Shown in pieces: positions 1-53,393 of a DNA stretch of 53,393 nt (its first letter is position 1; every line of letters begins with the position of its first letter). Source of the DNA: a virus. Lineage: Duplodnaviria; Caudoviricetes. The notes below the pieces were generated by a model. It was given only the letters and a program-made list of their open reading frames with translations. It was not told the origin of the DNA and did not search any database. The position numbers were made by a program, and so were the translations under genes. The DNA is taken from the IMG/VR virus record IMGVR_UViG_3300042939_000264, positions 1-53,393 of that record; one strand, written 5' to 3'.

Positions 1-127
1 ACCCATCAAGAACTTGCGGCCAATGTCTTCAGCGCCTTCGGCAAGCGTGGCTTCGGGTGCTGGCTCTGCTGGCTGGGTGGCAAATCCTTCTGGGATTGGC
101 TGGCCGGAGATTGTAGATGTAATCTGC
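1..127. repeat. Terminal direct repeat, identical to 53267-53393 (circular assembly overlap)
   Basis: The first 127 nt match the last 127 nt exactly, and a reading frame continues across the junction. Confidence 0.95.
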
Positions 128-255
128 TCTAGCGTAAAACCTTCTTTGAAGACATCTCCGATGCTACTATCATCTTCTGCTAGAACAGAGGCGATCTGAT
201 CATCTGTGTAGCCCTCGTCTCGGAGCGACTTAAGTTCATCGAAAGTGAAGGTCAT
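1..255 (-). CDS. True N-terminus of the giant polyvalent/ejection protein (continues into 47144-53266)
   Basis: ATG at 255 reads MTFTFDELKSLRDEGYTDDQIASVL...GRKFLMGG, in frame with the 2043-aa ORF across the junction; total about 2126 aa. Confidence 0.85.
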   Translation of the reverse strand, partial: MTFTFDELKSLRDEGYTDDQIASVLAEDDSSIGDVFKEGFTLEQITSTISGQPIPEGFATQPAEPAPEATLAEGAEDIGRKFLMG

Positions 256-276
256 CTTTAACCTTTAACTAGAAGA

Positions 277-1929
277 TTAAAGCCCTTCAAGCTGTTTGTT
301 GATTTCGGTTATCTTTGCCAAGACTTCTTTCACGTCTGCGTCTTGCTTGGTCAATCCGGGTTTTAGCTTTCTTTGACCACCCCTTGGAGTTTCATAAATG
401 ATACGCTCAAGTCTTGTCTTTTCTGATTGAAGATTTGATTTTGTTTGAGATTGCCGTGTTCGCTCAAGTGTTGCTTGTTGTTGAGGCGTTGCTGTCCTTG
501 CAGGCATTGCGACAGACTTTGTTTTGGAGGCTATTCTTTCTTCAAGCGTTGCTTCTGGTGCTTGCGCTGCTGGAGCGGGTTGAGCGGCTGTGGGCTGTGC
601 TGCGCCTTCCTTCTTTCCATATTGGGCGCGGACTCGTTCTGCCACAGAGCCACCACCAGCGGCGGGGGCGGGGGCTTCTGCGGGAGCTTCTTGCCCGATA
701 AGTTTCCAGCCATTCTTGCCTGCAATGGGGACTATGCCCTTTACAAACTCAATCATTTGCACTTCTCCAAACGCTTCTGGTATTGTGTCTTTTTGAACCT
801 GCACAGTAGTTAGTGGCGTTTCAAATCTCTTTCCATTGACATAAGCAACGCCAATCGGCCTGCCTTCTTCGTCTGTTTCTTGTGCTGTTTGAACATTGTT
901 CCAGTTCCCGTTAGCAGCGGCGAACAAGTCCATCAATGTTTTATTGTTGCTTATCCGCGCCCCGATGACTGTTGCGTTATTTGTGAAAGCATCAAAGTCG
1001 CCAATCTGTTTAGTTGTCCTTTGGGATTCTCGGCCTTTAGGTGTAAATTTTTCTGTAGCTTCTACAGTAGCCTTGTTCTTACCAGCGATCCCGCCAAATG
1101 GTATTCCGGGGATATCTCCAAAGGAAACAACCGTGCTATCTTTTGGAACCTGATTTTCTGCAACAGTAATTTCCCGCTGTTGTGCATCTTGCTGTTCTGG
1201 GTTTTTTGCCCTAAATTCAGCGACAGCTTTGATGTCTTCTTTTTTTGGAGGAGTTGACGGAACTGTTAATTCACTTGATGAGATGAATGCTTCCGCTCCC
1301 CCACCATCGACAGGTAATGCAGCGGCAGCAGCGCGATCAGCCTGTTCGTATGTGCGGTATTCCTGATCTGCTTGCGCTTGCATCTGGCGTTGCGCTGGCG
1401 TTCCCTGTGTCATGTCTGTTCCGACAAATCGAGCCTCCATATCGCCACCGTTTGTGACATCAGTTACAGTTGTATCGACAACCGTTGTGTCGGGAGTGTA
1501 ATTTGGATCAGCTAGTTCTTGCGCTGTAGGAACGCGCATGCCGGGGAGCGTTGTTCGTGTAGTCGGCCCAACCATGCGGCTCCTTTGCAAATCATTCCAC
1601 ATCTGGTTCTGCTGGAACTCTGCGACATTCTTGATGCTATCCAAGTAGCTCTTGCTGGCTTGCGCGATCAATGGATTCTGCGACATCAATGGCAACCCGC
1701 TCACAGCTTCGGCATACCCGCCAGTATAGTCGCCAGCTTGAATCTTCTGGGTAGCCGAGCGCATCGCATTCTCAATCACAGGTAGCGCGGCTTGGTATTG
1801 CTTTTGATACTCGCGCATGGCTAGGCTCTGGCCCACTTGCTGGCCAAGTTGGCTCAGACTATTAGACAACGCAGAAAAGTTATTAGACTGCTGCTGCGTT
1901 CCCAACATGATTTGTTCAGCGATGCTCAT
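277..1929 (-). CDS. Putative internal virion/ejection protein
   Basis: 550 aa, Q/A/P-rich; lies between a pilot-like gene and the giant ejection protein. Confidence 0.6.
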   Translation of the reverse strand: MSIAEQIMLGTQQQSNNFSALSNSLSQLGQQVGQSLAMREYQKQYQAALPVIENAMRSATQKIQAGDYTGGYAEAVSGLPLMSQNPLIAQASKSYLDSIKNVAEFQQNQMWNDLQRSRMVGPTTRTTLPGMRVPTAQELADPNYTPDTTVVDTTVTDVTNGGDMEARFVGTDMTQGTPAQRQMQAQADQEYRTYEQADRAAAAALPVDGGGAEAFISSSELTVPSTPPKKEDIKAVAEFRAKNPEQQDAQQREITVAENQVPKDSTVVSFGDIPGIPFGGIAGKNKATVEATEKFTPKGRESQRTTKQIGDFDAFTNNATVIGARISNNKTLMDLFAAANGNWNNVQTAQETDEEGRPIGVAYVNGKRFETPLTTVQVQKDTIPEAFGEVQMIEFVKGIVPIAGKNGWKLIGQEAPAEAPAPAAGGGSVAERVRAQYGKKEGAAQPTAAQPAPAAQAPEATLEERIASKTKSVAMPARTATPQQQATLERTRQSQTKSNLQSEKTRLERIIYETPRGGQRKLKPGLTKQDADVKEVLAKITEINKQLEGL

Positions 1930-1935
1930 AGTTTT

Positions 1936-3159
1936 TTAAGCTCCAGTTCCTGATCCGTAATCAAAGTTACCCATGCCGGGGCTTGCCGAGCCATAGGTTG
2001 CAGGCCCGTATGCTTTTGTATAATCAAATCCCCCCGGACCAACGCTGCCACCACCCGCTTTCGCAGTAGTGTATTGGTTATATGCTCCAACACCAGCAGT
2101 AATCGCGCTTCCAGTTGCCGCTGCGCCTTGCGAAACCATTTGGGCTGTTTGTTGCTCGGCAGCAAGATTTGTTGCGGCGTTCTGCTGCGCCACATCATAA
2201 GCAGTCATTGCTTGTCCTGTTGCCGCATTGTAAAGATTAGTAGCATATTGAGACTGCGCTCCAAATGTGCTTGCATTTATATCTCCAATCATGCCAAGTT
2301 GATTAAACTCGGTATTGAGTTTGGAAATGTCTTGTGACCTACCAGCAAGAGAAAGCTCCATCGGGACTGCTGCGTTAGTAATGAAACTATTAGCTATTCC
2401 CATCCAATTCCCCATAACATTTGACAGGTTCGCTGAAGCTCCTGCTAGTGACGAAGTTGCACCAGCCAATTGCGTCCTTTGTGCAGTAATGTTGGGAGCG
2501 TATGAAAGTCCTTGCTGGATTCGCGCCTCGGAAGATTGCCTGATGCTTTCAGCAAGCATGGCTTGGGGCGATTGAATAAATGGGGCTTGCCCTGCGGCTT
2601 GCATTGAAAAGCCAGCGCCTCCGCGTTCAGCTAGCGAGCGTGAAATCTGATCCAATGTAACCTGCGGCAATTGCCCGCGCATCATTTCCGACACAACAGC
2701 TTCTTGCTGCTGGATTAGCGGAATGCCTTGCTGTAATTGGACATTTTGTTGCTGAAGATTGGCCTCCCATTGACCAAGTGTGCTTAGTGCATTCTGGATA
2801 ACTTCTGTAGGATTACGACCAGATACGTTTTGTATCTGCCTGATCGTATTGGCCGTCATTGCGTTTGCCGCATTTATTCCTTCTAGCGTTGCATCTTTCA
2901 GATTGTAATCTGGTATGCGGGCATTAACATCCAACTCGGATATAGCATTTTTTAACTCTTGTTGTTGTTGAATGAAAACATCCGTGGCATCTGAAATGTT
3001 ATCTTCATAAATGTCTGTTGCCTTCGCTTGTGTTTGCTTTAAACTTTTTCCTGCTGCGGCGGTGGCGCTGGCAGCTTTATCCGCAGACGACATTGCCATT
3101 GCGCCTCCAGCTACAGCGCCAGCGGCAGTAATTCCAGCAGCAGCGATTAAGGCTCCCAT
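1936..3159 (-). CDS. Putative internal virion (pilot/ejection) protein
   Basis: 407 aa with a hydrophobic Gly/Ala N-terminus (MGALIAAAGITAAGAVAGG) and Q-rich body; typical podovirus synteny. Confidence 0.65.
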   Translation of the reverse strand: MGALIAAAGITAAGAVAGGAMAMSSADKAASATAAAGKSLKQTQAKATDIYEDNISDATDVFIQQQQELKNAISELDVNARIPDYNLKDATLEGINAANAMTANTIRQIQNVSGRNPTEVIQNALSTLGQWEANLQQQNVQLQQGIPLIQQQEAVVSEMMRGQLPQVTLDQISRSLAERGGAGFSMQAAGQAPFIQSPQAMLAESIRQSSEARIQQGLSYAPNITAQRTQLAGATSSLAGASANLSNVMGNWMGIANSFITNAAVPMELSLAGRSQDISKLNTEFNQLGMIGDINASTFGAQSQYATNLYNAATGQAMTAYDVAQQNAATNLAAEQQTAQMVSQGAAATGSAITAGVGAYNQYTTAKAGGGSVGPGGFDYTKAYGPATYGSASPGMGNFDYGSGTGA

Positions 3160-3160
3160 A

Positions 3161-3688
3161 TTATTTGCTCCTTTCTCTCATGTAGATTTGAAACCACGCT
3201 GGCAACCTTGAGCTTATAAAAACATAAGAGGCGGCATCGGCGGGAATATCGTTAACGATAGCAGTTATGGCGGTGTAACACGCTGGATTTGGGAAAATCA
3301 TTTTCCCATTATCGTGCAACAGTTTTGTGATCTCGTCAATCAAAGAAAACAAATCTGGAAAGTTTTTCTTTATATGCTCGTTAGCTTCATCCCATATTTG
3401 GTCTGGCTTTCCCTTCACAAATCCATTGCCCCACCCCGGAACTTTCGCCCCGTTCTCAATATACATTTTAGCAAAACCAATCGGGTCTTCACTTGAAAGC
3501 ATCTCCGTAACTTCTTGGACTGGTCCGTGTGGATTGCCTAGCATGGAAAGCGCAGCGATTACCGCATTGCCAAATCTTCCGCTGCTCTTTGCTGATAGGC
3601 TTACAGCGATAGATGATGGGTTGTCCCTAAATGAAGATTCAAAGTGGCACCGAGATACTATTTGGAGCAATTTAGTTGCAGATTCCAT
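3161..3688 (-). CDS. Citrate synthase/citryl-CoA lyase-fold protein, catalytically divergent
   Basis: NPSS..V...AVIAALSMLGNPHG, VPGWGN..KGKPD, FPNPACY and FISSRLPAW align by eye to CS motifs NAST, G.LHG, PGFGH..Y...DPR, PNVDFY and F..AR..GW; start uncertain (3688, 3715 or 3742). Confidence 0.65.
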   Translation of the reverse strand: MESATKLLQIVSRCHFESSFRDNPSSIAVSLSAKSSGRFGNAVIAALSMLGNPHGPVQEVTEMLSSEDPIGFAKMYIENGAKVPGWGNGFVKGKPDQIWDEANEHIKKNFPDLFSLIDEITKLLHDNGKMIFPNPACYTAITAIVNDIPADAASYVFISSRLPAWFQIYMRERSK

Positions 3689-4199
3689 AATTTTTAGATA
3701 TTTTTTCAACTCCATTGAAATGCGCGAAATGTGCAATATCAACTAGTTCAATCCTATAGTTCTTGCATATTTCATATTGCTCTTTTGGAAAGTTTCTGCC
3801 TCCAGAAACAATGCTCCATATCTCTTCTATTCTAGCATCTATCTCTGCATAGCTGAATGATGGATATAATTCCTTTTCTATATCAAGTTGTATTGCTTGC
3901 TTGTCAATCAACCAATCTGCATTTTCAATTCCACAATTGATAAGCGACTTCTTTACTTCTTCCTTGTCCCTATCAATGATAATGATGTTAATATCTTTTA
4001 CTTCACGTTTTATATCATTGATTCTGAATACCTGTCCAGTATCTACACTCCCTATTCCTTGACTCATTTTCTCTATAGCATGCTCAAATGAATCGCTTCT
4101 TGCTATTAGCTCATGCTCGCACCGGAGTCCTGCCGCATTAAAGAACGACGCCAACCAAGCCGTCCTCGATCTTGGGAGGCTCAACACGGCGAAGCTCAT
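3672..4199 (-). CDS. Sulfotransferase-like (P-loop fold) protein
   Basis: N-terminal LPRSRTAWL resembles the 5'-PSB loop (PRSGTTWL); IIIDRD.EEV..SL resembles the 3'-PB motif. Confidence 0.6.
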   Translation of the reverse strand: MSFAVLSLPRSRTAWLASFFNAAGLRCEHELIARSDSFEHAIEKMSQGIGSVDTGQVFRINDIKREVKDINIIIIDRDKEEVKKSLINCGIENADWLIDKQAIQLDIEKELYPSFSYAEIDARIEEIWSIVSGGRNFPKEQYEICKNYRIELVDIAHFAHFNGVEKISKNYGICN

Positions 4200-5155
4200 G
4201 GCCAGAAGTAATAATCTTGCGCTCCAAAGAGGGCTTGCCTGTCAATCAGACCCTCCGGTCTGCGCGAGTCCACAAACTTGATCGGGCTTGCCGTTGGGAT
4301 TTCAGCGTCTTCAATTGTCTTCTCTTCTTCTCTGATCGCCAAATCCAGATTAGCCAAAAACTCGTTTTGTTTTCGGTTCTCTCTAGAATTAAGTGCCAGC
4401 ACAGCAAAGATCATGCTGTCCTTCTTGAACTCCACTAGATCGCTATCATCCTCAAGATCAAAATACTTGAGGCTGGCATAGATCGTCATGTAGTTGCATT
4501 GCTTTGGCAGGCGGAAGCGGCGGAACCACGGGTTGATATCCTGTGGTTGATAGATCGCCAATAGCAGGCTTGAGTTATTGTCTGGGTTGTAGGCATACAC
4601 CCTTACCCTACCTTTGGTTCTCGGCTTGCTCACGGCACGGAGTCCTTTAACTCGGATGCTGGAGAGCGCTCTGTTCGGCGGGTTAACTGTTGTGATAGGG
4701 ACTGTGTGGTATGTTGAATACTCGTCCTGCGCTTGGAATGTTAGCTCCACCCCAACATCGTCAGAATGTTCGACCATGACCGCTATCTGGTATGGTGCGG
4801 TAGTGTAGTCTTGGAAGACAACATGCCTCCCCCCGACCTCTGTGATCAGACGATGGCAGGATTGGTCGTAGGTATTAGCATACGCATCGGTGCTTGTGAA
4901 CCATTCATCGGCGAGGCTAATGTTGTGCTTGCCATACCATGCCAGCTTGATCTGCTCGTAGCGGTTTGGCAGCGTGAAGCAGTAGTTCGCGCAGCATACG
5001 CGAAAATACTCTGCCGTTGATAGCCAGCCGCGCTTGTCCCACAATAGCTCACGCGCAGCATTGACGGCTTTCTTTGCCCTCTCAATGTTGCACGATCCAC
5101 TATCGCCGACAAATCCGCGAACGGCCTCGGCCATCTCTAGAAAGGTAGATGGCAT
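4196..5155 (-). CDS. Putative head-tail adaptor / tail tubular protein
   Basis: 319 aa; N-terminal helical pattern (AVNAARELLWDKRGW) and synteny with the nozzle gene. Confidence 0.55.
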   Translation of the reverse strand: MPSTFLEMAEAVRGFVGDSGSCNIERAKKAVNAARELLWDKRGWLSTAEYFRVCCANYCFTLPNRYEQIKLAWYGKHNISLADEWFTSTDAYANTYDQSCHRLITEVGGRHVVFQDYTTAPYQIAVMVEHSDDVGVELTFQAQDEYSTYHTVPITTVNPPNRALSSIRVKGLRAVSKPRTKGRVRVYAYNPDNNSSLLLAIYQPQDINPWFRRFRLPKQCNYMTIYASLKYFDLEDDSDLVEFKKDSMIFAVLALNSRENRKQNEFLANLDLAIREEEKTIEDAEIPTASPIKFVDSRRPEGLIDRQALFGAQDYYFWP

Positions 5156-5170
5156 TATCGGTAACGATAA

Positions 5171-5350
5171 TTAGTGAGGTCCGCCGACTTTGCTGACGGG
5201 CTTGCCGACAGTAGGAAGAGGAGCGGAGGAGTAGGCTTTGGGAGTCTTCGCGCCGAGATTGGGTTGATTCCCCATGCCCTCGCGGATCATGCCACGGGTG
5301 CTAACCCCGTCGTTGCTCAATTTAGGATCGGTTCCTTTTAGTGGTGTCAT
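5171..5350 (-). CDS. Small hypothetical protein (59 aa, below the ORF-track cutoff)
   Basis: MTPLKGTDPKLSNDG...VGGPH*; fills the gap in the operon; AT-rich upstream sequence like other starts. Confidence 0.6.
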   Translation of the reverse strand: MTPLKGTDPKLSNDGVSTRGMIREGMGNQPNLGAKTPKAYSSAPLPTVGKPVSKVGGPH

Positions 5351-5372
5351 AGTTTTAGGTTTTCTTTATGGT

Positions 5373-5849
5373 TTAGATGGATCGTATTGCGACCCACTCA
5401 ACTTCCGTTATCGCTGCGATGTTATTCTCAACAACAATTGAGAAACCGGAAGATGTCTTGCTGCCTGTTTGCAGCAAAAATGTTGGCAATGCAGATACTG
5501 TATTTGTTGCAATCAGGGGAGTTAATGCAACGGCGTATTGCGAATCTGGGAATGCACTAGAGAATGAAACTGGAACAATATTGTCTCCTGTTAACAACCC
5601 TGTTACGCTGCCTCTTTTAATCTGAACTTGGCTCAACGCATCAATCTGATTCTGAAGAGCCGTAAGCTGGTCGTTAATATTTTGAATCTCTTGCGGAGTT
5701 ACATCTCCAAGGCCGGGGACATTGATTGTTCCATTTGCAAGAACCTCATCAATAAACTCTTGAAGAATTTGAGTCCAATTCCCAGCGGGACAGAAATCGT
5801 CAGGAACATTTGGAAAGATGATTTGAGGGCTGCTTGCTTGATTGTCCAT
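5373..5849 (-). CDS. Tail-associated protein with coiled coil and beta-rich C-terminal domain
   Basis: 158 aa; VSFSSAFPDSQYAVALT...SGFSI...VEWVAI pattern seen in tail-fibre tip domains. Confidence 0.55.
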   Translation of the reverse strand: MDNQASSPQIIFPNVPDDFCPAGNWTQILQEFIDEVLANGTINVPGLGDVTPQEIQNINDQLTALQNQIDALSQVQIKRGSVTGLLTGDNIVPVSFSSAFPDSQYAVALTPLIATNTVSALPTFLLQTGSKTSSGFSIVVENNIAAITEVEWVAIRSI

Positions 5850-5852
5850 AGC

Positions 5853-7730
5853 TTACGATGTGGCAATAGAGTAGTCCCAATATCTTTCTTGGCAACATAA
5901 ATTTGTCGGGCACTCGTCTTGATCTTCTGGGCAGTCGCCAATCGGACTGTCCTCGTTGTTCTTGATATTCGCCATGATTCTAACGCGATCTACTGTGGCC
6001 ACACCTTCCAACGAGACTTTGATCTGAAACTCGCTTCCCTCGATTGATGGTATCTCTGCAATCTCGTTGCACTCTGATGGATCAGGGGTTGTGAACTTGT
6101 AGCGTTTGTAAAGGTTGCCTCCCACGCGAGGGGTGCATTCCGCCTTTAAAACTGGGGAGCATGGCGGACATCCAAAGGTTGTTTCTGGCTTTAACTCAGA
6201 CCAGCATGGGTTGCTATCGGACCTATACTCAACAGACGATGTGATGTTGCCGGGTATCTCGCTCATCCACATCTCTCCACCTGTGAGCCTTTTTCTTAGA
6301 AACTTGTTTGTCACTTCTGATTTGTCAAAATCATACCTTCCAGTTGTAAAGAAGCTCTTAATTTGGACTGTTCCATTCTGACCAAAATCATCTCCAATTT
6401 GGTTCGTGATTTCATATAGACGATTAATGTTGTCATCGTCAAAGCTAAATCCGAAACCCCGCTTCTCTGTATTAATCATTGCAGTAAGAAGCTGAGTTGG
6501 CCGTATGCCAGTCCAGATTCCATTCCAACGAAATGTGATCGCACTATCTGGGGCTGGCGTTGCGCTCTGATCTAGGTCAAGCACAACCATTCCTCTGTGA
6601 TACCTGTGCAGGCCGGGAGCGTCCGTTCTTTTTGTTTCTGGGGCTACCGTATTAATAAGATAGTTGTCTGAAAACATCGTGCTCGCAAACTGCTTCATCC
6701 ACGGCGTGTCTCTGCCAACCCATTTGTTAACTTCTCTGGAAAGTTTGCGGAGAGAAAAGTAGCTGTAGAACTCAGACTGACTATTGGAATAAAAAGCCCA
6801 TCCATCATGCGAGCGGAACCATAGCTCTGAATTTACCGTGGTCACATATGGACTCGCACAGCCTCTGCCAATAAGTGAGATAAGCTGGATATTTGATGTG
6901 TTCCATTCCACTCTAGGCAGACTTACATCCATCGAGAACGCGCCATTTTCACATAAGACCACCAATACTCCTTGCCCGCGCAGGTTGCCAGACAAGGTTG
7001 GCATAACCTTCATCCCTGTAATATTCCCCATGTTGGCTGGAGTTCCAAATGCGCCACCCTCTGCCCAATAGGTAATCTCGGTAAAGTTTTCTGTGTTTAG
7101 CGTATCGTTGAACCCATTGCCGTAGATAATGTCTGAGGCGTAGATCAGATTAAACTTGTCTGATACGAACACGCGACCAAACGCATATTCCATTACCGTT
7201 CCAATCGGCATCTTGTTGAGATACGGATTGAGTCTTCGCGCATTCTCTGACATCTTCCCGCCCCATGTAATCGCGTTCTGGTATCCGTTCTGGATATATA
7301 CACGATCTTCGGCTTGCACGAACCATGTGTGCATTAAGCTAGGGTCGTTCCAGCCGTTGTTTTGCTTGGACGGGTCTTCTATGCCGGGGATCAAATAGGC
7401 ATACGCAAGATTGTTTACTATCTTGAGAAAGTATATCTTCCCAGCTATTGAACAGATTATTCCGTCGTTCGTATCGAAGTTAGTTTTACGATATGGATAT
7501 GCCCCTTGGAAGTTACCGGTTTGAATATCGTTAACGATAGTCTCTGGCTGGTCTTCTCCTGCTACAATCTTAATCTCCCGTATGCTTGGTCGTGTCTTGT
7601 TTATTCCTCCACGGAATGTTCTGTTAACCGATTCACTAACATAGTTCTCAGGCAAATACGATGGATGTGTAGCGGCATCTTGGGCGACTACAGAAAGAAA
7701 TCCATCGAATACTGATCCTTCAGTTGCCAT
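5853..7730 (-). CDS. Putative tail nozzle / DNA-stabilisation protein
   Basis: 625 aa, beta-rich; size and position match podovirus nozzle genes. Confidence 0.6.
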   Translation of the reverse strand: MATEGSVFDGFLSVVAQDAATHPSYLPENYVSESVNRTFRGGINKTRPSIREIKIVAGEDQPETIVNDIQTGNFQGAYPYRKTNFDTNDGIICSIAGKIYFLKIVNNLAYAYLIPGIEDPSKQNNGWNDPSLMHTWFVQAEDRVYIQNGYQNAITWGGKMSENARRLNPYLNKMPIGTVMEYAFGRVFVSDKFNLIYASDIIYGNGFNDTLNTENFTEITYWAEGGAFGTPANMGNITGMKVMPTLSGNLRGQGVLVVLCENGAFSMDVSLPRVEWNTSNIQLISLIGRGCASPYVTTVNSELWFRSHDGWAFYSNSQSEFYSYFSLRKLSREVNKWVGRDTPWMKQFASTMFSDNYLINTVAPETKRTDAPGLHRYHRGMVVLDLDQSATPAPDSAITFRWNGIWTGIRPTQLLTAMINTEKRGFGFSFDDDNINRLYEITNQIGDDFGQNGTVQIKSFFTTGRYDFDKSEVTNKFLRKRLTGGEMWMSEIPGNITSSVEYRSDSNPCWSELKPETTFGCPPCSPVLKAECTPRVGGNLYKRYKFTTPDPSECNEIAEIPSIEGSEFQIKVSLEGVATVDRVRIMANIKNNEDSPIGDCPEDQDECPTNLCCQERYWDYSIATS

Positions 7731-7877
7731 CTTCTGATGGGTTTTGTTGATTTAGACTTTTTTCCCACGCCCTATACTCTTCGCTCTGGTCATCTATTTC
7801 ATTCATTTTTTTCCCAGATTGTTTATTTGATGAAGAGCCAATTATTTCTCCCATGAAATTTTTTTCCACATACCTAA

Positions 7878-9185
7878 TCACGGTTGCAACCTCCCACGAG
7901 TTTCAGCCCAACCATATGTGTCAATGTAAATTGTTGTTGCTGCGTTTGCTATAAATCCTAGTTGCCTAGATGTATTGGTTAAAGCGCCGTCATTTGCTGG
8001 CGATCCGCTGCTTGACGCATTTTGCAAAATAACTGATCCTGCGCCATTGTTAACGGAGTTAGGAAGATTTGTTGCCGCCCATGTGGAATCTGGATCATAA
8101 GATGTAATATACCTTATGCCAGCCCCAGATTGAAAGTTAATAAGTGGTCTAACTTTGATTCCAGTTGGAACAGTAAGTGTAATTGGAAGCGGGGTTGTCG
8201 AGATTGCTAATGCAGTAGCATCTGCAATCGGTTTTGCTGTATACAAAAATCTATCTCCAACTTGGACAAATCTGCGTATATTTGAGGAACTATCCGTCGT
8301 TACTGCTCCGATTCTGCGATATTCTGTATAACCTCCCGGCAATGCTGGAGAGGATGCGCTTTGAGAAAAGATTGCATCCACAGCCGAGCCGTTGCTGATG
8401 ATGTATACATGCAGCGTTCCATTTGTTGGCTTTGACCCTGTGTCCATTCCGCCCTGATTGTTTCCAGCGGCCCACGCAGCATCTGCTCGTTTGGTAATTG
8501 CAGAAGTCAAAAGTAAATCAACCGTATTAAGCTCAGAGCGGCATTCACCAATGGATATATCAATGTCGTTGTTGGGGTCTGCGCTATTGTTAGAAAGGAT
8601 CATCCCGTAAAGGTGTCCTCCGGGGAATTGATTCTGCGGGGCAGCGACGAATTGGATATTTGTTCCAACCATTTGCAGGCTTGAGCCGGACACCCCATTA
8701 GGGACAACAACAAGATTGTTCGATGTATCGCGGATAAATATGCCTTGACCTGAAGGAAGGAGATTGTTCAGAGTATTGATCCTCCAATCTGTTCCGTCCC
8801 AATATGCCAAAAAGTTATTTCCAACGCTGCTTGGGTCCCATTTCTTTACAGTTCCATCAGCAAGCATAACAATGACATTTGGTGCATTGTCTGGCGTGTG
8901 CGTTTGTAAAAGAGGAAACTCTAATGGCTTTGATGCAGAACCATCAACAAATTCAATTTCATTTGCCAGCGTGTATGCCAACACCGAACCAGTCGATCCG
9001 CCCTCCCATTCAAGATTTCCAGATGTAGACGATTTTAATATTTGTGGAGTGGATGGCGTTGGGATTGTTTTCTGGCAGGATGCAGAGTCTTCAACAACAA
9101 GGCGGCGACCATCATTGGTGGTTGGAAGTGGTTCGCAGAAGAGCGGGAAAGTTGGCTCGCAAGGAGGTGCTGGTTCGCAAGGCAT
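7878..9185 (-). CDS. Tail fibre/appendage protein
   Basis: 435 aa; LSNN..DPNNDIDI..G.C...YRRIG pattern of phage tail proteins; Cys/Pro-rich N-terminus. Confidence 0.6.
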   Translation of the reverse strand: MPCEPAPPCEPTFPLFCEPLPTTNDGRRLVVEDSASCQKTIPTPSTPQILKSSTSGNLEWEGGSTGSVLAYTLANEIEFVDGSASKPLEFPLLQTHTPDNAPNVIVMLADGTVKKWDPSSVGNNFLAYWDGTDWRINTLNNLLPSGQGIFIRDTSNNLVVVPNGVSGSSLQMVGTNIQFVAAPQNQFPGGHLYGMILSNNSADPNNDIDISIGECRSELNTVDLLLTSAITKRADAAWAAGNNQGGMDTGSKPTNGTLHVYIISNGSAVDAIFSQSASSPALPGGYTEYRRIGAVTTDSSSNIRRFVQVGDRFLYTAKPIADATALAISTTPLPITLTVPTGIKVRPLINFQSGAGIRYITSYDPDSTWAATNLPNSVNNGAGSVILQNASSSGSPANDGALTNTSRQLGFIANAATTIYIDTYGWAETRGRLQP

Positions 9186-9189
9186 AATA

Positions 9190-9771
9190 TTAGGTTGTTT
9201 GGGCTTTGATTACTGCGAAAGCAATTACTATGGCTTCGCTAAGATTTCCTGAGGTCACATTGCGGACACTAATCATTGCTGACCCACTAGATGACTGCGC
9301 GTTTAGTGTATAGGCTCCAGCGGTTCCGCCAGATATGTGATTTAGAATCAAAACATCTCCGGATGAAATAACTGAATTCGTTAATGTAAATGAAACAGTT
9401 GTTCCGGCATTCAATGCGCTTGCATCCATTGTAATTTGACCAGATGGTCTATTTAGAATAACAGCAGTCGCTTTGCTGCCTGATTGAGTAATTGTTCCTC
9501 CTGCCCCAATCCCATAACCAATCCCAGATGTATTTGCATTTGCTAATATGTTTGCTGTAACAATTAAGTTGCCAGTCATTGTGCTGCCTGATTTGAGGAC
9601 AGCATTTGCCAATGTGGTTGCGGAATCTTCGGCAGACTGCTCTGCGTTCTGTGCATTTGCAAAAGCAGACTGTGCCGAACTATAGGCGAAGCGTGACAGC
9701 GCAGCAACATCTGTGCAGCATTCATTATTAATGGACGGGTATCCGCTAGGTGAGCATCCGCAGTTTGACAT
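9190..9771 (-). CDS. Virion appendage protein
   Basis: 193 aa; KSGSTMTGNL fibre motif; N-terminus resembles that of the tailspike at 26642-28498. Confidence 0.55.
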   Translation of the reverse strand: MSNCGCSPSGYPSINNECCTDVAALSRFAYSSAQSAFANAQNAEQSAEDSATTLANAVLKSGSTMTGNLIVTANILANANTSGIGYGIGAGGTITQSGSKATAVILNRPSGQITMDASALNAGTTVSFTLTNSVISSGDVLILNHISGGTAGAYTLNAQSSSGSAMISVRNVTSGNLSEAIVIAFAVIKAQTT

Positions 9772-9817
9772 ATTATCGTTAACGATAGGTTTAGTTTAGT
9801 TGGTGGCAAGTAATTTT

Positions 9818-10693
9818 TTACCTTGCCTCAAATAATTCGTATTCCGCTGGGAACATATTTCCCTTCATAGTTCCACTCGGCTGGTAGATTCGCAGCCACC
9901 ACGCTCCCGTTGGCTTCGGTGGTTTGCCTGTCTCGATGTGCCACCCTCCGTATCCATCTTCGTATTCTTCTTTGTAGCCTGCGATCTTCACATGGGTCTG
10001 CCTTTCCTGCACCACCTCGTCAGCTTGGTTGAGCCTGATTCTCTGAATGGCGACCTGCCAGCTTTCGTGGACATGGCCCGTAGCTACGATATCTGCGTCA
10101 CTCACATACACAGCTTGGCGGTTCGTCTGGATCACTCCGCGCGTGACTGGGCCTCCTCCTCCGCTACCGTGGAAATACCAGAGCTTGATGCTGTTGTTCT
10201 GGCGATTGCCGTTGCTCACATGGAACCTGACATAGCCCGAGTAGCCTCCCCGCCTTGCTAGGCTTCCGTTGATTCTTAGTCTCTCTGCAAGTCGTTCAGT
10301 TAAGTCGGTTTCGTGATTTTTGTGGATGGCCGATTCGTGATTGCCAGTCCCGCGAACCGTGAGCAATTCAGCATAAGGTTTAAGATATTCCGCCGCTGTG
10401 GTGACTAGCGAGTCGAGATAGCTGTCGTTCTGATGCTCTGGGCGGATGTCTTTCTTGCTGGCCCTGCGATCATACTTGCCCTGCATCGCGCAGAAGAAGT
10501 CGCCGAAGTCTAAGATAGGCGCGTTCTTCTTCACCGCTTCGTCTAAATGCTTCTTTAGCTTCTTCCGATCACACTTGGGGTTGTCCCAATGCACATCACT
10601 TTGTAGGAGGAACCATTGTTCATCCCCGACTTTGGGCAGGTTAATATCGAATATGTGGACATTCCTGCTCGATTCTCTGAATTTCCAACTCAT
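9818..10693 (-). CDS. Calcineurin-like metallophosphoesterase
   Basis: Motifs SDVH, FGDFF, GNHE, FHG and GHVH in canonical order. Confidence 0.85.
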   Translation of the reverse strand: MSWKFRESSRNVHIFDINLPKVGDEQWFLLQSDVHWDNPKCDRKKLKKHLDEAVKKNAPILDFGDFFCAMQGKYDRRASKKDIRPEHQNDSYLDSLVTTAAEYLKPYAELLTVRGTGNHESAIHKNHETDLTERLAERLRINGSLARRGGYSGYVRFHVSNGNRQNNSIKLWYFHGSGGGGPVTRGVIQTNRQAVYVSDADIVATGHVHESWQVAIQRIRLNQADEVVQERQTHVKIAGYKEEYEDGYGGWHIETGKPPKPTGAWWLRIYQPSGTMKGNMFPAEYELFEAR

Positions 10694-11169
10694 AGATGTA
10701 GTTTCAATTCTTGCATGAACCTGTCATATTCTGACGGCTTCAAGTCGTTTTTCCGATTCGGGCTGACTGTGCGGTGATCAGTCACATCCTTTATCGTTAA
10801 CGATAGTTTCTTCATTCTGGGGAGAAGATACTCTATGGCTGATTCAATCTGTTCTTTCGTTAGAGGCTTTTCGTAGGTATCCCCGGCGAATGCCACCCCG
10901 AGGCTCCAGCTATTCAAGTCTGGCTTGCCCCTCCAGAAGCTCCTGCCTGCATGCCATGTCCTCTGGTTGTCGCCTGCCAGCACCGTGCGCTCTCCATTCT
11001 CTGCGATGATCACGTGGTAGCTGACCATGCTCTCTGGACGTGTGCACCAATCGACACTCCCTGCGTAGCTCCCTGATGTGTGGTGGAGGACTACAGCCTT
11101 GGGGGTGAGTATCCTTCCCCTAGAGAAGTTAGGGGTTTGCCGACTAACTTCTTTATACTTTGGCTTCAC
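10690..11169 (-). CDS. Endolysin, N-acetylmuramoyl-L-alanine amidase (Amidase_2)
   Basis: VLHHT, VSYH, TWHAG, N..SLGV and DHR.VSP.RK.D motifs; probable GTG start at 11169 overlapping the upstream TGA. Confidence 0.85.
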   Translation of the reverse strand: MKPKYKEVSRQTPNFSRGRILTPKAVVLHHTSGSYAGSVDWCTRPESMVSYHVIIAENGERTVLAGDNQRTWHAGRSFWRGKPDLNSWSLGVAFAGDTYEKPLTKEQIESAIEYLLPRMKKLSLTIKDVTDHRTVSPNRKNDLKPSEYDRFMQELKLHL

Positions 11170-11315
11170 TTGTCGCGGAGTGTCCGTGTCGGGATTTCGT
11201 AGCTGAATGTCCCGTAGTCTGTCGCGAGACCTATTCGCAAGGTTTCGCAGCCAGTCAGCAATAATATGACCAACATGCATAGCGCACAGAGTGCTATCAA
11301 TGCGCGGTCGTTCAT
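11166..11315 (-). CDS. Small lipoprotein (spanin-like)
   Basis: 49 aa; signal peptide with lipobox LLTG-C; inside the lysis cassette. Confidence 0.6.
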   Translation of the reverse strand: MNDRALIALCALCMLVILLLTGCETLRIGLATDYGTFSYEIPTRTLRDK

Positions 11316-11485
11316 TTCTCTTTGCGGAACACTTCGTATGCTCCGATGAGGCCGATGACCGCTGTGCTGATCGCCGTGAATTGCTCTGGCTCCAGCTTCA
11401 AGCCAACAAGCGCGGCGATGGTAGTAAGCCCAGCCCATGTGGATTTCTCTTTCAGTTTACCGAGGATCAAGTTTAGAATTTTCAT
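11312..11485 (-). CDS. Putative holin
   Basis: 57 aa, MKILNLILGKLKEKSTWAGL...; two hydrophobic segments and a basic C-terminus. Confidence 0.65.
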   Translation of the reverse strand: MKILNLILGKLKEKSTWAGLTTIAALVGLKLEPEQFTAISTAVIGLIGAYEVFRKEK

Positions 11486-11658
11486 AGTTTCGATATCTTC
11501 TTCCACATATACACACATGTCAAGCAGCCAGCGATCAAGCCGACGAAAGCGCCTCCGATTCGGAGTCCTGTCTCTAGGTGGGGTAGCATACTCACCAGCA
11601 CACCCGATAGACTGGTGGCGGTCCCAAGTATACCTGTGGCTGTAGGATGGTCGCTCAT
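11482..11658 (-). CDS. Small membrane protein (holin/antiholin-like)
   Basis: 58 aa; two hydrophobic segments; basic C-terminus; ATGA overlaps with its neighbours. Confidence 0.55.
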   Translation of the reverse strand: MSDHPTATGILGTATSLSGVLVSMLPHLETGLRIGGAFVGLIAGCLTCVYMWKKISKL

Positions 11659-11891
11659 GCCTTCGGCTCCCATTGTCTCTCCACGCGGTCTTCAAACCAC
11701 ACGACTTTCGGCTCCCACTCACCGTCTGCGGGCTTCTCGATCTTGACCAGCGGGACGATAGTGGGCGTGACCCAATCTTCCGGCGTGGGGTAGGGCGCGA
11801 GCGTGTCGAGGCGTGGCTCGTCGTTCTCGTCCAGCACGATGCTGACGAGTTCTTTCCTGCCATCTGTGTAGATTACTCCGTATGTTTTCAT
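11655..11891 (-). CDS. Putative tail fibre assembly protein
   Basis: 78 aa, directly downstream of the long tail fibre gene. Confidence 0.45.
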   Translation of the reverse strand: MKTYGVIYTDGRKELVSIVLDENDEPRLDTLAPYPTPEDWVTPTIVPLVKIEKPADGEWEPKVVWFEDRVERQWEPKA

Positions 11892-11894
11892 AGA

Positions 11895-14618
11895 TTATAG
11901 TCCGTAGGCGATTTCGACTGCATCCACGCTTGCCACCCAGCGCCATGTTTCACCAGCAATTCCGGTGACTTCCACGCGAAGGGCTTCCGTGGCTCCGACA
12001 TCGTATGCGCTCAAGGCAATGCTAGTGCCTGCTGCGTTATCGGAACCGATAGTGACGGGAGCATAGACTTCCGTGCAAGTGCCTGCGACATTCTTGAGCG
12101 CATACTGGCGCAGGTAGTGGGCTACTGCGGAGCCGTCGCTCTTGATGCCCGTGATGTTGATCGTGAGGCCGAGGACTTTCCCGCTGGGGATCGTGAGGCG
12201 GGTCGCGCTGCCGTCCAAAAATAGCTCGACTGCGGCGTTCGTCGTGGTCTTGTTCCGAAGAACGAACCGGGCGCGTTGGGCATCGCCTGCGGCTGCAAAG
12301 CCTCCAGAAGCATGGGACTGTTGCCCAAATCTATCTGCCAAACCACGGCGACCTCCTAAAATACTACCAATAGTTGCAGTAACAGAGTTTCCTTGCCCTG
12401 TTTCCCCTCCACCACCAATAAACCCTTCTTGTCCGCTTACCGCGTTAGAATGACCGCCAACAATGGCTGATCGGACGCCAGATGCCGCATTGCTCTGCCC
12501 GCCACCAATAAACGCATTTGCCTGCGAGGCATTATTGGATGAGCCGCAAACAACTCCAGAGTTTGTGAGTGAAGCTTGATTGCTTGATCCTGCTCCGATA
12601 AAAACAGAACCGGTTCCGCCCGTGCCAGTCACATTACTGCTGCCAGCACAAATTACGCTTGTCCCGTTTTCCGCGATACATTGATTGGATGATCCTCCGC
12701 CAATGAAATTGTCAATTCCATTACCGTTCGGATGACCAACGATATTTCCTGTTCCTCCGCAAATTATACCCCTCTGTGATCGAACTGTATTGTTTGTTCC
12801 AGAGCCAATAAATGAATTTGCCCCCAACGCTACTTGAGTGTTTAATGTTCTTGAAACTTGCAAGTCGATTGCATTGTTTCCCCTCGCATTCCCGCCAGTC
12901 GCCGTGCCGTCTGGTTTCGGGCCGAGGATGAACGCCCCCGTGCCTTTCGGCGTGAGGACGAGATCGGAATTAGTCGCGGTGGTGTTCTCGGAGAGGGTGA
13001 CATTCGTGCTGACGCTGTGACCTGTGAGGAGCGTTCCAGCGGTGATGTTGGTGGTGAAGTTGATCGCTCCGCCTCCAATGCTGGTTTCTACTTTGAATGT
13101 AGCTCCAGAGACTTCACGCACGAAGTAGTTCGTTGTCGTGTTGAGTCCTGCGCCACCCGTGAGCGCGGTGAAGCGGATTGGCTGTCCATTGGCGAATGCT
13201 GTTCCGGGTGCGGTAATTACATCCGTGCCTGCATCGCCCGTGATACCTGTGACGGAGACAATCGCATCTTCCACGATGAGTCCGCTGCCCTGCACAGTAA
13301 ACCCACCCGTCCCATCTGCGCGGGGGACTGCGTTGTCCACAGTTCCGACTGTTCCGCCGATACCTGTGATGTTGCCGCCAGAGACTGTGATGCCGACTGG
13401 GGTGAGTTGCTCCATCACACCCGTGCCTGCGGTGCTGCGGCCTACGATGCGGTTCGTGGCGATGCTGGTCGAGATGTCGGGTGTTGCGCCTCCCGAGCTT
13501 GTGAGCGGGGCGGTAGCGGTGACATTGGTGACTGCTGCGCCAGCGGTGGCGGTGAGTGTTCCTCCGGTAAGCGACAAGCCTACGCCTACGGTGATCTCTT
13601 CTGCTGCGCCGACTCCTGCGGTAGTCCGACCCAGCAGCCGGGCAGTATTCATCGTCAGCCCAGTCGTAGCGGTATACAGCCCTGCGCCGATCTTACCATT
13701 GAAGGCAGTCCAGTCTGAACTAGAGAGCGCACCGCGATTGGCTGCGCTTGCTGTGGGAATATTGAAGGTGTGGGTAGCGGCTGTGCTAGCAATGTTGAAG
13801 TCGGTGCCAGTAGTGCCAGTCGCAAAGAACTGAATTTGGTCGGTCAGACCATTGAGCGCGGCCAATCCCGTCGAGAAGGTGGTGATGATCTGGCTCTGGG
13901 TATTGCCTTCAGTATTCAGAGTGATCGTGTGCCCGCCCAAGCTGCTGCCAATCACGCGCACGGCCAAGCGGTCTGTGAGTGCGAGAGTGGTGCTAGCGGG
14001 GATGGCTACCGTGAGAAGGTGGATGTCTGAAGTGGTATTGGCGATAGTCGCCGCAGGGCTGGTCGTGCCGATCTGCGTGAAGGTGGCTCCGTCATACTTG
14101 TAGAGTTCCACCGCCAATTGCGGGTTGCCACTAGAGGTAAGGCAGTAAAGCTGAAAGGTGAAGTTGCCTTGCGGGATCAAGAGCCGATTCGGGTCGCCCG
14201 CATCCGTGATGAAGTAGGCGGTTGTATTGCCAGCGTTGATCGTAAAGTTGGTCTGCGCTGCGCCAGCAGGAACCTTGTTGATCTCGTAATACGGGTTACC
14301 AAGTATCGTGCCTTGGCTCACCGATCCGTTTAAGTAGTAGCTGACCGAGCTTCCTCCACCCGCTGCCACAGGGAAGTTCGCAATCGTGGCATCTCCCCGA
14401 ATATACTGATTTGCCAATCCATACCCAATCGCCACAGGACCGCTGACATCTTGGATGTTCAGAGTGCGCGTGGTCGTGGGGCTGATCGCGCTGGCTTCAA
14501 ACTTGAACCGCTTCGTCTTGTTCCCATCATCAAAGATCGTAAACTTGTTGTCGGGGAAGACTGGCGCACCCGGCGCGTTGTCGAGCTTACCTGTGAATGG
14601 ATTGAATTTGTAAGGCAT
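11895..14618 (-). CDS. Long tail fibre protein
   Basis: 907 aa, G/T/A-rich; GGG.SN repeats in the C-terminal third; mosaic base composition. Confidence 0.8.
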   Translation of the reverse strand: MPYKFNPFTGKLDNAPGAPVFPDNKFTIFDDGNKTKRFKFEASAISPTTTRTLNIQDVSGPVAIGYGLANQYIRGDATIANFPVAAGGGSSVSYYLNGSVSQGTILGNPYYEINKVPAGAAQTNFTINAGNTTAYFITDAGDPNRLLIPQGNFTFQLYCLTSSGNPQLAVELYKYDGATFTQIGTTSPAATIANTTSDIHLLTVAIPASTTLALTDRLAVRVIGSSLGGHTITLNTEGNTQSQIITTFSTGLAALNGLTDQIQFFATGTTGTDFNIASTAATHTFNIPTASAANRGALSSSDWTAFNGKIGAGLYTATTGLTMNTARLLGRTTAGVGAAEEITVGVGLSLTGGTLTATAGAAVTNVTATAPLTSSGGATPDISTSIATNRIVGRSTAGTGVMEQLTPVGITVSGGNITGIGGTVGTVDNAVPRADGTGGFTVQGSGLIVEDAIVSVTGITGDAGTDVITAPGTAFANGQPIRFTALTGGAGLNTTTNYFVREVSGATFKVETSIGGGAINFTTNITAGTLLTGHSVSTNVTLSENTTATNSDLVLTPKGTGAFILGPKPDGTATGGNARGNNAIDLQVSRTLNTQVALGANSFIGSGTNNTVRSQRGIICGGTGNIVGHPNGNGIDNFIGGGSSNQCIAENGTSVICAGSSNVTGTGGTGSVFIGAGSSNQASLTNSGVVCGSSNNASQANAFIGGGQSNAASGVRSAIVGGHSNAVSGQEGFIGGGGETGQGNSVTATIGSILGGRRGLADRFGQQSHASGGFAAAGDAQRARFVLRNKTTTNAAVELFLDGSATRLTIPSGKVLGLTINITGIKSDGSAVAHYLRQYALKNVAGTCTEVYAPVTIGSDNAAGTSIALSAYDVGATEALRVEVTGIAGETWRWVASVDAVEIAYGL

Positions 14619-14619
14619 C

Positions 14620-14910
14620 TTATGTCAAAGTTACGGTGTCGAGCAAAGCGTCGTCATCAGTTGGCACTCCACCCACATAAGTAAGCGTAAGTGTGCCGAC
14701 TGTAGTTCCTCCAGAACCTCCTTCTTTGAAGATAACAGTTCCGATATTGTTTGTCGAACCGATATAGTTGAGGTCGATGAAGTCGTAAGTAGGAATCGGG
14801 AATCCGCCCTCCGCTTCAACTGCGGCCTCGATGGCCTCTAGTTGTTGGAGGATTTCCCAGTTCTGCACATCAGGTGTGCTTTCCTTGAAGCAGTTTTCAG
14901 AGAGTGCCAT
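14620..14910 (-). CDS. Small virion protein
   Basis: 96 aa in the structural operon; shares SENCF with the upstream gene. Confidence 0.55.
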   Translation of the reverse strand: MALSENCFKESTPDVQNWEILQQLEAIEAAVEAEGGFPIPTYDFIDLNYIGSTNNIGTVIFKEGGSGGTTVGTLTLTYVGGVPTDDDALLDTVTLT

Positions 14911-14974
14911 ATATTAAAATTGGTTTGAGTAGTGAAGGATTGAACTTCTGCTACTCGTTATCGTTTCCGATAAT

Positions 14975-15262
14975 TTAGATTTCTGGTGGTGGAACGGGGT
15001 TGTAGGAATACTCCAACGCCTCGTTCAGGTGATACCATTGCATGTCCTCAGTCATTTGGACAAAGCAGTTTTCGGAGATTGGTTCGATTGAGCCGCCAAT
15101 ATAATGGAGGTTCACATAGAACTGATACATCTGGTTGGCTGGGGGCATTGCTTGGTAGCACCCCAAGGAAACCGTGACTGCATTTTCTCCTGCCGCTGCG
15201 TAGAGGGTGCGGAGCAACTGGTAGCTCCAGTTTGCGTAAGGTAGATCGGTAAAACAAGCCAT
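14975..15262 (-). CDS. Small virion protein with internal Cys-aromatic repeats
   Basis: 95 aa directly after the capsid gene; ACF / GCY / NCF repeated units. Confidence 0.55.
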   Translation of the reverse strand: MACFTDLPYANWSYQLLRTLYAAAGENAVTVSLGCYQAMPPANQMYQFYVNLHYIGGSIEPISENCFVQMTEDMQWYHLNEALEYSYNPVPPPEI

Positions 15263-15331
15263 AGATTTTATTCTGGTTTGCCCCGCTTGGAGGAGCCGGG
15301 GTGTCCCGACTCCTCCTTTGGAGCGTTTGGC

Positions 15332-16729
15332 TTAAGCGCCGGGGATGTCACCAACACCTTCGCAGTTGTAGCAATCCGTAGGATCGACAGGCGGGGTGTA
15401 TTCGTTCAGCGGGCAGCAGGAACCGTAGAGGTTCTTGGTGCGGGGCAGACGATGCAGGAAGACGTGGATCAGGGTCGGGTCTTTAACCTGCGCAGCGAGG
15501 CGGAATTGGGCTTGATAGTAGCCCATCTTGCGCCAGCGGTTGCACTCCCAATCGGGGTTCTTCCACTCCCAGTCACCAGCGTAGTTCTGGGCCATCTGCT
15601 GGGCTTTGCCGTATCCAGTAGCGGAAGGCATTGTCCATTTGACCATGGCTTTGTTGACCATAGCGACAGAGATGGCGAAGTCGGCGTTCTGGTAGTCCTT
15701 GTTCGGGACATACGAGCAACCGTTCTCCTGCACGACTTTGACGTAGCGAGGAACGCGCACAAGCACGGCCCAAGTGTCGGGGTCGGACGGGCTGAAGGGA
15801 CCAGCGGGTTGATCAGGAGCCGCGTTGAAGCGAGCCGCATTGATGTCATACCCGAAGGCGTAGTCGCCGATGACGCGGTTGACTCCGAGCTTGAGGCTGG
15901 AGAGGCGGGCGTCGAAGTCGGTGTTGGCATCCCAGTAGCCGTTGTTGCGCTTCGCTTGGAAGTAAAGGGCGCGGCCCACGCGAGGATCAGGGATAACAAT
16001 GTCGAGAAGCTGCATGCCAGTCGCTTCGTTGATGTCGAGGCGGAAGGCATCGTCTTCGTTCTGAAGCTCGATAAGAGCGTCATCCAACATGTCGAGCGAG
16101 AGGTAGGCGATCTTAACGAGATCGGCGGGTGCAACCTTCACTTTAACTTGGCAGAGGTCGTAACCAGCAGTAGAGCCTTCGCTGTGCTGCGGGATGAACC
16201 ACGCTTGATCGTCAAGGAGACCGCAGTAGGTGCCGTCATCGGTGGTAAGACCAACCCATTTGTGGCCAGCCTGACCAATGTAGTTCGCACGAAGGAACTC
16301 TTCATGGACGTTCTTGGTGATGCGGGCGTTGGACTCCTCGAACTGAAGAATCTCTTCGGCTGGGAACAAGCGATAGAGAAGGCTCTCCACGCAAATCCAG
16401 TCGGTGTGCATCTCTTTACGCAGAAGCTCGAAAGTGTAGCTCTCGGTGCCGGGGCGTTGGATGAGGGTGCTGTTCGTAGCGCAGCTATCGGTTTCGCAGT
16501 AGGTGTCCGTGATCTTGTTGAAGGGGGTGCAGGGATCGTAGAACCCACGGCCAAAGCGGAAGGCTTTTTGCTCGGTGGTGTGGTTGAGCGGCCAAGGCTG
16601 CTCCTCGAAGCGTTGGAAATAAACGCTGTTAGTGACGAGCTTCTTCACATAGAGATCGTTGAAATACTCACGACCTTCGCGGAAAAAGCTGTCGATCTCT
16701 TCACAGGAATTGAAGATGATTTGTGACAT
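15332..16729 (-). CDS. Major capsid protein (putative)
   Basis: 465 aa after portal and scaffold; strong codon bias giving an open antisense frame; own promoter and long leader. Confidence 0.75.
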   Translation of the reverse strand: MSQIIFNSCEEIDSFFREGREYFNDLYVKKLVTNSVYFQRFEEQPWPLNHTTEQKAFRFGRGFYDPCTPFNKITDTYCETDSCATNSTLIQRPGTESYTFELLRKEMHTDWICVESLLYRLFPAEEILQFEESNARITKNVHEEFLRANYIGQAGHKWVGLTTDDGTYCGLLDDQAWFIPQHSEGSTAGYDLCQVKVKVAPADLVKIAYLSLDMLDDALIELQNEDDAFRLDINEATGMQLLDIVIPDPRVGRALYFQAKRNNGYWDANTDFDARLSSLKLGVNRVIGDYAFGYDINAARFNAAPDQPAGPFSPSDPDTWAVLVRVPRYVKVVQENGCSYVPNKDYQNADFAISVAMVNKAMVKWTMPSATGYGKAQQMAQNYAGDWEWKNPDWECNRWRKMGYYQAQFRLAAQVKDPTLIHVFLHRLPRTKNLYGSCCPLNEYTPPVDPTDCYNCEGVGDIPGA

Positions 16730-16946
16730 ATGATTGATTTAGTTAGGTTTAATTTTTGGTTTTGTTAAACCCGCGTGGCAACCCAGAGGACCGCCAAGCG
16801 AGTGCTTGGTTCTCTGAGGCCGGATTCTACCCCTCTTTGGCTTGCGCCCAGTCCGGAAACAGCTTTTCATGCGAGTGCTGTTACTCGCCAGTCAGGATGC
16901 GACTGAATCCCTAATTGCTCGCGCTTTCGGATATCCCTATGCTCGC

Positions 16947-16974
16947 AACTTAATCCTCACGCAAATGCTGTCAA
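16947..16974 (-). promoter_or_regulatory. Sigma70-like promoter for the capsid gene
   Basis: TTGACA-N16-TAAGTT preceded by an A-tract. Confidence 0.55.
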
Positions 16975-16986
16975 ATGTTTTTTTAC

Positions 16987-17021
16987 AAAAAAAGAGGAGG
17001 AGCTTTTACACTCCTCCCCTT
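16987..17021 (-). terminator. Rho-independent terminator after the scaffold gene
   Basis: AAGGGGAGGAG-tgtaaaag-CTCCTCCTCTT followed by a T-run on the minus strand. Confidence 0.7.
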
Positions 17022-17040
17022 TCATGGTGTGGGATGGGAA

Positions 17041-18333
17041 TCAGACAGTAGCCAACCGTGGTCCGAACTTAGCTAGCTTTGCAGCCAAACCTTCTGGGAT
17101 GCTCACTCGTTGCTTGGTCTCTGTGGTGGCGGGAGCCGAGGTGGTCTTAGATGCACCCTTGAGCTTGTTGATATAATCGTCCTTTTCTTTCAACATCTCT
17201 GCCTGCGCTTTTACAAGTGCCTGTAGTTTTTTATAACTGCGGCCCTGATTGATAAGACGGTTCATCTCGTCCACGCTGGCTACCTCGTCACTCTGCTGAG
17301 TGGCGGCGAGGGCGATGGCATCATCTCGGCTAGTATCGAACTTGATGCCTTTCTCTTTCATGTATTCGGCGATGTCTTCGGCAATCTGAATCTCGCCCTC
17401 CACAGCTTGCGCTTGCTCCTTGTAGGAGTTGCGCCATGTGTTCAGGAACTCTGTGCGAGTTTTTAGCTCTTTCTCTTTCGCCTTGCGGGAGATTTCTTGC
17501 TTGGTGGTTTGGTAGTTGTAGAGAGCGTTGGCGTGGTTATCAATCGCTTTAAGATAGCTATTCAACTGGTCGGCGAAGCGGACCTGCTTGAAAGTATTGA
17601 GTTGGTTTGTCAATTCTTCCAATGCTTCATCTCGTTCTTGAAATGATTGCTGCCTATCTGCTTGATTATTGTTACTGTAAGCCGCAGCATTTGCTGTAAT
17701 GGCCCTATTGAATAATGCTTGGAGTTGCTGATCGCTCCCAAGAATCTTCTTGGCTTCATTATAACTTTCTTGGATTGGCGCGACATAGATGCGCTGAAAG
17801 TCTTCGCTGGCCGTGATGTCGTAGAACTCCACCTTACTCTTAAGGTCGGCGATTTCCTTTGATAGCTGTGACTCCAATTCAACTTTAGCCTCGTTGGCTT
17901 TATTAAGTTGATCTTGGTAGTGGTTGGCTTCTGCCGTTGTCTGGCTGTTCTTTACCAGTTCCTCAAGCTCGGCGATCTTCTGGGTATACTTGGGAACTTC
18001 GTCGGTCTTGAACTTCTCCAATTCTTCCTTGAGGCGTTTGTTCTCCTCAATCTGTTTTTGCACGAACCCCGGCTTTTTCTTTTCAATGCTGATCAAGGGC
18101 TTCTTCTCTTCGTTATCGTTACCGATAATTTCTTCCTCAGTATCATTTGATACATCCTCTTGCTGGCGACCCAACATAGGATCGTTGATGTTATCCGCGC
18201 TAGGCTTACCTTCGTCGGTTTGCTTTTGCGTGAACTTCGCAAGGAAGTCCGCCGTGTTTCCCTTGATCGGGATGCTTGCTTTGGCTTTGAGATCATTAAT
18301 GATCTCCGCTGTTTCGTTGTTGGTGTCGCTCAT
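17041..18333 (-). CDS. Putative capsid scaffolding protein
   Basis: 430 aa, charged coiled coil between portal and capsid. Confidence 0.65.
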   Translation of the reverse strand: MSDTNNETAEIINDLKAKASIPIKGNTADFLAKFTQKQTDEGKPSADNINDPMLGRQQEDVSNDTEEEIIGNDNEEKKPLISIEKKKPGFVQKQIEENKRLKEELEKFKTDEVPKYTQKIAELEELVKNSQTTAEANHYQDQLNKANEAKVELESQLSKEIADLKSKVEFYDITASEDFQRIYVAPIQESYNEAKKILGSDQQLQALFNRAITANAAAYSNNNQADRQQSFQERDEALEELTNQLNTFKQVRFADQLNSYLKAIDNHANALYNYQTTKQEISRKAKEKELKTRTEFLNTWRNSYKEQAQAVEGEIQIAEDIAEYMKEKGIKFDTSRDDAIALAATQQSDEVASVDEMNRLINQGRSYKKLQALVKAQAEMLKEKDDYINKLKGASKTTSAPATTETKQRVSIPEGLAAKLAKFGPRLATV

Positions 18334-18575
18334 AATTCTTTAAGGTCAGGGTCTTCGTTGGGATCAATCGCCGTTTGGGTGACGCCTTGCTTGGTTTTCT
18401 TAAACTGTTTAGGCACATCTTCGCCGAGTGAGCTAATTGAGTTTAAGATATACCTCACAGCGTCTATACCCGAAGAGGGCTGGGCTGTAAGTAACAAGTA
18501 GGCTTGTAATGCGTTCCAATCTTCGTGGTTAGCTATTGAACCACAAAGACTCTTGAGTTTGTTTGAATCTATCAT
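18330..18575 (-). CDS. Hypothetical protein
   Basis: 81 aa; ATGA overlaps with the portal and scaffold genes. Confidence 0.65.
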   Translation of the reverse strand: MIDSNKLKSLCGSIANHEDWNALQAYLLLTAQPSSGIDAVRYILNSISSLGEDVPKQFKKTKQGVTQTAIDPNEDPDLKEL

Positions 18576-21055
18576 TCAGTTGGTTGTGTTGTGTTCTGCA
18601 TTCCCGCTCGGGTATTTTCTGGCATTTCGCCTTCTGTGGCGACTTGCGCTTCCCGCTCGGGAAGTTCTTCTTCCTCGATTTCCATCTCTTCTTCTTCCAT
18701 GCCACGGGCTTCCGCCATCTTCTTCTGGATTTCGGCGCGGGCTTTGGCTTTCTGCAAGGCGAGTTGTGTGATGCCTTGGCGTTCGCGTTGCTCGGTGCGC
18801 TGGGCGTGGCTGATGGAGGCTTTTCCGATGGAGATGTCTGCCAGCTTCTGCTTGGTGTCGATCTCGATGCCGGACTTGGCGGCGAGGTATTGGAGCTTGA
18901 TGTCCTCTTCGCTCATACCTTGGCCCTGCTGTCCCTGCTTTGCTTGAGCCATGTCTTGGTAAACTTGGACGATTTGATCGCCGAGCTTGCCCGCCTCGCC
19001 CATGCCTTGCATGAACTGCTTGAGGAAATCTTTCTTGCCTTGATCTTTTGCAATGAATTCGACATGCGCCATGATGTGACCACCCTTGAACTGGATGGAG
19101 CGGACGGCCTTTGCAAGCTCGTTGATATCTGGCTGGCCAGCTTGAATCGCCTGCATGTTGGTCTGAATCTGCAACATGAGGTCGTTGAAGTGACCAGTCG
19201 CGTGTTCGATGTGCGGATCGGTGGGCAGCACAGGGAAGTTCTGCGGGTTGACGAACACATCGGTCATGCCTGCGTTCTCGAATCCAATGATGCGATCCGT
19301 ATCGTCAATCTTCGCTACCTTGGTGTTGCGATACCGCTCCACGTTGTCCCTGCCTGCTAGCGCGGCGATGGCGTCTTTGACCGCATTCTCTTGCCCTTCG
19401 TTCGCGGGAGTAATGCTCGTAAGGTTGACCAGCCTCTCCGCAGTAATGAGCTTGAAGCTCGGGCTTCCCGCCCCGTTGATGAGGTTGCTTCGGACGCTGG
19501 TGATGTTCTTAAAGGAAGCAGCCTCCTTCGGCGTTCCAAGCTCCTCAAGAATCTCGTAGAATCGTTTGACATACTGATACCCGTCGTCGTTGCGGGTGGA
19601 AGAAACAAAGCGTCGGTAGAGTTCGCGGAAGTATAGCGTTTCGCACTCGTTGAACCGTCTAATTTGTGTGCCAGACAGCTTGGCGGATTCGGCGGCATCT
19701 AACTCTGCTTCGCCTTTTGTGCGCTGTTTTCCTCCTTTGGTTGGAGCGTTGATGCGATACTGCCCCATCCCGCGATAGAGATCGCCCATGTAGAACTGCA
19801 TGAACTGCATAGACTCAGCAACCGGAAGCTGGATTCTGTTTTGTGCAAACTTTGCTCCGTCCGGCATGATGCTCATGGGGAGCCATTCCATTTGCTTTAG
19901 CGTTTTGGTTGAGTCTGGTGATTGGCCTTCCAAAAGAAGCATAGAGTTGAGCCGCACCGCATCCACAAGGCTGTTCATCGTGAAGTCATACTGGCGACAC
20001 GCAACGAAACACGCCTCCGCTTGGCTCTTGATGTCGTGGAAGAGTCCCGACCCAACTGAGTCTGTAACCATGTAAAGAATCTGATCCCAGCTATCGAACA
20101 ACCCGATGTTGAGTTGCATGAACCCATGCTGGTCGCGGACTTCGGCATCGGTGATTTTCTCCGCTCCGCGCAACTTGCTTTTGATATTGCTGACAATCGG
20201 GGTATAGTCTTGCAACACGACTGCCTTGCTGATACTGCCGTCAAACTCCTGCCAGTAAATCTCGTAGAGGTCAATGGTCTGGTTAACCGACAAGTTCCAA
20301 TTGAAGCTACCTTCGCTGATCGTGCGGTAGAACTCTTCGCGTGTGCGGTTGGATTCTTGGAAGCTCCTTTGGAAACGGATCGCGTCTATGACTGCATCAA
20401 CATTCCACCCAAGCGTCTCGGCGGCTTCCCTATTCTTGATGACCTTGTAGAGTTGGTAGGGGGTGAGTCGAACTCGCCGCACAAACTCTTCCAGATTAGA
20501 GAAATCCACTTTCGTATTGTCTGGGAAAAGCAGGTCGGAAAGCGGCACGGCTTCTGGCATCCACCCAAGCGGGCTTGTCCACATGCCGATTCCTTTTCCA
20601 TACAACAGCATGGAAGTGATGTCTTGTTCTTTGTTGTAAAGGTAACCGGGCCATTCGCGGATCGCGTGGTCGAACGCTTTCGTGATGTTCTCTGAGTGGA
20701 CGAGCCTTTCCCTTTCGTTCCCGTATTTTGTTTTGATTTCCGCACACGCTTGGCGTTCTGTGATAACATCATAGTAGCTTGATTTTTGATTGTTTACGAT
20801 GAATTCCATCTGGCCCCAGTTCGTATTGGATTGCCAAGGAAGCGACTTCTGCGCCATCTTACTATACTCTGTCGGGGCAAATCTTGAGTAGGCTTTAAAA
20901 ATACGAATCCTTTTCTGTTCCCTTCCGACATTATCTCGCGCAAGCTGATCAGCTATGTTCCAAGCCATGTTTGCCGAGGTTATCCTAGTTGCTGGCACTT
21001 CCCCATCGGGACCAAGAGTTGCGAGCGTAAAATTGTCAGAGCCAGCGTCGATCAT
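18572..21055 (-). CDS. Portal protein (putative)
   Basis: 827 aa, first large gene of the head operon; helical, with a Q/E-rich barrel-like C-terminus as in P22-type portals. Confidence 0.7.
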   Translation of the reverse strand: MIDAGSDNFTLATLGPDGEVPATRITSANMAWNIADQLARDNVGREQKRIRIFKAYSRFAPTEYSKMAQKSLPWQSNTNWGQMEFIVNNQKSSYYDVITERQACAEIKTKYGNERERLVHSENITKAFDHAIREWPGYLYNKEQDITSMLLYGKGIGMWTSPLGWMPEAVPLSDLLFPDNTKVDFSNLEEFVRRVRLTPYQLYKVIKNREAAETLGWNVDAVIDAIRFQRSFQESNRTREEFYRTISEGSFNWNLSVNQTIDLYEIYWQEFDGSISKAVVLQDYTPIVSNIKSKLRGAEKITDAEVRDQHGFMQLNIGLFDSWDQILYMVTDSVGSGLFHDIKSQAEACFVACRQYDFTMNSLVDAVRLNSMLLLEGQSPDSTKTLKQMEWLPMSIMPDGAKFAQNRIQLPVAESMQFMQFYMGDLYRGMGQYRINAPTKGGKQRTKGEAELDAAESAKLSGTQIRRFNECETLYFRELYRRFVSSTRNDDGYQYVKRFYEILEELGTPKEAASFKNITSVRSNLINGAGSPSFKLITAERLVNLTSITPANEGQENAVKDAIAALAGRDNVERYRNTKVAKIDDTDRIIGFENAGMTDVFVNPQNFPVLPTDPHIEHATGHFNDLMLQIQTNMQAIQAGQPDINELAKAVRSIQFKGGHIMAHVEFIAKDQGKKDFLKQFMQGMGEAGKLGDQIVQVYQDMAQAKQGQQGQGMSEEDIKLQYLAAKSGIEIDTKQKLADISIGKASISHAQRTEQRERQGITQLALQKAKARAEIQKKMAEARGMEEEEMEIEEEELPEREAQVATEGEMPENTRAGMQNTTQPTE

Positions 21056-21087
21056 AGTTGAGTATTATCGTTAACGATAATCATAAG

Positions 21088-21459
21088 TCAAAGTATCTTG
21101 TTGAGTTTTTCTCGGCGCTTCCCGCAAGATAAACATCCCTTCGCCTTCTTCTCCAGCTTTGTCCCTGCGATACTGTCGATGAGTCTAGCTGCCCCGTGGA
21201 TAAGATTTGCGGTAACATCACCGCTTTGCTGCCAGCATCGGTCTGCTGGTTGGCTCGCACAGATTTGCTGTTCCACTTGATACTCAAGATCATTGGGAAC
21301 AGGGTGCGCGTTGCTAACCATGTCCTTCTTGATATTCGCTATGAGACGGGTCCACGAATCCCCGTAGACTGTGGCGGGGAAGTCTAGATTGAAGCGATGT
21401 ATCGTATAACGATACTTCCAGCCACCTACAGGGGCGCGATTGCGATCTTTAAGTTTCAT
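21088..21459 (-). CDS. Hypothetical Cys-containing protein
   Basis: MKLKDRNRAPVGGWKY...C..C..GCLSCGKRR; divergent from terL. Confidence 0.6.
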   Translation of the reverse strand: MKLKDRNRAPVGGWKYRYTIHRFNLDFPATVYGDSWTRLIANIKKDMVSNAHPVPNDLEYQVEQQICASQPADRCWQQSGDVTANLIHGAARLIDSIAGTKLEKKAKGCLSCGKRREKLNKIL

Positions 21460-21497
21460 GCTTGATCTGGGCAAGAAGATGTGGTCTTCTATATCGG

Positions 21498-23339
21498 ATG
21501 TCAAGCAAAAAAGGTATACAACGCTACGGCATGTTATTCCCCGATAACATGGATGATCTTCAGATTGAGCTATACTGCTACGCCCTCACTCGCGGGCAGT
21601 ATGGCAAGACGCTCTGCATCGAGAAGAATGTCGATCTCTCGCAGTTCAAGCTCATGTCCCCCTTTGAGCATTTTATCAAGGCGGTCCAACTCCAATGGCC
21701 GACCGATGTGATTATCAAGAATCGCGGGTATACCAACCACTCAATGCTCCGCACCTTTGAGGCTCTCTGCAACGAAGACGATGTGGTTCTCGCTGGCGCG
21801 GCGTCTGCTGGCAAGTCGTTCCCTGTCTCTGTCTGGATTTACCTTGATTGGTGCGCGGCCCCACATTGCACATCCTCATGGGTGGCGACTACCACACTCG
21901 GCGCTTCGGAGGATCGTATCTGGGGTATCATCTCGAAACTCTACAAGTGTGCCAGACATCGCATTGGAAACCTAATCGACTACCGCCACATGATCGTGTG
22001 GGGTGGAGCAAGTGGACAAGATGAAAAAGAATACCAAAATGCTATCAAGGCCTTGGCCTTTCCTCAAGGTAATGAGGGGCAAAAAGCCATCGACACTACG
22101 CGTGGTCGTAAGAATAAGCGCATCCGTCTTGCTATGGATGAGTTGCCGGAAATGGAGATGGGGGCGCTAAGTGCCAGACAGAACCTTTCTTCCAACAACG
22201 ATAAAGTGTTCATCGGTATCGGCAACCCTTCTACGGGCGACAATCCCCATACCCGCTGGTGTATGCCCAAAGGTGCCTCGACCTTTGATAGTGTGAATGC
22301 CGATATGCTGCAATGGGAGACAGAGACGGGGATATGCCTCTTCTACAATGGTAATAAGTCTCCGAACTTCGACGCTCCTCCCAGCGAGCCGCCGCCCTTC
22401 CCGTTCCTCATGGATCGCCAGAAGCAGGCCGACATGCTCAAGATGTCCTACGGCGACGAGAATGCCGTGGACTATGTGCGTAATGCTATCGGTTGGTGGC
22501 CGAAGTCTGGCTTCAATCAGACGATTCTCACCGCAGATGTGATCAGAAATGCCGATACTCTTGAGGAGCCGATCTGGTCAGCCGATGGGTTCGTGAAGGT
22601 GGCTGGGTTCGATACGGCCTTTACCGTTGGAGGGGATCGCTGTGTTCTCTCTATCGGTAAGCTCGGTAATGTTCGTGGCACCAGCGCGAAGGTTCTCTAC
22701 CTCCAGCATCAAGAGGTGATCCAGCTCTCTGCCAACGCGGCCCAAGAATTCGATGTCCAGCTTGCGGAGAAAGTGGTCGATATTTGCCGCAGGTATGGGG
22801 TGGAACCGAAACGCTTCGGTATGGATGTGAGCGGCGATGGCGGGCGAGTAGGCCAAGCGATCATCCGCGAGTGGCTGCGCTTTGACACCAATGGGCACTC
22901 TATCGCTCTTATCTCTTCCATGGGCAAACCTACCGACCGGATCGCGGCGGATGTGGATAAGCGGCCATGTAATGAGGTCTATGATCGCCTTGTCTCGGAA
23001 TTTTGGTTTAGCATCTACCACGGGTTGAAGGCCAAGGTGATCTATGGGCTGGACCCGGCTAGCGATCTCGGGCGCGAGCTATGCCTGCGTAGGTGGCGCA
23101 CCAAGAATAAGAAGATGTCCATCGAAACGAAAGATGACCTTAAGGGCAGAACTGGTTACTCACCAGACCTTTCCGACAGCTTCATCTATATGGTCGAGAT
23201 GGCTCGCCGCTACGGACTTGCTTTTATCGGAACCGATAAAGTTGTGCCCACCGACCGCTTCTGGGCTAGACCAGAGAATAAGCTCCAGCCCGATACCGAA
23301 GAGGATGCCTACTCTTCAGATGATTGGGGCGAGGATTAG
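21498..23339 (+). CDS. terL: Terminase large subunit
   Basis: Walker A GAASAGKS, Walker B LAMDE, GNP coupling motif, RNase H-like AGFDTAFTVGGD and C-terminal SPDLSDS. Confidence 0.85.
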   Translation: MSSKKGIQRYGMLFPDNMDDLQIELYCYALTRGQYGKTLCIEKNVDLSQFKLMSPFEHFIKAVQLQWPTDVIIKNRGYTNHSMLRTFEALCNEDDVVLAGAASAGKSFPVSVWIYLDWCAAPHCTSSWVATTTLGASEDRIWGIISKLYKCARHRIGNLIDYRHMIVWGGASGQDEKEYQNAIKALAFPQGNEGQKAIDTTRGRKNKRIRLAMDELPEMEMGALSARQNLSSNNDKVFIGIGNPSTGDNPHTRWCMPKGASTFDSVNADMLQWETETGICLFYNGNKSPNFDAPPSEPPPFPFLMDRQKQADMLKMSYGDENAVDYVRNAIGWWPKSGFNQTILTADVIRNADTLEEPIWSADGFVKVAGFDTAFTVGGDRCVLSIGKLGNVRGTSAKVLYLQHQEVIQLSANAAQEFDVQLAEKVVDICRRYGVEPKRFGMDVSGDGGRVGQAIIREWLRFDTNGHSIALISSMGKPTDRIAADVDKRPCNEVYDRLVSEFWFSIYHGLKAKVIYGLDPASDLGRELCLRRWRTKNKKMSIETKDDLKGRTGYSPDLSDSFIYMVEMARRYGLAFIGTDKVVPTDRFWARPENKLQPDTEEDAYSSDDWGED

Positions 23340-23755
23340 GCGAGCAACCCGTAGGCTTCGATCACCGTCTCATTGAAGCTGAATGGCGCAGCACCCCAGT
23401 CCTCTTTGGGCTGGCTGTTCTGCACATACTCTGCAAGGATGGCGTTCGTCCATGCCTTCACCGCATCGAGCTTGGGCGATACCTTGGCGGCAGCGGTAAG
23501 CTCGGCGTAGAGGTCGAGGAGCGTGACAAGCTGGGTAGCTCCGTAGCCTTCTTTGGCGAGCCATTGCTCTGCGGTGTAGAGTGTCGGAGGAATCGGAGTG
23601 ACTACCCACGCGCCATCGACCCACTCGCATTGCTGGGTGGCGGGATCGTGGGCGGGTTGCGGTGCAGGAACCCAGCCTTTGCGCTCAAGGTTGGCGATGA
23701 TCGCGGGGTCGATTTCAGAACGGAGTTGTTTGTCGAGAGTGAGATATGTTTTCAT
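23336..23755 (-). CDS. Putative tail fibre chaperone/accessory protein
   Basis: 139 aa; P.HDPATQ..EWVDGAWVV motif; follows a lectin-like gene. Confidence 0.5.
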   Translation of the reverse strand: MKTYLTLDKQLRSEIDPAIIANLERKGWVPAPQPAHDPATQQCEWVDGAWVVTPIPPTLYTAEQWLAKEGYGATQLVTLLDLYAELTAAAKVSPKLDAVKAWTNAILAEYVQNSQPKEDWGAAPFSFNETVIEAYGLLA

Positions 23756-23760
23756 GTTGT

Positions 23761-24486
23761 TTATGAGCAGGCGATTTTGAAGGAAAAGGCGGATGCGTGT
23801 TCGCAGCGTTTGCGGAGAGATGCGGCGATTTGTTCATTCTGCCAAGAATGCACACTAAAAATTAAACCGTTCCATTGTTGAATTGAACTTGCTGCAGTAT
23901 AGCCAATTTCTCCTAACCGATAACCATTAGTTGTTGGAGTGCTTGTCGCTACAGGAGGATTATCAAGAACTGTTTGCGTTGCTCCATCAACCTCCATTGA
24001 AACATTTCTGCTTGAATCTGAACTCCATGAACCTATTTTTGCGGATGTTGCTCCAGAAGGTGTAACTGAAAGGCGCTGGTTTGTTGTCGTTCCGTCACCG
24101 CTAATGAAAAAATTTCCAGAGGATAAACCCCACCGCGCATTCCATGAGCTTTGATTTGGGGTTTGGGGAACTTGAAAAATATTTCTTACATCCGTCACAT
24201 CCGATTTAAAGACAGAATGAACCGTGCGTGGCACAGCGGTTGGATTATAGGTTCCAATCATAAAATCATTAGTCCCGTCAAAATCCACACCACCGTTGCC
24301 GCCTTGCTCCCCTGCTTGAAAAGTCGGCTGGTTGGTTGCATTCGCTTGCGTAGCATCGAAGCCATTACCGCTGCGATCCGACCAAGTGCTGACCGCCGTG
24401 TTGTCACTTTGGTTTATGTAGCGGGAATCAAGCACAAGGTCTGCCCCTGCGAAGCGTGGATTAAAATGCCTGTGCCGCGCTCTCAT
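23761..24486 (-). CDS. LamG/concanavalin-like lectin domain protein (receptor binding)
   Basis: W.DRSGNG.DATQ....QPT...FDGTND pattern. Confidence 0.7.
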   Translation of the reverse strand: MRARHRHFNPRFAGADLVLDSRYINQSDNTAVSTWSDRSGNGFDATQANATNQPTFQAGEQGGNGGVDFDGTNDFMIGTYNPTAVPRTVHSVFKSDVTDVRNIFQVPQTPNQSSWNARWGLSSGNFFISGDGTTTNQRLSVTPSGATSAKIGSWSSDSSRNVSMEVDGATQTVLDNPPVATSTPTTNGYRLGEIGYTAASSIQQWNGLIFSVHSWQNEQIAASLRKRCEHASAFSFKIACS

Positions 24487-25157
24487 TAGATTGCCGTGTA
24501 GCTTATTTCGACTCCGAGGAGCCTTGCATCATGCCCGTAGTTGTCGCCGACTGCGTCTGCATCGCGGTAGATTTGGAAGAGAATCGGGCGGTTGGCTGCG
24601 GGTGTTCCACCAATCGTGACCGCGCTGGTCGCTGCGCTAATCTGCATATCGTTGATCACGGCAAGCGTGTCGGTGACTGTCTGGGCAGTTCCGAAGGCGA
24701 TGTCCAAGTCATCGGCATCCGCGAAGGCGCGACCTTGGATTCCCCAAATGACATCATCGCTGCCATCCGTGGCTCCGCTTCCTGTCCAATAGAAGCGAGC
24801 CGTAATGGTTCCAAAATTGTAATTGGAAGGAAGCATGATAAATGCTTGAGCAAATTTATCTGTTCCTGCATCAAATAAAAGCTCATCCCAGTTCGTGCGG
24901 TTGGTGGCAAGCTCGCGGGAGTCTACGCCACAGCCATTTGTGGTTCGTGGAATCCAAAGAGATGCTGGAATCCATCCAGTCGTCCATGCACCTGTTGCTG
25001 TGGTTGGTCCTACCAAAGTTTCGGCTCCAGTAGAATCTTTGATGTAAGCCTTGTTATCACTCTTGATGTAGAGGGCTGCGTCACCGCTGTTCGGAGTGAG
25101 TCCCGTGCTGTGCGTGAAGATCGCTGCGTTTGCAAAATGTCTGTCTGGAGATGGCAT
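24486..25157 (-). CDS. Tail-associated protein
   Basis: 223 aa; LFDAGTD..AQ....LP..Y..GTITARFYW...FQIYRD jelly-roll-like pattern. Confidence 0.55.
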   Translation of the reverse strand: MPSPDRHFANAAIFTHSTGLTPNSGDAALYIKSDNKAYIKDSTGAETLVGPTTATGAWTTGWIPASLWIPRTTNGCGVDSRELATNRTNWDELLFDAGTDKFAQAFIMLPSNYNFGTITARFYWTGSGATDGSDDVIWGIQGRAFADADDLDIAFGTAQTVTDTLAVINDMQISAATSAVTIGGTPAANRPILFQIYRDADAVGDNYGHDARLLGVEISYTAI

Positions 25158-25220
25158 AGTTCTTTACACTATTCTCGCGGAAAATCTATTCTGCAAGCAC
25201 AATTTATCGGTAACGATAAT

Positions 25221-25451
25221 TTAAGCTAGTTCCCCGTCAAGCTCAAGCTCGTTCGCCACTTCTTCGCGGACTGTGAGGAAGGATAGCCAGTAGCCTTCGC
25301 TGGTCTTCTCCACTCGCTCGATGTTCGTAATATCTTTTCTTTTGATCCAGCAGTCGTTGTAGGTCTGCATGAAGCGAATCTTATATGGGTTCTCCGCGCA
25401 GATATACCCGCGCACTTTGACTAGGGACTCGAATGGTTGGTTGTAGCTCAT
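25221..25451 (-). CDS. Hypothetical protein
   Basis: 76 aa from ATG at 25451, overlapping the HNH stop codon. Confidence 0.55.
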   Translation of the reverse strand: MSYNQPFESLVKVRGYICAENPYKIRFMQTYNDCWIKRKDITNIERVEKTSEGYWLSFLTVREEVANELELDGELA

Positions 25452-25765
25452 GGTTTGTAATCGTATTGGATGTAGCCGCGCTCTCTGGCCCAAGCTACAT
25501 TATGGTGGACGCTATCGTGACACAAACGGCAAAGGGCCATGAATGTGTTCATGTTACAGAGATTCTTCCCCCGCCCGCATTTGTGGTGAAGGTCGTGTGC
25601 CACTTTCCCGCATATCTCGCAGTTAGGATGTTCAAACATATACATCTGCTTCGCGGCTCGGTAAATCTCGTTCACCTTCGCCCGACTCTTGCTTACCGCT
25701 CGTAGCCTTCCCCCTCGCTTCTTGAATCCGCTTTTTGCTCTGATTGGTGTTTTCCGTTTAAGCAT
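25448..25765 (-). CDS. HNH endonuclease
   Basis: CEICG..AHDLHH....N......LCRLCHDSVH; real start probably MLKRKTP at 25765. Confidence 0.8.
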   Translation of the reverse strand: MLKRKTPIRAKSGFKKRGGRLRAVSKSRAKVNEIYRAAKQMYMFEHPNCEICGKVAHDLHHKCGRGKNLCNMNTFMALCRLCHDSVHHNVAWARERGYIQYDYKP

Positions 25766-26007
25766 AGCTCCACGATTTTCTTGACCTGATCCAGCTTCAA
25801 GATAGATCGGCTGCTGGTCTCGATCTGGTTGATTAACGCTCCTGTTGTCCCCACCACGCTGCCCATCTCCCTCACGGTCATGCCAAGATTTTTTCTCGCC
25901 AACTTCAACTCTTTGCCGAATACGGACCTCCCGGCCTGCCGCAACATCCGACTTCTCTCGTAGGCTTCCATGCAGGCCTCGTAGGCTCCTAGTAGTGGGT
26001 GATCCAT
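25693..26007 (-). CDS. XRE-family HTH transcriptional regulator
   Basis: LKLARKNLGMTVREMGSVVGTTGALINQIET. Confidence 0.75.
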   Translation of the reverse strand: MDHPLLGAYEACMEAYERSRMLRQAGRSVFGKELKLARKNLGMTVREMGSVVGTTGALINQIETSSRSILKLDQVKKIVELCLNGKHQSEQKADSRSEGEGYER

Positions 26008-26015
26008 CGCGGGGG

Positions 26016-26043
26016 AGTATAGAAACTTTTATTGACAAGTCAA
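26016..26043 (-). promoter_or_regulatory. Promoter for the XRE gene (nearly leaderless)
   Basis: TTGACT-N16-TATACT, 8 nt before the ATG at 26007. Confidence 0.55.
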
Positions 26044-26069
26044 GCGCAGATTCGTTATCGTTACCGATA

Positions 26070-26465
26070 ATGAATGACGAAGAAGTAGGCCGATTTATCG
26101 CGACCGCCGCGCAGACGAGCATCATCATATCCAACCTCGCCTTCTCCAAGCTACTCGGTGAGGGCATCGTCATGGACTACAACATCCCGGCTCAAGTGGA
26201 CAAAGAGATCGTCCTCGCCTGCCGCCCGTCCGGCCACGCCCTCCTCGCCACTTTCCTTGGAGAAGCTCAAAAGGTCTACATGCTGGAGGTCTACATCAAC
26301 GATGAGGCGAGCAACTACGAGCGCAAACTCTCTGTGCTGGAACTAGAGAACAAGGAGGATGCCGAAGCTTTCTGGGTAGAAATGATGGACGAGATTGATG
26401 ACTGGGCGCAGGGGAAAGTAGAAAAGATTGTGATCGGCGAGAAAGATATATCAGACTTGTCCTAA
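26070..26465 (+). CDS. Hypothetical acidic protein
   Basis: MNDEEVGRF...; ATG immediately follows a TATCG-N4-CGATA site. Confidence 0.6.
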   Translation: MNDEEVGRFIATAAQTSIIISNLAFSKLLGEGIVMDYNIPAQVDKEIVLACRPSGHALLATFLGEAQKVYMLEVYINDEASNYERKLSVLELENKEDAEAFWVEMMDEIDDWAQGKVEKIVIGEKDISDLS

Positions 26466-26645
26466 CCAAGATATCCATCGCTCATATTCTTGATCGGCTA
26501 TTTCTTTTGCATCCACATTATATTTTACAACCTCGCCGTCTTCTGATTTTTCTTGTTGCTTTTCAATTGTAATAATACGAACTGAAGTTCCGTTTGTGAA
26601 TTCGTATTCGGCGATGTCGTTAGTTTCTTTGATTAAATTTATCAT
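26451..26645 (-). CDS. Small protein downstream of the tailspike
   Basis: 64 aa; ATGA overlap with the tailspike stop. Confidence 0.5.
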   Translation of the reverse strand: MINLIKETNDIAEYEFTNGTSVRIITIEKQQEKSEDGEVVKYNVDAKEIADQEYERWISWLGQV

Positions 26646-28498
26646 GTTGCGTAGTATGGTATTTTTCTGCTTGTCCCGTTAATTGACACTACAAGAAATC
26701 CAACTGGATTTGCTGGCAATGTTTCAACCCCGGCGGTTGCGGTATTTGCAGTTGTTGCTGTGCTTAATGTAACATCCCCATCAACATGCAATTTACTTAA
26801 TGGCGATGTTGCTCCAACCCCGACATACCCAGATGTTCCGTCAATTGAGACTCTTTGCGTTGCACCGTCAGAAATTGAAAAATTGTCATTTGATCTTGAA
26901 ATTAATCCCCATGTTTTAGGGGTTCCATTTGTTAGAAGCAACGCACTGCTATTTACTCCGCTTTTTGCTCGGAGATCAAGAGATTGGGCTGCTCCAGAAA
27001 ATATATCTGCTTCGTTTGCGATAAGCCTTGAATCTACACTTATTAAAGTCCCGCCATTTGAATTAACAATATTCAAAAAGTTAATTCCACTTGTCCCGTC
27101 TTCTAGCACATCGCTGTTCGCAAAAGCATTTTCTGGATTTACTGTTCCTGTATAAGTAAATCTATTTGTATTTAATAGATAAATAGCTTCTTTTGCAGTA
27201 TTAGAAAAATTAAATCGAAGCGTTTGGCATCCGGTAAATGTGATCCTATTGCTGTTTCTTGCGCTTATTGCGTAATTATTGGATTTTATAATTATACAAT
27301 TAGAAAATATTAAGTCTTGTGCTTGTGATATATATATTAGTTCGTTGCCGCTATTCCCTGCCCAGCATCCAGTAAATTGCATTTGAGAAAGTTCAGATGC
27401 ATTTCCTTTCGCGATTTTCCAAGCGTATTGCGAGTTTGAGTCTGCCAAGCAATTGCTGAAGTGCAACCATTGGCACAATGTTGTTCCTGTTGGTGGTTCG
27501 CCAATATGGAATCCAATCGGGGTTGCGCCAGCCTCACATTCGGAAAACTTTGATCCTTGGCCATTGATAATTCTGAATCCGCAAGTTATGCAATTTTTTA
27601 CTGTAATGTTGAATGCTGTTATTGCATTATTTATATCAGTAAGAAGACTTGTTGGCCCCATGAAAACACCAATATCACAGCGATCAACGCCGCCTCCGTG
27701 CATGTCAACATTGCTAATTTGATATTGCCATGAATGATTAAGATTTAATCCATATTTGCAAGAAAAGATTAAAACATTGTCAATCAAACATCCATTCGTA
27801 AAAATTGTGTGAATTCCGTGAGCATTCGGATTTGTATTTCCTCCTCCGCGAATTGTCATATCGCGAACTTGTCCATCAATCCATGGCTCTGTTATGACAT
27901 TAAAACTTTTTATTACAGGGAAATCTCCTGTTGCAAAAATTTCCGTTGATTGCACTCCAGAGCCTATGAAATGAAGCCCATGCTTTCCGCTCATATCCAA
28001 TGAGGATGTAATTCTGTATCTTCCGGGTGGAAGGAAAACTAGTCCTCCATCAGTTACAAATGGCTGGTAAGGAATCCAAGAATCAATTGCGGCCTGCAAC
28101 GCGGCCGTATCATCGGCAATTCCATCACCCACCGCGCCGAAGTCCTTAACATTGTGTATGTCAGAGAAGCGAGTAACCAAATCTCTTGCGGTCGTGGTTC
28201 CGTTGGCGATGAAATCCGTAAACTCATTGAAGTCTGTGGTAGTCGCCCATGTTGTTCCATTCCACACGAACATCTGATTGCTAGTGCTGTTCCAGTATAA
28301 GGCTCCCTCAATGAACGAAGGAGCGGGCGGGAATGGTTGGGTTGGCGCGGAAGGAAACGAGCCTAGGTATCTAGCCTTGAAGTTAGCCAATGAAAGTGCC
28401 GCCGAATTCGCTGCGTTCTGTGCTTGGGCTGCACATTGGCAAGCCTTGTTTGTGGAGGAATTCGACCGCTCGTAGAATGAACCTTGGCAAAGCGACAT
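26642..28498 (-). CDS. Tailspike / depolymerase with pectate-lyase-like right-handed beta-helix
   Basis: NVKDFGAVGDGIADDTAALQAAID...VFLPPGRYRI motif, beta-helix repeats, C-terminal INGTSRKIPYY; AT-rich. Confidence 0.85.
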   Translation of the reverse strand: MSLCQGSFYERSNSSTNKACQCAAQAQNAANSAALSLANFKARYLGSFPSAPTQPFPPAPSFIEGALYWNSTSNQMFVWNGTTWATTTDFNEFTDFIANGTTTARDLVTRFSDIHNVKDFGAVGDGIADDTAALQAAIDSWIPYQPFVTDGGLVFLPPGRYRITSSLDMSGKHGLHFIGSGVQSTEIFATGDFPVIKSFNVITEPWIDGQVRDMTIRGGGNTNPNAHGIHTIFTNGCLIDNVLIFSCKYGLNLNHSWQYQISNVDMHGGGVDRCDIGVFMGPTSLLTDINNAITAFNITVKNCITCGFRIINGQGSKFSECEAGATPIGFHIGEPPTGTTLCQWLHFSNCLADSNSQYAWKIAKGNASELSQMQFTGCWAGNSGNELIYISQAQDLIFSNCIIIKSNNYAISARNSNRITFTGCQTLRFNFSNTAKEAIYLLNTNRFTYTGTVNPENAFANSDVLEDGTSGINFLNIVNSNGGTLISVDSRLIANEADIFSGAAQSLDLRAKSGVNSSALLLTNGTPKTWGLISRSNDNFSISDGATQRVSIDGTSGYVGVGATSPLSKLHVDGDVTLSTATTANTATAGVETLPANPVGFLVVSINGTSRKIPYYAT

Positions 28499-28548
28499 AT
28501 TATCGTTGACGATAAACTATACCCCAGCCTTTGCAAATAAAAAAAGTA

Positions 28549-28576
28549 TTGACACCCTCCAGCAGTAGGGTAGTCT
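28549..28576 (+). promoter_or_regulatory. Promoter of the replication operon
   Basis: AAAAAAAGTA-TTGACA-N16-TAGTCT; the same upstream string occurs at 47072-47086 on the minus strand. Confidence 0.6.
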
Positions 28577-28734
28577 GATCAGCGTAGGGAGCAATCCCTG
28601 CCTCGGGGTGAGAGCCGAAGTAAACAGAGCAGAATTAAGTAAACAATAATATATGATCCCTTGTGGTGGTTTCACCACTCTCATGCGTCAGTTGCCGCTT
28701 CTGCTCGCCACCACAAGGGGTCGCCTTTGTTTAC

Positions 28735-28995
28735 ATGAAAAAAATTAATCGACTGAATGCGAATTATACAGTCATTCCCCTTGAGTTGCTTGAAGACCAG
28801 AAGTTGTCTTGGAAGGCAAAAGGACTAGCGGCATACATCTGCCATCTGGATTCGGCGAAAATAGAACCTTCGGCGAAGACGCTTGATCTCTGGAGGACCT
28901 GCGTGTATACCGAAAGCCTCGATGCCTACGATGAATTGGTTGCTGCTGGCTACATAGAAGATGTGATCTCCAAGCACGGGGAGGCTCCACAATGA
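28735..28995 (+). CDS. Small winged-HTH protein (replication-initiator N-terminus-like)
   Basis: NYTVIPLELLEDQKLSWKAKGLAAYI...ELVAAGYI. Confidence 0.6.
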   Translation: MKKINRLNANYTVIPLELLEDQKLSWKAKGLAAYICHLDSAKIEPSAKTLDLWRTCVYTESLDAYDELVAAGYIEDVISKHGEAPQ

Positions 28996-29903
28996 GCCTA
29001 AAATTGATGTCCGCAGTTTTTGAGAAATCGAAGACTAAAGGCAATGCGCGGCTGGTGCTTCTTGCTTTGGCTGATGCGTGTGGCGATCAGGGAGATTGCT
29101 GGCCATCGGTCAGGTCAATAGCCAAGAAAGCGAATGTCTCTCCAATCATTGCGAGGAAGTATATCAACGCCCTTGTCGATGTGGGTGTGCTGATCAAAGA
29201 GCATAGCGGAGATATGTCGGGACGGCAGACTAGCAACACCTACACGCTCGTAGAGGAGAAGATTGGCGAAGATTTTATTTCCAAAGATCAACTCCTTTTG
29301 GCTATGTCACCAAGTAGAGTAAAAACAAAGGACATGGTAACCCGGGTTAACACCCCGGATGGTAACCCGGGTTATCAGGGGGAGGTGGTAACCGGGGTTA
29401 ACAGGGCTTATATGAACCATCATAAGGAACCGTCAAAAGAACCATCAGATGGTTTTGTCGCTAACGCTCCGAAAACCATGGCTACTGATTTGTTCCCTAC
29501 CGATTCAATTTCGACTCACTCTACCACAGGTGACTCACTCGGTCGGTCATCAATGGATTCCCGACCTTCCGCATCCACAGATTACATGGCGCGGTTTAAG
29601 GTGCGAGCCAACCGCCTGCTCGGTCGCCGCGATACCACGGCATGGTCTACCGCCGAATTGCGAGCGGCCAAGCCTCACCTCGACACCTGCGATGAGGACT
29701 GGCAGTTACTCGAAAAGCTCTACGCCAAACGAGGGGAGAAGGATGTCTTCACCCGCCGCTCCATGCTTACCTTGCTCAACAACTGGGCTGGTGAGATCGA
29801 CAAGGCCCGCGCAATGTTCCCGCCAGCCCCAGAAATCCCCGACGAGAAACTAGACCCGGTAGCCGCTGGCAAATACTGGGCCAATGTGAAACCCAACGAG
29901 TAA
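28992..29903 (+). CDS. Replication initiator protein (N-terminal HTH)
   Basis: RLVLLALAD..G.CWPSVRSIAKKANVS...L...G...SNTY; internal iterons; followed by DnaB. Confidence 0.75.
   Translation: MSLKLMSAVFEKSKTKGNARLVLLALADACGDQGDCWPSVRSIAKKANVSPIIARKYINALVDVGVLIKEHSGDMSGRQTSNTYTLVEEKIGEDFISKDQLLLAMSPSRVKTKDMVTRVNTPDGNPGYQGEVVTGVNRAYMNHHKEPSKEPSDGFVANAPKTMATDLFPTDSISTHSTTGDSLGRSSMDSRPSASTDYMARFKVRANRLLGRRDTTAWSTAELRAAKPHLDTCDEDWQLLEKLYAKRGEKDVFTRRSMLTLLNNWAGEIDKARAMFPPAPEIPDEKLDPVAAGKYWANVKPNE
29334..29400. repeat. Three iteron-like repeats RTGGTAACCSGGGTTA (putative origin)
   Basis: Copies at 29334-29349, 29359-29374 and 29385-29400 inside the initiator gene; core TAACCCGGGTTA is palindromic. 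Confidence 0.75.
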
Positions 29904-29921
29904 TTATCGTTACCGATAACC

Positions 29922-31148
29922 ATGAAAAAAGTCCCAATAGCCACACACACCGAGATCAGCGCACTCTCGCTCATCTGCATCCAGCCAGAAATCTTGGGAG
30001 TCCAAGTCTGGGAACCCGATTATTTCGCGCTACAAGACCACAGAACGATCTTTATCGCCATGCAAAGGGTCTACCAGCGGAACCCCGACTTCAACGCGTT
30101 TATGGTCATTTCTGAGCTAGAAGCCATGGGAGAGCTAGAAAAGATCGGCGGGTCCACGCCTGTCACCGACATTCTGGAAGCCCACAGGTTCTTGCGGAGT
30201 GATATTGTGCTGGAGATCGCCAATGACGAGCGGTTAACCTTGCTCAAGTATCGTGCTTATCGCAAAACCATCCAGCTTATGGAAGAGCATGAGGATCAAC
30301 TTCGGAATGCCCAAGGGAATATCCGCGAGCTAGCTGATAAAATATCCCATACTTGTTGTGAAAAGAATACAGAATTTTCAACAGCGAAAGAGATCGCGGC
30401 CCAGCTTATCGACCAGATGGAGGGTAAAGACCAGCGGCCATGCTTCTCTACTGGGTTGGTTTACTTGGATCGCACCCTCAAAGGTGGGATGCACGGCGGG
30501 GAGCTTCTTACTGTAGCTTCTGAATCAGGGGGAGGTAAGTCGATCTTCATGGTGCAGACTGCTGTAGCCAACCTTCTCGACAACAAGTCGGTGGTCTACT
30601 TCTCCCTAGAGATGGACAAGACCGATGTGTTTGAGCGCATGGTCGCCCACCACGCCAATCTGCCAGTCCGCACGGCAGAGGAGTATAAGACTTCACACGG
30701 GCGTGAACTAGGAACAATCAGCAACTCGATCCTCGCGCTCCAGAAGTATCCCTTGATTATCGTTGACGATATTCTCGACCTCCCAGCCATTCTCGCCGAG
30801 TCCGAGAGACTACACATGCTAGGGAAAGCCGATGTGATTATCATCGACTACCTCCAGATTATTGAGAGCGAGAACAACGACAACCGCGAGCAGCAGGTCT
30901 CCGACATCGCTAGAAGGCTCAAGAACCTCGCCACCAAGCTCAAGGTGCCCGTAGTCACAGGTAGCCAATTGAACGACGAAGGTAAGGTGCGTGAGTCCAG
31001 AGCGATCAAGCAGCACAGCAACCAGCTAATCTTCATTAAGCACACGAACGACAAGTCCATGATCTTCGTGGACAAGAACCGCCGTGGGCCAAGGAACTAC
31101 ACCTTCCAAGTCACAATGGACGGGGAGATCAGCAAGCTAAAAGAATGA
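29922..31148 (+). CDS. dnaB: DnaB-like replicative helicase
   Basis: SESGGGKS, FSLEM, IIIDYLQ, SQLN, RESRAIKQ and KNRRG motifs. Confidence 0.9.
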   Translation: MKKVPIATHTEISALSLICIQPEILGVQVWEPDYFALQDHRTIFIAMQRVYQRNPDFNAFMVISELEAMGELEKIGGSTPVTDILEAHRFLRSDIVLEIANDERLTLLKYRAYRKTIQLMEEHEDQLRNAQGNIRELADKISHTCCEKNTEFSTAKEIAAQLIDQMEGKDQRPCFSTGLVYLDRTLKGGMHGGELLTVASESGGGKSIFMVQTAVANLLDNKSVVYFSLEMDKTDVFERMVAHHANLPVRTAEEYKTSHGRELGTISNSILALQKYPLIIVDDILDLPAILAESERLHMLGKADVIIIDYLQIIESENNDNREQQVSDIARRLKNLATKLKVPVVTGSQLNDEGKVRESRAIKQHSNQLIFIKHTNDKSMIFVDKNRRGPRNYTFQVTMDGEISKLKE

Positions 31149-31330
31149 CAACCGACGAAGCATTTAAAGAAGCCGAGAAGCAGATTCTGCGAGCTAGTGA
31201 GATATGGAGAAATAGGATTAAATCTAAATATCCCGAAGCGAAGCGATGCTATGAAGAAGCGGTGAGATTGAGAGACGAATACTTCTCTGATAACAAAAAA
31301 GTCTTGACAGAGGAAGCGAACCCATTCTAG
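31145..31330 (+). CDS. Hypothetical protein
   Basis: 61 aa; ATGA overlap with dnaB. Confidence 0.55.
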   Translation: MTTDEAFKEAEKQILRASEIWRNRIKSKYPEAKRCYEEAVRLRDEYFSDNKKVLTEEANPF

Positions 31331-31341
31331 GATTACACGCG

Positions 31342-31671
31342 ATGAACTCACGCGCTAAAGGAGCAGCCGGGGAAAGGGAGTGGCGGGACCAACTCCGCGA
31401 GCAAGGCTTCACGGCGCGTAGGGGACAGCAGTTTTCTGGCGGGCCGGATAGCCCAGATGTGATCTGCGAAGAACTCGCTGGACTCCACATGGAGGTCAAG
31501 AGAGTGCAGAACCTCAACCTTGACAAAGCCTGCGAACAGGCTGAAAGAGACTCACGCGGGAAGCGATGGATAGTCGCACACCGCAAGAACAACAAACCGT
31601 GGAAAGTGACTATGCCATCGGACACTTTTTTCGCATTACTAAGAGATGGCATCGAAGCACTTAAGAAATGA
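31342..31671 (+). CDS. Holliday junction resolvase-like PD-(D/E)XK nuclease
   Basis: SRAKGAAGERE...SPDV...HMEVKR (Hjc-like). Confidence 0.8.
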   Translation: MNSRAKGAAGEREWRDQLREQGFTARRGQQFSGGPDSPDVICEELAGLHMEVKRVQNLNLDKACEQAERDSRGKRWIVAHRKNNKPWKVTMPSDTFFALLRDGIEALKK

Positions 31672-31856
31672 AGAAACCAACTACTAAAGCAGGTAAAGCC
31701 AACAAAGTGGCTAAAGTCATGCGCGAGTTCAAGGCCGGAACGCTGCACTCTGGTCGAGATCCCAAGGGACCAAAGAAAGCTCCCATCGTGAAGAGCCGTC
31801 GTCAGGCGGTGGCTATTGCAATGAGTTCAGCGGGAATGAAAAAGAAAAAGAAATGA
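31668..31856 (+). CDS. Small basic protein
   Basis: KVAKVMREFKAGTLHSG...RRQAVAIAMS, a recurrent small phage protein type. Confidence 0.7.
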   Translation: MKKPTTKAGKANKVAKVMREFKAGTLHSGRDPKGPKKAPIVKSRRQAVAIAMSSAGMKKKKK

Positions 31857-31999
31857 AACCGGGACTCTATGCCAATATCGCCGCTAAACGTCGTCGTATC
31901 AAGGCGGGTAGCGGTGAGAAGATGAGGAAGCCGGGGAGTAAGGGCGCCCCGACTGCGAAGGCATTCAAGCAATCAGCTAAAACCGCCAAGAAAAAGTAA
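31853..31999 (+). CDS. Small basic protein (48 aa, not in the ORF track)
   Basis: MKPGLYANIAAKRRRIKAGSGEKMRKPGSKGAPTAKAFKQSAKTAKKK; overlaps both neighbours. Confidence 0.7.
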   Translation: MKPGLYANIAAKRRRIKAGSGEKMRKPGSKGAPTAKAFKQSAKTAKKK

Positions 32000-32223
32000 T
32001 GGAAAAGAAATTTTCAAAAACGGTAGTCAACCCGAAAACCGGGCGCAAGAAGACTGTCAAGTATGGTCAGAAAGGCGCGACGATCTCGCCGGGAACGAAG
32101 CGTGGTGATTCATACTGCGCCCGATCCGCCAAGATCAAGGGCGACTGGAAATCAGACCCAAACTCGCCGAATAACCTTTCACGTAAAAAGTGGAAGTGTC
32201 GCGGCAGCAAGTCTATGCGATGA
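31999..32223 (+). CDS. Small basic protein
   Basis: KTVKYGQKG...SYCARS..IKG......SPN..SRKKWKC. Confidence 0.7.
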   Translation: MEKKFSKTVVNPKTGRKKTVKYGQKGATISPGTKRGDSYCARSAKIKGDWKSDPNSPNNLSRKKWKCRGSKSMR

Positions 32224-32780
32224 TCTTCTCCAAGATCGGCCAATTACCAAGACACCTTTACTGCTGGGTTGACTCACGCTTTACACATGAAGAACCAATC
32301 GGATTCGTGGAAGCTATCTGGGTCGGCCTCACCTCAATCCCCGGCAGAACATGGGGTATCTCCGTCCTACTACGCGATGGCGGGATGCTCTACAGAAACC
32401 TACCACCACACGCAATCTACTTCCATGATCCACAAGAAAAATTCAGACCAAACAAATGGACAATTCACCAAGCGCAGCTTTGGGATTGTTACAGCTATCA
32501 CTTCACTCTTCTTCGCAATGATCATCTCTGCCTCGGCTTACGGGCCAAGGTGGGAAACGATGTATTGTCAGGGGAATACCTATTTTCAGCAGCCCACTTA
32601 CTGGACGGATATTCAGATAGTCCAGATCAGGACAAGGAATTCATTTTCGCCAAGCTGGACAATGGTAGACTTACCATTCAGCCCACAAATCGGGTGGTAT
32701 TCACCGACAATTCCTTCACCCTATCAACCAATAACCTTCCCCGCCTTAAGCTATCCGAGATAATCTACTCATGCGAATGA
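32220..32780 (+). CDS. Hypothetical phage protein
   Basis: MIFSKIGQLP...GGMLYRNLPPHA...QLWDC...LDNGRLTIQPTNRV; start overlaps the upstream stop. Confidence 0.65.
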   Translation: MIFSKIGQLPRHLYCWVDSRFTHEEPIGFVEAIWVGLTSIPGRTWGISVLLRDGGMLYRNLPPHAIYFHDPQEKFRPNKWTIHQAQLWDCYSYHFTLLRNDHLCLGLRAKVGNDVLSGEYLFSAAHLLDGYSDSPDQDKEFIFAKLDNGRLTIQPTNRVVFTDNSFTLSTNNLPRLKLSEIIYSCE

Positions 32781-32922
32781 CACGAATAGAAGCCCAGAGG
32801 AGGCTCAATGACAAGTATGCCCACGGGGAGATTACCCAAGAGGAGTGGAGCCGCGAGTTTGACGAACTATCCAGCCAACGCTGGACCGCCGAGGGAAAAC
32901 TGCCCGAGAAAAAGGAGGAGAA

Positions 32923-33105
32923 ATGCAAACAGTAGACGCAATGCTTAAAGAGGATAGCGAGACAATCGAGTTGCTTATCAAGGAGAACGATCAACTCCAA
33001 GCGGAGATCGAGAGGCTTCTTAAGGAACTCCAACAAACCAAGGAACGGGCATTATTCTACAAAACCATCCTAGATCAAATCAAAAATGAGCGAACAGAAG
33101 TGTGA
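32923..33105 (+). CDS. Small coiled-coil protein
   Basis: 60 aa in a tightly packed plus-strand operon. Confidence 0.5.
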   Translation: MQTVDAMLKEDSETIELLIKENDQLQAEIERLLKELQQTKERALFYKTILDQIKNERTEV

Positions 33106-33289
33106 AGCCTGCGGAATAAAGCTTACCGACCACTTTGGACTATACGGCACCTGCGCCCAGAGATGCGCGTGGGAACATATCGCCAACAAATTAGCCGAAG
33201 CCCTCTACGAAGCCGACTGCGGCCCAATAGGAGACGATGCGCTAGCTATGTATGAACGGTTCAAATTCCTAGAATCTCGCCCAAAATGA
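33086..33289 (+). CDS. Hypothetical zinc-finger-like protein
   Basis: CEACG...H....TC. Confidence 0.5.
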   Translation: MSEQKCEACGIKLTDHFGLYGTCAQRCAWEHIANKLAEALYEADCGPIGDDALAMYERFKFLESRPK

Positions 33290-33576
33290 ACTGCCCACGC
33301 TGTAAATCCAGAAAGACGGAAGTGATAGACTCCCGCCCAAATGAACGGTTCAACGGAGCCACTAGACGCAGGCGGTCATGCCTGAAGTGTTTCCACCTTT
33401 GGACTACCTACGAAATTCAACAAAATTATCTTGACACGATGGTCAGCCTTCCGCTAGAAAAGGTCGCCAGATTCAAGGAACTCACCGATGAACTCACCGA
33501 ACTTCAAACACTATTCAGTCGAAACGGGAATCATATTCCTGCTGATCTTTCTGACAATCGCCGGGGTGGTCTATAA
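33286..33576 (+). CDS. NrdR-like zinc-ribbon protein
   Basis: MNCPRCKS..TEVIDSR.....RRRRSCLKC...WTTYE matches the NrdR N-terminal zinc ribbon; no ATP cone seen. Confidence 0.7.
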   Translation: MNCPRCKSRKTEVIDSRPNERFNGATRRRRSCLKCFHLWTTYEIQQNYLDTMVSLPLEKVARFKELTDELTELQTLFSRNGNHIPADLSDNRRGGL

Positions 33577-33836
33577 CCTAGCCGCTTGGAACGAACCTAA
33601 CTTCAACATCTGCCCGCTATGCGAAGAGGAGGTAAGCCATGGCCGGTAAAGGAGACAAACCAAGACCAGTAAACTACAAGAAATATTGCGAGAACTTCGA
33701 TGAGATTTTCCGCAAGAAACAACCAAAGGAGGAAAATGCAAGACTGGAGACAAATACTATTCGACATGGCATTCATGGTGGCAGCGTTCCTGCTGCTCCT
33801 TTACATAGCCCTAAACTGGGTTAGCTTTGAATAGTT

Positions 33837-34022
33837 ATGGACGAGAAAGACCAAATCGGGCACTTTGACGACGATCTGCAACGCTTGCTCGACAAGTATG
33901 CTGATGAGTTTGAGATGAGCCTCGCCAGCCAAGTCGGCACCCTCATGTGCAAGGTTCACCAACTAATCTCAGCCTCCTACGAGGACGATGACGATCTGGA
34001 AGTGGAACTGGACGACGAATAA
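33837..34022 (+). CDS. Small acidic protein
   Basis: 61 aa; acidic C-terminus. Confidence 0.55.
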   Translation: MDEKDQIGHFDDDLQRLLDKYADEFEMSLASQVGTLMCKVHQLISASYEDDDDLEVELDDE

Positions 34023-34039
34023 TTATCGTTAACGATAGA

Positions 34040-34225
34040 ATGAAACCATACCCAAAATGGGCCTGCGCTCCCTGTGGAGCCAAGCACGGCACTAAGAAAG
34101 CAGTCTTGAAATACCAAGACGATTGGAGCTACGGGAAGTGTGAAGTGTGCGGGAAGAACGCCATGCTCACCGATCCCGAAGAATACGGAAACTTTATAAA
34201 CTGGTTTAACAAGACCAAGAAATGA
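34040..34225 (+). CDS. Small zinc-finger protein
   Basis: CAPCG...CEVCG. Confidence 0.55.
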   Translation: MKPYPKWACAPCGAKHGTKKAVLKYQDDWSYGKCEVCGKNAMLTDPEEYGNFINWFNKTKK

Positions 34226-34228
34226 TTT

Positions 34229-34414
34229 GCCGCAGGCAGGCGAGAGACACGGATGGCTCCGTATGGTGCACATCGAGGTCGGGAGACCCCAATCGGCCCC
34301 GTGAAGCGCAATTCACCGCGTATGATTTTCGCGGTGCGCCTCTCCGGGGAGAATGATGGGATCGCAACCTTGGCAACCCGGCGTCTGAAAAGGAGGCATG
34401 CACCCGTCCCTGCG
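34229..34414 (+). ncRNA. Candidate structured non-coding RNA
   Basis: GC-rich intergenic segment closed by CCGCAGG/CCTGCGG, with several internal hairpins; family not recognised. Confidence 0.35.
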
Positions 34415-34428
34415 GTAACCTTTAACAC

Positions 34429-34713
34429 ATGAAAGCCACACTTACCTTTGATTTACCAGAAGAGGAGCCAGAACACAAATACGCCCTAGCCGGGACAGAC
34501 GCGCTACTCCTCATTGAAGACCTATGCAGCGAGATCAGAGCCAAACTGAAACATGATACGGGGGAGTTCAAAGAGTTTAAGGCAGAAACGTGGGATGAGG
34601 AAACCAACGAGTTCAAGAAGATCGCCGCCAAGGGGGACGACCATACGCTAGAGAAGGTGTTTGATTGGATCATCGACCAAAAACAACGCAGAAACCTACC
34701 TGAATTGATATGA
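34429..34713 (+). CDS. Hypothetical protein
   Basis: MKATLTFDLPEE..EH..AL.G, a recurrent phage small-protein start. Confidence 0.6.
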   Translation: MKATLTFDLPEEEPEHKYALAGTDALLLIEDLCSEIRAKLKHDTGEFKEFKAETWDEETNEFKKIAAKGDDHTLEKVFDWIIDQKQRRNLPELI

Positions 34714-34804
34714 AAATCATTATAGCACTCATTATCGCCCTAACCTTCGCTGGCATCTACCTCTACGCTAGCCAGCAAGAAAAGCCTAAGATTACAGTAG
34801 TGAT

Positions 34805-35023
34805 ATGAGGAAAGAGGAAAAAGAGCTTAAGGATGAGGTTAAGACCTTGCTCTCCCATAGCAATATGCTGGGAAGAATCTCGGTCGCCGTGGAACCCTTC
34901 TGCCGCACCGAGGAGGATACGACCTACCTAGCCGTAAGAAGATTACTTGCCGAGTATTATTCACTCAAAGCAGATGAGGCGTGGCAATACCTAAGTGAGG
35001 AGGAAAAGCGATGCGCTTCCTAG
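34805..35023 (+). CDS. Hypothetical protein
   Basis: 72-aa ORF in the operon. Confidence 0.5.
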   Translation: MRKEEKELKDEVKTLLSHSNMLGRISVAVEPFCRTEEDTTYLAVRRLLAEYYSLKADEAWQYLSEEEKRCAS

Positions 35024-35370
35024 CATTATCGTTAACGATAATCCTGCTCGTCGGGTGTGCCCACATTGAGGAACCTGAGATAGCAGGGAAGTATAAGAAC
35101 GCCTGCCTGCCAGAGGCGATAATGATGACGAACGCCCTCAAGAAGTCAGGAGTGGACGCAAGGGTGCTAGGGATATACACCCCGAATCTAGGTCACGCGA
35201 TCTGCGTCTACCTCTATCCCCAAGGCAAGAACCAACTCTGGGGCTGGGATAGTTACTGGAAGAGCCTGAGACTCCGCGCCTACACAGACAACCCAGAAGG
35301 GGTGGCCAAAGCGTGGCTGCGCTGGACCCACCCAACAGATACCTTAACCCGCGCAATCTACATAGAATGA
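35011..35370 (+). CDS. Lipoprotein with papain/transglutaminase-like Cys-His-Asp motifs
   Basis: Lipobox LVG-C; NACLPEA, GHAICVY and WGWDS. Confidence 0.55.
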   Translation: MRFLALSLTIILLVGCAHIEEPEIAGKYKNACLPEAIMMTNALKKSGVDARVLGIYTPNLGHAICVYLYPQGKNQLWGWDSYWKSLRLRAYTDNPEGVAKAWLRWTHPTDTLTRAIYIE

Positions 35371-35563
35371 TTGCGTCACAATGCTGCGGAGCCGGGGTAA
35401 GGATAGAAGGCAAAACAACAAAGTGGTATGAGTGCCGCCTCTGCAACAAACCCTGCGATGTGACAATAACACAGGAACCAAGCTGCAATTTCTGCGGTGG
35501 TCCGCTAGCCTCAAACTGGAGGGAAGGTAAAGAAGTATTATACTGCTGGGAACACGGAGACCA

Positions 35564-35794
35564 ATGACCAAACAAGAACTCTGGAAAGTCTATGTGAAGC
35601 GCAATCCCTCATTCGAGGGGGAAGGAAACATCACACTCTCCAAACGGGGGCTAAGAAAACTCTTCGATACAACTTGGGACACCGCCTACTTCGACGGGGA
35701 ACCAGACCATATTGGTGACGCCAACAATATGGTAGGGGCGGATCGGGACTCCATCGCAGTAGAACAACTCAAGTCCATCTTCGGCTTCCGCTAA
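35564..35794 (+). CDS. Hypothetical protein
   Basis: 76 aa; last gene before the non-coding region. Confidence 0.55.
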   Translation: MTKQELWKVYVKRNPSFEGEGNITLSKRGLRKLFDTTWDTAYFDGEPDHIGDANNMVGADRDSIAVEQLKSIFGFR

Positions 35795-36943
35795 AAGGAA
35801 GCTAAGATAAAAAAGATTACCTTACCTCTCAGTTCCCCCAAATGTTCCCCCAAGACATCTGATTAGAATAAGAGCAGTAGTTCAAGCCACACTAGACCTG
35901 CGGCCCCAAAGCTAAACATTATATCAGAAACTCGTAGGCATTTTTCGGACATATATCCAGCGTAACCTTCGCGAGTCCGTATAAGGGTTAATGTATGCTA
36001 TAGCCAACAAACAAGATTGTATGCGATAAACCACATTCCCCGCGTCATTCCGCATACAGATAGGTAAAAGCAAACACCCGCCAAAGTATGCGTAACCCAC
36101 TGTTCGCCCCGGTGATCAATCGGAACTACTTTATCGCGGGCAGAGGCATGGCGGGTCTGCTAAAAGAATACTACCATAAGGGAAGAGAGAGTCAAACACG
36201 ATACAGGGCTTCCTAGAGCAAAAGAAAGCCATACGACATAGCTTACGACATTAGCATACGACATTGATGCGAAGCCAACCGAGGACAGGGGAGAGCAGAG
36301 GAACAGTAGGGAGCTAGGGGCAGGCTGGGGAGCGTGGGGAGCGTGGGGAGAACCGAGGAGCTAGGGGGCTATGGACAGGCGGGGGACGAAAGGGAGGGGG
36401 CAAACTGGGTTTCTTTCAGAGGGGAGGGAATTGTTTTATGTGTGATAAGCTGTAGTTGGGCTGTGTGGTGGTGGGTGGAGGGACGGTCGGCTGTGTGCTA
36501 GGAAAGAGATTCCTTAGACGCTACAGGCTAGGCTAGGGATGCATGAGAGACTAGTGTTGCATGGCTAGCTTATTGAGATAGGATCGTCGCCACTATCTCC
36601 TCTATGCAGTTATCTGAAGATATCAATCGCAACAAGCGGACGGGGTGGATGGGCGTTTGAATCAGGGGATGCCGGGTGGATTGGCAAGCAAGGGGCGGGG
36701 ATTGGCGCGGTGGCGGTGCGTTTGGCTTGGCATGATAACAGCTACGCATCCCGCTTCAGTCTCAATAAGGTAGGTGTTTTGCCGCCTTTTGCCGCATTTG
36801 GGGCAATATTATTGAGACTGGACTGGGGGTTATTGGAATGAGACTAGGCATGAATTACCGCATGAGGAAAGATTTGCCTAGCTAGTGGGAAGGATTTGCC
36901 TAGTGGAATGGGATTTGAACGGTTCAATGGGGCTTTTCAGGGT

Positions 36944-36959
36944 TGGCACGGGCCGTGCT
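36944..36959 (+). promoter_or_regulatory. Sigma54-like (-24/-12) promoter before the early region
   Basis: TGGCACG-GGCC-GTGCT with GG and GC 12 bp apart; a second copy TGGCATG-ATAA-CAGCT at 36728-36743. Confidence 0.45.
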
Positions 36960-37049
36960 ATGCATGAATCCGCCATGATTCACAACATAAATCCGAACGA
37001 GACTCGCTCTCTCATGGCAAGCGGTCTCGTTCAATCTCTTCAAAAATAA

Positions 37050-37286
37050 ATGAAAACTCCACCATCTAACTTGTCCCCATATTCGGAGGATTCGCCTCCT
37101 CCGTCATTCCTTGTCCGTTGCGCTAATGGCGGCGGCTTTACTGTCCTTCACAATGGCGTTCCAATCTGTGCGGAAACCACGCGTGAATCGGCTTTAATTT
37201 GCGCTTCTCGTGCCCGCTTAGATTTGCCCGCTGTCTTTTGGGATGGCGATTCCGCTTCATTCCTTCCCGTGGCTTCTCTCTCTTAA
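37050..37286 (+). CDS. Hypothetical early protein
   Basis: 78 aa; first ORF after the non-coding region. Confidence 0.5.
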   Translation: MKTPPSNLSPYSEDSPPPSFLVRCANGGGFTVLHNGVPICAETTRESALICASRARLDLPAVFWDGDSASFLPVASLS

Positions 37287-37425
37287 TCATGCGCGCTCTC
37301 TTCTCTCTCCTCTCTCATGTCGGGGTGTTTGCCATTGGCGCATTCCTAATCTCGTTCGCTCTTCTACTAGCGGGCGCGGTTGCTCAGCTTGTCTACAAAA
37401 TCAATCTTCAATATTTCAACCAATT

Positions 37426-38112
37426 ATGAATATTCACCTCACTCTTAAATCATCGAACGTTAAAACTGGACCAATTCCGGTGACAACCAGCGAAGCATCT
37501 ACGTGTCCCGATGCCTGCCCCTTGAAAGCGGGCGGGTGCTACGCTAAAGGCGGTCCCCTTGGCATGCACTGGCAAAAGGTGTCGCGTAAACAAAGGGGCG
37601 GGACACTCCGGGTATTGGAGCATCAAATCCGATCCTTTCCCGCTGGCCAATTGTGGCGCCATAATCAAGCGGGTGATTTGCCGGGCTTGTCAGATTCCAT
37701 CGATGTTCTGGCCTTGTCCCGGCTTGTGTCCGCGAATGAGGGAAAGCGGGGATTCACATACACCCACAAGCCATGTGAGGGCGATTCCAATATGGAGACG
37801 GCAAACCGCGCCGCCGTTCGTCATGCGAATCTTTCGGGATTCACGGTCAATCTCTCAGCGAATAGTCTTTCCCACGCGGACCGTCTTGTCGATTTGGATG
37901 CGGGCCCGGTTGTCGCCGTTGTCCCTGAAAATGCACCCGATACCATGGAAACTCCCGCCGGGAGGAAAGCTATAGTTTGTCCTGCCCAACAAAGAGACGA
38001 TATCACGTGTGCAGATTGCCAATTGTGCTCTCGTTCAAAGCGTAGCGTCATTATTGCTTTTCGCGCACACGGTAGTTCAAAGCGTAAAGCGGAGGCTATT
38101 GCCAAATCCTAA
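37426..38112 (+). CDS. Cys-rich gp88-like (radical-SAM-related) protein
   Basis: TCPDACP....CYA, RHNQAGD, FTYTHK, VNLS, CPAQ...TCADCQLC...HG. Confidence 0.6.
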   Translation: MNIHLTLKSSNVKTGPIPVTTSEASTCPDACPLKAGGCYAKGGPLGMHWQKVSRKQRGGTLRVLEHQIRSFPAGQLWRHNQAGDLPGLSDSIDVLALSRLVSANEGKRGFTYTHKPCEGDSNMETANRAAVRHANLSGFTVNLSANSLSHADRLVDLDAGPVVAVVPENAPDTMETPAGRKAIVCPAQQRDDITCADCQLCSRSKRSVIIAFRAHGSSKRKAEAIAKS

Positions 38113-38160
38113 CCTTGTTCCCGTCAGAACATTAAAACTCAAAATAGAAAAAAACACACA

Positions 38161-38403
38161 ATGGAAAAGATCACAAAGAAAACCCTCGTCGCCCGTCTCG
38201 ATTATCTCGAAAACTGCACGGGTAGAAAATTCACCTTGTCCGCACAATGCTCTGGAAATGGCAGAGGTTATTCGTTCATCGATGACCAAGGGCGTCACGC
38301 GATGACCTACGGGCATGTCCCCGCTTCCGTCTTGGATGCATGCGTCACCGCATTCACTCGGGGTTTTTACCGTGGCGAAGAACATATACAAGCCAAATCC
38401 TAA
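38161..38403 (+). CDS. Hypothetical early protein
   Basis: 80 aa preceded by an A-rich leader. Confidence 0.55.
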   Translation: MEKITKKTLVARLDYLENCTGRKFTLSAQCSGNGRGYSFIDDQGRHAMTYGHVPASVLDACVTAFTRGFYRGEEHIQAKS

Positions 38404-38802
38404 TCCAACCCGGCGGGCACTGGTTCGATTCCCTTTCCCGCTATCTCTCCCCCCCGAACCTATCAAACGCAATTCTACGGCCTTTCTCGCGCAAATGCGG
38501 GCGGGCCTTCACATAAAACCAAACCCTCCGCAGCGGGTCAGCTGCGATTCACATAATGAAAATCCGCACACTCACCGAAAAAATCCCAGCCATCCTTTTG
38601 CGCTGGGGAGCTGAAGCTCACCAGCATTTCGCATTTCCGGGCGAATATGTCAGAATCGCGCCCCGAACTTGGGCCTTATGGCTGGGGCAAGCGCCGTCCT
38701 CGAAATACATTTACAGGTTCGAGAAACGCTAACCCTCCGCACCGTTCCTCACAGAACAATCCAAACCTAACCCGCGCCGGACGGTTTCCGGTATTTGATA
38801 GC

Positions 38803-39123
38803 ATGAAAAACACACACACTCCCGGTCCTTGGTCTATCTTGGACCGCCCCGAAAACGCACTTGAGGATGCCCGCATCCTCACACATATCAGCAACGGCGC
38901 ACACATCGTTTGCACCCTCGGCTCCACTTGCACGGACGGATCGCCCGCGCACTCTGCTAATGCCGCCCTCATCTCCTCAGCGCCCGACCTTCTCTCCGCT
39001 TTGGAGCAGGCATATAACGCAATTGCATGGAATATTCCGGGCGGAACCCTGTCCGATGAGGAAGAAGAGGCATTGCTGGACACTATCCGCGCATCCATCG
39101 CGAAAGCAAAGGGGGAAGCATGA
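38803..39123 (+). CDS. Hypothetical early protein
   Basis: MKNTHTPGPW...ANAALISSAPDLLSALE...AKAKGE, a common phage family pattern. Confidence 0.65.
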   Translation: MKNTHTPGPWSILDRPENALEDARILTHISNGAHIVCTLGSTCTDGSPAHSANAALISSAPDLLSALEQAYNAIAWNIPGGTLSDEEEEALLDTIRASIAKAKGEA

Positions 39124-39308
39124 GCGCCGAATTTCACGCCCTATCCGGCAAGATCAAGAAGGCCGATTGCAAAGATAAGCTGGCGCGGCTGGAAAGGTCT
39201 TGCGAACGAATCTTTGAACTGGGATTCCTCTCCACGCATGAGTTTTGTCTTCTCGATGATATGATCATGCGTCGATATGTGAAAATGGAATATCCCGAAC
39301 TATCCTAA
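39120..39308 (+). CDS. Hypothetical protein
   Basis: 62 aa; ATGA overlap. Confidence 0.55.
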   Translation: MSAEFHALSGKIKKADCKDKLARLERSCERIFELGFLSTHEFCLLDDMIMRRYVKMEYPELS

Positions 39309-39347
39309 CCCTCCGCATCGGGCGTGAAGTTCGACCCTTCCGCCCGA

Positions 39348-39998
39348 TTATCGTTCCCGATACTCATCCTCATTGCCTGCGCTTAACAATGCGCCCGCTT
39401 TCTGCACATTTTCACCCTCCGCATCGGCCTCGAAACTTGATTGTGAACCCTCCGCATCACTACCCTTTTTCGCCTCCGAATGTTGATAGTCAACACGGAC
39501 GCTTTGAACCTCAATTTCCTCTGCTTTGGACGGCGGGGCTATGTGCAAAGCCACCATTGCGTTCAGGCTCACGGCTTGCGTCGATGCGACATCTGCGCCC
39601 TTTAGCCCGTATGATGTTTCGGCAGCTTCCAAATACTTTTGGAACAGGTCGATCATCTCGCGCAGTTCCTTCACCGATCCTTTCACCTGATGCTCCGCAA
39701 TAGCCCTCCGCAACTTTTCCAAGGTATCGAACGCGAACAGATGGTGCTCCTCCACACCAGCGGTCCTTCTCTCCACGATTGTCTTATCTGTGGCGGCTTT
39801 CGCTTTAGCCAGAACCTCGTCCCTTTTGTCGAGCAGCTTCCGAATCGCCACTTGATTCTTCAGATAGGCAAGGCTCATCCCTCGCCCTCCGAACTCTTCC
39901 ATCGCGTGAACCTCGCGAACCGTTTTCCCGGCCATGAGGAGCCGCTCGATCAAATCCCAGTCCCACTTTGGGGCGCTGCCTGTTGTGCATTTAGCCAT
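39348..39998 (-). CDS. Putative terminase small subunit (N-terminal HTH plus helical oligomerisation region)
   Basis: KWDWDLIERLLMAGKTVREV... HTH, then long helices and a disordered tail; lone minus-strand gene. Confidence 0.45.
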   Translation of the reverse strand: MAKCTTGSAPKWDWDLIERLLMAGKTVREVHAMEEFGGRGMSLAYLKNQVAIRKLLDKRDEVLAKAKAATDKTIVERRTAGVEEHHLFAFDTLEKLRRAIAEHQVKGSVKELREMIDLFQKYLEAAETSYGLKGADVASTQAVSLNAMVALHIAPPSKAEEIEVQSVRVDYQHSEAKKGSDAEGSQSSFEADAEGENVQKAGALLSAGNEDEYRER

Positions 39999-40082
39999 GG
40001 GCGGGACGGTAACCCTCCGCATCGGCTCTGTCTACAAAATTTTGTTGTTCTCCCCGAACGCTAACCCTAAACTAAAAATGAA

Positions 40083-40274
40083 ATGAGAGACACATCGAAA
40101 AGCCAAATCAAAAAGCTCATGCGCTTGCTTGAGTGGGCCGACACCTACTTGCAGGCAATGGAAAACTGCACCTCTGGCGGTATCGGTGACGATATTACTA
40201 GGCTACGCCAGCAGATTGAGCAGGTTCTTGAATGCGACCCCAACGCAATCAGGGAGGACATCTACCATGACTAG
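40083..40274 (+). CDS. Hypothetical protein
   Basis: 63 aa. Confidence 0.5.
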   Translation: MRDTSKSQIKKLMRLLEWADTYLQAMENCTSGGIGDDITRLRQQIEQVLECDPNAIREDIYHD

Positions 40275-40485
40275 AGAACAATACGCACTCGAACGAGCAC
40301 AAAGAACAGGGGAGTCCCCGGTGACTCTTGCTTACATGCTAGAACCATTTGATGTCCTATGGGTCGAGCCTGCCCGCGATACCGATGGAGGCTGGTGCTT
40401 GTCCGACCTCCAGAACAATGTCCAATACGGGCCGTTTTACTATGAAGACCACGCATACGATTACGCTATCCAATTAAGACAATGA
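40267..40485 (+). CDS. Hypothetical protein
   Basis: MTREQYALERAQ...; overlaps the helicase start. Confidence 0.5.
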   Translation: MTREQYALERAQRTGESPVTLAYMLEPFDVLWVEPARDTDGGWCLSDLQNNVQYGPFYYEDHAYDYAIQLRQ

Positions 40486-42104
40486 TCGCTAAAATACTTG
40501 AAACACTAGACTTCGCCGATCCTGTCCGGCTCAACACCAAATACGGCTTGCGGATGGTTCGCAAGTCTCCGCTCTCTTTGGACTTCTGGGGAGCGTGGAA
40601 CATGGCTAGCGATTCCGAGAAGGCTGCATTCAAGAAGGCCGGATTCTCGTTAGGCAAATACCGAGAGGTTTGGGAGATGTCGTGGTGGAGCGATAAGAAC
40701 CTCCGCTTTAATCAACCAGAATGTCCGGGACAGATTATTCATGAACCCGAACCCGAACCCGTGGTGGAACTGCCCGAACTTCAGTTCCCCGAGAAGCTAT
40801 TCCCCTATCAGGTCGATAGCGTTCGCCGGGGTGTGGCTACCATGTCCAAGTATGGCCGCGTTCTACTCGGGCACGGCACAGGCATGGGCAAGACGGCCAT
40901 CGCACTAGCTATTGCTCGGGAGCGTGGGCGCAGAGTTGCTGTGATCTGCCCCCTTTCTATAGTAACGGATTGGTTTCGGCTTGCGAAATACCTTGGCGTG
41001 GAAGTCTATGAAGCGGCTGGATGGGAAAGAGTAAAGACTGGTAAGACTAAAATCGGTAATTGGACCGACAAAGAAAAGAAGAGGTTCGTTTACACTCTGC
41101 CCGAAGATTGTGATCTGGTCATTGACGAGGCCCACAAGGCCAAAGCCCCCGGCGCGACACAGAACTCTCTGCTCCTGCGCGATGCGGTTGACCAGAACCT
41201 CCCTTGCATTGCGTTATCGGCGACGATAGCGAGCGATCCAACTCAGTTGTGGGCGATGGGTATGTTCCTTGGCCTGCACTCGGGCGGATCGGATTACTAT
41301 CGCTTCCTCTCTAGGAATGGATGCTACAAGACCCAATGGGGAATGCAGTTCCGTGGTGGTAAGCCTATCCTCAAGAAGCTCCACAGTCAGATATTCCCCG
41401 AGCGTGGCAATAGGCTGCGCCCGATTGATGCGGGAGACGCATTCCCAGAGACTCTGATCGCCGCCCGTGCATTCGATATGGACTCGGCCAAGGACATTGC
41501 CAACGAGTATGACGAACTCTCTGCCCGTATTGAGGAGCTTCGCATGTCAGAGAACTTCATGGCAGACAAGCTCGCAGCTATCACCAAGGCTCGCCAGCGC
41601 ATTGAATTGTTGAAAGCCCCATCCATTGCGTCTGTGGCTAAAGACCTAATCGAGGAAGGTAACTCGGTATTCATTGCGGTGAACTTCACCGAGACCCGTG
41701 AGTTCCTCATGCAGGAGTTGAAAACCAAGTGTGCGATCTACGGCGGGCAGAAGGACATGGATCGGCGGGGTGCTATCGACAGCTTCCAGCGTGACGATTC
41801 CCGTGTCCTTGTGGGTATCACCCAAGCATGTCGCGAAGGTATCAGCTTGCACGATACCAAGGGGGAATTCCCACGCGTGGCTCTGATTAGCCCGACCTAC
41901 TCTGCCCTAGACCTGATCCAAGTATTGGGCCGCGTCCACCGTGCAGGCGGGAAGACAAAGAGCATTCAGTATATCGCCTACTGTTCAGGGGTGCCAGTCG
42001 AGGAAAGAATCTGCAAGAAGTTGAACGAAAAGATGGCAAACCTATCATCCATCATGGACGGCGACCTCGACACCGCCGTTTACTTGGATACAGAAAAAGT
42101 TTGA
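40482..42104 (+). CDS. SF2 (SNF2/DExH-like) helicase
   Basis: LFPYQ, GTGMGKT, IDEAH, LSAT, EGISL and QVLGRVHRAG motifs. Confidence 0.9.
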   Translation: MIAKILETLDFADPVRLNTKYGLRMVRKSPLSLDFWGAWNMASDSEKAAFKKAGFSLGKYREVWEMSWWSDKNLRFNQPECPGQIIHEPEPEPVVELPELQFPEKLFPYQVDSVRRGVATMSKYGRVLLGHGTGMGKTAIALAIARERGRRVAVICPLSIVTDWFRLAKYLGVEVYEAAGWERVKTGKTKIGNWTDKEKKRFVYTLPEDCDLVIDEAHKAKAPGATQNSLLLRDAVDQNLPCIALSATIASDPTQLWAMGMFLGLHSGGSDYYRFLSRNGCYKTQWGMQFRGGKPILKKLHSQIFPERGNRLRPIDAGDAFPETLIAARAFDMDSAKDIANEYDELSARIEELRMSENFMADKLAAITKARQRIELLKAPSIASVAKDLIEEGNSVFIAVNFTETREFLMQELKTKCAIYGGQKDMDRRGAIDSFQRDDSRVLVGITQACREGISLHDTKGEFPRVALISPTYSALDLIQVLGRVHRAGGKTKSIQYIAYCSGVPVEERICKKLNEKMANLSSIMDGDLDTAVYLDTEKV

Positions 42105-42791
42105 CAACACGTTAGGCCGTGCTATTTAGCGGAGGCTAGCCTAACATGACCGAGGGCCACGGAGGACTTACTCTCCCCCGTGGCTCTCAGCGTTTCTAGA
42201 GGGGAAGGGGAGCCGACCGCTACGCAATCGACTCCCCACACAACAGCCAAACAAGGCTGCGCTACTCTAGCGTTATCGGTAACGATACTCAAGCATTTTC
42301 TTCACTAGCTCTACACTTGTTTCCACTAGTGCTACACTAGCGTCTGCTATGCAGACCAGCGTAGGTGGAGTCTAGTGAGAGAAGAGTGAGCCAAATTGTT
42401 TTTGGCAGGGTGAACCCGAGCGACAAGTCACCCAAGGTATGGGGTAACTTGCCAAGCGTGAGACCACTATGTTTTTGTATAGGTGTGTCACCGTCGCTTC
42501 CGATCCTCGTCCAGAGGCCTACCTTTGCCTAGACTAGCCTAATATCGTTGGCTGATCGCAAGTCGCCCATAAGGGCAGCATTAAGATGGCAGGATGTCAT
42601 TGCCGTTCCATCTCCTCTCCTTCGCTGGCACTTATAGGCCTATGCCCCGGTGCGTCGTTCACGCATTCCCGCCAGCTACACGATTCAATGTTGGCAAAAA
42701 GGATTGAGCCTGTGGAGTGAACGATACTCACACAGGCCCAATTTTGAAAGGCTCATGCCGAAGATCGTTCCCTCGGTATTGAATACCAGAG

Positions 42792-42819
42792 AGGATAGTC
42801 AGCTTTCCGAGCCAGTCAA
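42792..42819 (-). promoter_or_regulatory. Promoter directed into the 42105-42790 non-coding region
   Basis: A-tract followed by TTGACT-N16-TATCCT. Confidence 0.55.
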
Positions 42820-42922
42820 ATCTTTTTTTTGAAAATAAAGTGTGGAGTTAACTAAGCGGTTCCTCCACTATGGGGCGAATGAATAACCAGCCACAACAAG
42901 CCGCCGCAATCCCCACTGAAGT

Positions 42923-43228
42923 TTAGCTCGCGGGTTGCTCTTCTGCAACCTCAGTTTTCTCGTCACGCTTTACGGTTTGAGCAGAAATGTAGTAGAGGAG
43001 GGCTTGTTGCATGTGGCTGATCGCCTCCATACCCTCGCGCTGGCGGCTCTCACTCTTGATGACCATGGTAGCGGCGGCGTGGAGGAGGCTAGCCATTCCT
43101 GTGACAAGCTCGTTGGTCTTGTCGTTAGCGATGCGCGGGAAGCTGAACATCTCGCGCAGCCAGTCCTTCACGGCTTGCTGCTGTTTCATCTCTTCTGTGA
43201 TTTCGATTGTGTTATCTTTAGTTTCCAT
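42923..43228 (-). CDS. Hypothetical protein
   Basis: 101 aa with an A-rich leader. Confidence 0.6.
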   Translation of the reverse strand: METKDNTIEITEEMKQQQAVKDWLREMFSFPRIANDKTNELVTGMASLLHAAATMVIKSESRQREGMEAISHMQQALLYYISAQTVKRDEKTEVAEEQPAS

Positions 43229-43258
43229 ATTGGTTTCTATTTGGTTTGTTTGTTAGGT

Positions 43259-43600
43259 TTAGTTTGCCAATGATTCGATCATTGCGTCTATGTCTTCCTC
43301 TGTGAGGTTGAACTTCTCCATGAGTTCGCGTTTCTTTTGATCGGCTTTGCGCCGTCTATCTGTCGCGAACATTGCTTCTTTCATAAATACGTCTAGACCA
43401 GCGAAGACTTCTTTGAAGTGAGCAGTCTTTGATCTGTCCCATTTTTTGATAGGCATGAGACGGGAAAACAAATAGTCGTATTCCCAATCAAGCAAATCAG
43501 CTAATTCTGTGACGTTATAGATGAAGGTTTGGTAGCTTGCAATGATGTCTTTCATTGCGCGGCGGGCTTCATCCCAGCTTTCGGGCAGTTCTTCTTTCAT
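43259..43600 (-). CDS. Hypothetical protein
   Basis: 113 aa in the minus-strand operon. Confidence 0.6.
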   Translation of the reverse strand: MKEELPESWDEARRAMKDIIASYQTFIYNVTELADLLDWEYDYLFSRLMPIKKWDRSKTAHFKEVFAGLDVFMKEAMFATDRRRKADQKKRELMEKFNLTEEDIDAMIESLAN

Positions 43601-43601
43601 G

Positions 43602-44564
43602 TTATTTCTCCTTCAAGAATGGCACCCATTGATCTTCAGCGGGGTCATACCAAGATTTCTGTGCTAGGTCAATAAGCAAGTGGTGAGGCTCCAGCTTGGC
43701 CGGGATGCTTCGTAGCACCTCCGAGTTGCTAGTGTTGCCTGCATTAAGACAAAGGTAGCGATGTCCTAATGGAGCTTGACCCTTACCTTGCTCTGCCTTC
43801 ACTCTGTCTCTCACCTCGCTGGAGGATAGCTTCTCTTCTTTGGCCTTCTCTAGTAGGTCTAGCTTCTTAGTCTCTGTGAGGTCAGCGTTGCCGATCTCGC
43901 GGTAGACTGTGAAGGGTAGCATAGGGTCTCTCTTTGCAGCAGGGAACGCCCTACAAGCCCGTGCGTAGCCGCTAACCGTGCTGTAGCTCTTCTTGAACTG
44001 CGAGCAGAGTTGGTTCACCACATCTTCATGCCCAGCGTTCTCAAGGGCGACCACCGAATCTCCGATGATCCATTGTGCGCCTGACTCTAAGGCGAGGCCG
44101 AAGCCAAAGGCTCCAACCCAGTCCTGCATAGTGACATCCCCGCGAGGAACGCATTGGGTCATACCTGCGCCCAAGTCGAACTTCTTACTGAAGCTACCGA
44201 GTTCGATACCTTGTGCTGAGTTGACTAGCTGGCTCTTCTCGCACTCCACTACAGGCTCATCGTCTTCGATCTCTTCTAGCTCATCATCCTCTGGCTCATC
44301 TGCCAAGTCAGCCTCTAGTTCGTTGGCATACTCCAAGTCAGAGAGGATGCGTTCAAAAACCATGACCACCTCATCCGGCACATCGTCGCCGGGATACTCG
44401 TCGTTCATGGCCATCAAGAAGAGCTTCTTCACCTTGTCCAGCGTCCACTTGATTCCCTTGTATTCTTGTAGTGCCCACTCTACCAACTCCTGCTGGTAGA
44501 CTTTGGCTGTGACTATCTCGCCCGCCCGATCATCGAGAGGGGACATTAACATGAGTTCTTTCAT
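43602..44564 (-). CDS. Putative DNA-binding protein with an LmbU-like domain
   Basis: W.....L.....QWIIGD......SYSTVSGYARACRAFP..KR...LPFT.YREI resembles the LmbU-type core. Confidence 0.45.
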   Translation of the reverse strand: MKELMLMSPLDDRAGEIVTAKVYQQELVEWALQEYKGIKWTLDKVKKLFLMAMNDEYPGDDVPDEVVMVFERILSDLEYANELEADLADEPEDDELEEIEDDEPVVECEKSQLVNSAQGIELGSFSKKFDLGAGMTQCVPRGDVTMQDWVGAFGFGLALESGAQWIIGDSVVALENAGHEDVVNQLCSQFKKSYSTVSGYARACRAFPAAKRDPMLPFTVYREIGNADLTETKKLDLLEKAKEEKLSSSEVRDRVKAEQGKGQAPLGHRYLCLNAGNTSNSEVLRSIPAKLEPHHLLIDLAQKSWYDPAEDQWVPFLKEK

Positions 44565-44773
44565 AGTTCTGCGAAGTTTTGTAATGCGAGGGCGATACTC
44601 CCTCTAGGTTCCACTTCCCCCGAGAGCCAGCGCGATACCTGCACCGCGCCAGCTTTGTCTTGGGATATCCATTCTTCTTTGGGAAGAAACTTATTAAGAT
44701 GCTGCGGCATGTCTTTGACCATGATGTCATTTCTGACCATCGAGTCTAATACCGCGTTAAGTAGTTCATTCAT
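44561..44773 (-). CDS. Small HTH protein
   Basis: MNELLNAVL...VQVSRWLSGEVEPRG. Confidence 0.55.
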   Translation of the reverse strand: MNELLNAVLDSMVRNDIMVKDMPQHLNKFLPKEEWISQDKAGAVQVSRWLSGEVEPRGSIALALQNFAEL

Positions 44774-45596
44774 CCCAAGGAATCTCTGGTTGGTTCTCAA
44801 GGTCTTCGGGATCACCGCCAAGTTGGAGGTCGTTTCCGGCCTGCTCTACGCACTTCGCGAATGGCGTATCAAAGCCTTTGGCAAGGTAATGCTCATAGAG
44901 TTTGGTCAATGCTGGCTTGCCTACCTCTCCAAGTTTCTTGCCTTTGTTGCTACCACTCGGCACGATGGCTGATGCCCAGTCTTTTGGATCGGGTGTCTCT
45001 TCTTTCTTCGGAAGGATAGTAATGCCCTTCTTGTTGGCTTCGATGAAGACAGAGGACACATAGCTACGAAGGGTCTCTTCGTTGTATGCGAGCGACGTGT
45101 AGCCCAACCGGACCAGCTTGTTACAGAGCATATGCAACTCAACGATCTTCTCGATAGCTTCCACAGGGTCTTTCACCATCTGGACTACCTGAGTGAAGGT
45201 TGTGTTGGTTTGGGTAGAAACGGGTGTGTTTGCGGGCATCTCCTGATTATCGTCACCGATAACGATGTTCGCGCTCTTGGTTACTTTGATCAGGTCGCGG
45301 TCTACCTTAGTCCCATCCTTCTTGCTGTAGCTCTCATGCTCAAGTGAGACTCCATGCAGACCATGCTTGCTGCGGGTGCTAACGAGCGTGACCATTTGCT
45401 TCTCTAGGCGGGCCGGGTCTTCCTCTCGGTCGAAGAACTTGAGTCCGTAGGTATCCCCGTCGATCTCAATCTCTCCACCTTGAATCTTAAACTCGCCTTT
45501 CGGCCCTTTGAATGTGCGGGGTTCCCACAGTTTTGTGATCTTGCCCGTGACTTTCTTGATGATGTCTTTCTGTTCTATGTTTTCTAGTTGTTTCAT
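44766..45596 (-). CDS. Putative OB-fold single-stranded DNA-binding protein
   Basis: N-terminal VTGKITKLWEPRTF OB-fold pattern; acidic/aromatic tail EIPWDE; next to an exonuclease. Confidence 0.55.
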   Translation of the reverse strand: MKQLENIEQKDIIKKVTGKITKLWEPRTFKGPKGEFKIQGGEIEIDGDTYGLKFFDREEDPARLEKQMVTLVSTRSKHGLHGVSLEHESYSKKDGTKVDRDLIKVTKSANIVIGDDNQEMPANTPVSTQTNTTFTQVVQMVKDPVEAIEKIVELHMLCNKLVRLGYTSLAYNEETLRSYVSSVFIEANKKGITILPKKEETPDPKDWASAIVPSGSNKGKKLGEVGKPALTKLYEHYLAKGFDTPFAKCVEQAGNDLQLGGDPEDLENQPEIPWDE

Positions 45597-46354
45597 TTCT
45601 TTGGTTTGTAGTTGTTAATGTGTTGCCAGAGAGCGCAGACGTGTTTGAACGCCTCAAACTCTTTGTCTATTGTTGCTTCGTCATACCACGCCTCGCCGAT
45701 TCTGCCCGGTTCAGTAGTGGATATGTAGAGGTTTACACCACGGCGGGCTTCCGCAATCACAGCATAAGCCGCAATCTGCATAGGTTCCTTACCCCATGGC
45801 GTGATCTTGTATTCGGGTTTGGTCTTTCTGCTCTTGTAGTCCAGCACATGGAGAACCCCATCTTTCTCGATGAGAGCGTCTGTTGTGCCAGCGTATCCAA
45901 TGATTGAGTTGACCAGCCTTAACTCATGTTTAATGAACTTAACGTTATTTTCTGCCACCCACTTTTTCACAGGTGATACATACGGCTCCATGTCTGGATC
46001 GTAGACCATACCTTGGAAGTGGTTCTCTAGTGCCTTGTGGATTTGCGTTCCCAGATCGGCGGCTTCCTCCACTTGCTTGAAGGCATCCTCCATTATGCGG
46101 GAGCAATACTGCTCGTCGCTCTCGCCGGGGTTCCGTGGCAAGGTGAGGCTAGCCATGAGAACCTGTTGTTGTTTCCAGCGGTCAAGCTCCGGTGCTGCCA
46201 TCACCTTCATCACCGTGGTCACGCTGGGAAGCCAGTTGAACTTCTTCGCGTCCCGTAGTGTGGTTGGGCGGGGTTCGCCTTTCGCGGAAAGGATCGTGTG
46301 CCGAGCCTCCCCGTCGAAGTCATACCAATGTCCTCCCTCCTTCATGCTAGGCAT
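45593..46354 (-). CDS. PD-(D/E)XK exonuclease (lambda-Exo/Cas4-like fold)
   Basis: PSVTT, GTQIH, YAGTTD, VLDYKS and QIAAY motifs. Confidence 0.85.
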   Translation of the reverse strand: MPSMKEGGHWYDFDGEARHTILSAKGEPRPTTLRDAKKFNWLPSVTTVMKVMAAPELDRWKQQQVLMASLTLPRNPGESDEQYCSRIMEDAFKQVEEAADLGTQIHKALENHFQGMVYDPDMEPYVSPVKKWVAENNVKFIKHELRLVNSIIGYAGTTDALIEKDGVLHVLDYKSRKTKPEYKITPWGKEPMQIAAYAVIAEARRGVNLYISTTEPGRIGEAWYDEATIDKEFEAFKHVCALWQHINNYKPKK

Positions 46355-46575
46355 CTCCTTCTAACCCGGCAAGCGGGGATGTCGATGGCATCGCACACCA
46401 CGTCAAACGCCCGTGAGCGCATGAATGCAAGCGCACCGTCTTGGTTTAGCATCCGCGCCTGCTGGTTCTCTTTTGTCTTTGGCTCACGCTCGTTGATCAA
46501 ATCATCGACGGTATACTCTACCATCGCGATGAGAATGCGGCGGAGATATTGCAACTCCAGTTCTTCGGGTGTCAT
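46342..46575 (-). CDS. Hypothetical protein
   Basis: MTPEELELQYLRRIL...; 77 aa. Confidence 0.55.
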   Translation of the reverse strand: MTPEELELQYLRRILIAMVEYTVDDLINEREPKTKENQQARMLNQDGALAFMRSRAFDVVCDAIDIPACRVRRRCLA

Positions 46576-46576
46576 G

Positions 46577-46717
46577 TCAGCGCACCCTTTCATCTATCAT
46601 TGCGTCTGCTGCGAGGTATGCCATCTCGGCATATTCAACCCATCCTACCTCAAGGCTAGTCCCGCGACTTGCAAGCCCAGCTAGAGCTTGCCCGGCGAAG
46701 TAGTCTCGGAGCGTCAT
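46577..46717 (-). CDS. Small conserved phage protein (46 aa, not in the ORF track)
   Basis: MTLRDYFAGQALAGL...AYLAADAMIDER, a well-known small phage protein pattern. Confidence 0.7.
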   Translation of the reverse strand: MTLRDYFAGQALAGLASRGTSLEVGWVEYAEMAYLAADAMIDERVR

Positions 46718-46908
46718 TCCGCTTCCCCCTGATAGGTGGTAGCGATGATCTCCGCGACTCCACGGAGGTGCTTGGCATGGCTCTGGGCTTCCTTGCCACT
46801 CTTGAGTTGGCCGAGATTGAAGACACCTTCGGCTGCTGCTGCGCTGACGAGTCGCAGGAATACCTCATCCTGCATTTTGTTCCTTACCATTTTCTGTGCT
46901 GCGTTCAT
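46714..46908 (-). CDS. Hypothetical protein
   Basis: MNAAQKMVRNKMQDEVF...; ATGA overlap. Confidence 0.5.
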   Translation of the reverse strand: MNAAQKMVRNKMQDEVFLRLVSAAAAEGVFNLGQLKSGKEAQSHAKHLRGVAEIIATTYQGEAE

Positions 46909-47048
46909 TTCTTCTTTCCCTTCTGTGTTGTTTCTGTTGTTGGCCGGAGTTTCAGTTGGAGATACTGCATGACCACCGGTGATTGACATGGACGATCTCC
47001 ACGATACTCGCGGACCTCGTATTTCTTTGCGTTGTTCATGCGGGACGA

Positions 47049-47086
47049 GAGATAGCATTTTTGTTACCTGCGTCAATACTTTTTTT
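47049..47086 (-). promoter_or_regulatory. Promoter of the recombination/SSB operon
   Basis: AAAAAAAGTA-TTGACG-N16-TATCTC; a palindrome site lies at 47096-47109 just upstream. Confidence 0.55.
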
Positions 47087-47143
47087 GTGATTGACTATCG
47101 GTAACGATAACGAGTAGCCCGCAGAGCTAGGATTCATGCGGGT

Positions 47144-50100
47144 CTAGCGGTTCGGAAGCATCCTCAAAAATTTCTTGTAGTCGCGCTGGTATTGCTTGTC
47201 CATTTCAGCAATTCGCGCATACCGCTCCTCGCTCACCTTGTCTTTAAGCCACCTCAAGAATGCCTTTCTTTCGACCTCATCCATAGGTCCGCTGCCGAGT
47301 CGGAGAGGCTGTCTGTTCCTAGCTCCAGTCGAGATGGATTGGATGGCATTTAAGCGATCAGCTTTCGGCAATCCTTTGAGATATTCCTTGGCGAAGACTG
47401 CCGCCATTTGAGGCTCGCCTCTTTGTAGGTAGGAAGCAATCTTGCGGTTGATTGGGGTTCTCTCGCTTGGCGTAACCTCAGTCGGCCTACGCATACGGAA
47501 CTCGATGCCCGCTTCCTCTGCCCAACGGCGGGAATACTTGTTAATGTTAGCCACCTCCCTGCGGAACATTTCTTCTTTCACTCCGGGGATGTCTTCTCTC
47601 CCAGTCCAGCCAGCAATGGTCTGGCCTAACTTCTGTGTGGTGCGGTATGCAGAAAGAGTGCTTTTGGTGAAGTTGTCGATGTCTCCAGCGGTAATCGTTT
47701 TCTGGTCGTAAAGATTCTGGATGAATGTGGCGGCCTCTTTCAGCACTCCGAGAGCCGGGGGATCGAGAGGATTCTTCACGCGCTCGCGGTCCTGCCAATC
47801 AAAGAAGAACTGTGCATAGTTTCCAATGAGTCCAAGCGCACCGATACCGATTAGGTTATACCACGCCCGCTCTGATGCGAGGTAGAGCGCCGCAGCTTTA
47901 TCGTCATCCTCCAACTCCTTGAGCATGTCTTCGTATTCCGGTCCTTTCATCAGAACCCCGAATAGAATGTCTCTCAAGCGGAGAAGAACTTCGCCTCCAA
48001 CATAGGCCGAGCCGAGCCACATCATTGCAGGAATCAAGGCCAACGCCCTGCCCTGCGCCTTGGTGACTGTGGTTGGAATCTGCGAAATATCTATCCTACG
48101 CTCGTCTCCAAGCTCTCGGCGAAGCGTAAGTGTGGCGCGGTATAGGGCTTGTCTTGTTGCGTCTGGCAACTGCATCGTCTCGCCTTTTCCCGTCATCGCC
48201 TTGAACAATGGCTCAAAGGTATTCTTCCAAGCCATTCGCATGACCTGTGTTGAGAACTTCTGATACTTGAATAAGAACTTGCCAATCGGATTGTCGATGA
48301 AGACTGGCACTTGGTCTACCGTATAGCTGCCTTGGGATATGTTGGCAAAGTAGCGAAGCACACGAGAAGTCTCCGGTCCCGAGCCTTGCTCTACTAACAA
48401 CTTGTCCAAATCAAATTTGTTTCTTGTTAGCCAGAACGAGGATCGGCGAGCGTAAGAACTATTTGGATTCTTTGCGTAGGCATCAATCACGGAGTTGAGG
48501 AAAGCCTTTCCGATAATATAAGACTGCGTTCTTACCATCTGCTCTACGGGAGTGAATCCTGACCACTTGAGCAAGAAGTCTGTGACCTTCTGGCCAGCTT
48601 TGGCAACCTTGCTTTCATCTATGATCACTTGATGGTCACCAACGATGTTCATCAAGTCTCTGCTGGTCACAGCCAAGAGTTGCGCGTCTAACATCTGTCT
48701 CTTCAGATCGGTTGTCATTTCACCAAGGCTCTTGATGAACGAACCAAGCGAGCCGGGTTGGCCGATCATCGCATTAAGTGTGGAGCCACCAATAAAGTTA
48801 AGGATGGCAGATGCTGGGTTACCAAGCTGCAATCCAGTTGCCCAGATATTCATCGCCGCCATTCCTTTGATGTATGGATCATTCGGGAAGTAGTTCACTA
48901 CCCGCTCCCTAACGCTCTCAATGTAGTCGCGTGTTCTTTGGTCTGTAACCTTTTCCATCTCACGATCCCAGAGCGTCTTGGATTCTTGCGTGGTCTTCTG
49001 TCCGAACTGTTCAATTCGGGAGACATGTTGCGACCACCTTGCAACATAGTCGGTCATCACCTGCATGCTGTAATCGTAGAGTTTTTCAGGAAGCGCAGCG
49101 CCACGGCCCTTCTCAATACCAGAGAAGTAGTCATTTTCGTAGGCTTCCGGTCGATATGGACGCAGGTATTTCTCTGCCTCTTCCGGTGTGGCAATCTTCT
49201 TCTCATCGAGCAACGCTTGGACAATCTCATTGTATTCCTTTGCGTATTTCACATTGTCTGTGAGTGCCCGCTGATATTCTGGCTTGAGTTGGCGGGGCCA
49301 GAAATTCGGAACCCGCCCGATCTTCCTCCACGCTTTCTTGCCTTGGTCGTATACCTTAACTCCGATATTCTGGTTCTCTGTGCCTGATACCTCGCCAAAC
49401 TTCTGCCAAGCATCTACAATTTTGATAGCCACAGGATTCATCTTGGCGCGAACTTCTTCTGTGTTGCGGCCATTCTCTTGTGCAGCGAAGAACTCTTGCA
49501 CATCCTTGTCGATCTGTTCTCGATCCTTTTTGCGCTGGGATGAATATTCGCGGAAGGATGGGAGGAGAATCTTGTTTGCGGTTTCAAGTCTGCGCCTAGC
49601 TCCCTCAAAGTAATCAGCGACAGCATTGCCCAGCTTCGTGAATCCATTTCTGCGAAGGCGATCCACGGCAGACTCAAAGAACCCGCGAAGGAAAAGGAAG
49701 TTTTTAAGGTGGCTGTCGATCTTGCGGTTGATCGGCATGTTGTCTTCTGGCCCGATGTCGATGCCATTGGCGATTGCTTGCGGCACACTCTGTCCTTCGG
49801 GTGATTCGGGTGCTGGCCCCGTAGGTTGCTCTTCCGCCGCTGGCTTCCTTGGCTCTGCGGCCATCCTTCTTATGTCCGGCGAGGTGGCGCGGAACCTCTG
49901 CGAGAGAGGGATCAACTTACCTGCATCGTCGTAGGTGAAGGGGTCGGCGGATTTGATTTGCTCTGGTTGAAAAGCAACAATCTCATCCATAGAGTCATCA
50001 ATAACTCCATCATATCCGCGAGAAGTTAACCATTGCCTAGCTTCCTTTCCGCTTAATTTATAACCCATTTCACGCAATGTTTCTGTGGTCGCGGGGTTAT

Positions 50101-53100
50101 TGAATTTCAAGTAAACTCGCATCAAGCGGCTGCTTTTTAACCATCCACTCCAAGTTCCTTTCAGGTTTTTTGTAAAATAACTTCCTTGGACTCTACCGTA
50201 TGGGCTTGTGCTTGTATCGAAAACAGTAAATTCTTTTTCCGAGGAACTACCATGAATCGCTGGTGTATCATACCCCGCCTTCTTCGCCGCCTCATCCACC
50301 ATCCTCTGGGCAGTCTCCATATCCCCGCGCTCTACCGCTGCAAGATACTCGGCATCCATCGCAGTTAGATCGTCGATTATCTTTCTAGCCCCGCCTTCAC
50401 GCGAGATAGCCTCTCCTGCCTTGTATCGGTCAAGTGCTGCGGTAAAGACCGAGATAGCGTCTCTATCGCTGATGTTGAACTTAAATCCTAGCTTGTTCAG
50501 GAATCGCTTAATAGCGTCCAGCATACTGCGCCAAGCGGGAGCCTGCTCTTCGTTAATGAACTGATCCACGAAGGCTCTGACCATCTTCTCCTCCAAGCGG
50601 ATTTCGCCTGTCTCTTTGTTGTATGCCGTCTCGACATACGCATCTAATTCGGCTCTAGCTTCGGGAGATAGCGATGCAATAAACTGATCGAATGCTGCGC
50701 GGAACTCTGGATCGCCGAAGATGTAGTGTCCGAGTTCGTGTGTAATCGTATCGCGGATGTCGTCGTTCTTATTCAGGTAAGCGAGGTTGACGATGATCTC
50801 TCCCGACTCAGGGATATATGCTGCCTTGAACTCAAAGTCTTTATCCGTGCTGTCGTTGACGATTGTAAAGCCCTCTGGGATTTCCCCACCGAACATATCG
50901 TATGCGACATCGAAGACTTCCTCGAAAGTGTATTGCTGGTCTGGAGGCGTGATTAAGATGCCTTCCGGTGTAGTGTCGATTGCTTGGCGGCGAATGTCTG
51001 GAGATGTTGGCTGCGGAATAAATCGTGCGCTATACCAATTTGAAAGATTTGGAGGTATTTCAATTGGGTCAATTGACTGAATATTTGTTAAAGGATACCC
51101 ATATTTTTTCTCGCCAGATTTAATGTCGAATTTAGATCGCTCCTCAACAAGGTGTTTGTCTTGATCTGCTCTAAATTCATTTGCATTATTGTATACAATT
51201 GGCTCTCCAATATCTGCATATCCAACTAAAGTTGCCTTACCCTTACCAGTTCTTACAATGCCAATTCGCTGACCTACATATCGACGAAGACTATCTGTAT
51301 CCCTTGTCTCAATTGTTTTTTCTCCAGAAAGAATTTGGTCAGTAAAATTCTGCGTCTTGTCGTTTATGTTAATCCCAATTGTTGGATATTGATCCGCAGC
51401 AGTCTTCCTAGCTCCCTTGCCCTTTACCTGCTTCAAATCTCTTGCCTCGACAACCTGCGTCTCGCCTGTCCTCTCGTTCTTTACAGAGTAATACTGCTCG
51501 CCTAGCTCACGCTCTGTTGCGGACTGCGGAATCACCTCTTGGATTGTGTAAGTCTGCGGAGAACGCCCTAGCTTTACGCGGCTTCCTACTGCAATCTCCG
51601 CTGGAACCTCTGGAGCAGGCGCGGCTTCTGGAGTGGGTGCGGTTGGTGCGGCGGGTTGGTAGACATACAAGTCGCCTTGCTTGGTGTAGCCTTCGGGGAG
51701 TGGGACATTATTAGATTCTACGACTACGGCAGATACTGGTTGAGGGCTTACATCTTTAATAAATCCTTCAGATTGGAACGCTGGACCTGTTCTAACTCTG
51801 CCATTTTCTACTGTGTAGAATGTTCCTTTCTGTGAAACCTTAATATCATTACCCTCTATATCCTTCCATACAACAGGATCGGCTTCTGGAGTTATTGTTT
51901 CAAAAAGTCGGGAGCGATACTTTGGCAATAACTCATTGTATCGTGCCTCATCTTTTTTAGAGAACTTAACGCCCTTCACTTTACTTTGCGCTTGTCCTCG
52001 CCTTTCCATCAAGTTCTTTAGTTCAGCGAACTCGGATTCCTCTACAGGAGCAGGCGTGATAGCGGGAGCTTCTGCTGGCGCTGGCGTTACGGGTGCGGCC
52101 TCTCCAGCGGGCGTTATCGTTTCCGATACTGGCGCGGTCGTTACTGTGGGAGCTTCTGCTGTGGGTGCAGGCTCAACTGGCGCGGCGATCTCTCTGGCGA
52201 GGCGGGCTTGCTCGGTTTCTACGGTTTCGCCAGATTGCTTCTTGAGCGTGGAAAGTTCTGTCTCTACCTTCTTAATCGCCGTTGATAGCTCTTGTCCCTC
52301 TGGAGTATTGGGATTAATGCTAGATAGCGCAGAGCGGAGGTTATCAATCGCATTCTCCTTCTTGGTAATCTCGTCCACGATAACCTTGCTAGTCGTATCG
52401 GTTGGCGATACAGTTAGCTGCCTTGCCATTTGAGTTGATTGCTTCTCGATCTTGCGCTCGGCTTGCTGCTCTGGCGTCAGCACTTCTACCGCGCCAGCCA
52501 CACCGCCAAGAATAGCGGCAGGCCCGACAGCCATGCCAACTGCTTGCGGGACACCAGCGAATGTATCGACATCTGCCCCGAGATTTTGCAATGCAATATT
52601 GGTTGCGACCTTCTCTTGCCCTTCCTGCAATGTTTCAATAGGAACCTCGCCAGCAATTCCTTTAAGCCCTCCCTTGATCACATCCTTAATTGATCGTTCG
52701 GACACTTCCTTGCCCGTTCTGGTAAGCATACGGGTGATGATTCGTTCGGCACCTGTGCTAGCTGCTGCCGCCCCCAAACCCGCAGACAAGAAGATTTGCG
52801 GCAGGTTCTCCCCAAATGTAGCCTGCGCTTCAGTCGCTTTGCTCCTAGCCTCATCTTCTGGCACACCTTGATTAATCAAGTAATCGTAGGAGCCTTGGTA
52901 GATTTCTCCTTTAGCCGTGCCCATCCCTTGCGCCGCGCCAACGCCAGCCTGCAACGCCATCATCCCCCCACGGGTCAACTGCGCTGCCTTGCCAGCCAAT
53001 CCAGCGGCCAAGTTCGGGATCATGTAGCCTGCGGTCTGCGCCAAGGTTTCAGCGGGAGCCATCTTGAATGCTTCAAGACCAGCGAGAAACTTGTCCGTCA

Positions 53101-53393
53101 ATCCTTTGCTCTCTACTTCTTGGAAGAGTCGAGAGATAGCTTGCGAATCTTGCTTGCTCTCTGCCGACAAACCTTCAGCAATGTAGTCTTCTATCCCAGC
53201 GATTGATTGAGATACTGGGTTGTCTGCGCCAAGTAGGTCTGTGAATGCGCGAATACCACCCGCTCCACCCATCAAGAACTTGCGGCCAATGTCTTCAGCG
53301 CCTTCGGCAAGCGTGGCTTCGGGTGCTGGCTCTGCTGGCTGGGTGGCAAATCCTTCTGGGATTGGCTGGCCGGAGATTGTAGATGTAATCTGC
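47144..53393 (-). CDS. Giant internal virion/DNA-ejection polyvalent protein (ASCH-like, zincin metallopeptidase and ADP-ribosyltransferase-like domains)
   Basis: Last gene of the virion operon; Gly/Ala-rich N-terminus; GEKTIETR (ASCH), THELGH (zincin) and HGS..F.VF..G.YFT..VYL..NP..GYDG..E.VAF.P.QIKS (polyvalent-protein ART) motifs. Confidence 0.8.
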   Translation of the reverse strand, partial: QITSTISGQPIPEGFATQPAEPAPEATLAEGAEDIGRKFLMGGAGGIRAFTDLLGADNPVSQSIAGIEDYIAEGLSAESKQDSQAISRLFQEVESKGLTDKFLAGLEAFKMAPAETLAQTAGYMIPNLAAGLAGKAAQLTRGGMMALQAGVGAAQGMGTAKGEIYQGSYDYLINQGVPEDEARSKATEAQATFGENLPQIFLSAGLGAAAASTGAERIITRMLTRTGKEVSERSIKDVIKGGLKGIAGEVPIETLQEGQEKVATNIALQNLGADVDTFAGVPQAVGMAVGPAAILGGVAGAVEVLTPEQQAERKIEKQSTQMARQLTVSPTDTTSKVIVDEITKKENAIDNLRSALSSINPNTPEGQELSTAIKKVETELSTLKKQSGETVETEQARLAREIAAPVEPAPTAEAPTVTTAPVSETITPAGEAAPVTPAPAEAPAITPAPVEESEFAELKNLMERRGQAQSKVKGVKFSKKDEARYNELLPKYRSRLFETITPEADPVVWKDIEGNDIKVSQKGTFYTVENGRVRTGPAFQSEGFIKDVSPQPVSAVVVESNNVPLPEGYTKQGDLYVYQPAAPTAPTPEAAPAPEVPAEIAVGSRVKLGRSPQTYTIQEVIPQSATERELGEQYYSVKNERTGETQVVEARDLKQVKGKGARKTAADQYPTIGININDKTQNFTDQILSGEKTIETRDTDSLRRYVGQRIGIVRTGKGKATLVGYADIGEPIVYNNANEFRADQDKHLVEERSKFDIKSGEKKYGYPLTNIQSIDPIEIPPNLSNWYSARFIPQPTSPDIRRQAIDTTPEGILITPPDQQYTFEEVFDVAYDMFGGEIPEGFTIVNDSTDKDFEFKAAYIPESGEIIVNLAYLNKNDDIRDTITHELGHYIFGDPEFRAAFDQFIASLSPEARAELDAYVETAYNKETGEIRLEEKMVRAFVDQFINEEQAPAWRSMLDAIKRFLNKLGFKFNISDRDAISVFTAALDRYKAGEAISREGGARKIIDDLTAMDAEYLAAVERGDMETAQRMVDEAAKKAGYDTPAIHGSSSEKEFTVFDTSTSPYGRVQGSYFTKNLKGTWSGWLKSSRLMRVYLKFNNPATTETLREMGYKLSGKEARQWLTSRGYDGVIDDSMDEIVAFQPEQIKSADPFTYDDAGKLIPLSQRFRATSPDIRRMAAEPRKPAAEEQPTGPAPESPEGQSVPQAIANGIDIGPEDNMPINRKIDSHLKNFLFLRGFFESAVDRLRRNGFTKLGNAVADYFEGARRRLETANKILLPSFREYSSQRKKDREQIDKDVQEFFAAQENGRNTEEVRAKMNPVAIKIVDAWQKFGEVSGTENQNIGVKVYDQGKKAWRKIGRVPNFWPRQLKPEYQRALTDNVKYAKEYNEIVQALLDEKKIATPEEAEKYLRPYRPEAYENDYFSGIEKGRGAALPEKLYDYSMQVMTDYVARWSQHVSRIEQFGQKTTQESKTLWDREMEKVTDQRTRDYIESVRERVVNYFPNDPYIKGMAAMNIWATGLQLGNPASAILNFIGGSTLNAMIGQPGSLGSFIKSLGEMTTDLKRQMLDAQLLAVTSRDLMNIVGDHQVIIDESKVAKAGQKVTDFLLKWSGFTPVEQMVRTQSYIIGKAFLNSVIDAYAKNPNSSYARRSSFWLTRNKFDLDKLLVEQGSGPETSRVLRYFANISQGSYTVDQVPVFIDNPIGKFLFKYQKFSTQVMRMAWKNTFEPLFKAMTGKGETMQLPDATRQALYRATLTLRRELGDERRIDISQIPTTVTKAQGRALALIPAMMWLGSAYVGGEVLLRLRDILFGVLMKGPEYEDMLKELEDDDKAAALYLASERAWYNLIGIGALGLIGNYAQFFFDWQDRERVKNPLDPPALGVLKEAATFIQNLYDQKTITAGDIDNFTKSTLSAYRTTQKLGQTIAGWTGREDIPGVKEEMFRREVANINKYSRRWAEEAGIEFRMRRPTEVTPSERTPINRKIASYLQRGEPQMAAVFAKEYLKGLPKADRLNAIQSISTGARNRQPLRLGSGPMDEVERKAFLRWLKDKVSEERYARIAEMDKQYQRDYKKFLRMLPNR
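53267..53393. repeat. Terminal direct repeat, identical to 1-127
   Basis: Exact copy of bases 1-127. Confidence 0.95.

What the first reader, a model, noticed from the sequence alone, without database searches (positions are those of the whole stretch)
3247..52128. Genome-wide array of 24 TATCG-K-NN-M-CGATA palindromes, retained inside coding sequence
Seen: 24 exact TATCG-N4-CGATA sites counted by eye (possibly incomplete), at 3247, 5156, 7526, 9774, 10792, 12038, 14959, 18114, 21066, 23225, 25205, 26056, 28501, 29905, 30758, 34024, 35027, 39349, 40181, 41215, 42274, 45248, 47096 and 52115. With 10 fixed bases, about 0.05 sites are expected in 53 kb at uniform composition. Spacers: TTAA x7, GTAA/TTAC x7, TTTC x2, GAAC x2, TTGA x2, TCAC/GTGA x2, TTCC, GCGA. 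In all 48 half-sites the sixth base is T or G, and the two halves vary independently. That fits a dimeric dsDNA-binding protein better than an RNA hairpin. Thirteen copies lie in unrelated CDSs, encoding peptides such as IVND, IGND, LSLTI and VSETI. Spacing is 0.85-5 kb (mean about 2.2 kb) across all modules. Inference: a genome-coating binding system, either a stoperator-like global silencing network or a structural/self-marking site set (by analogy to parS, matS or SlmA/Noc sites, possibly mimicking a host motif). I do not recognise the consensus.
Basis: partly seen in the sequence, partly recalled or inferred. Interest (0 to 1): 0.92.

Follow-up and report, generated by a model that had tools for sequence, protein, structure and literature searches.

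The report
Dispersed 14-bp palindrome array in phage
An uncultured phage family keeps about 15 to 32 evenly spread, letter-perfect copies of one short DNA palindrome per genome, even inside genes, which looks like a set of docking sites for a phage DNA-binding protein whose job is still unknown.

Summary
The window, a complete 53.4-kb phage record, has exactly 24 TATCG-N4-CGATA sites (0.01 expected) and only 3 one-mismatch copies.

- **Clade-wide:** the motif occurs in 80 of 80 related loci and in 25 of 25 near-complete relatives (15-32 sites each; reversed control 0-1).
- **Selected as DNA:** all 29 long alignments across a site keep the ten fixed bases while the spacer drifts. In one gene, 77 of 79 orthologues keep the site, holding silent codon positions fixed. 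Synonymous shuffles leave 0.47 in-gene sites against 13 observed.
- **Placement:** spacing is more even than chance (P about 0.0005). Eleven sites fill tiny gene junctions, often 0-3 nt before ATG, and some overlap sigma70-like promoters.
- **DNA, not RNA:** the two half-sites vary independently and the RNA hairpins would be weak.

My reading is a docking-site array for a phage-encoded dimeric DNA-binding protein. The best candidate is the core 320-aa protein at 43602-44564, which has a ParB/Noc-like DNA-binding fold, a near-invariant domain and a predicted homodimer. The XRE protein at 25693-26007 is the main rival. Binder and function remain unproven.

The closest published analogue is the unexplained 17-bp palindrome array of Cluster O mycobacteriophages. 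This scan had already noted the same motif in related genomes.

The parts
3247..3260 (.). site TATCGTTAACGATA, inside ORF 3161-3742, 87 nt upstream of the start of gene 1936-3159
5156..5169 (.). site filling a gene junction: stop of 5171-5350 is 1 nt away, ATG of 4196-5155 is 0 nt away
   Evidence: kept in 3 of 3 long alignments
7526..7539 (.). site inside gene 5853-7730 (peptide TIVNDI)
   Evidence: kept in 5 of 5 relatives and 77 of 79 orthologues with silent positions fixed
9774..9787 (.). junction site 2 nt upstream of ATG of 9190-9771; TTGCCA lies 16 nt upstream of its TATCGT
10792..10805 (.). site inside amidase gene 10690-11280 (LSLTI), 98 nt upstream of the next gene start
12038..12051 (.). 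site inside gene 11895-14618
14959..14972 (.). junction site 2 nt after the stop of 14975-15262
18114..18127 (.). site inside gene 17041-18333
   Evidence: kept in 3 of 3 long alignments
21066..21079 (.). junction site overlapping a promoter-like TTGACT-N16-GATAAT, 10 nt upstream of ATG of 18572-21055
23225..23238 (.). site inside + strand gene 21462-23339
25205..25218 (.). junction site 2 nt after the stop of 25221-25493
26056..26069 (.). site between divergent genes: abuts ATG of 26070-26465 (+) and lies 12 nt upstream of the -35 of the XRE promoter
28501..28514 (.). site 2 nt upstream of ATG of tail-spike gene 26642-28498, at the divergent junction with the replication module
29905..29918 (.). 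junction site: 1 nt after the stop of the O-like initiator gene, 3 nt before ATG of DnaB gene
30758..30771 (.). site inside DnaB gene 29922-31148
34024..34037 (.). junction site 1 nt after the stop of 33837-34022
35027..35040 (.). site 3 nt after the stop of 34805-35023, within the start of ORF 35011-35370
39349..39362 (.). site overlapping the stop codon of gene 39348-40022
40181..40194 (.). site inside ORF 40129-40485
41215..41228 (.). site inside helicase gene 40482-42104
   Evidence: kept in 4 of 4 long alignments
42274..42287 (.). site in the ORF-poor stretch 42105-42900
45248..45261 (.). site inside gene 44766-45596, 690 bp upstream of the ParB-like gene start
47096..47109 (.). junction site between the 2043-aa gene and ORF 46714-47076
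52115..52128 (.). only site inside the 2043-aa gene 47144-53275
43602..44564 (-). candidate binder A: 320-aa core protein with a ParB/Noc-like helix-turn-helix DNA-binding domain (about residues 113-260), an acidic linker and a small C-terminal beta domain
25693..26007 (-). candidate binder B: 104-aa XRE-family helix-turn-helix protein with its own promoter TTGACT-N16-TATACT, 8 nt before ATG

Best explanation
The 24 sites are docking sites on double-stranded DNA for one phage-encoded, two-fold symmetric DNA-binding protein. Each half of the dimer reads one (AT)TATCG-K arm, and the A/T-rich centre is read only loosely.

The most likely binder is the 320-aa core protein at 43602-44564. It has a ParB/Noc/KorB-type helix-turn-helix domain but no detectable CTPase domain. 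The array spreads this protein over the whole genome, about one site per 2 kb.

At the sites that overlap promoters or abut start codons it would shut off transcription initiation. At the sites inside genes it would act as a roadblock, a bridging point or a loading point. In this it resembles KorB on plasmid RK2 or Noc on the Bacillus chromosome.

Shown here: the sites, their conservation, the selection on their DNA sequence, their even spacing, and their placement at junctions and promoters. Inferred: that a protein binds them, which protein it is, and what the binding does.
For: 1. **Exactness and number.** There are 24 perfect sites against 0.01 expected and only 3 one-mismatch sites against about 1 expected.
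2. **Clade-wide presence.** The motif is in 80 of 80 related loci (420 sites in 1.09 Mb) and in 65 further loci (283 sites in 0.89 Mb). It is in 5 of 5 and 20 of 20 near-complete relatives, with 15-32 sites each and a reversed-pattern control of 0-1.
3. **Selection on the DNA itself.**
   - 29 of 29 blastn alignments of 100 nt or more (65-76% identity) that span a site keep all ten fixed bases while the spacer changes.
   - In gene 5853-7730, 77 of 79 orthologues keep the site. Ile is ATC in 79 of 79 and Asp is GAT in 79 of 79. The third base T of the preceding codon is kept in 77 of 79 although the residue varies (T/S/N/F). Neighbouring invariant Gly codons use all four third bases.
   - Synonymous shuffles give 0.47 in-gene sites against 13 observed.
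4. **Symmetric DNA reading.** The flanks extend the dyad to about ATTATCGTTAACGATAAT, with no other conserved element within 45 nt (139 sites). Bases 6 and 9 are K and M in 98.5% of 454 sites and vary independently (P = 0.25).
5. **Placement.**
   - 11 of 24 sites are not wholly inside a called gene, although about 95% of the genome is coding.
   - Several sites fill junctions of 16-20 nt.
   - 38 of 139 sites have a called gene start 0-25 nt downstream.
   - Promoter-like sequences lie within 100 bp of 25 of 139 sites, against 15.0 +/- 3.6 for random positions.
6. **Even spacing.** The coefficient of variation of the gaps is 0.45-0.68 in six genomes, against about 0.94 for random placement. 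A null that respects gene junctions gives P = 0.0005.
7. **Candidate binder at 43602-44564.**
   - It is present in 5 of 5 and 20 of 20 near-complete relatives.
   - Residues 113-260 are almost invariant in 32 sequences that are only 58-93% identical overall.
   - The best Foldseek hits are Noc and ParB DNA-binding domains (E 0.08-0.5, probability about 0.99).
   - 12 of the 14 best VIA-align rows are ParB, Spo0J or Noc, at Z 7.9-10.0 over 97-131 residues.
   - Of 66 remote homologues, 4 carry DUF1016_N and 1 carries HTH_ParB.
   - A homodimer model scores 0.74 against a best control of 0.00. That mark was reached by 20 of 30 proteins solved as pairs and 1 of 23 solved as single chains. The runs agree in at least 86% of contacts and the partner's pLDDT is at least 80.
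Against: - No binding experiment or protein-DNA model was possible.
- The fold match is middling. The tool itself warns that Z below about 13 for helical domains may reflect only a common arrangement, and no Foldseek hit reaches E 0.001.
- Pfam, PHROGs and a PDB sequence profile find nothing for this protein. In particular no ParB N-terminal CTPase domain is detected.
- As I recall, known ParB-family sites are contiguous palindromes with a conserved centre. Here the centre is loose, which is the geometry of Cro/cI-type operators and favours the XRE rival.
- No site sits at a fixed place upstream of the ParB-like gene. The nearest upstream site is 475-3800 bp away in six genomes.
- Presence or absence cannot separate the two candidates: XRE is also present in 5 of 5 and 19 of 20 relatives.
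- The co-variation test failed for lack of data. Contigs of distant homologues could not be fetched.
- One lineage (L020/L021) has lost the site in gene 5853-7730 and has 1 site in 11.5 kb. The array is therefore dispensable at least there.
Confidence: 0.45

Rival explanations
1. The binder is the small XRE-family protein (25693-26007). The sites would then form a classical Cro/cI-type operator network expanded to the whole genome, repressing promoters and blocking transcription.
For: - A 5-N4-5 operator with an A/T-rich, loosely read centre is the geometry of the phage 434 and P22 repressor operators. This is recalled knowledge, not tested here.
- In 3 of 6 genomes a site lies 12 nt upstream of the -35 of the XRE promoter, directly on the start of the divergent gene.
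- XRE is a core gene, present in 5 of 5 and 19 of 20 relatives. The one miss is a 93%-complete fragment.
- Its recognition helix is largely conserved.
Against: - The site next to XRE is absent in the other 3 of 6 genomes, where the same promoter pair is kept.
- XRE orthologues are only 42-58% identical.
- One helix position that contacts bases in phage 434 repressor (alignment recalled from memory) varies A/Q/S across genomes whose motif is identical.
- The palindrome TTGAC-NN-GTCAA at its promoter occurs once only and reads as two back-to-back -35 boxes.
Confidence: 0.25
2. A host protein binds the sites, for example a nucleoid-associated protein or a global regulator, and the phage has recruited it.
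For: The motif is invariant across phages whose own proteins have diverged to 40-80% identity. The host is unknown.
Against: - The 120 stretches returned by a scan of one genome per 185,579 species for the 16-mer core were single sites spread over many phyla, of which 80 were listed and inspected.
- Five of those genomes, searched whole, hold 3-13 sites in 1-6.9 Mb, with spacers that do not follow K-W-W-M.
- A small host regulon would escape both tests.
Confidence: 0.1
3. The sites are recognition sequences of an enzyme rather than a regulator. Candidates are a nickase, a nuclease used in replication, recombination or packaging, or a modification enzyme.
For: - The all-or-none exactness (24 perfect against 3 near copies) is more typical of enzyme recognition sites than of operator sets.
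- An HNH-like ORF lies at 25448-25690.
- Three of 66 remote homologues of the ParB-like domain are fused to DNA methyltransferase domains.
Against: - No methyltransferase or site-specific nuclease other than the HNH ORF was found among the ORFs scanned.
- A symmetric cutter acting on 24 sites would fragment the phage's own genome.
- Half-sites alone are not enriched: 72 TATCG, of which 24 are in full sites.
Confidence: 0.08
4. The palindrome is itself a promoter element, supplying a -10 box (TATCGT or GATAAT) for leaderless transcripts. It would give many short transcription units, as in T7-like phages.
For: - Some sites supply the -10 box of a good promoter ending 8-10 nt before ATG: 21066, 26056, 9774 and 28501, plus relatives.
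- The density of one per 2.2 kb resembles T7 promoter density (recalled).
Against: - No -35 or other partner element is conserved at any fixed distance.
- A -35 match of 5 of 6 or better is found for only 8% of start-abutting orientations, against 4% of the others.
- The motif is symmetric, so it would fire both ways.
- Sites deep inside long genes (7526, 18114, 41215, 52115) have no downstream start to serve.
Confidence: 0.07
5. The sites work as RNA hairpins, for processing, translational control or termination.
For: The sequence can form a 5-7 bp stem with a 4-nt loop, and one junction site folds better than all 200 shuffles (z = -5.5).
Against: - Of five hairpins folded, three give only -3.6 to -4.7 kcal/mol and two are stronger (-5.2 and -11.7); four do not clearly beat shuffles.
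- The arms never covary: they are invariant in 139 + 703 sites.
- Bases 6 and 9 obey complementary classes yet are not paired more often than chance (0.626 against 0.603).
- No T-run follows the sites.
- Sites occur in genes on both strands.
Confidence: 0.03

Closest known systems
17-bp palindromic repeats of Cluster O mycobacteriophages (Corndog and relatives; PMC4351075, passages read)
   Same: - Invariant inverted-repeat arms around a short variable centre.
- Tens of copies spread through the genome: 34 in Corndog plus 3 one-mismatch sites, against 24 plus 3 here.
- Many copies are intergenic and about a third lie inside genes.
- The array is conserved across the whole cluster.
- The phages are not obviously temperate.
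- The authors predict a dimeric DNA-binding protein, state that the function is unknown, and note ParB-like-domain proteins in those genomes.
   Different: - The sequence (TGTTCGG-N3-CCGAACA) and arm/spacer lengths differ, and the phage lineage and host are unrelated, so this is an analogue and not a relative.
- Cluster O sites are denser towards one genome end, whereas these are evenly spread.
- This work adds evidence of selection on silent codon positions, and many sites here abut start codons.
KorB and its OB operators on IncP plasmid RK2 (PMC11790492, abstract seen; site number and sequence recalled)
   Same: - A ParB-family helix-turn-helix protein binds a short palindrome at a dozen places on a mobile element.
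- Some of those places are next to promoters and some far from any.
- It silences genes at a distance.
   Different: - KorB has a CTPase domain, works as a sliding clamp and partners KorA and IncC. No CTPase domain, KorA-like partner or ParA-like partner was detected here.
- The OB centre is conserved, whereas here the centre is loose.
Noc and its binding sites on the Bacillus chromosome (structures 6y93, 7nfu and 7ol9 matched; biology recalled)
   Same: - The site is a 14-bp palindrome, scattered at many places.
- The binder is a ParB-family protein.
- Noc gives the best fold matches to the candidate binder.
   Different: Noc is a cellular protein with a CTP switch and a membrane-targeting helix, and it acts in placing the cell-division site. 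None of this was tested or detected here.
Stoperators of Cluster A mycobacteriophages (L5 gp71; recalled, and discussed in the passages of PMC4351075 read)
   Same: - Some 20-30 near-identical sites are spread through all modules.
- Many are squeezed into very short intergenic gaps.
- They are bound by one phage protein that blocks transcription.
   Different: Stoperators are asymmetric 13-bp sites with a fixed orientation relative to transcription, and they belong to temperate phages with an immunity repressor. The sites here are palindromic, about half lie inside genes, and I found no lysogeny genes.

Membership tests
Stoperator/operator network of Cluster A mycobacteriophages | Asymmetric site with one orientation relative to transcription (recalled) | tested here: not met
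   The site is a perfect dyad, and the flanks are symmetric as well.
Stoperator/operator network of Cluster A mycobacteriophages | Temperate phage with an immunity repressor and an integrase or partition system | tested here: inconclusive
   Pfam and PHROG scans of about 100 ORFs found no integrase, ParA or ParB N-domain. Many ORFs have no family at all.
Stoperator/operator network of Cluster A mycobacteriophages | Sites confined to short intergenic gaps | tested here: not met
   13 of 24 sites lie wholly inside called genes.
Cluster O-type dispersed palindrome arrays (a kind, not a homologous family) | Invariant inverted arms, variable centre, tens of copies, few near-copies | tested here: met
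   24 perfect and 3 one-mismatch sites. Corndog has 34 and 3.
Cluster O-type dispersed palindrome arrays (a kind, not a homologous family) | Copies both between and inside genes, conserved across the phage cluster | tested here: met
Cluster O-type dispersed palindrome arrays (a kind, not a homologous family) | Same sequence (TGTTCGG-N3-CCGAACA) or related phage | tested here: not met
   The motif is different. Three searches of 50,697 phage records found nothing: megablast with window bases 1-25000 and tblastn with two conserved virion proteins.
ParB/parS-type systems (ParB, Noc, KorB, SopB, VirB) | ParB-type helix-turn-helix DNA-binding domain in the binder | tested here: inconclusive
   - Fold matches reach Z 7.9-10.0, with 12 of the top 14 rows from the family.
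- Foldseek E values are 0.08-0.5.
- 5 of 66 remote homologues carry DUF1016_N or HTH_ParB.
- The protein itself has no Pfam hit.
ParB/parS-type systems (ParB, Noc, KorB, SopB, VirB) | N-terminal ParB/Srx CTPase domain | tested here: inconclusive
   Pfam gives no ParBc hit at E up to 0.01. Model residues 1-95 form a helical domain that matches no ParB N-domain in the rows shown. This is a negative from searches only.
ParB/parS-type systems (ParB, Noc, KorB, SopB, VirB) | Palindromic site bound by a dimer | tested here: inconclusive
   The site is a palindrome and a homodimer is predicted (0.74 against 0.00). Binding was not tested.
ParB/parS-type systems (ParB, Noc, KorB, SopB, VirB) | ParA-type ATPase partner (partition systems only) | tested here: inconclusive
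   No ParA or CbiA family was found among the scanned ORFs.
Cro/cI (XRE) operators | XRE-family helix-turn-helix protein encoded beside its operators at a divergent promoter pair | tested here: inconclusive
   This arrangement is present in 3 of 6 genomes and absent in the other 3.
Intrinsic terminators / structured RNA | Stable stem with compensatory changes, followed by a T-run | tested here: not met
   Of five hairpins folded, three give -3.6 to -4.7 kcal/mol and two are stronger (-5.2, -11.7). There is no covariation and no T-run.

The most novel reading that the evidence does not exclude
A phage-encoded ParB/Noc-fold protein without a CTP switch uses about 24 evenly spaced, strictly conserved loading sites to coat, bridge or silence the entire genome of a non-temperate phage. 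This would be a virus-made chromosome-organising system. It would also explain the long-unexplained Cluster O palindrome arrays as one instance of a general phage strategy.
Probability: 0.2. Interest if true: 0.8.

Novelty: new variant of a known kind. Interest (0 to 1): 0.62.

Why it matters
Dispersed, letter-perfect palindrome arrays in phages that do not look temperate have been known since the Cluster O mycobacteriophages (2015), and their function is still unexplained.

This clade is abundant and uncultured: more than 300 related contigs and 686 homologues of one core protein. It shows the same kind of array with much stronger evolutionary evidence. Sites hold their positions across genomes, silent codon positions are frozen, and spacing is even.

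The clade also supplies two concrete candidate binders that can be made and tested in vitro without growing the host. If not, the array still marks a conserved and essential-looking process in phage biology that has no name yet.

Tried and rejected
- **Close cultured relatives.** Megablast of 25 kb and tblastn of two conserved virion proteins against 50,697 phage records found nothing.
- **Host search.**
  - The window has no tRNA genes.
  - Five of those genomes, searched whole, were at background level.
  - A broader phylum-wide count was not run. It would have little power to detect a small regulon.
- **Literature.** Six spellings of the motif found only two unrelated papers, which use it in oligonucleotides. 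This covers the open library only, and supplements were closed.
- **XRE operator idea.** I first read TTGAC-NN-GTCAA at the XRE promoter as XRE's own operator, and so as evidence against XRE as the binder. I withdrew this when one search showed that it is two back-to-back -35 boxes.
- **Co-variation test** (do distant homologues of the ParB-like protein sit in phages with other palindromes?).
  - I obtained 207 representatives and saw varied recognition helices.
  - P0123 retrieved only main-clade contigs.
  - P0124, P0142 and P0271 found nothing in viral contigs.
  - P0142 and P0271 found nothing in metagenome contigs.
- **Site-poor lineage.** Using L020/L021 to find a missing gene failed because only 7-11 kb contigs exist.
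- **Candidate binder searches.** A PDB sequence-profile search returned 0 hits. The viral structure library returned only uncharacterised proteins. Atlas hits were weak leads only.
- **Autoregulation.** No fixed site lies upstream of the ParB-like gene.
- **Rows dropped.** In one search I counted only alignments of 100 nt or more (29). The 10 shorter ones (25-75 nt) can be matches between any two sites. In one search, exact duplicates of a site plus its flanks were dropped before counting.

Full report
**What the window is.** The window is a complete IMG/VR virus record of 53,393 bp whose two ends repeat 127 bp. About 95% of it is coding by my crude ORF calls.
- Genes run on the minus strand from 1 to 28.5 kb (virion genes, tail spike, amidase).
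- They run on the plus strand from 28.6 to 42.1 kb (O-like initiator, DnaB, helicase).
- They run on the minus strand again from 42.9 to 53.3 kb (exonuclease and a 2043-aa polyvalent protein with an ADP-ribosyltransferase domain).
- Most virion proteins match no PHROG or Pfam family.
- No record in 50,697 deposited phages resembles the window, by DNA or by two conserved proteins.
- I found no integrase, ParA or tRNA.

**The observation.**
- Allowing one mismatch adds only 3 sites where about 1 is expected. The set is all-or-none.
- The flanks extend the dyad to roughly ATTATCGTTAACGATAAT. Over 139 sites from six genomes, oriented by local gene direction, nothing else is conserved within 45 nt on either side.

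**It is a property of a whole phage clade.**
- A conserved virion protein (5853-7730) retrieved 200 and then 313 related contigs, of which 80 were kept each time.
- The motif is in 80 of 80 loci of the first set, with 420 sites in 1.09 Mb. The 65 new loci of the second set hold 283 sites in 0.89 Mb.
- It is the commonest 5-Nx-5 palindrome in nearly every locus.
- Twenty-five near-complete relatives hold 15-32 sites each. The same pattern read backwards occurs 0-1 times.
- One lineage, the two identical contigs L020/L021, has only 1 site in 11.5 kb.

**The DNA sequence itself is under selection.**
- Among blastn alignments between the window and five relatives, 29 are 100 nt or longer and span a site, at 65-76% identity. 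All 29 keep the ten fixed bases, and the four central bases differ freely. Ten shorter alignments were set aside because any two sites match each other.
- In gene 5853-7730 the site is intact in 77 of 79 orthologues; the two exceptions are L020/L021.
- Within that site the Ile codon is ATC in 79 of 79 and the Asp codon is GAT in 79 of 79.
- The third base of the preceding codon is T in 77 of 79 although the residue there is T, S, N or F.
- Invariant glycines a few codons away use GGA, GGC, GGT and GGG.
- Shuffling synonymous codons within each gene 300 times leaves 0.47 in-gene sites on average (maximum 2), against 13 observed.

**Where the sites sit.**
- Eleven of 24 are not wholly inside a called gene, where about 1.2 would be expected from the coding fraction.
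- Several fill the whole gap between two genes: stop, 1-2 nt, site, 0-3 nt, ATG. Examples are 5156, 9774, 28501 and 29905; site 26056 abuts the ATG of the plus-strand gene 26070-26465.
- Across six genomes, 38 of 139 sites have a called start 0-25 nt downstream, and 29 of those are within 8 nt.
- Some sites supply the -10 box of a good sigma70-like promoter that ends 8-10 nt before the ATG. Examples are TTGACT-N16-GATAAT at 21066 and TTGACA-N18-TATCGT at 26056.
- Promoter-like sequences lie within 100 bp of 25 of 139 sites, against 15.0 +/- 3.6 for random positions. Part of that excess is made by the site's own -10-like hexamers.
- Most sites have no such partner, and no -35 is conserved.
- The XRE gene has its own promoter, TTGACT-N16-TATACT, 8 nt before its ATG. 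Most starts lack a Shine-Dalgarno sequence. This hints at a host that uses leaderless or SD-poor messages.

**Spacing.**
- Gaps range from 832 to 5019 bp (mean 2219 bp).
- The coefficient of variation is 0.54, against 0.94 for random placement (P about 0.001). No gap as large as the observed minimum occurred as a minimum in 20,000 simulations.
- All five complete relatives show the same pattern (CV 0.45-0.68, P at most 0.014). These genomes share ancestry, so they are not independent.
- A null that draws 11 sites from gene junctions and 13 from coding sequence still gives P = 0.0005.

**DNA or RNA?**
- Over 454 non-duplicate sites, 98.5% have K at base 6 and M at base 9. The combinations are independent (244, 61, 106 and 36; P = 0.25). 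Complementary pairs make up 0.626 of sites, against 0.603 expected.
- The arms never vary, so there is no covariation to support a stem.
- Five sites folded as RNA give -3.6 to -5.2 kcal/mol for the hairpin alone, and four of the five do not clearly beat shuffles.
- The central two bases are A-rich on the coding strand (GAAA 63 against TTTC 3). This follows the genome's strand skew and fits a centre that only needs to be A/T.
- Together these point to a symmetric protein reading two arms on duplex DNA, with centres about 10 bp apart.

Two recognisable DNA-binding proteins are core genes.

*Candidate A: the 320-aa protein at 43602-44564.*
- It is present in 5 of 5 and 20 of 20 near-complete relatives.
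- It has 686 homologues, none with a name or a Pfam domain.
- In 32 sequences that are 58-93% identical overall, residues 113-260 are almost invariant, while the N-terminal domain and the acidic linker drift.
- An AlphaFold model (mean pLDDT 78) finds Noc and ParB DNA-binding domains first in Foldseek (E 0.08-0.5, probability about 0.99).
- In the VIA-align second look, 12 of the best 14 rows are ParB, Spo0J or Noc, with Z 7.9-10.0 over 97-131 residues. SopB, KorB and VirB appear lower, at Z 4.3-5.7. The tool warns that such Z values for helical domains are not decisive.
- Atlas leads point the same way: ParB HTH/DUF1016_N, DUF3102 and DUF6192, at scores 0.89-0.92.
- Of 66 remote homologues found with a profile, 4 carry DUF1016_N, 1 carries HTH_ParB, and 3 are fused to DNA methyltransferase domains.
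- A homodimer of residues 110-320 is predicted with a score of 0.74, against a best control of 0.00. That mark was reached by 20 of 30 proteins solved as pairs and by 1 of 23 solved as single chains. The runs agree in at least 86% of contacts and the pLDDT is at least 80. My own alignment was used, so those calibration counts hold only roughly.
- No ParB N-terminal CTPase domain is detected.

*Candidate B: the 104-aa XRE protein at 25693-26007.*
- It is present in 5 of 5 and 19 of 20 relatives. The miss is a 93%-complete fragment.
- A palindrome site sits 12 nt upstream of its -35 in 3 of 6 genomes. In the other 3 the same promoter pair is kept without the site.
- Its recognition helix is mostly conserved, but one position varies A/Q/S.

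The 5-N4-5 geometry with a loose A/T centre is, from memory, that of the 434 and P22 operators, which favours XRE. The near-invariant domain and the known habit of ParB-family proteins of using many dispersed palindromes favour candidate A. Presence or absence cannot separate them.

The test that could separate them was out of reach. It asks whether distant homologues with different helices come with different palindromes.

**Host factor?**
- The 120 stretches returned by a scan of one genome per 185,579 species for the 16-mer core were single sites scattered over many phyla, of which 80 were listed and inspected.
- Five of those genomes hold 3-13 sites in 1-6.9 Mb, with unconstrained spacers, against 24 in 53 kb here.
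- A small host regulon cannot be excluded.

**Comparison with what is known.**
- The closest published case is the Cluster O mycobacteriophage array. Corndog has 34 copies of TGTTCGG-N3-CCGAACA with invariant arms, plus 3 one-mismatch sites. About a third of the copies are inside genes. The array is conserved in all five genomes, the phages are not obviously temperate, a dimeric binder is predicted, and the function is unknown (passages of PMC4351075).
- KorB on RK2 is the best-understood case of a ParB-family protein acting from dispersed palindromes (abstract of PMC11790492).
- Stoperators differ in being asymmetric and oriented.
- No paper in the open library contains this motif. Supplements could not be read.
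- This scan had already noted the same motif in related genomes. Two follow-ups called it docking sites for an unidentified protein or for a small helix-turn-helix regulator. I treated these as leads. My own tests agree on the sites, and they add the ParB/Noc-like candidate and the promoter overlaps.

**Verdict.** It is a clade-wide, position-conserved, evenly spaced array of exact palindromes that is selected as DNA. It is most likely a set of docking sites for a phage-encoded dimeric DNA-binding protein. It is a new variant of a known but unexplained kind.

Noticed in passing
window 26008-26069: A divergent promoter pair has two back-to-back -35 boxes forming TTGACAAGTCAA. TTGACT-N16-TATACT ends 8 nt before the XRE ATG, and TTGACA-N18-TATCGT ends at the ATG of 26070-26465. 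Both look like promoters for leaderless or near-leaderless messages. The -35 pair is kept in 6 of 6 genomes.
   Followed up: partly
window, all gene starts: Most start codons have no Shine-Dalgarno sequence. The upstream regions are A/C-rich, and only a few genes (for example 1936-3159, 43259-43600 and 45593-46354) have AGGAG. This may help to narrow down the unknown host.
   Followed up: no
window 31668-32223: Three adjacent small, very lysine-rich proteins (62, 48 and 74 aa). An ORF in the scanned set, probably the 62-aa protein, matches DUF6496. They are 74-82% identical across relatives, so they are among the best-conserved genes. They may be non-specific nucleic-acid binders.
   Followed up: no
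L020 and L021 (IMG/VR contigs of 7.2 and 11.5 kb): This is the only lineage seen with almost no sites: 1 in 11.5 kb, and the site in the 5853-7730 orthologue has been lost. A complete genome of this lineage could show which gene goes with the array.
   Followed up: partly
related loci L005-L084 and L220-L284: The central two bases of the spacer are strongly A-rich on the coding strand: GAAA 63 against TTTC 3, TAAA 37 against TTTA 1, GAAC 31 against GTTC 0. I read this as strand skew acting on a centre that only needs to be A/T, but a weak polarity of the sites is not excluded.
   Followed up: partly
window 21462-23339 (+): A 625-aa gene on the plus strand lies inside the minus-strand virion module. 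It is 75% identical in 5 of 5 relatives and has no Pfam or PHROG family.
   Followed up: no
window 47144-53275 (-): A 2043-aa polyvalent protein with an ART-PolyVal ADP-ribosyltransferase domain (Pfam E 5e-11) and weak ASCH and metalloprotease hits. It holds only one palindrome site in 6.1 kb, which makes the largest gap in the array.
   Followed up: no
window 3161-3742 (-): A 193-aa ORF inside the virion module matches the C-terminal domain of citrate synthase (Pfam E 1.2e-6, just above the cut-off).
   Followed up: no
window 1-127 and 53267-53393: An exact 127-bp terminal repeat. It may simply be the overlap of a circular assembly rather than true genome ends (inference).
   Followed up: no
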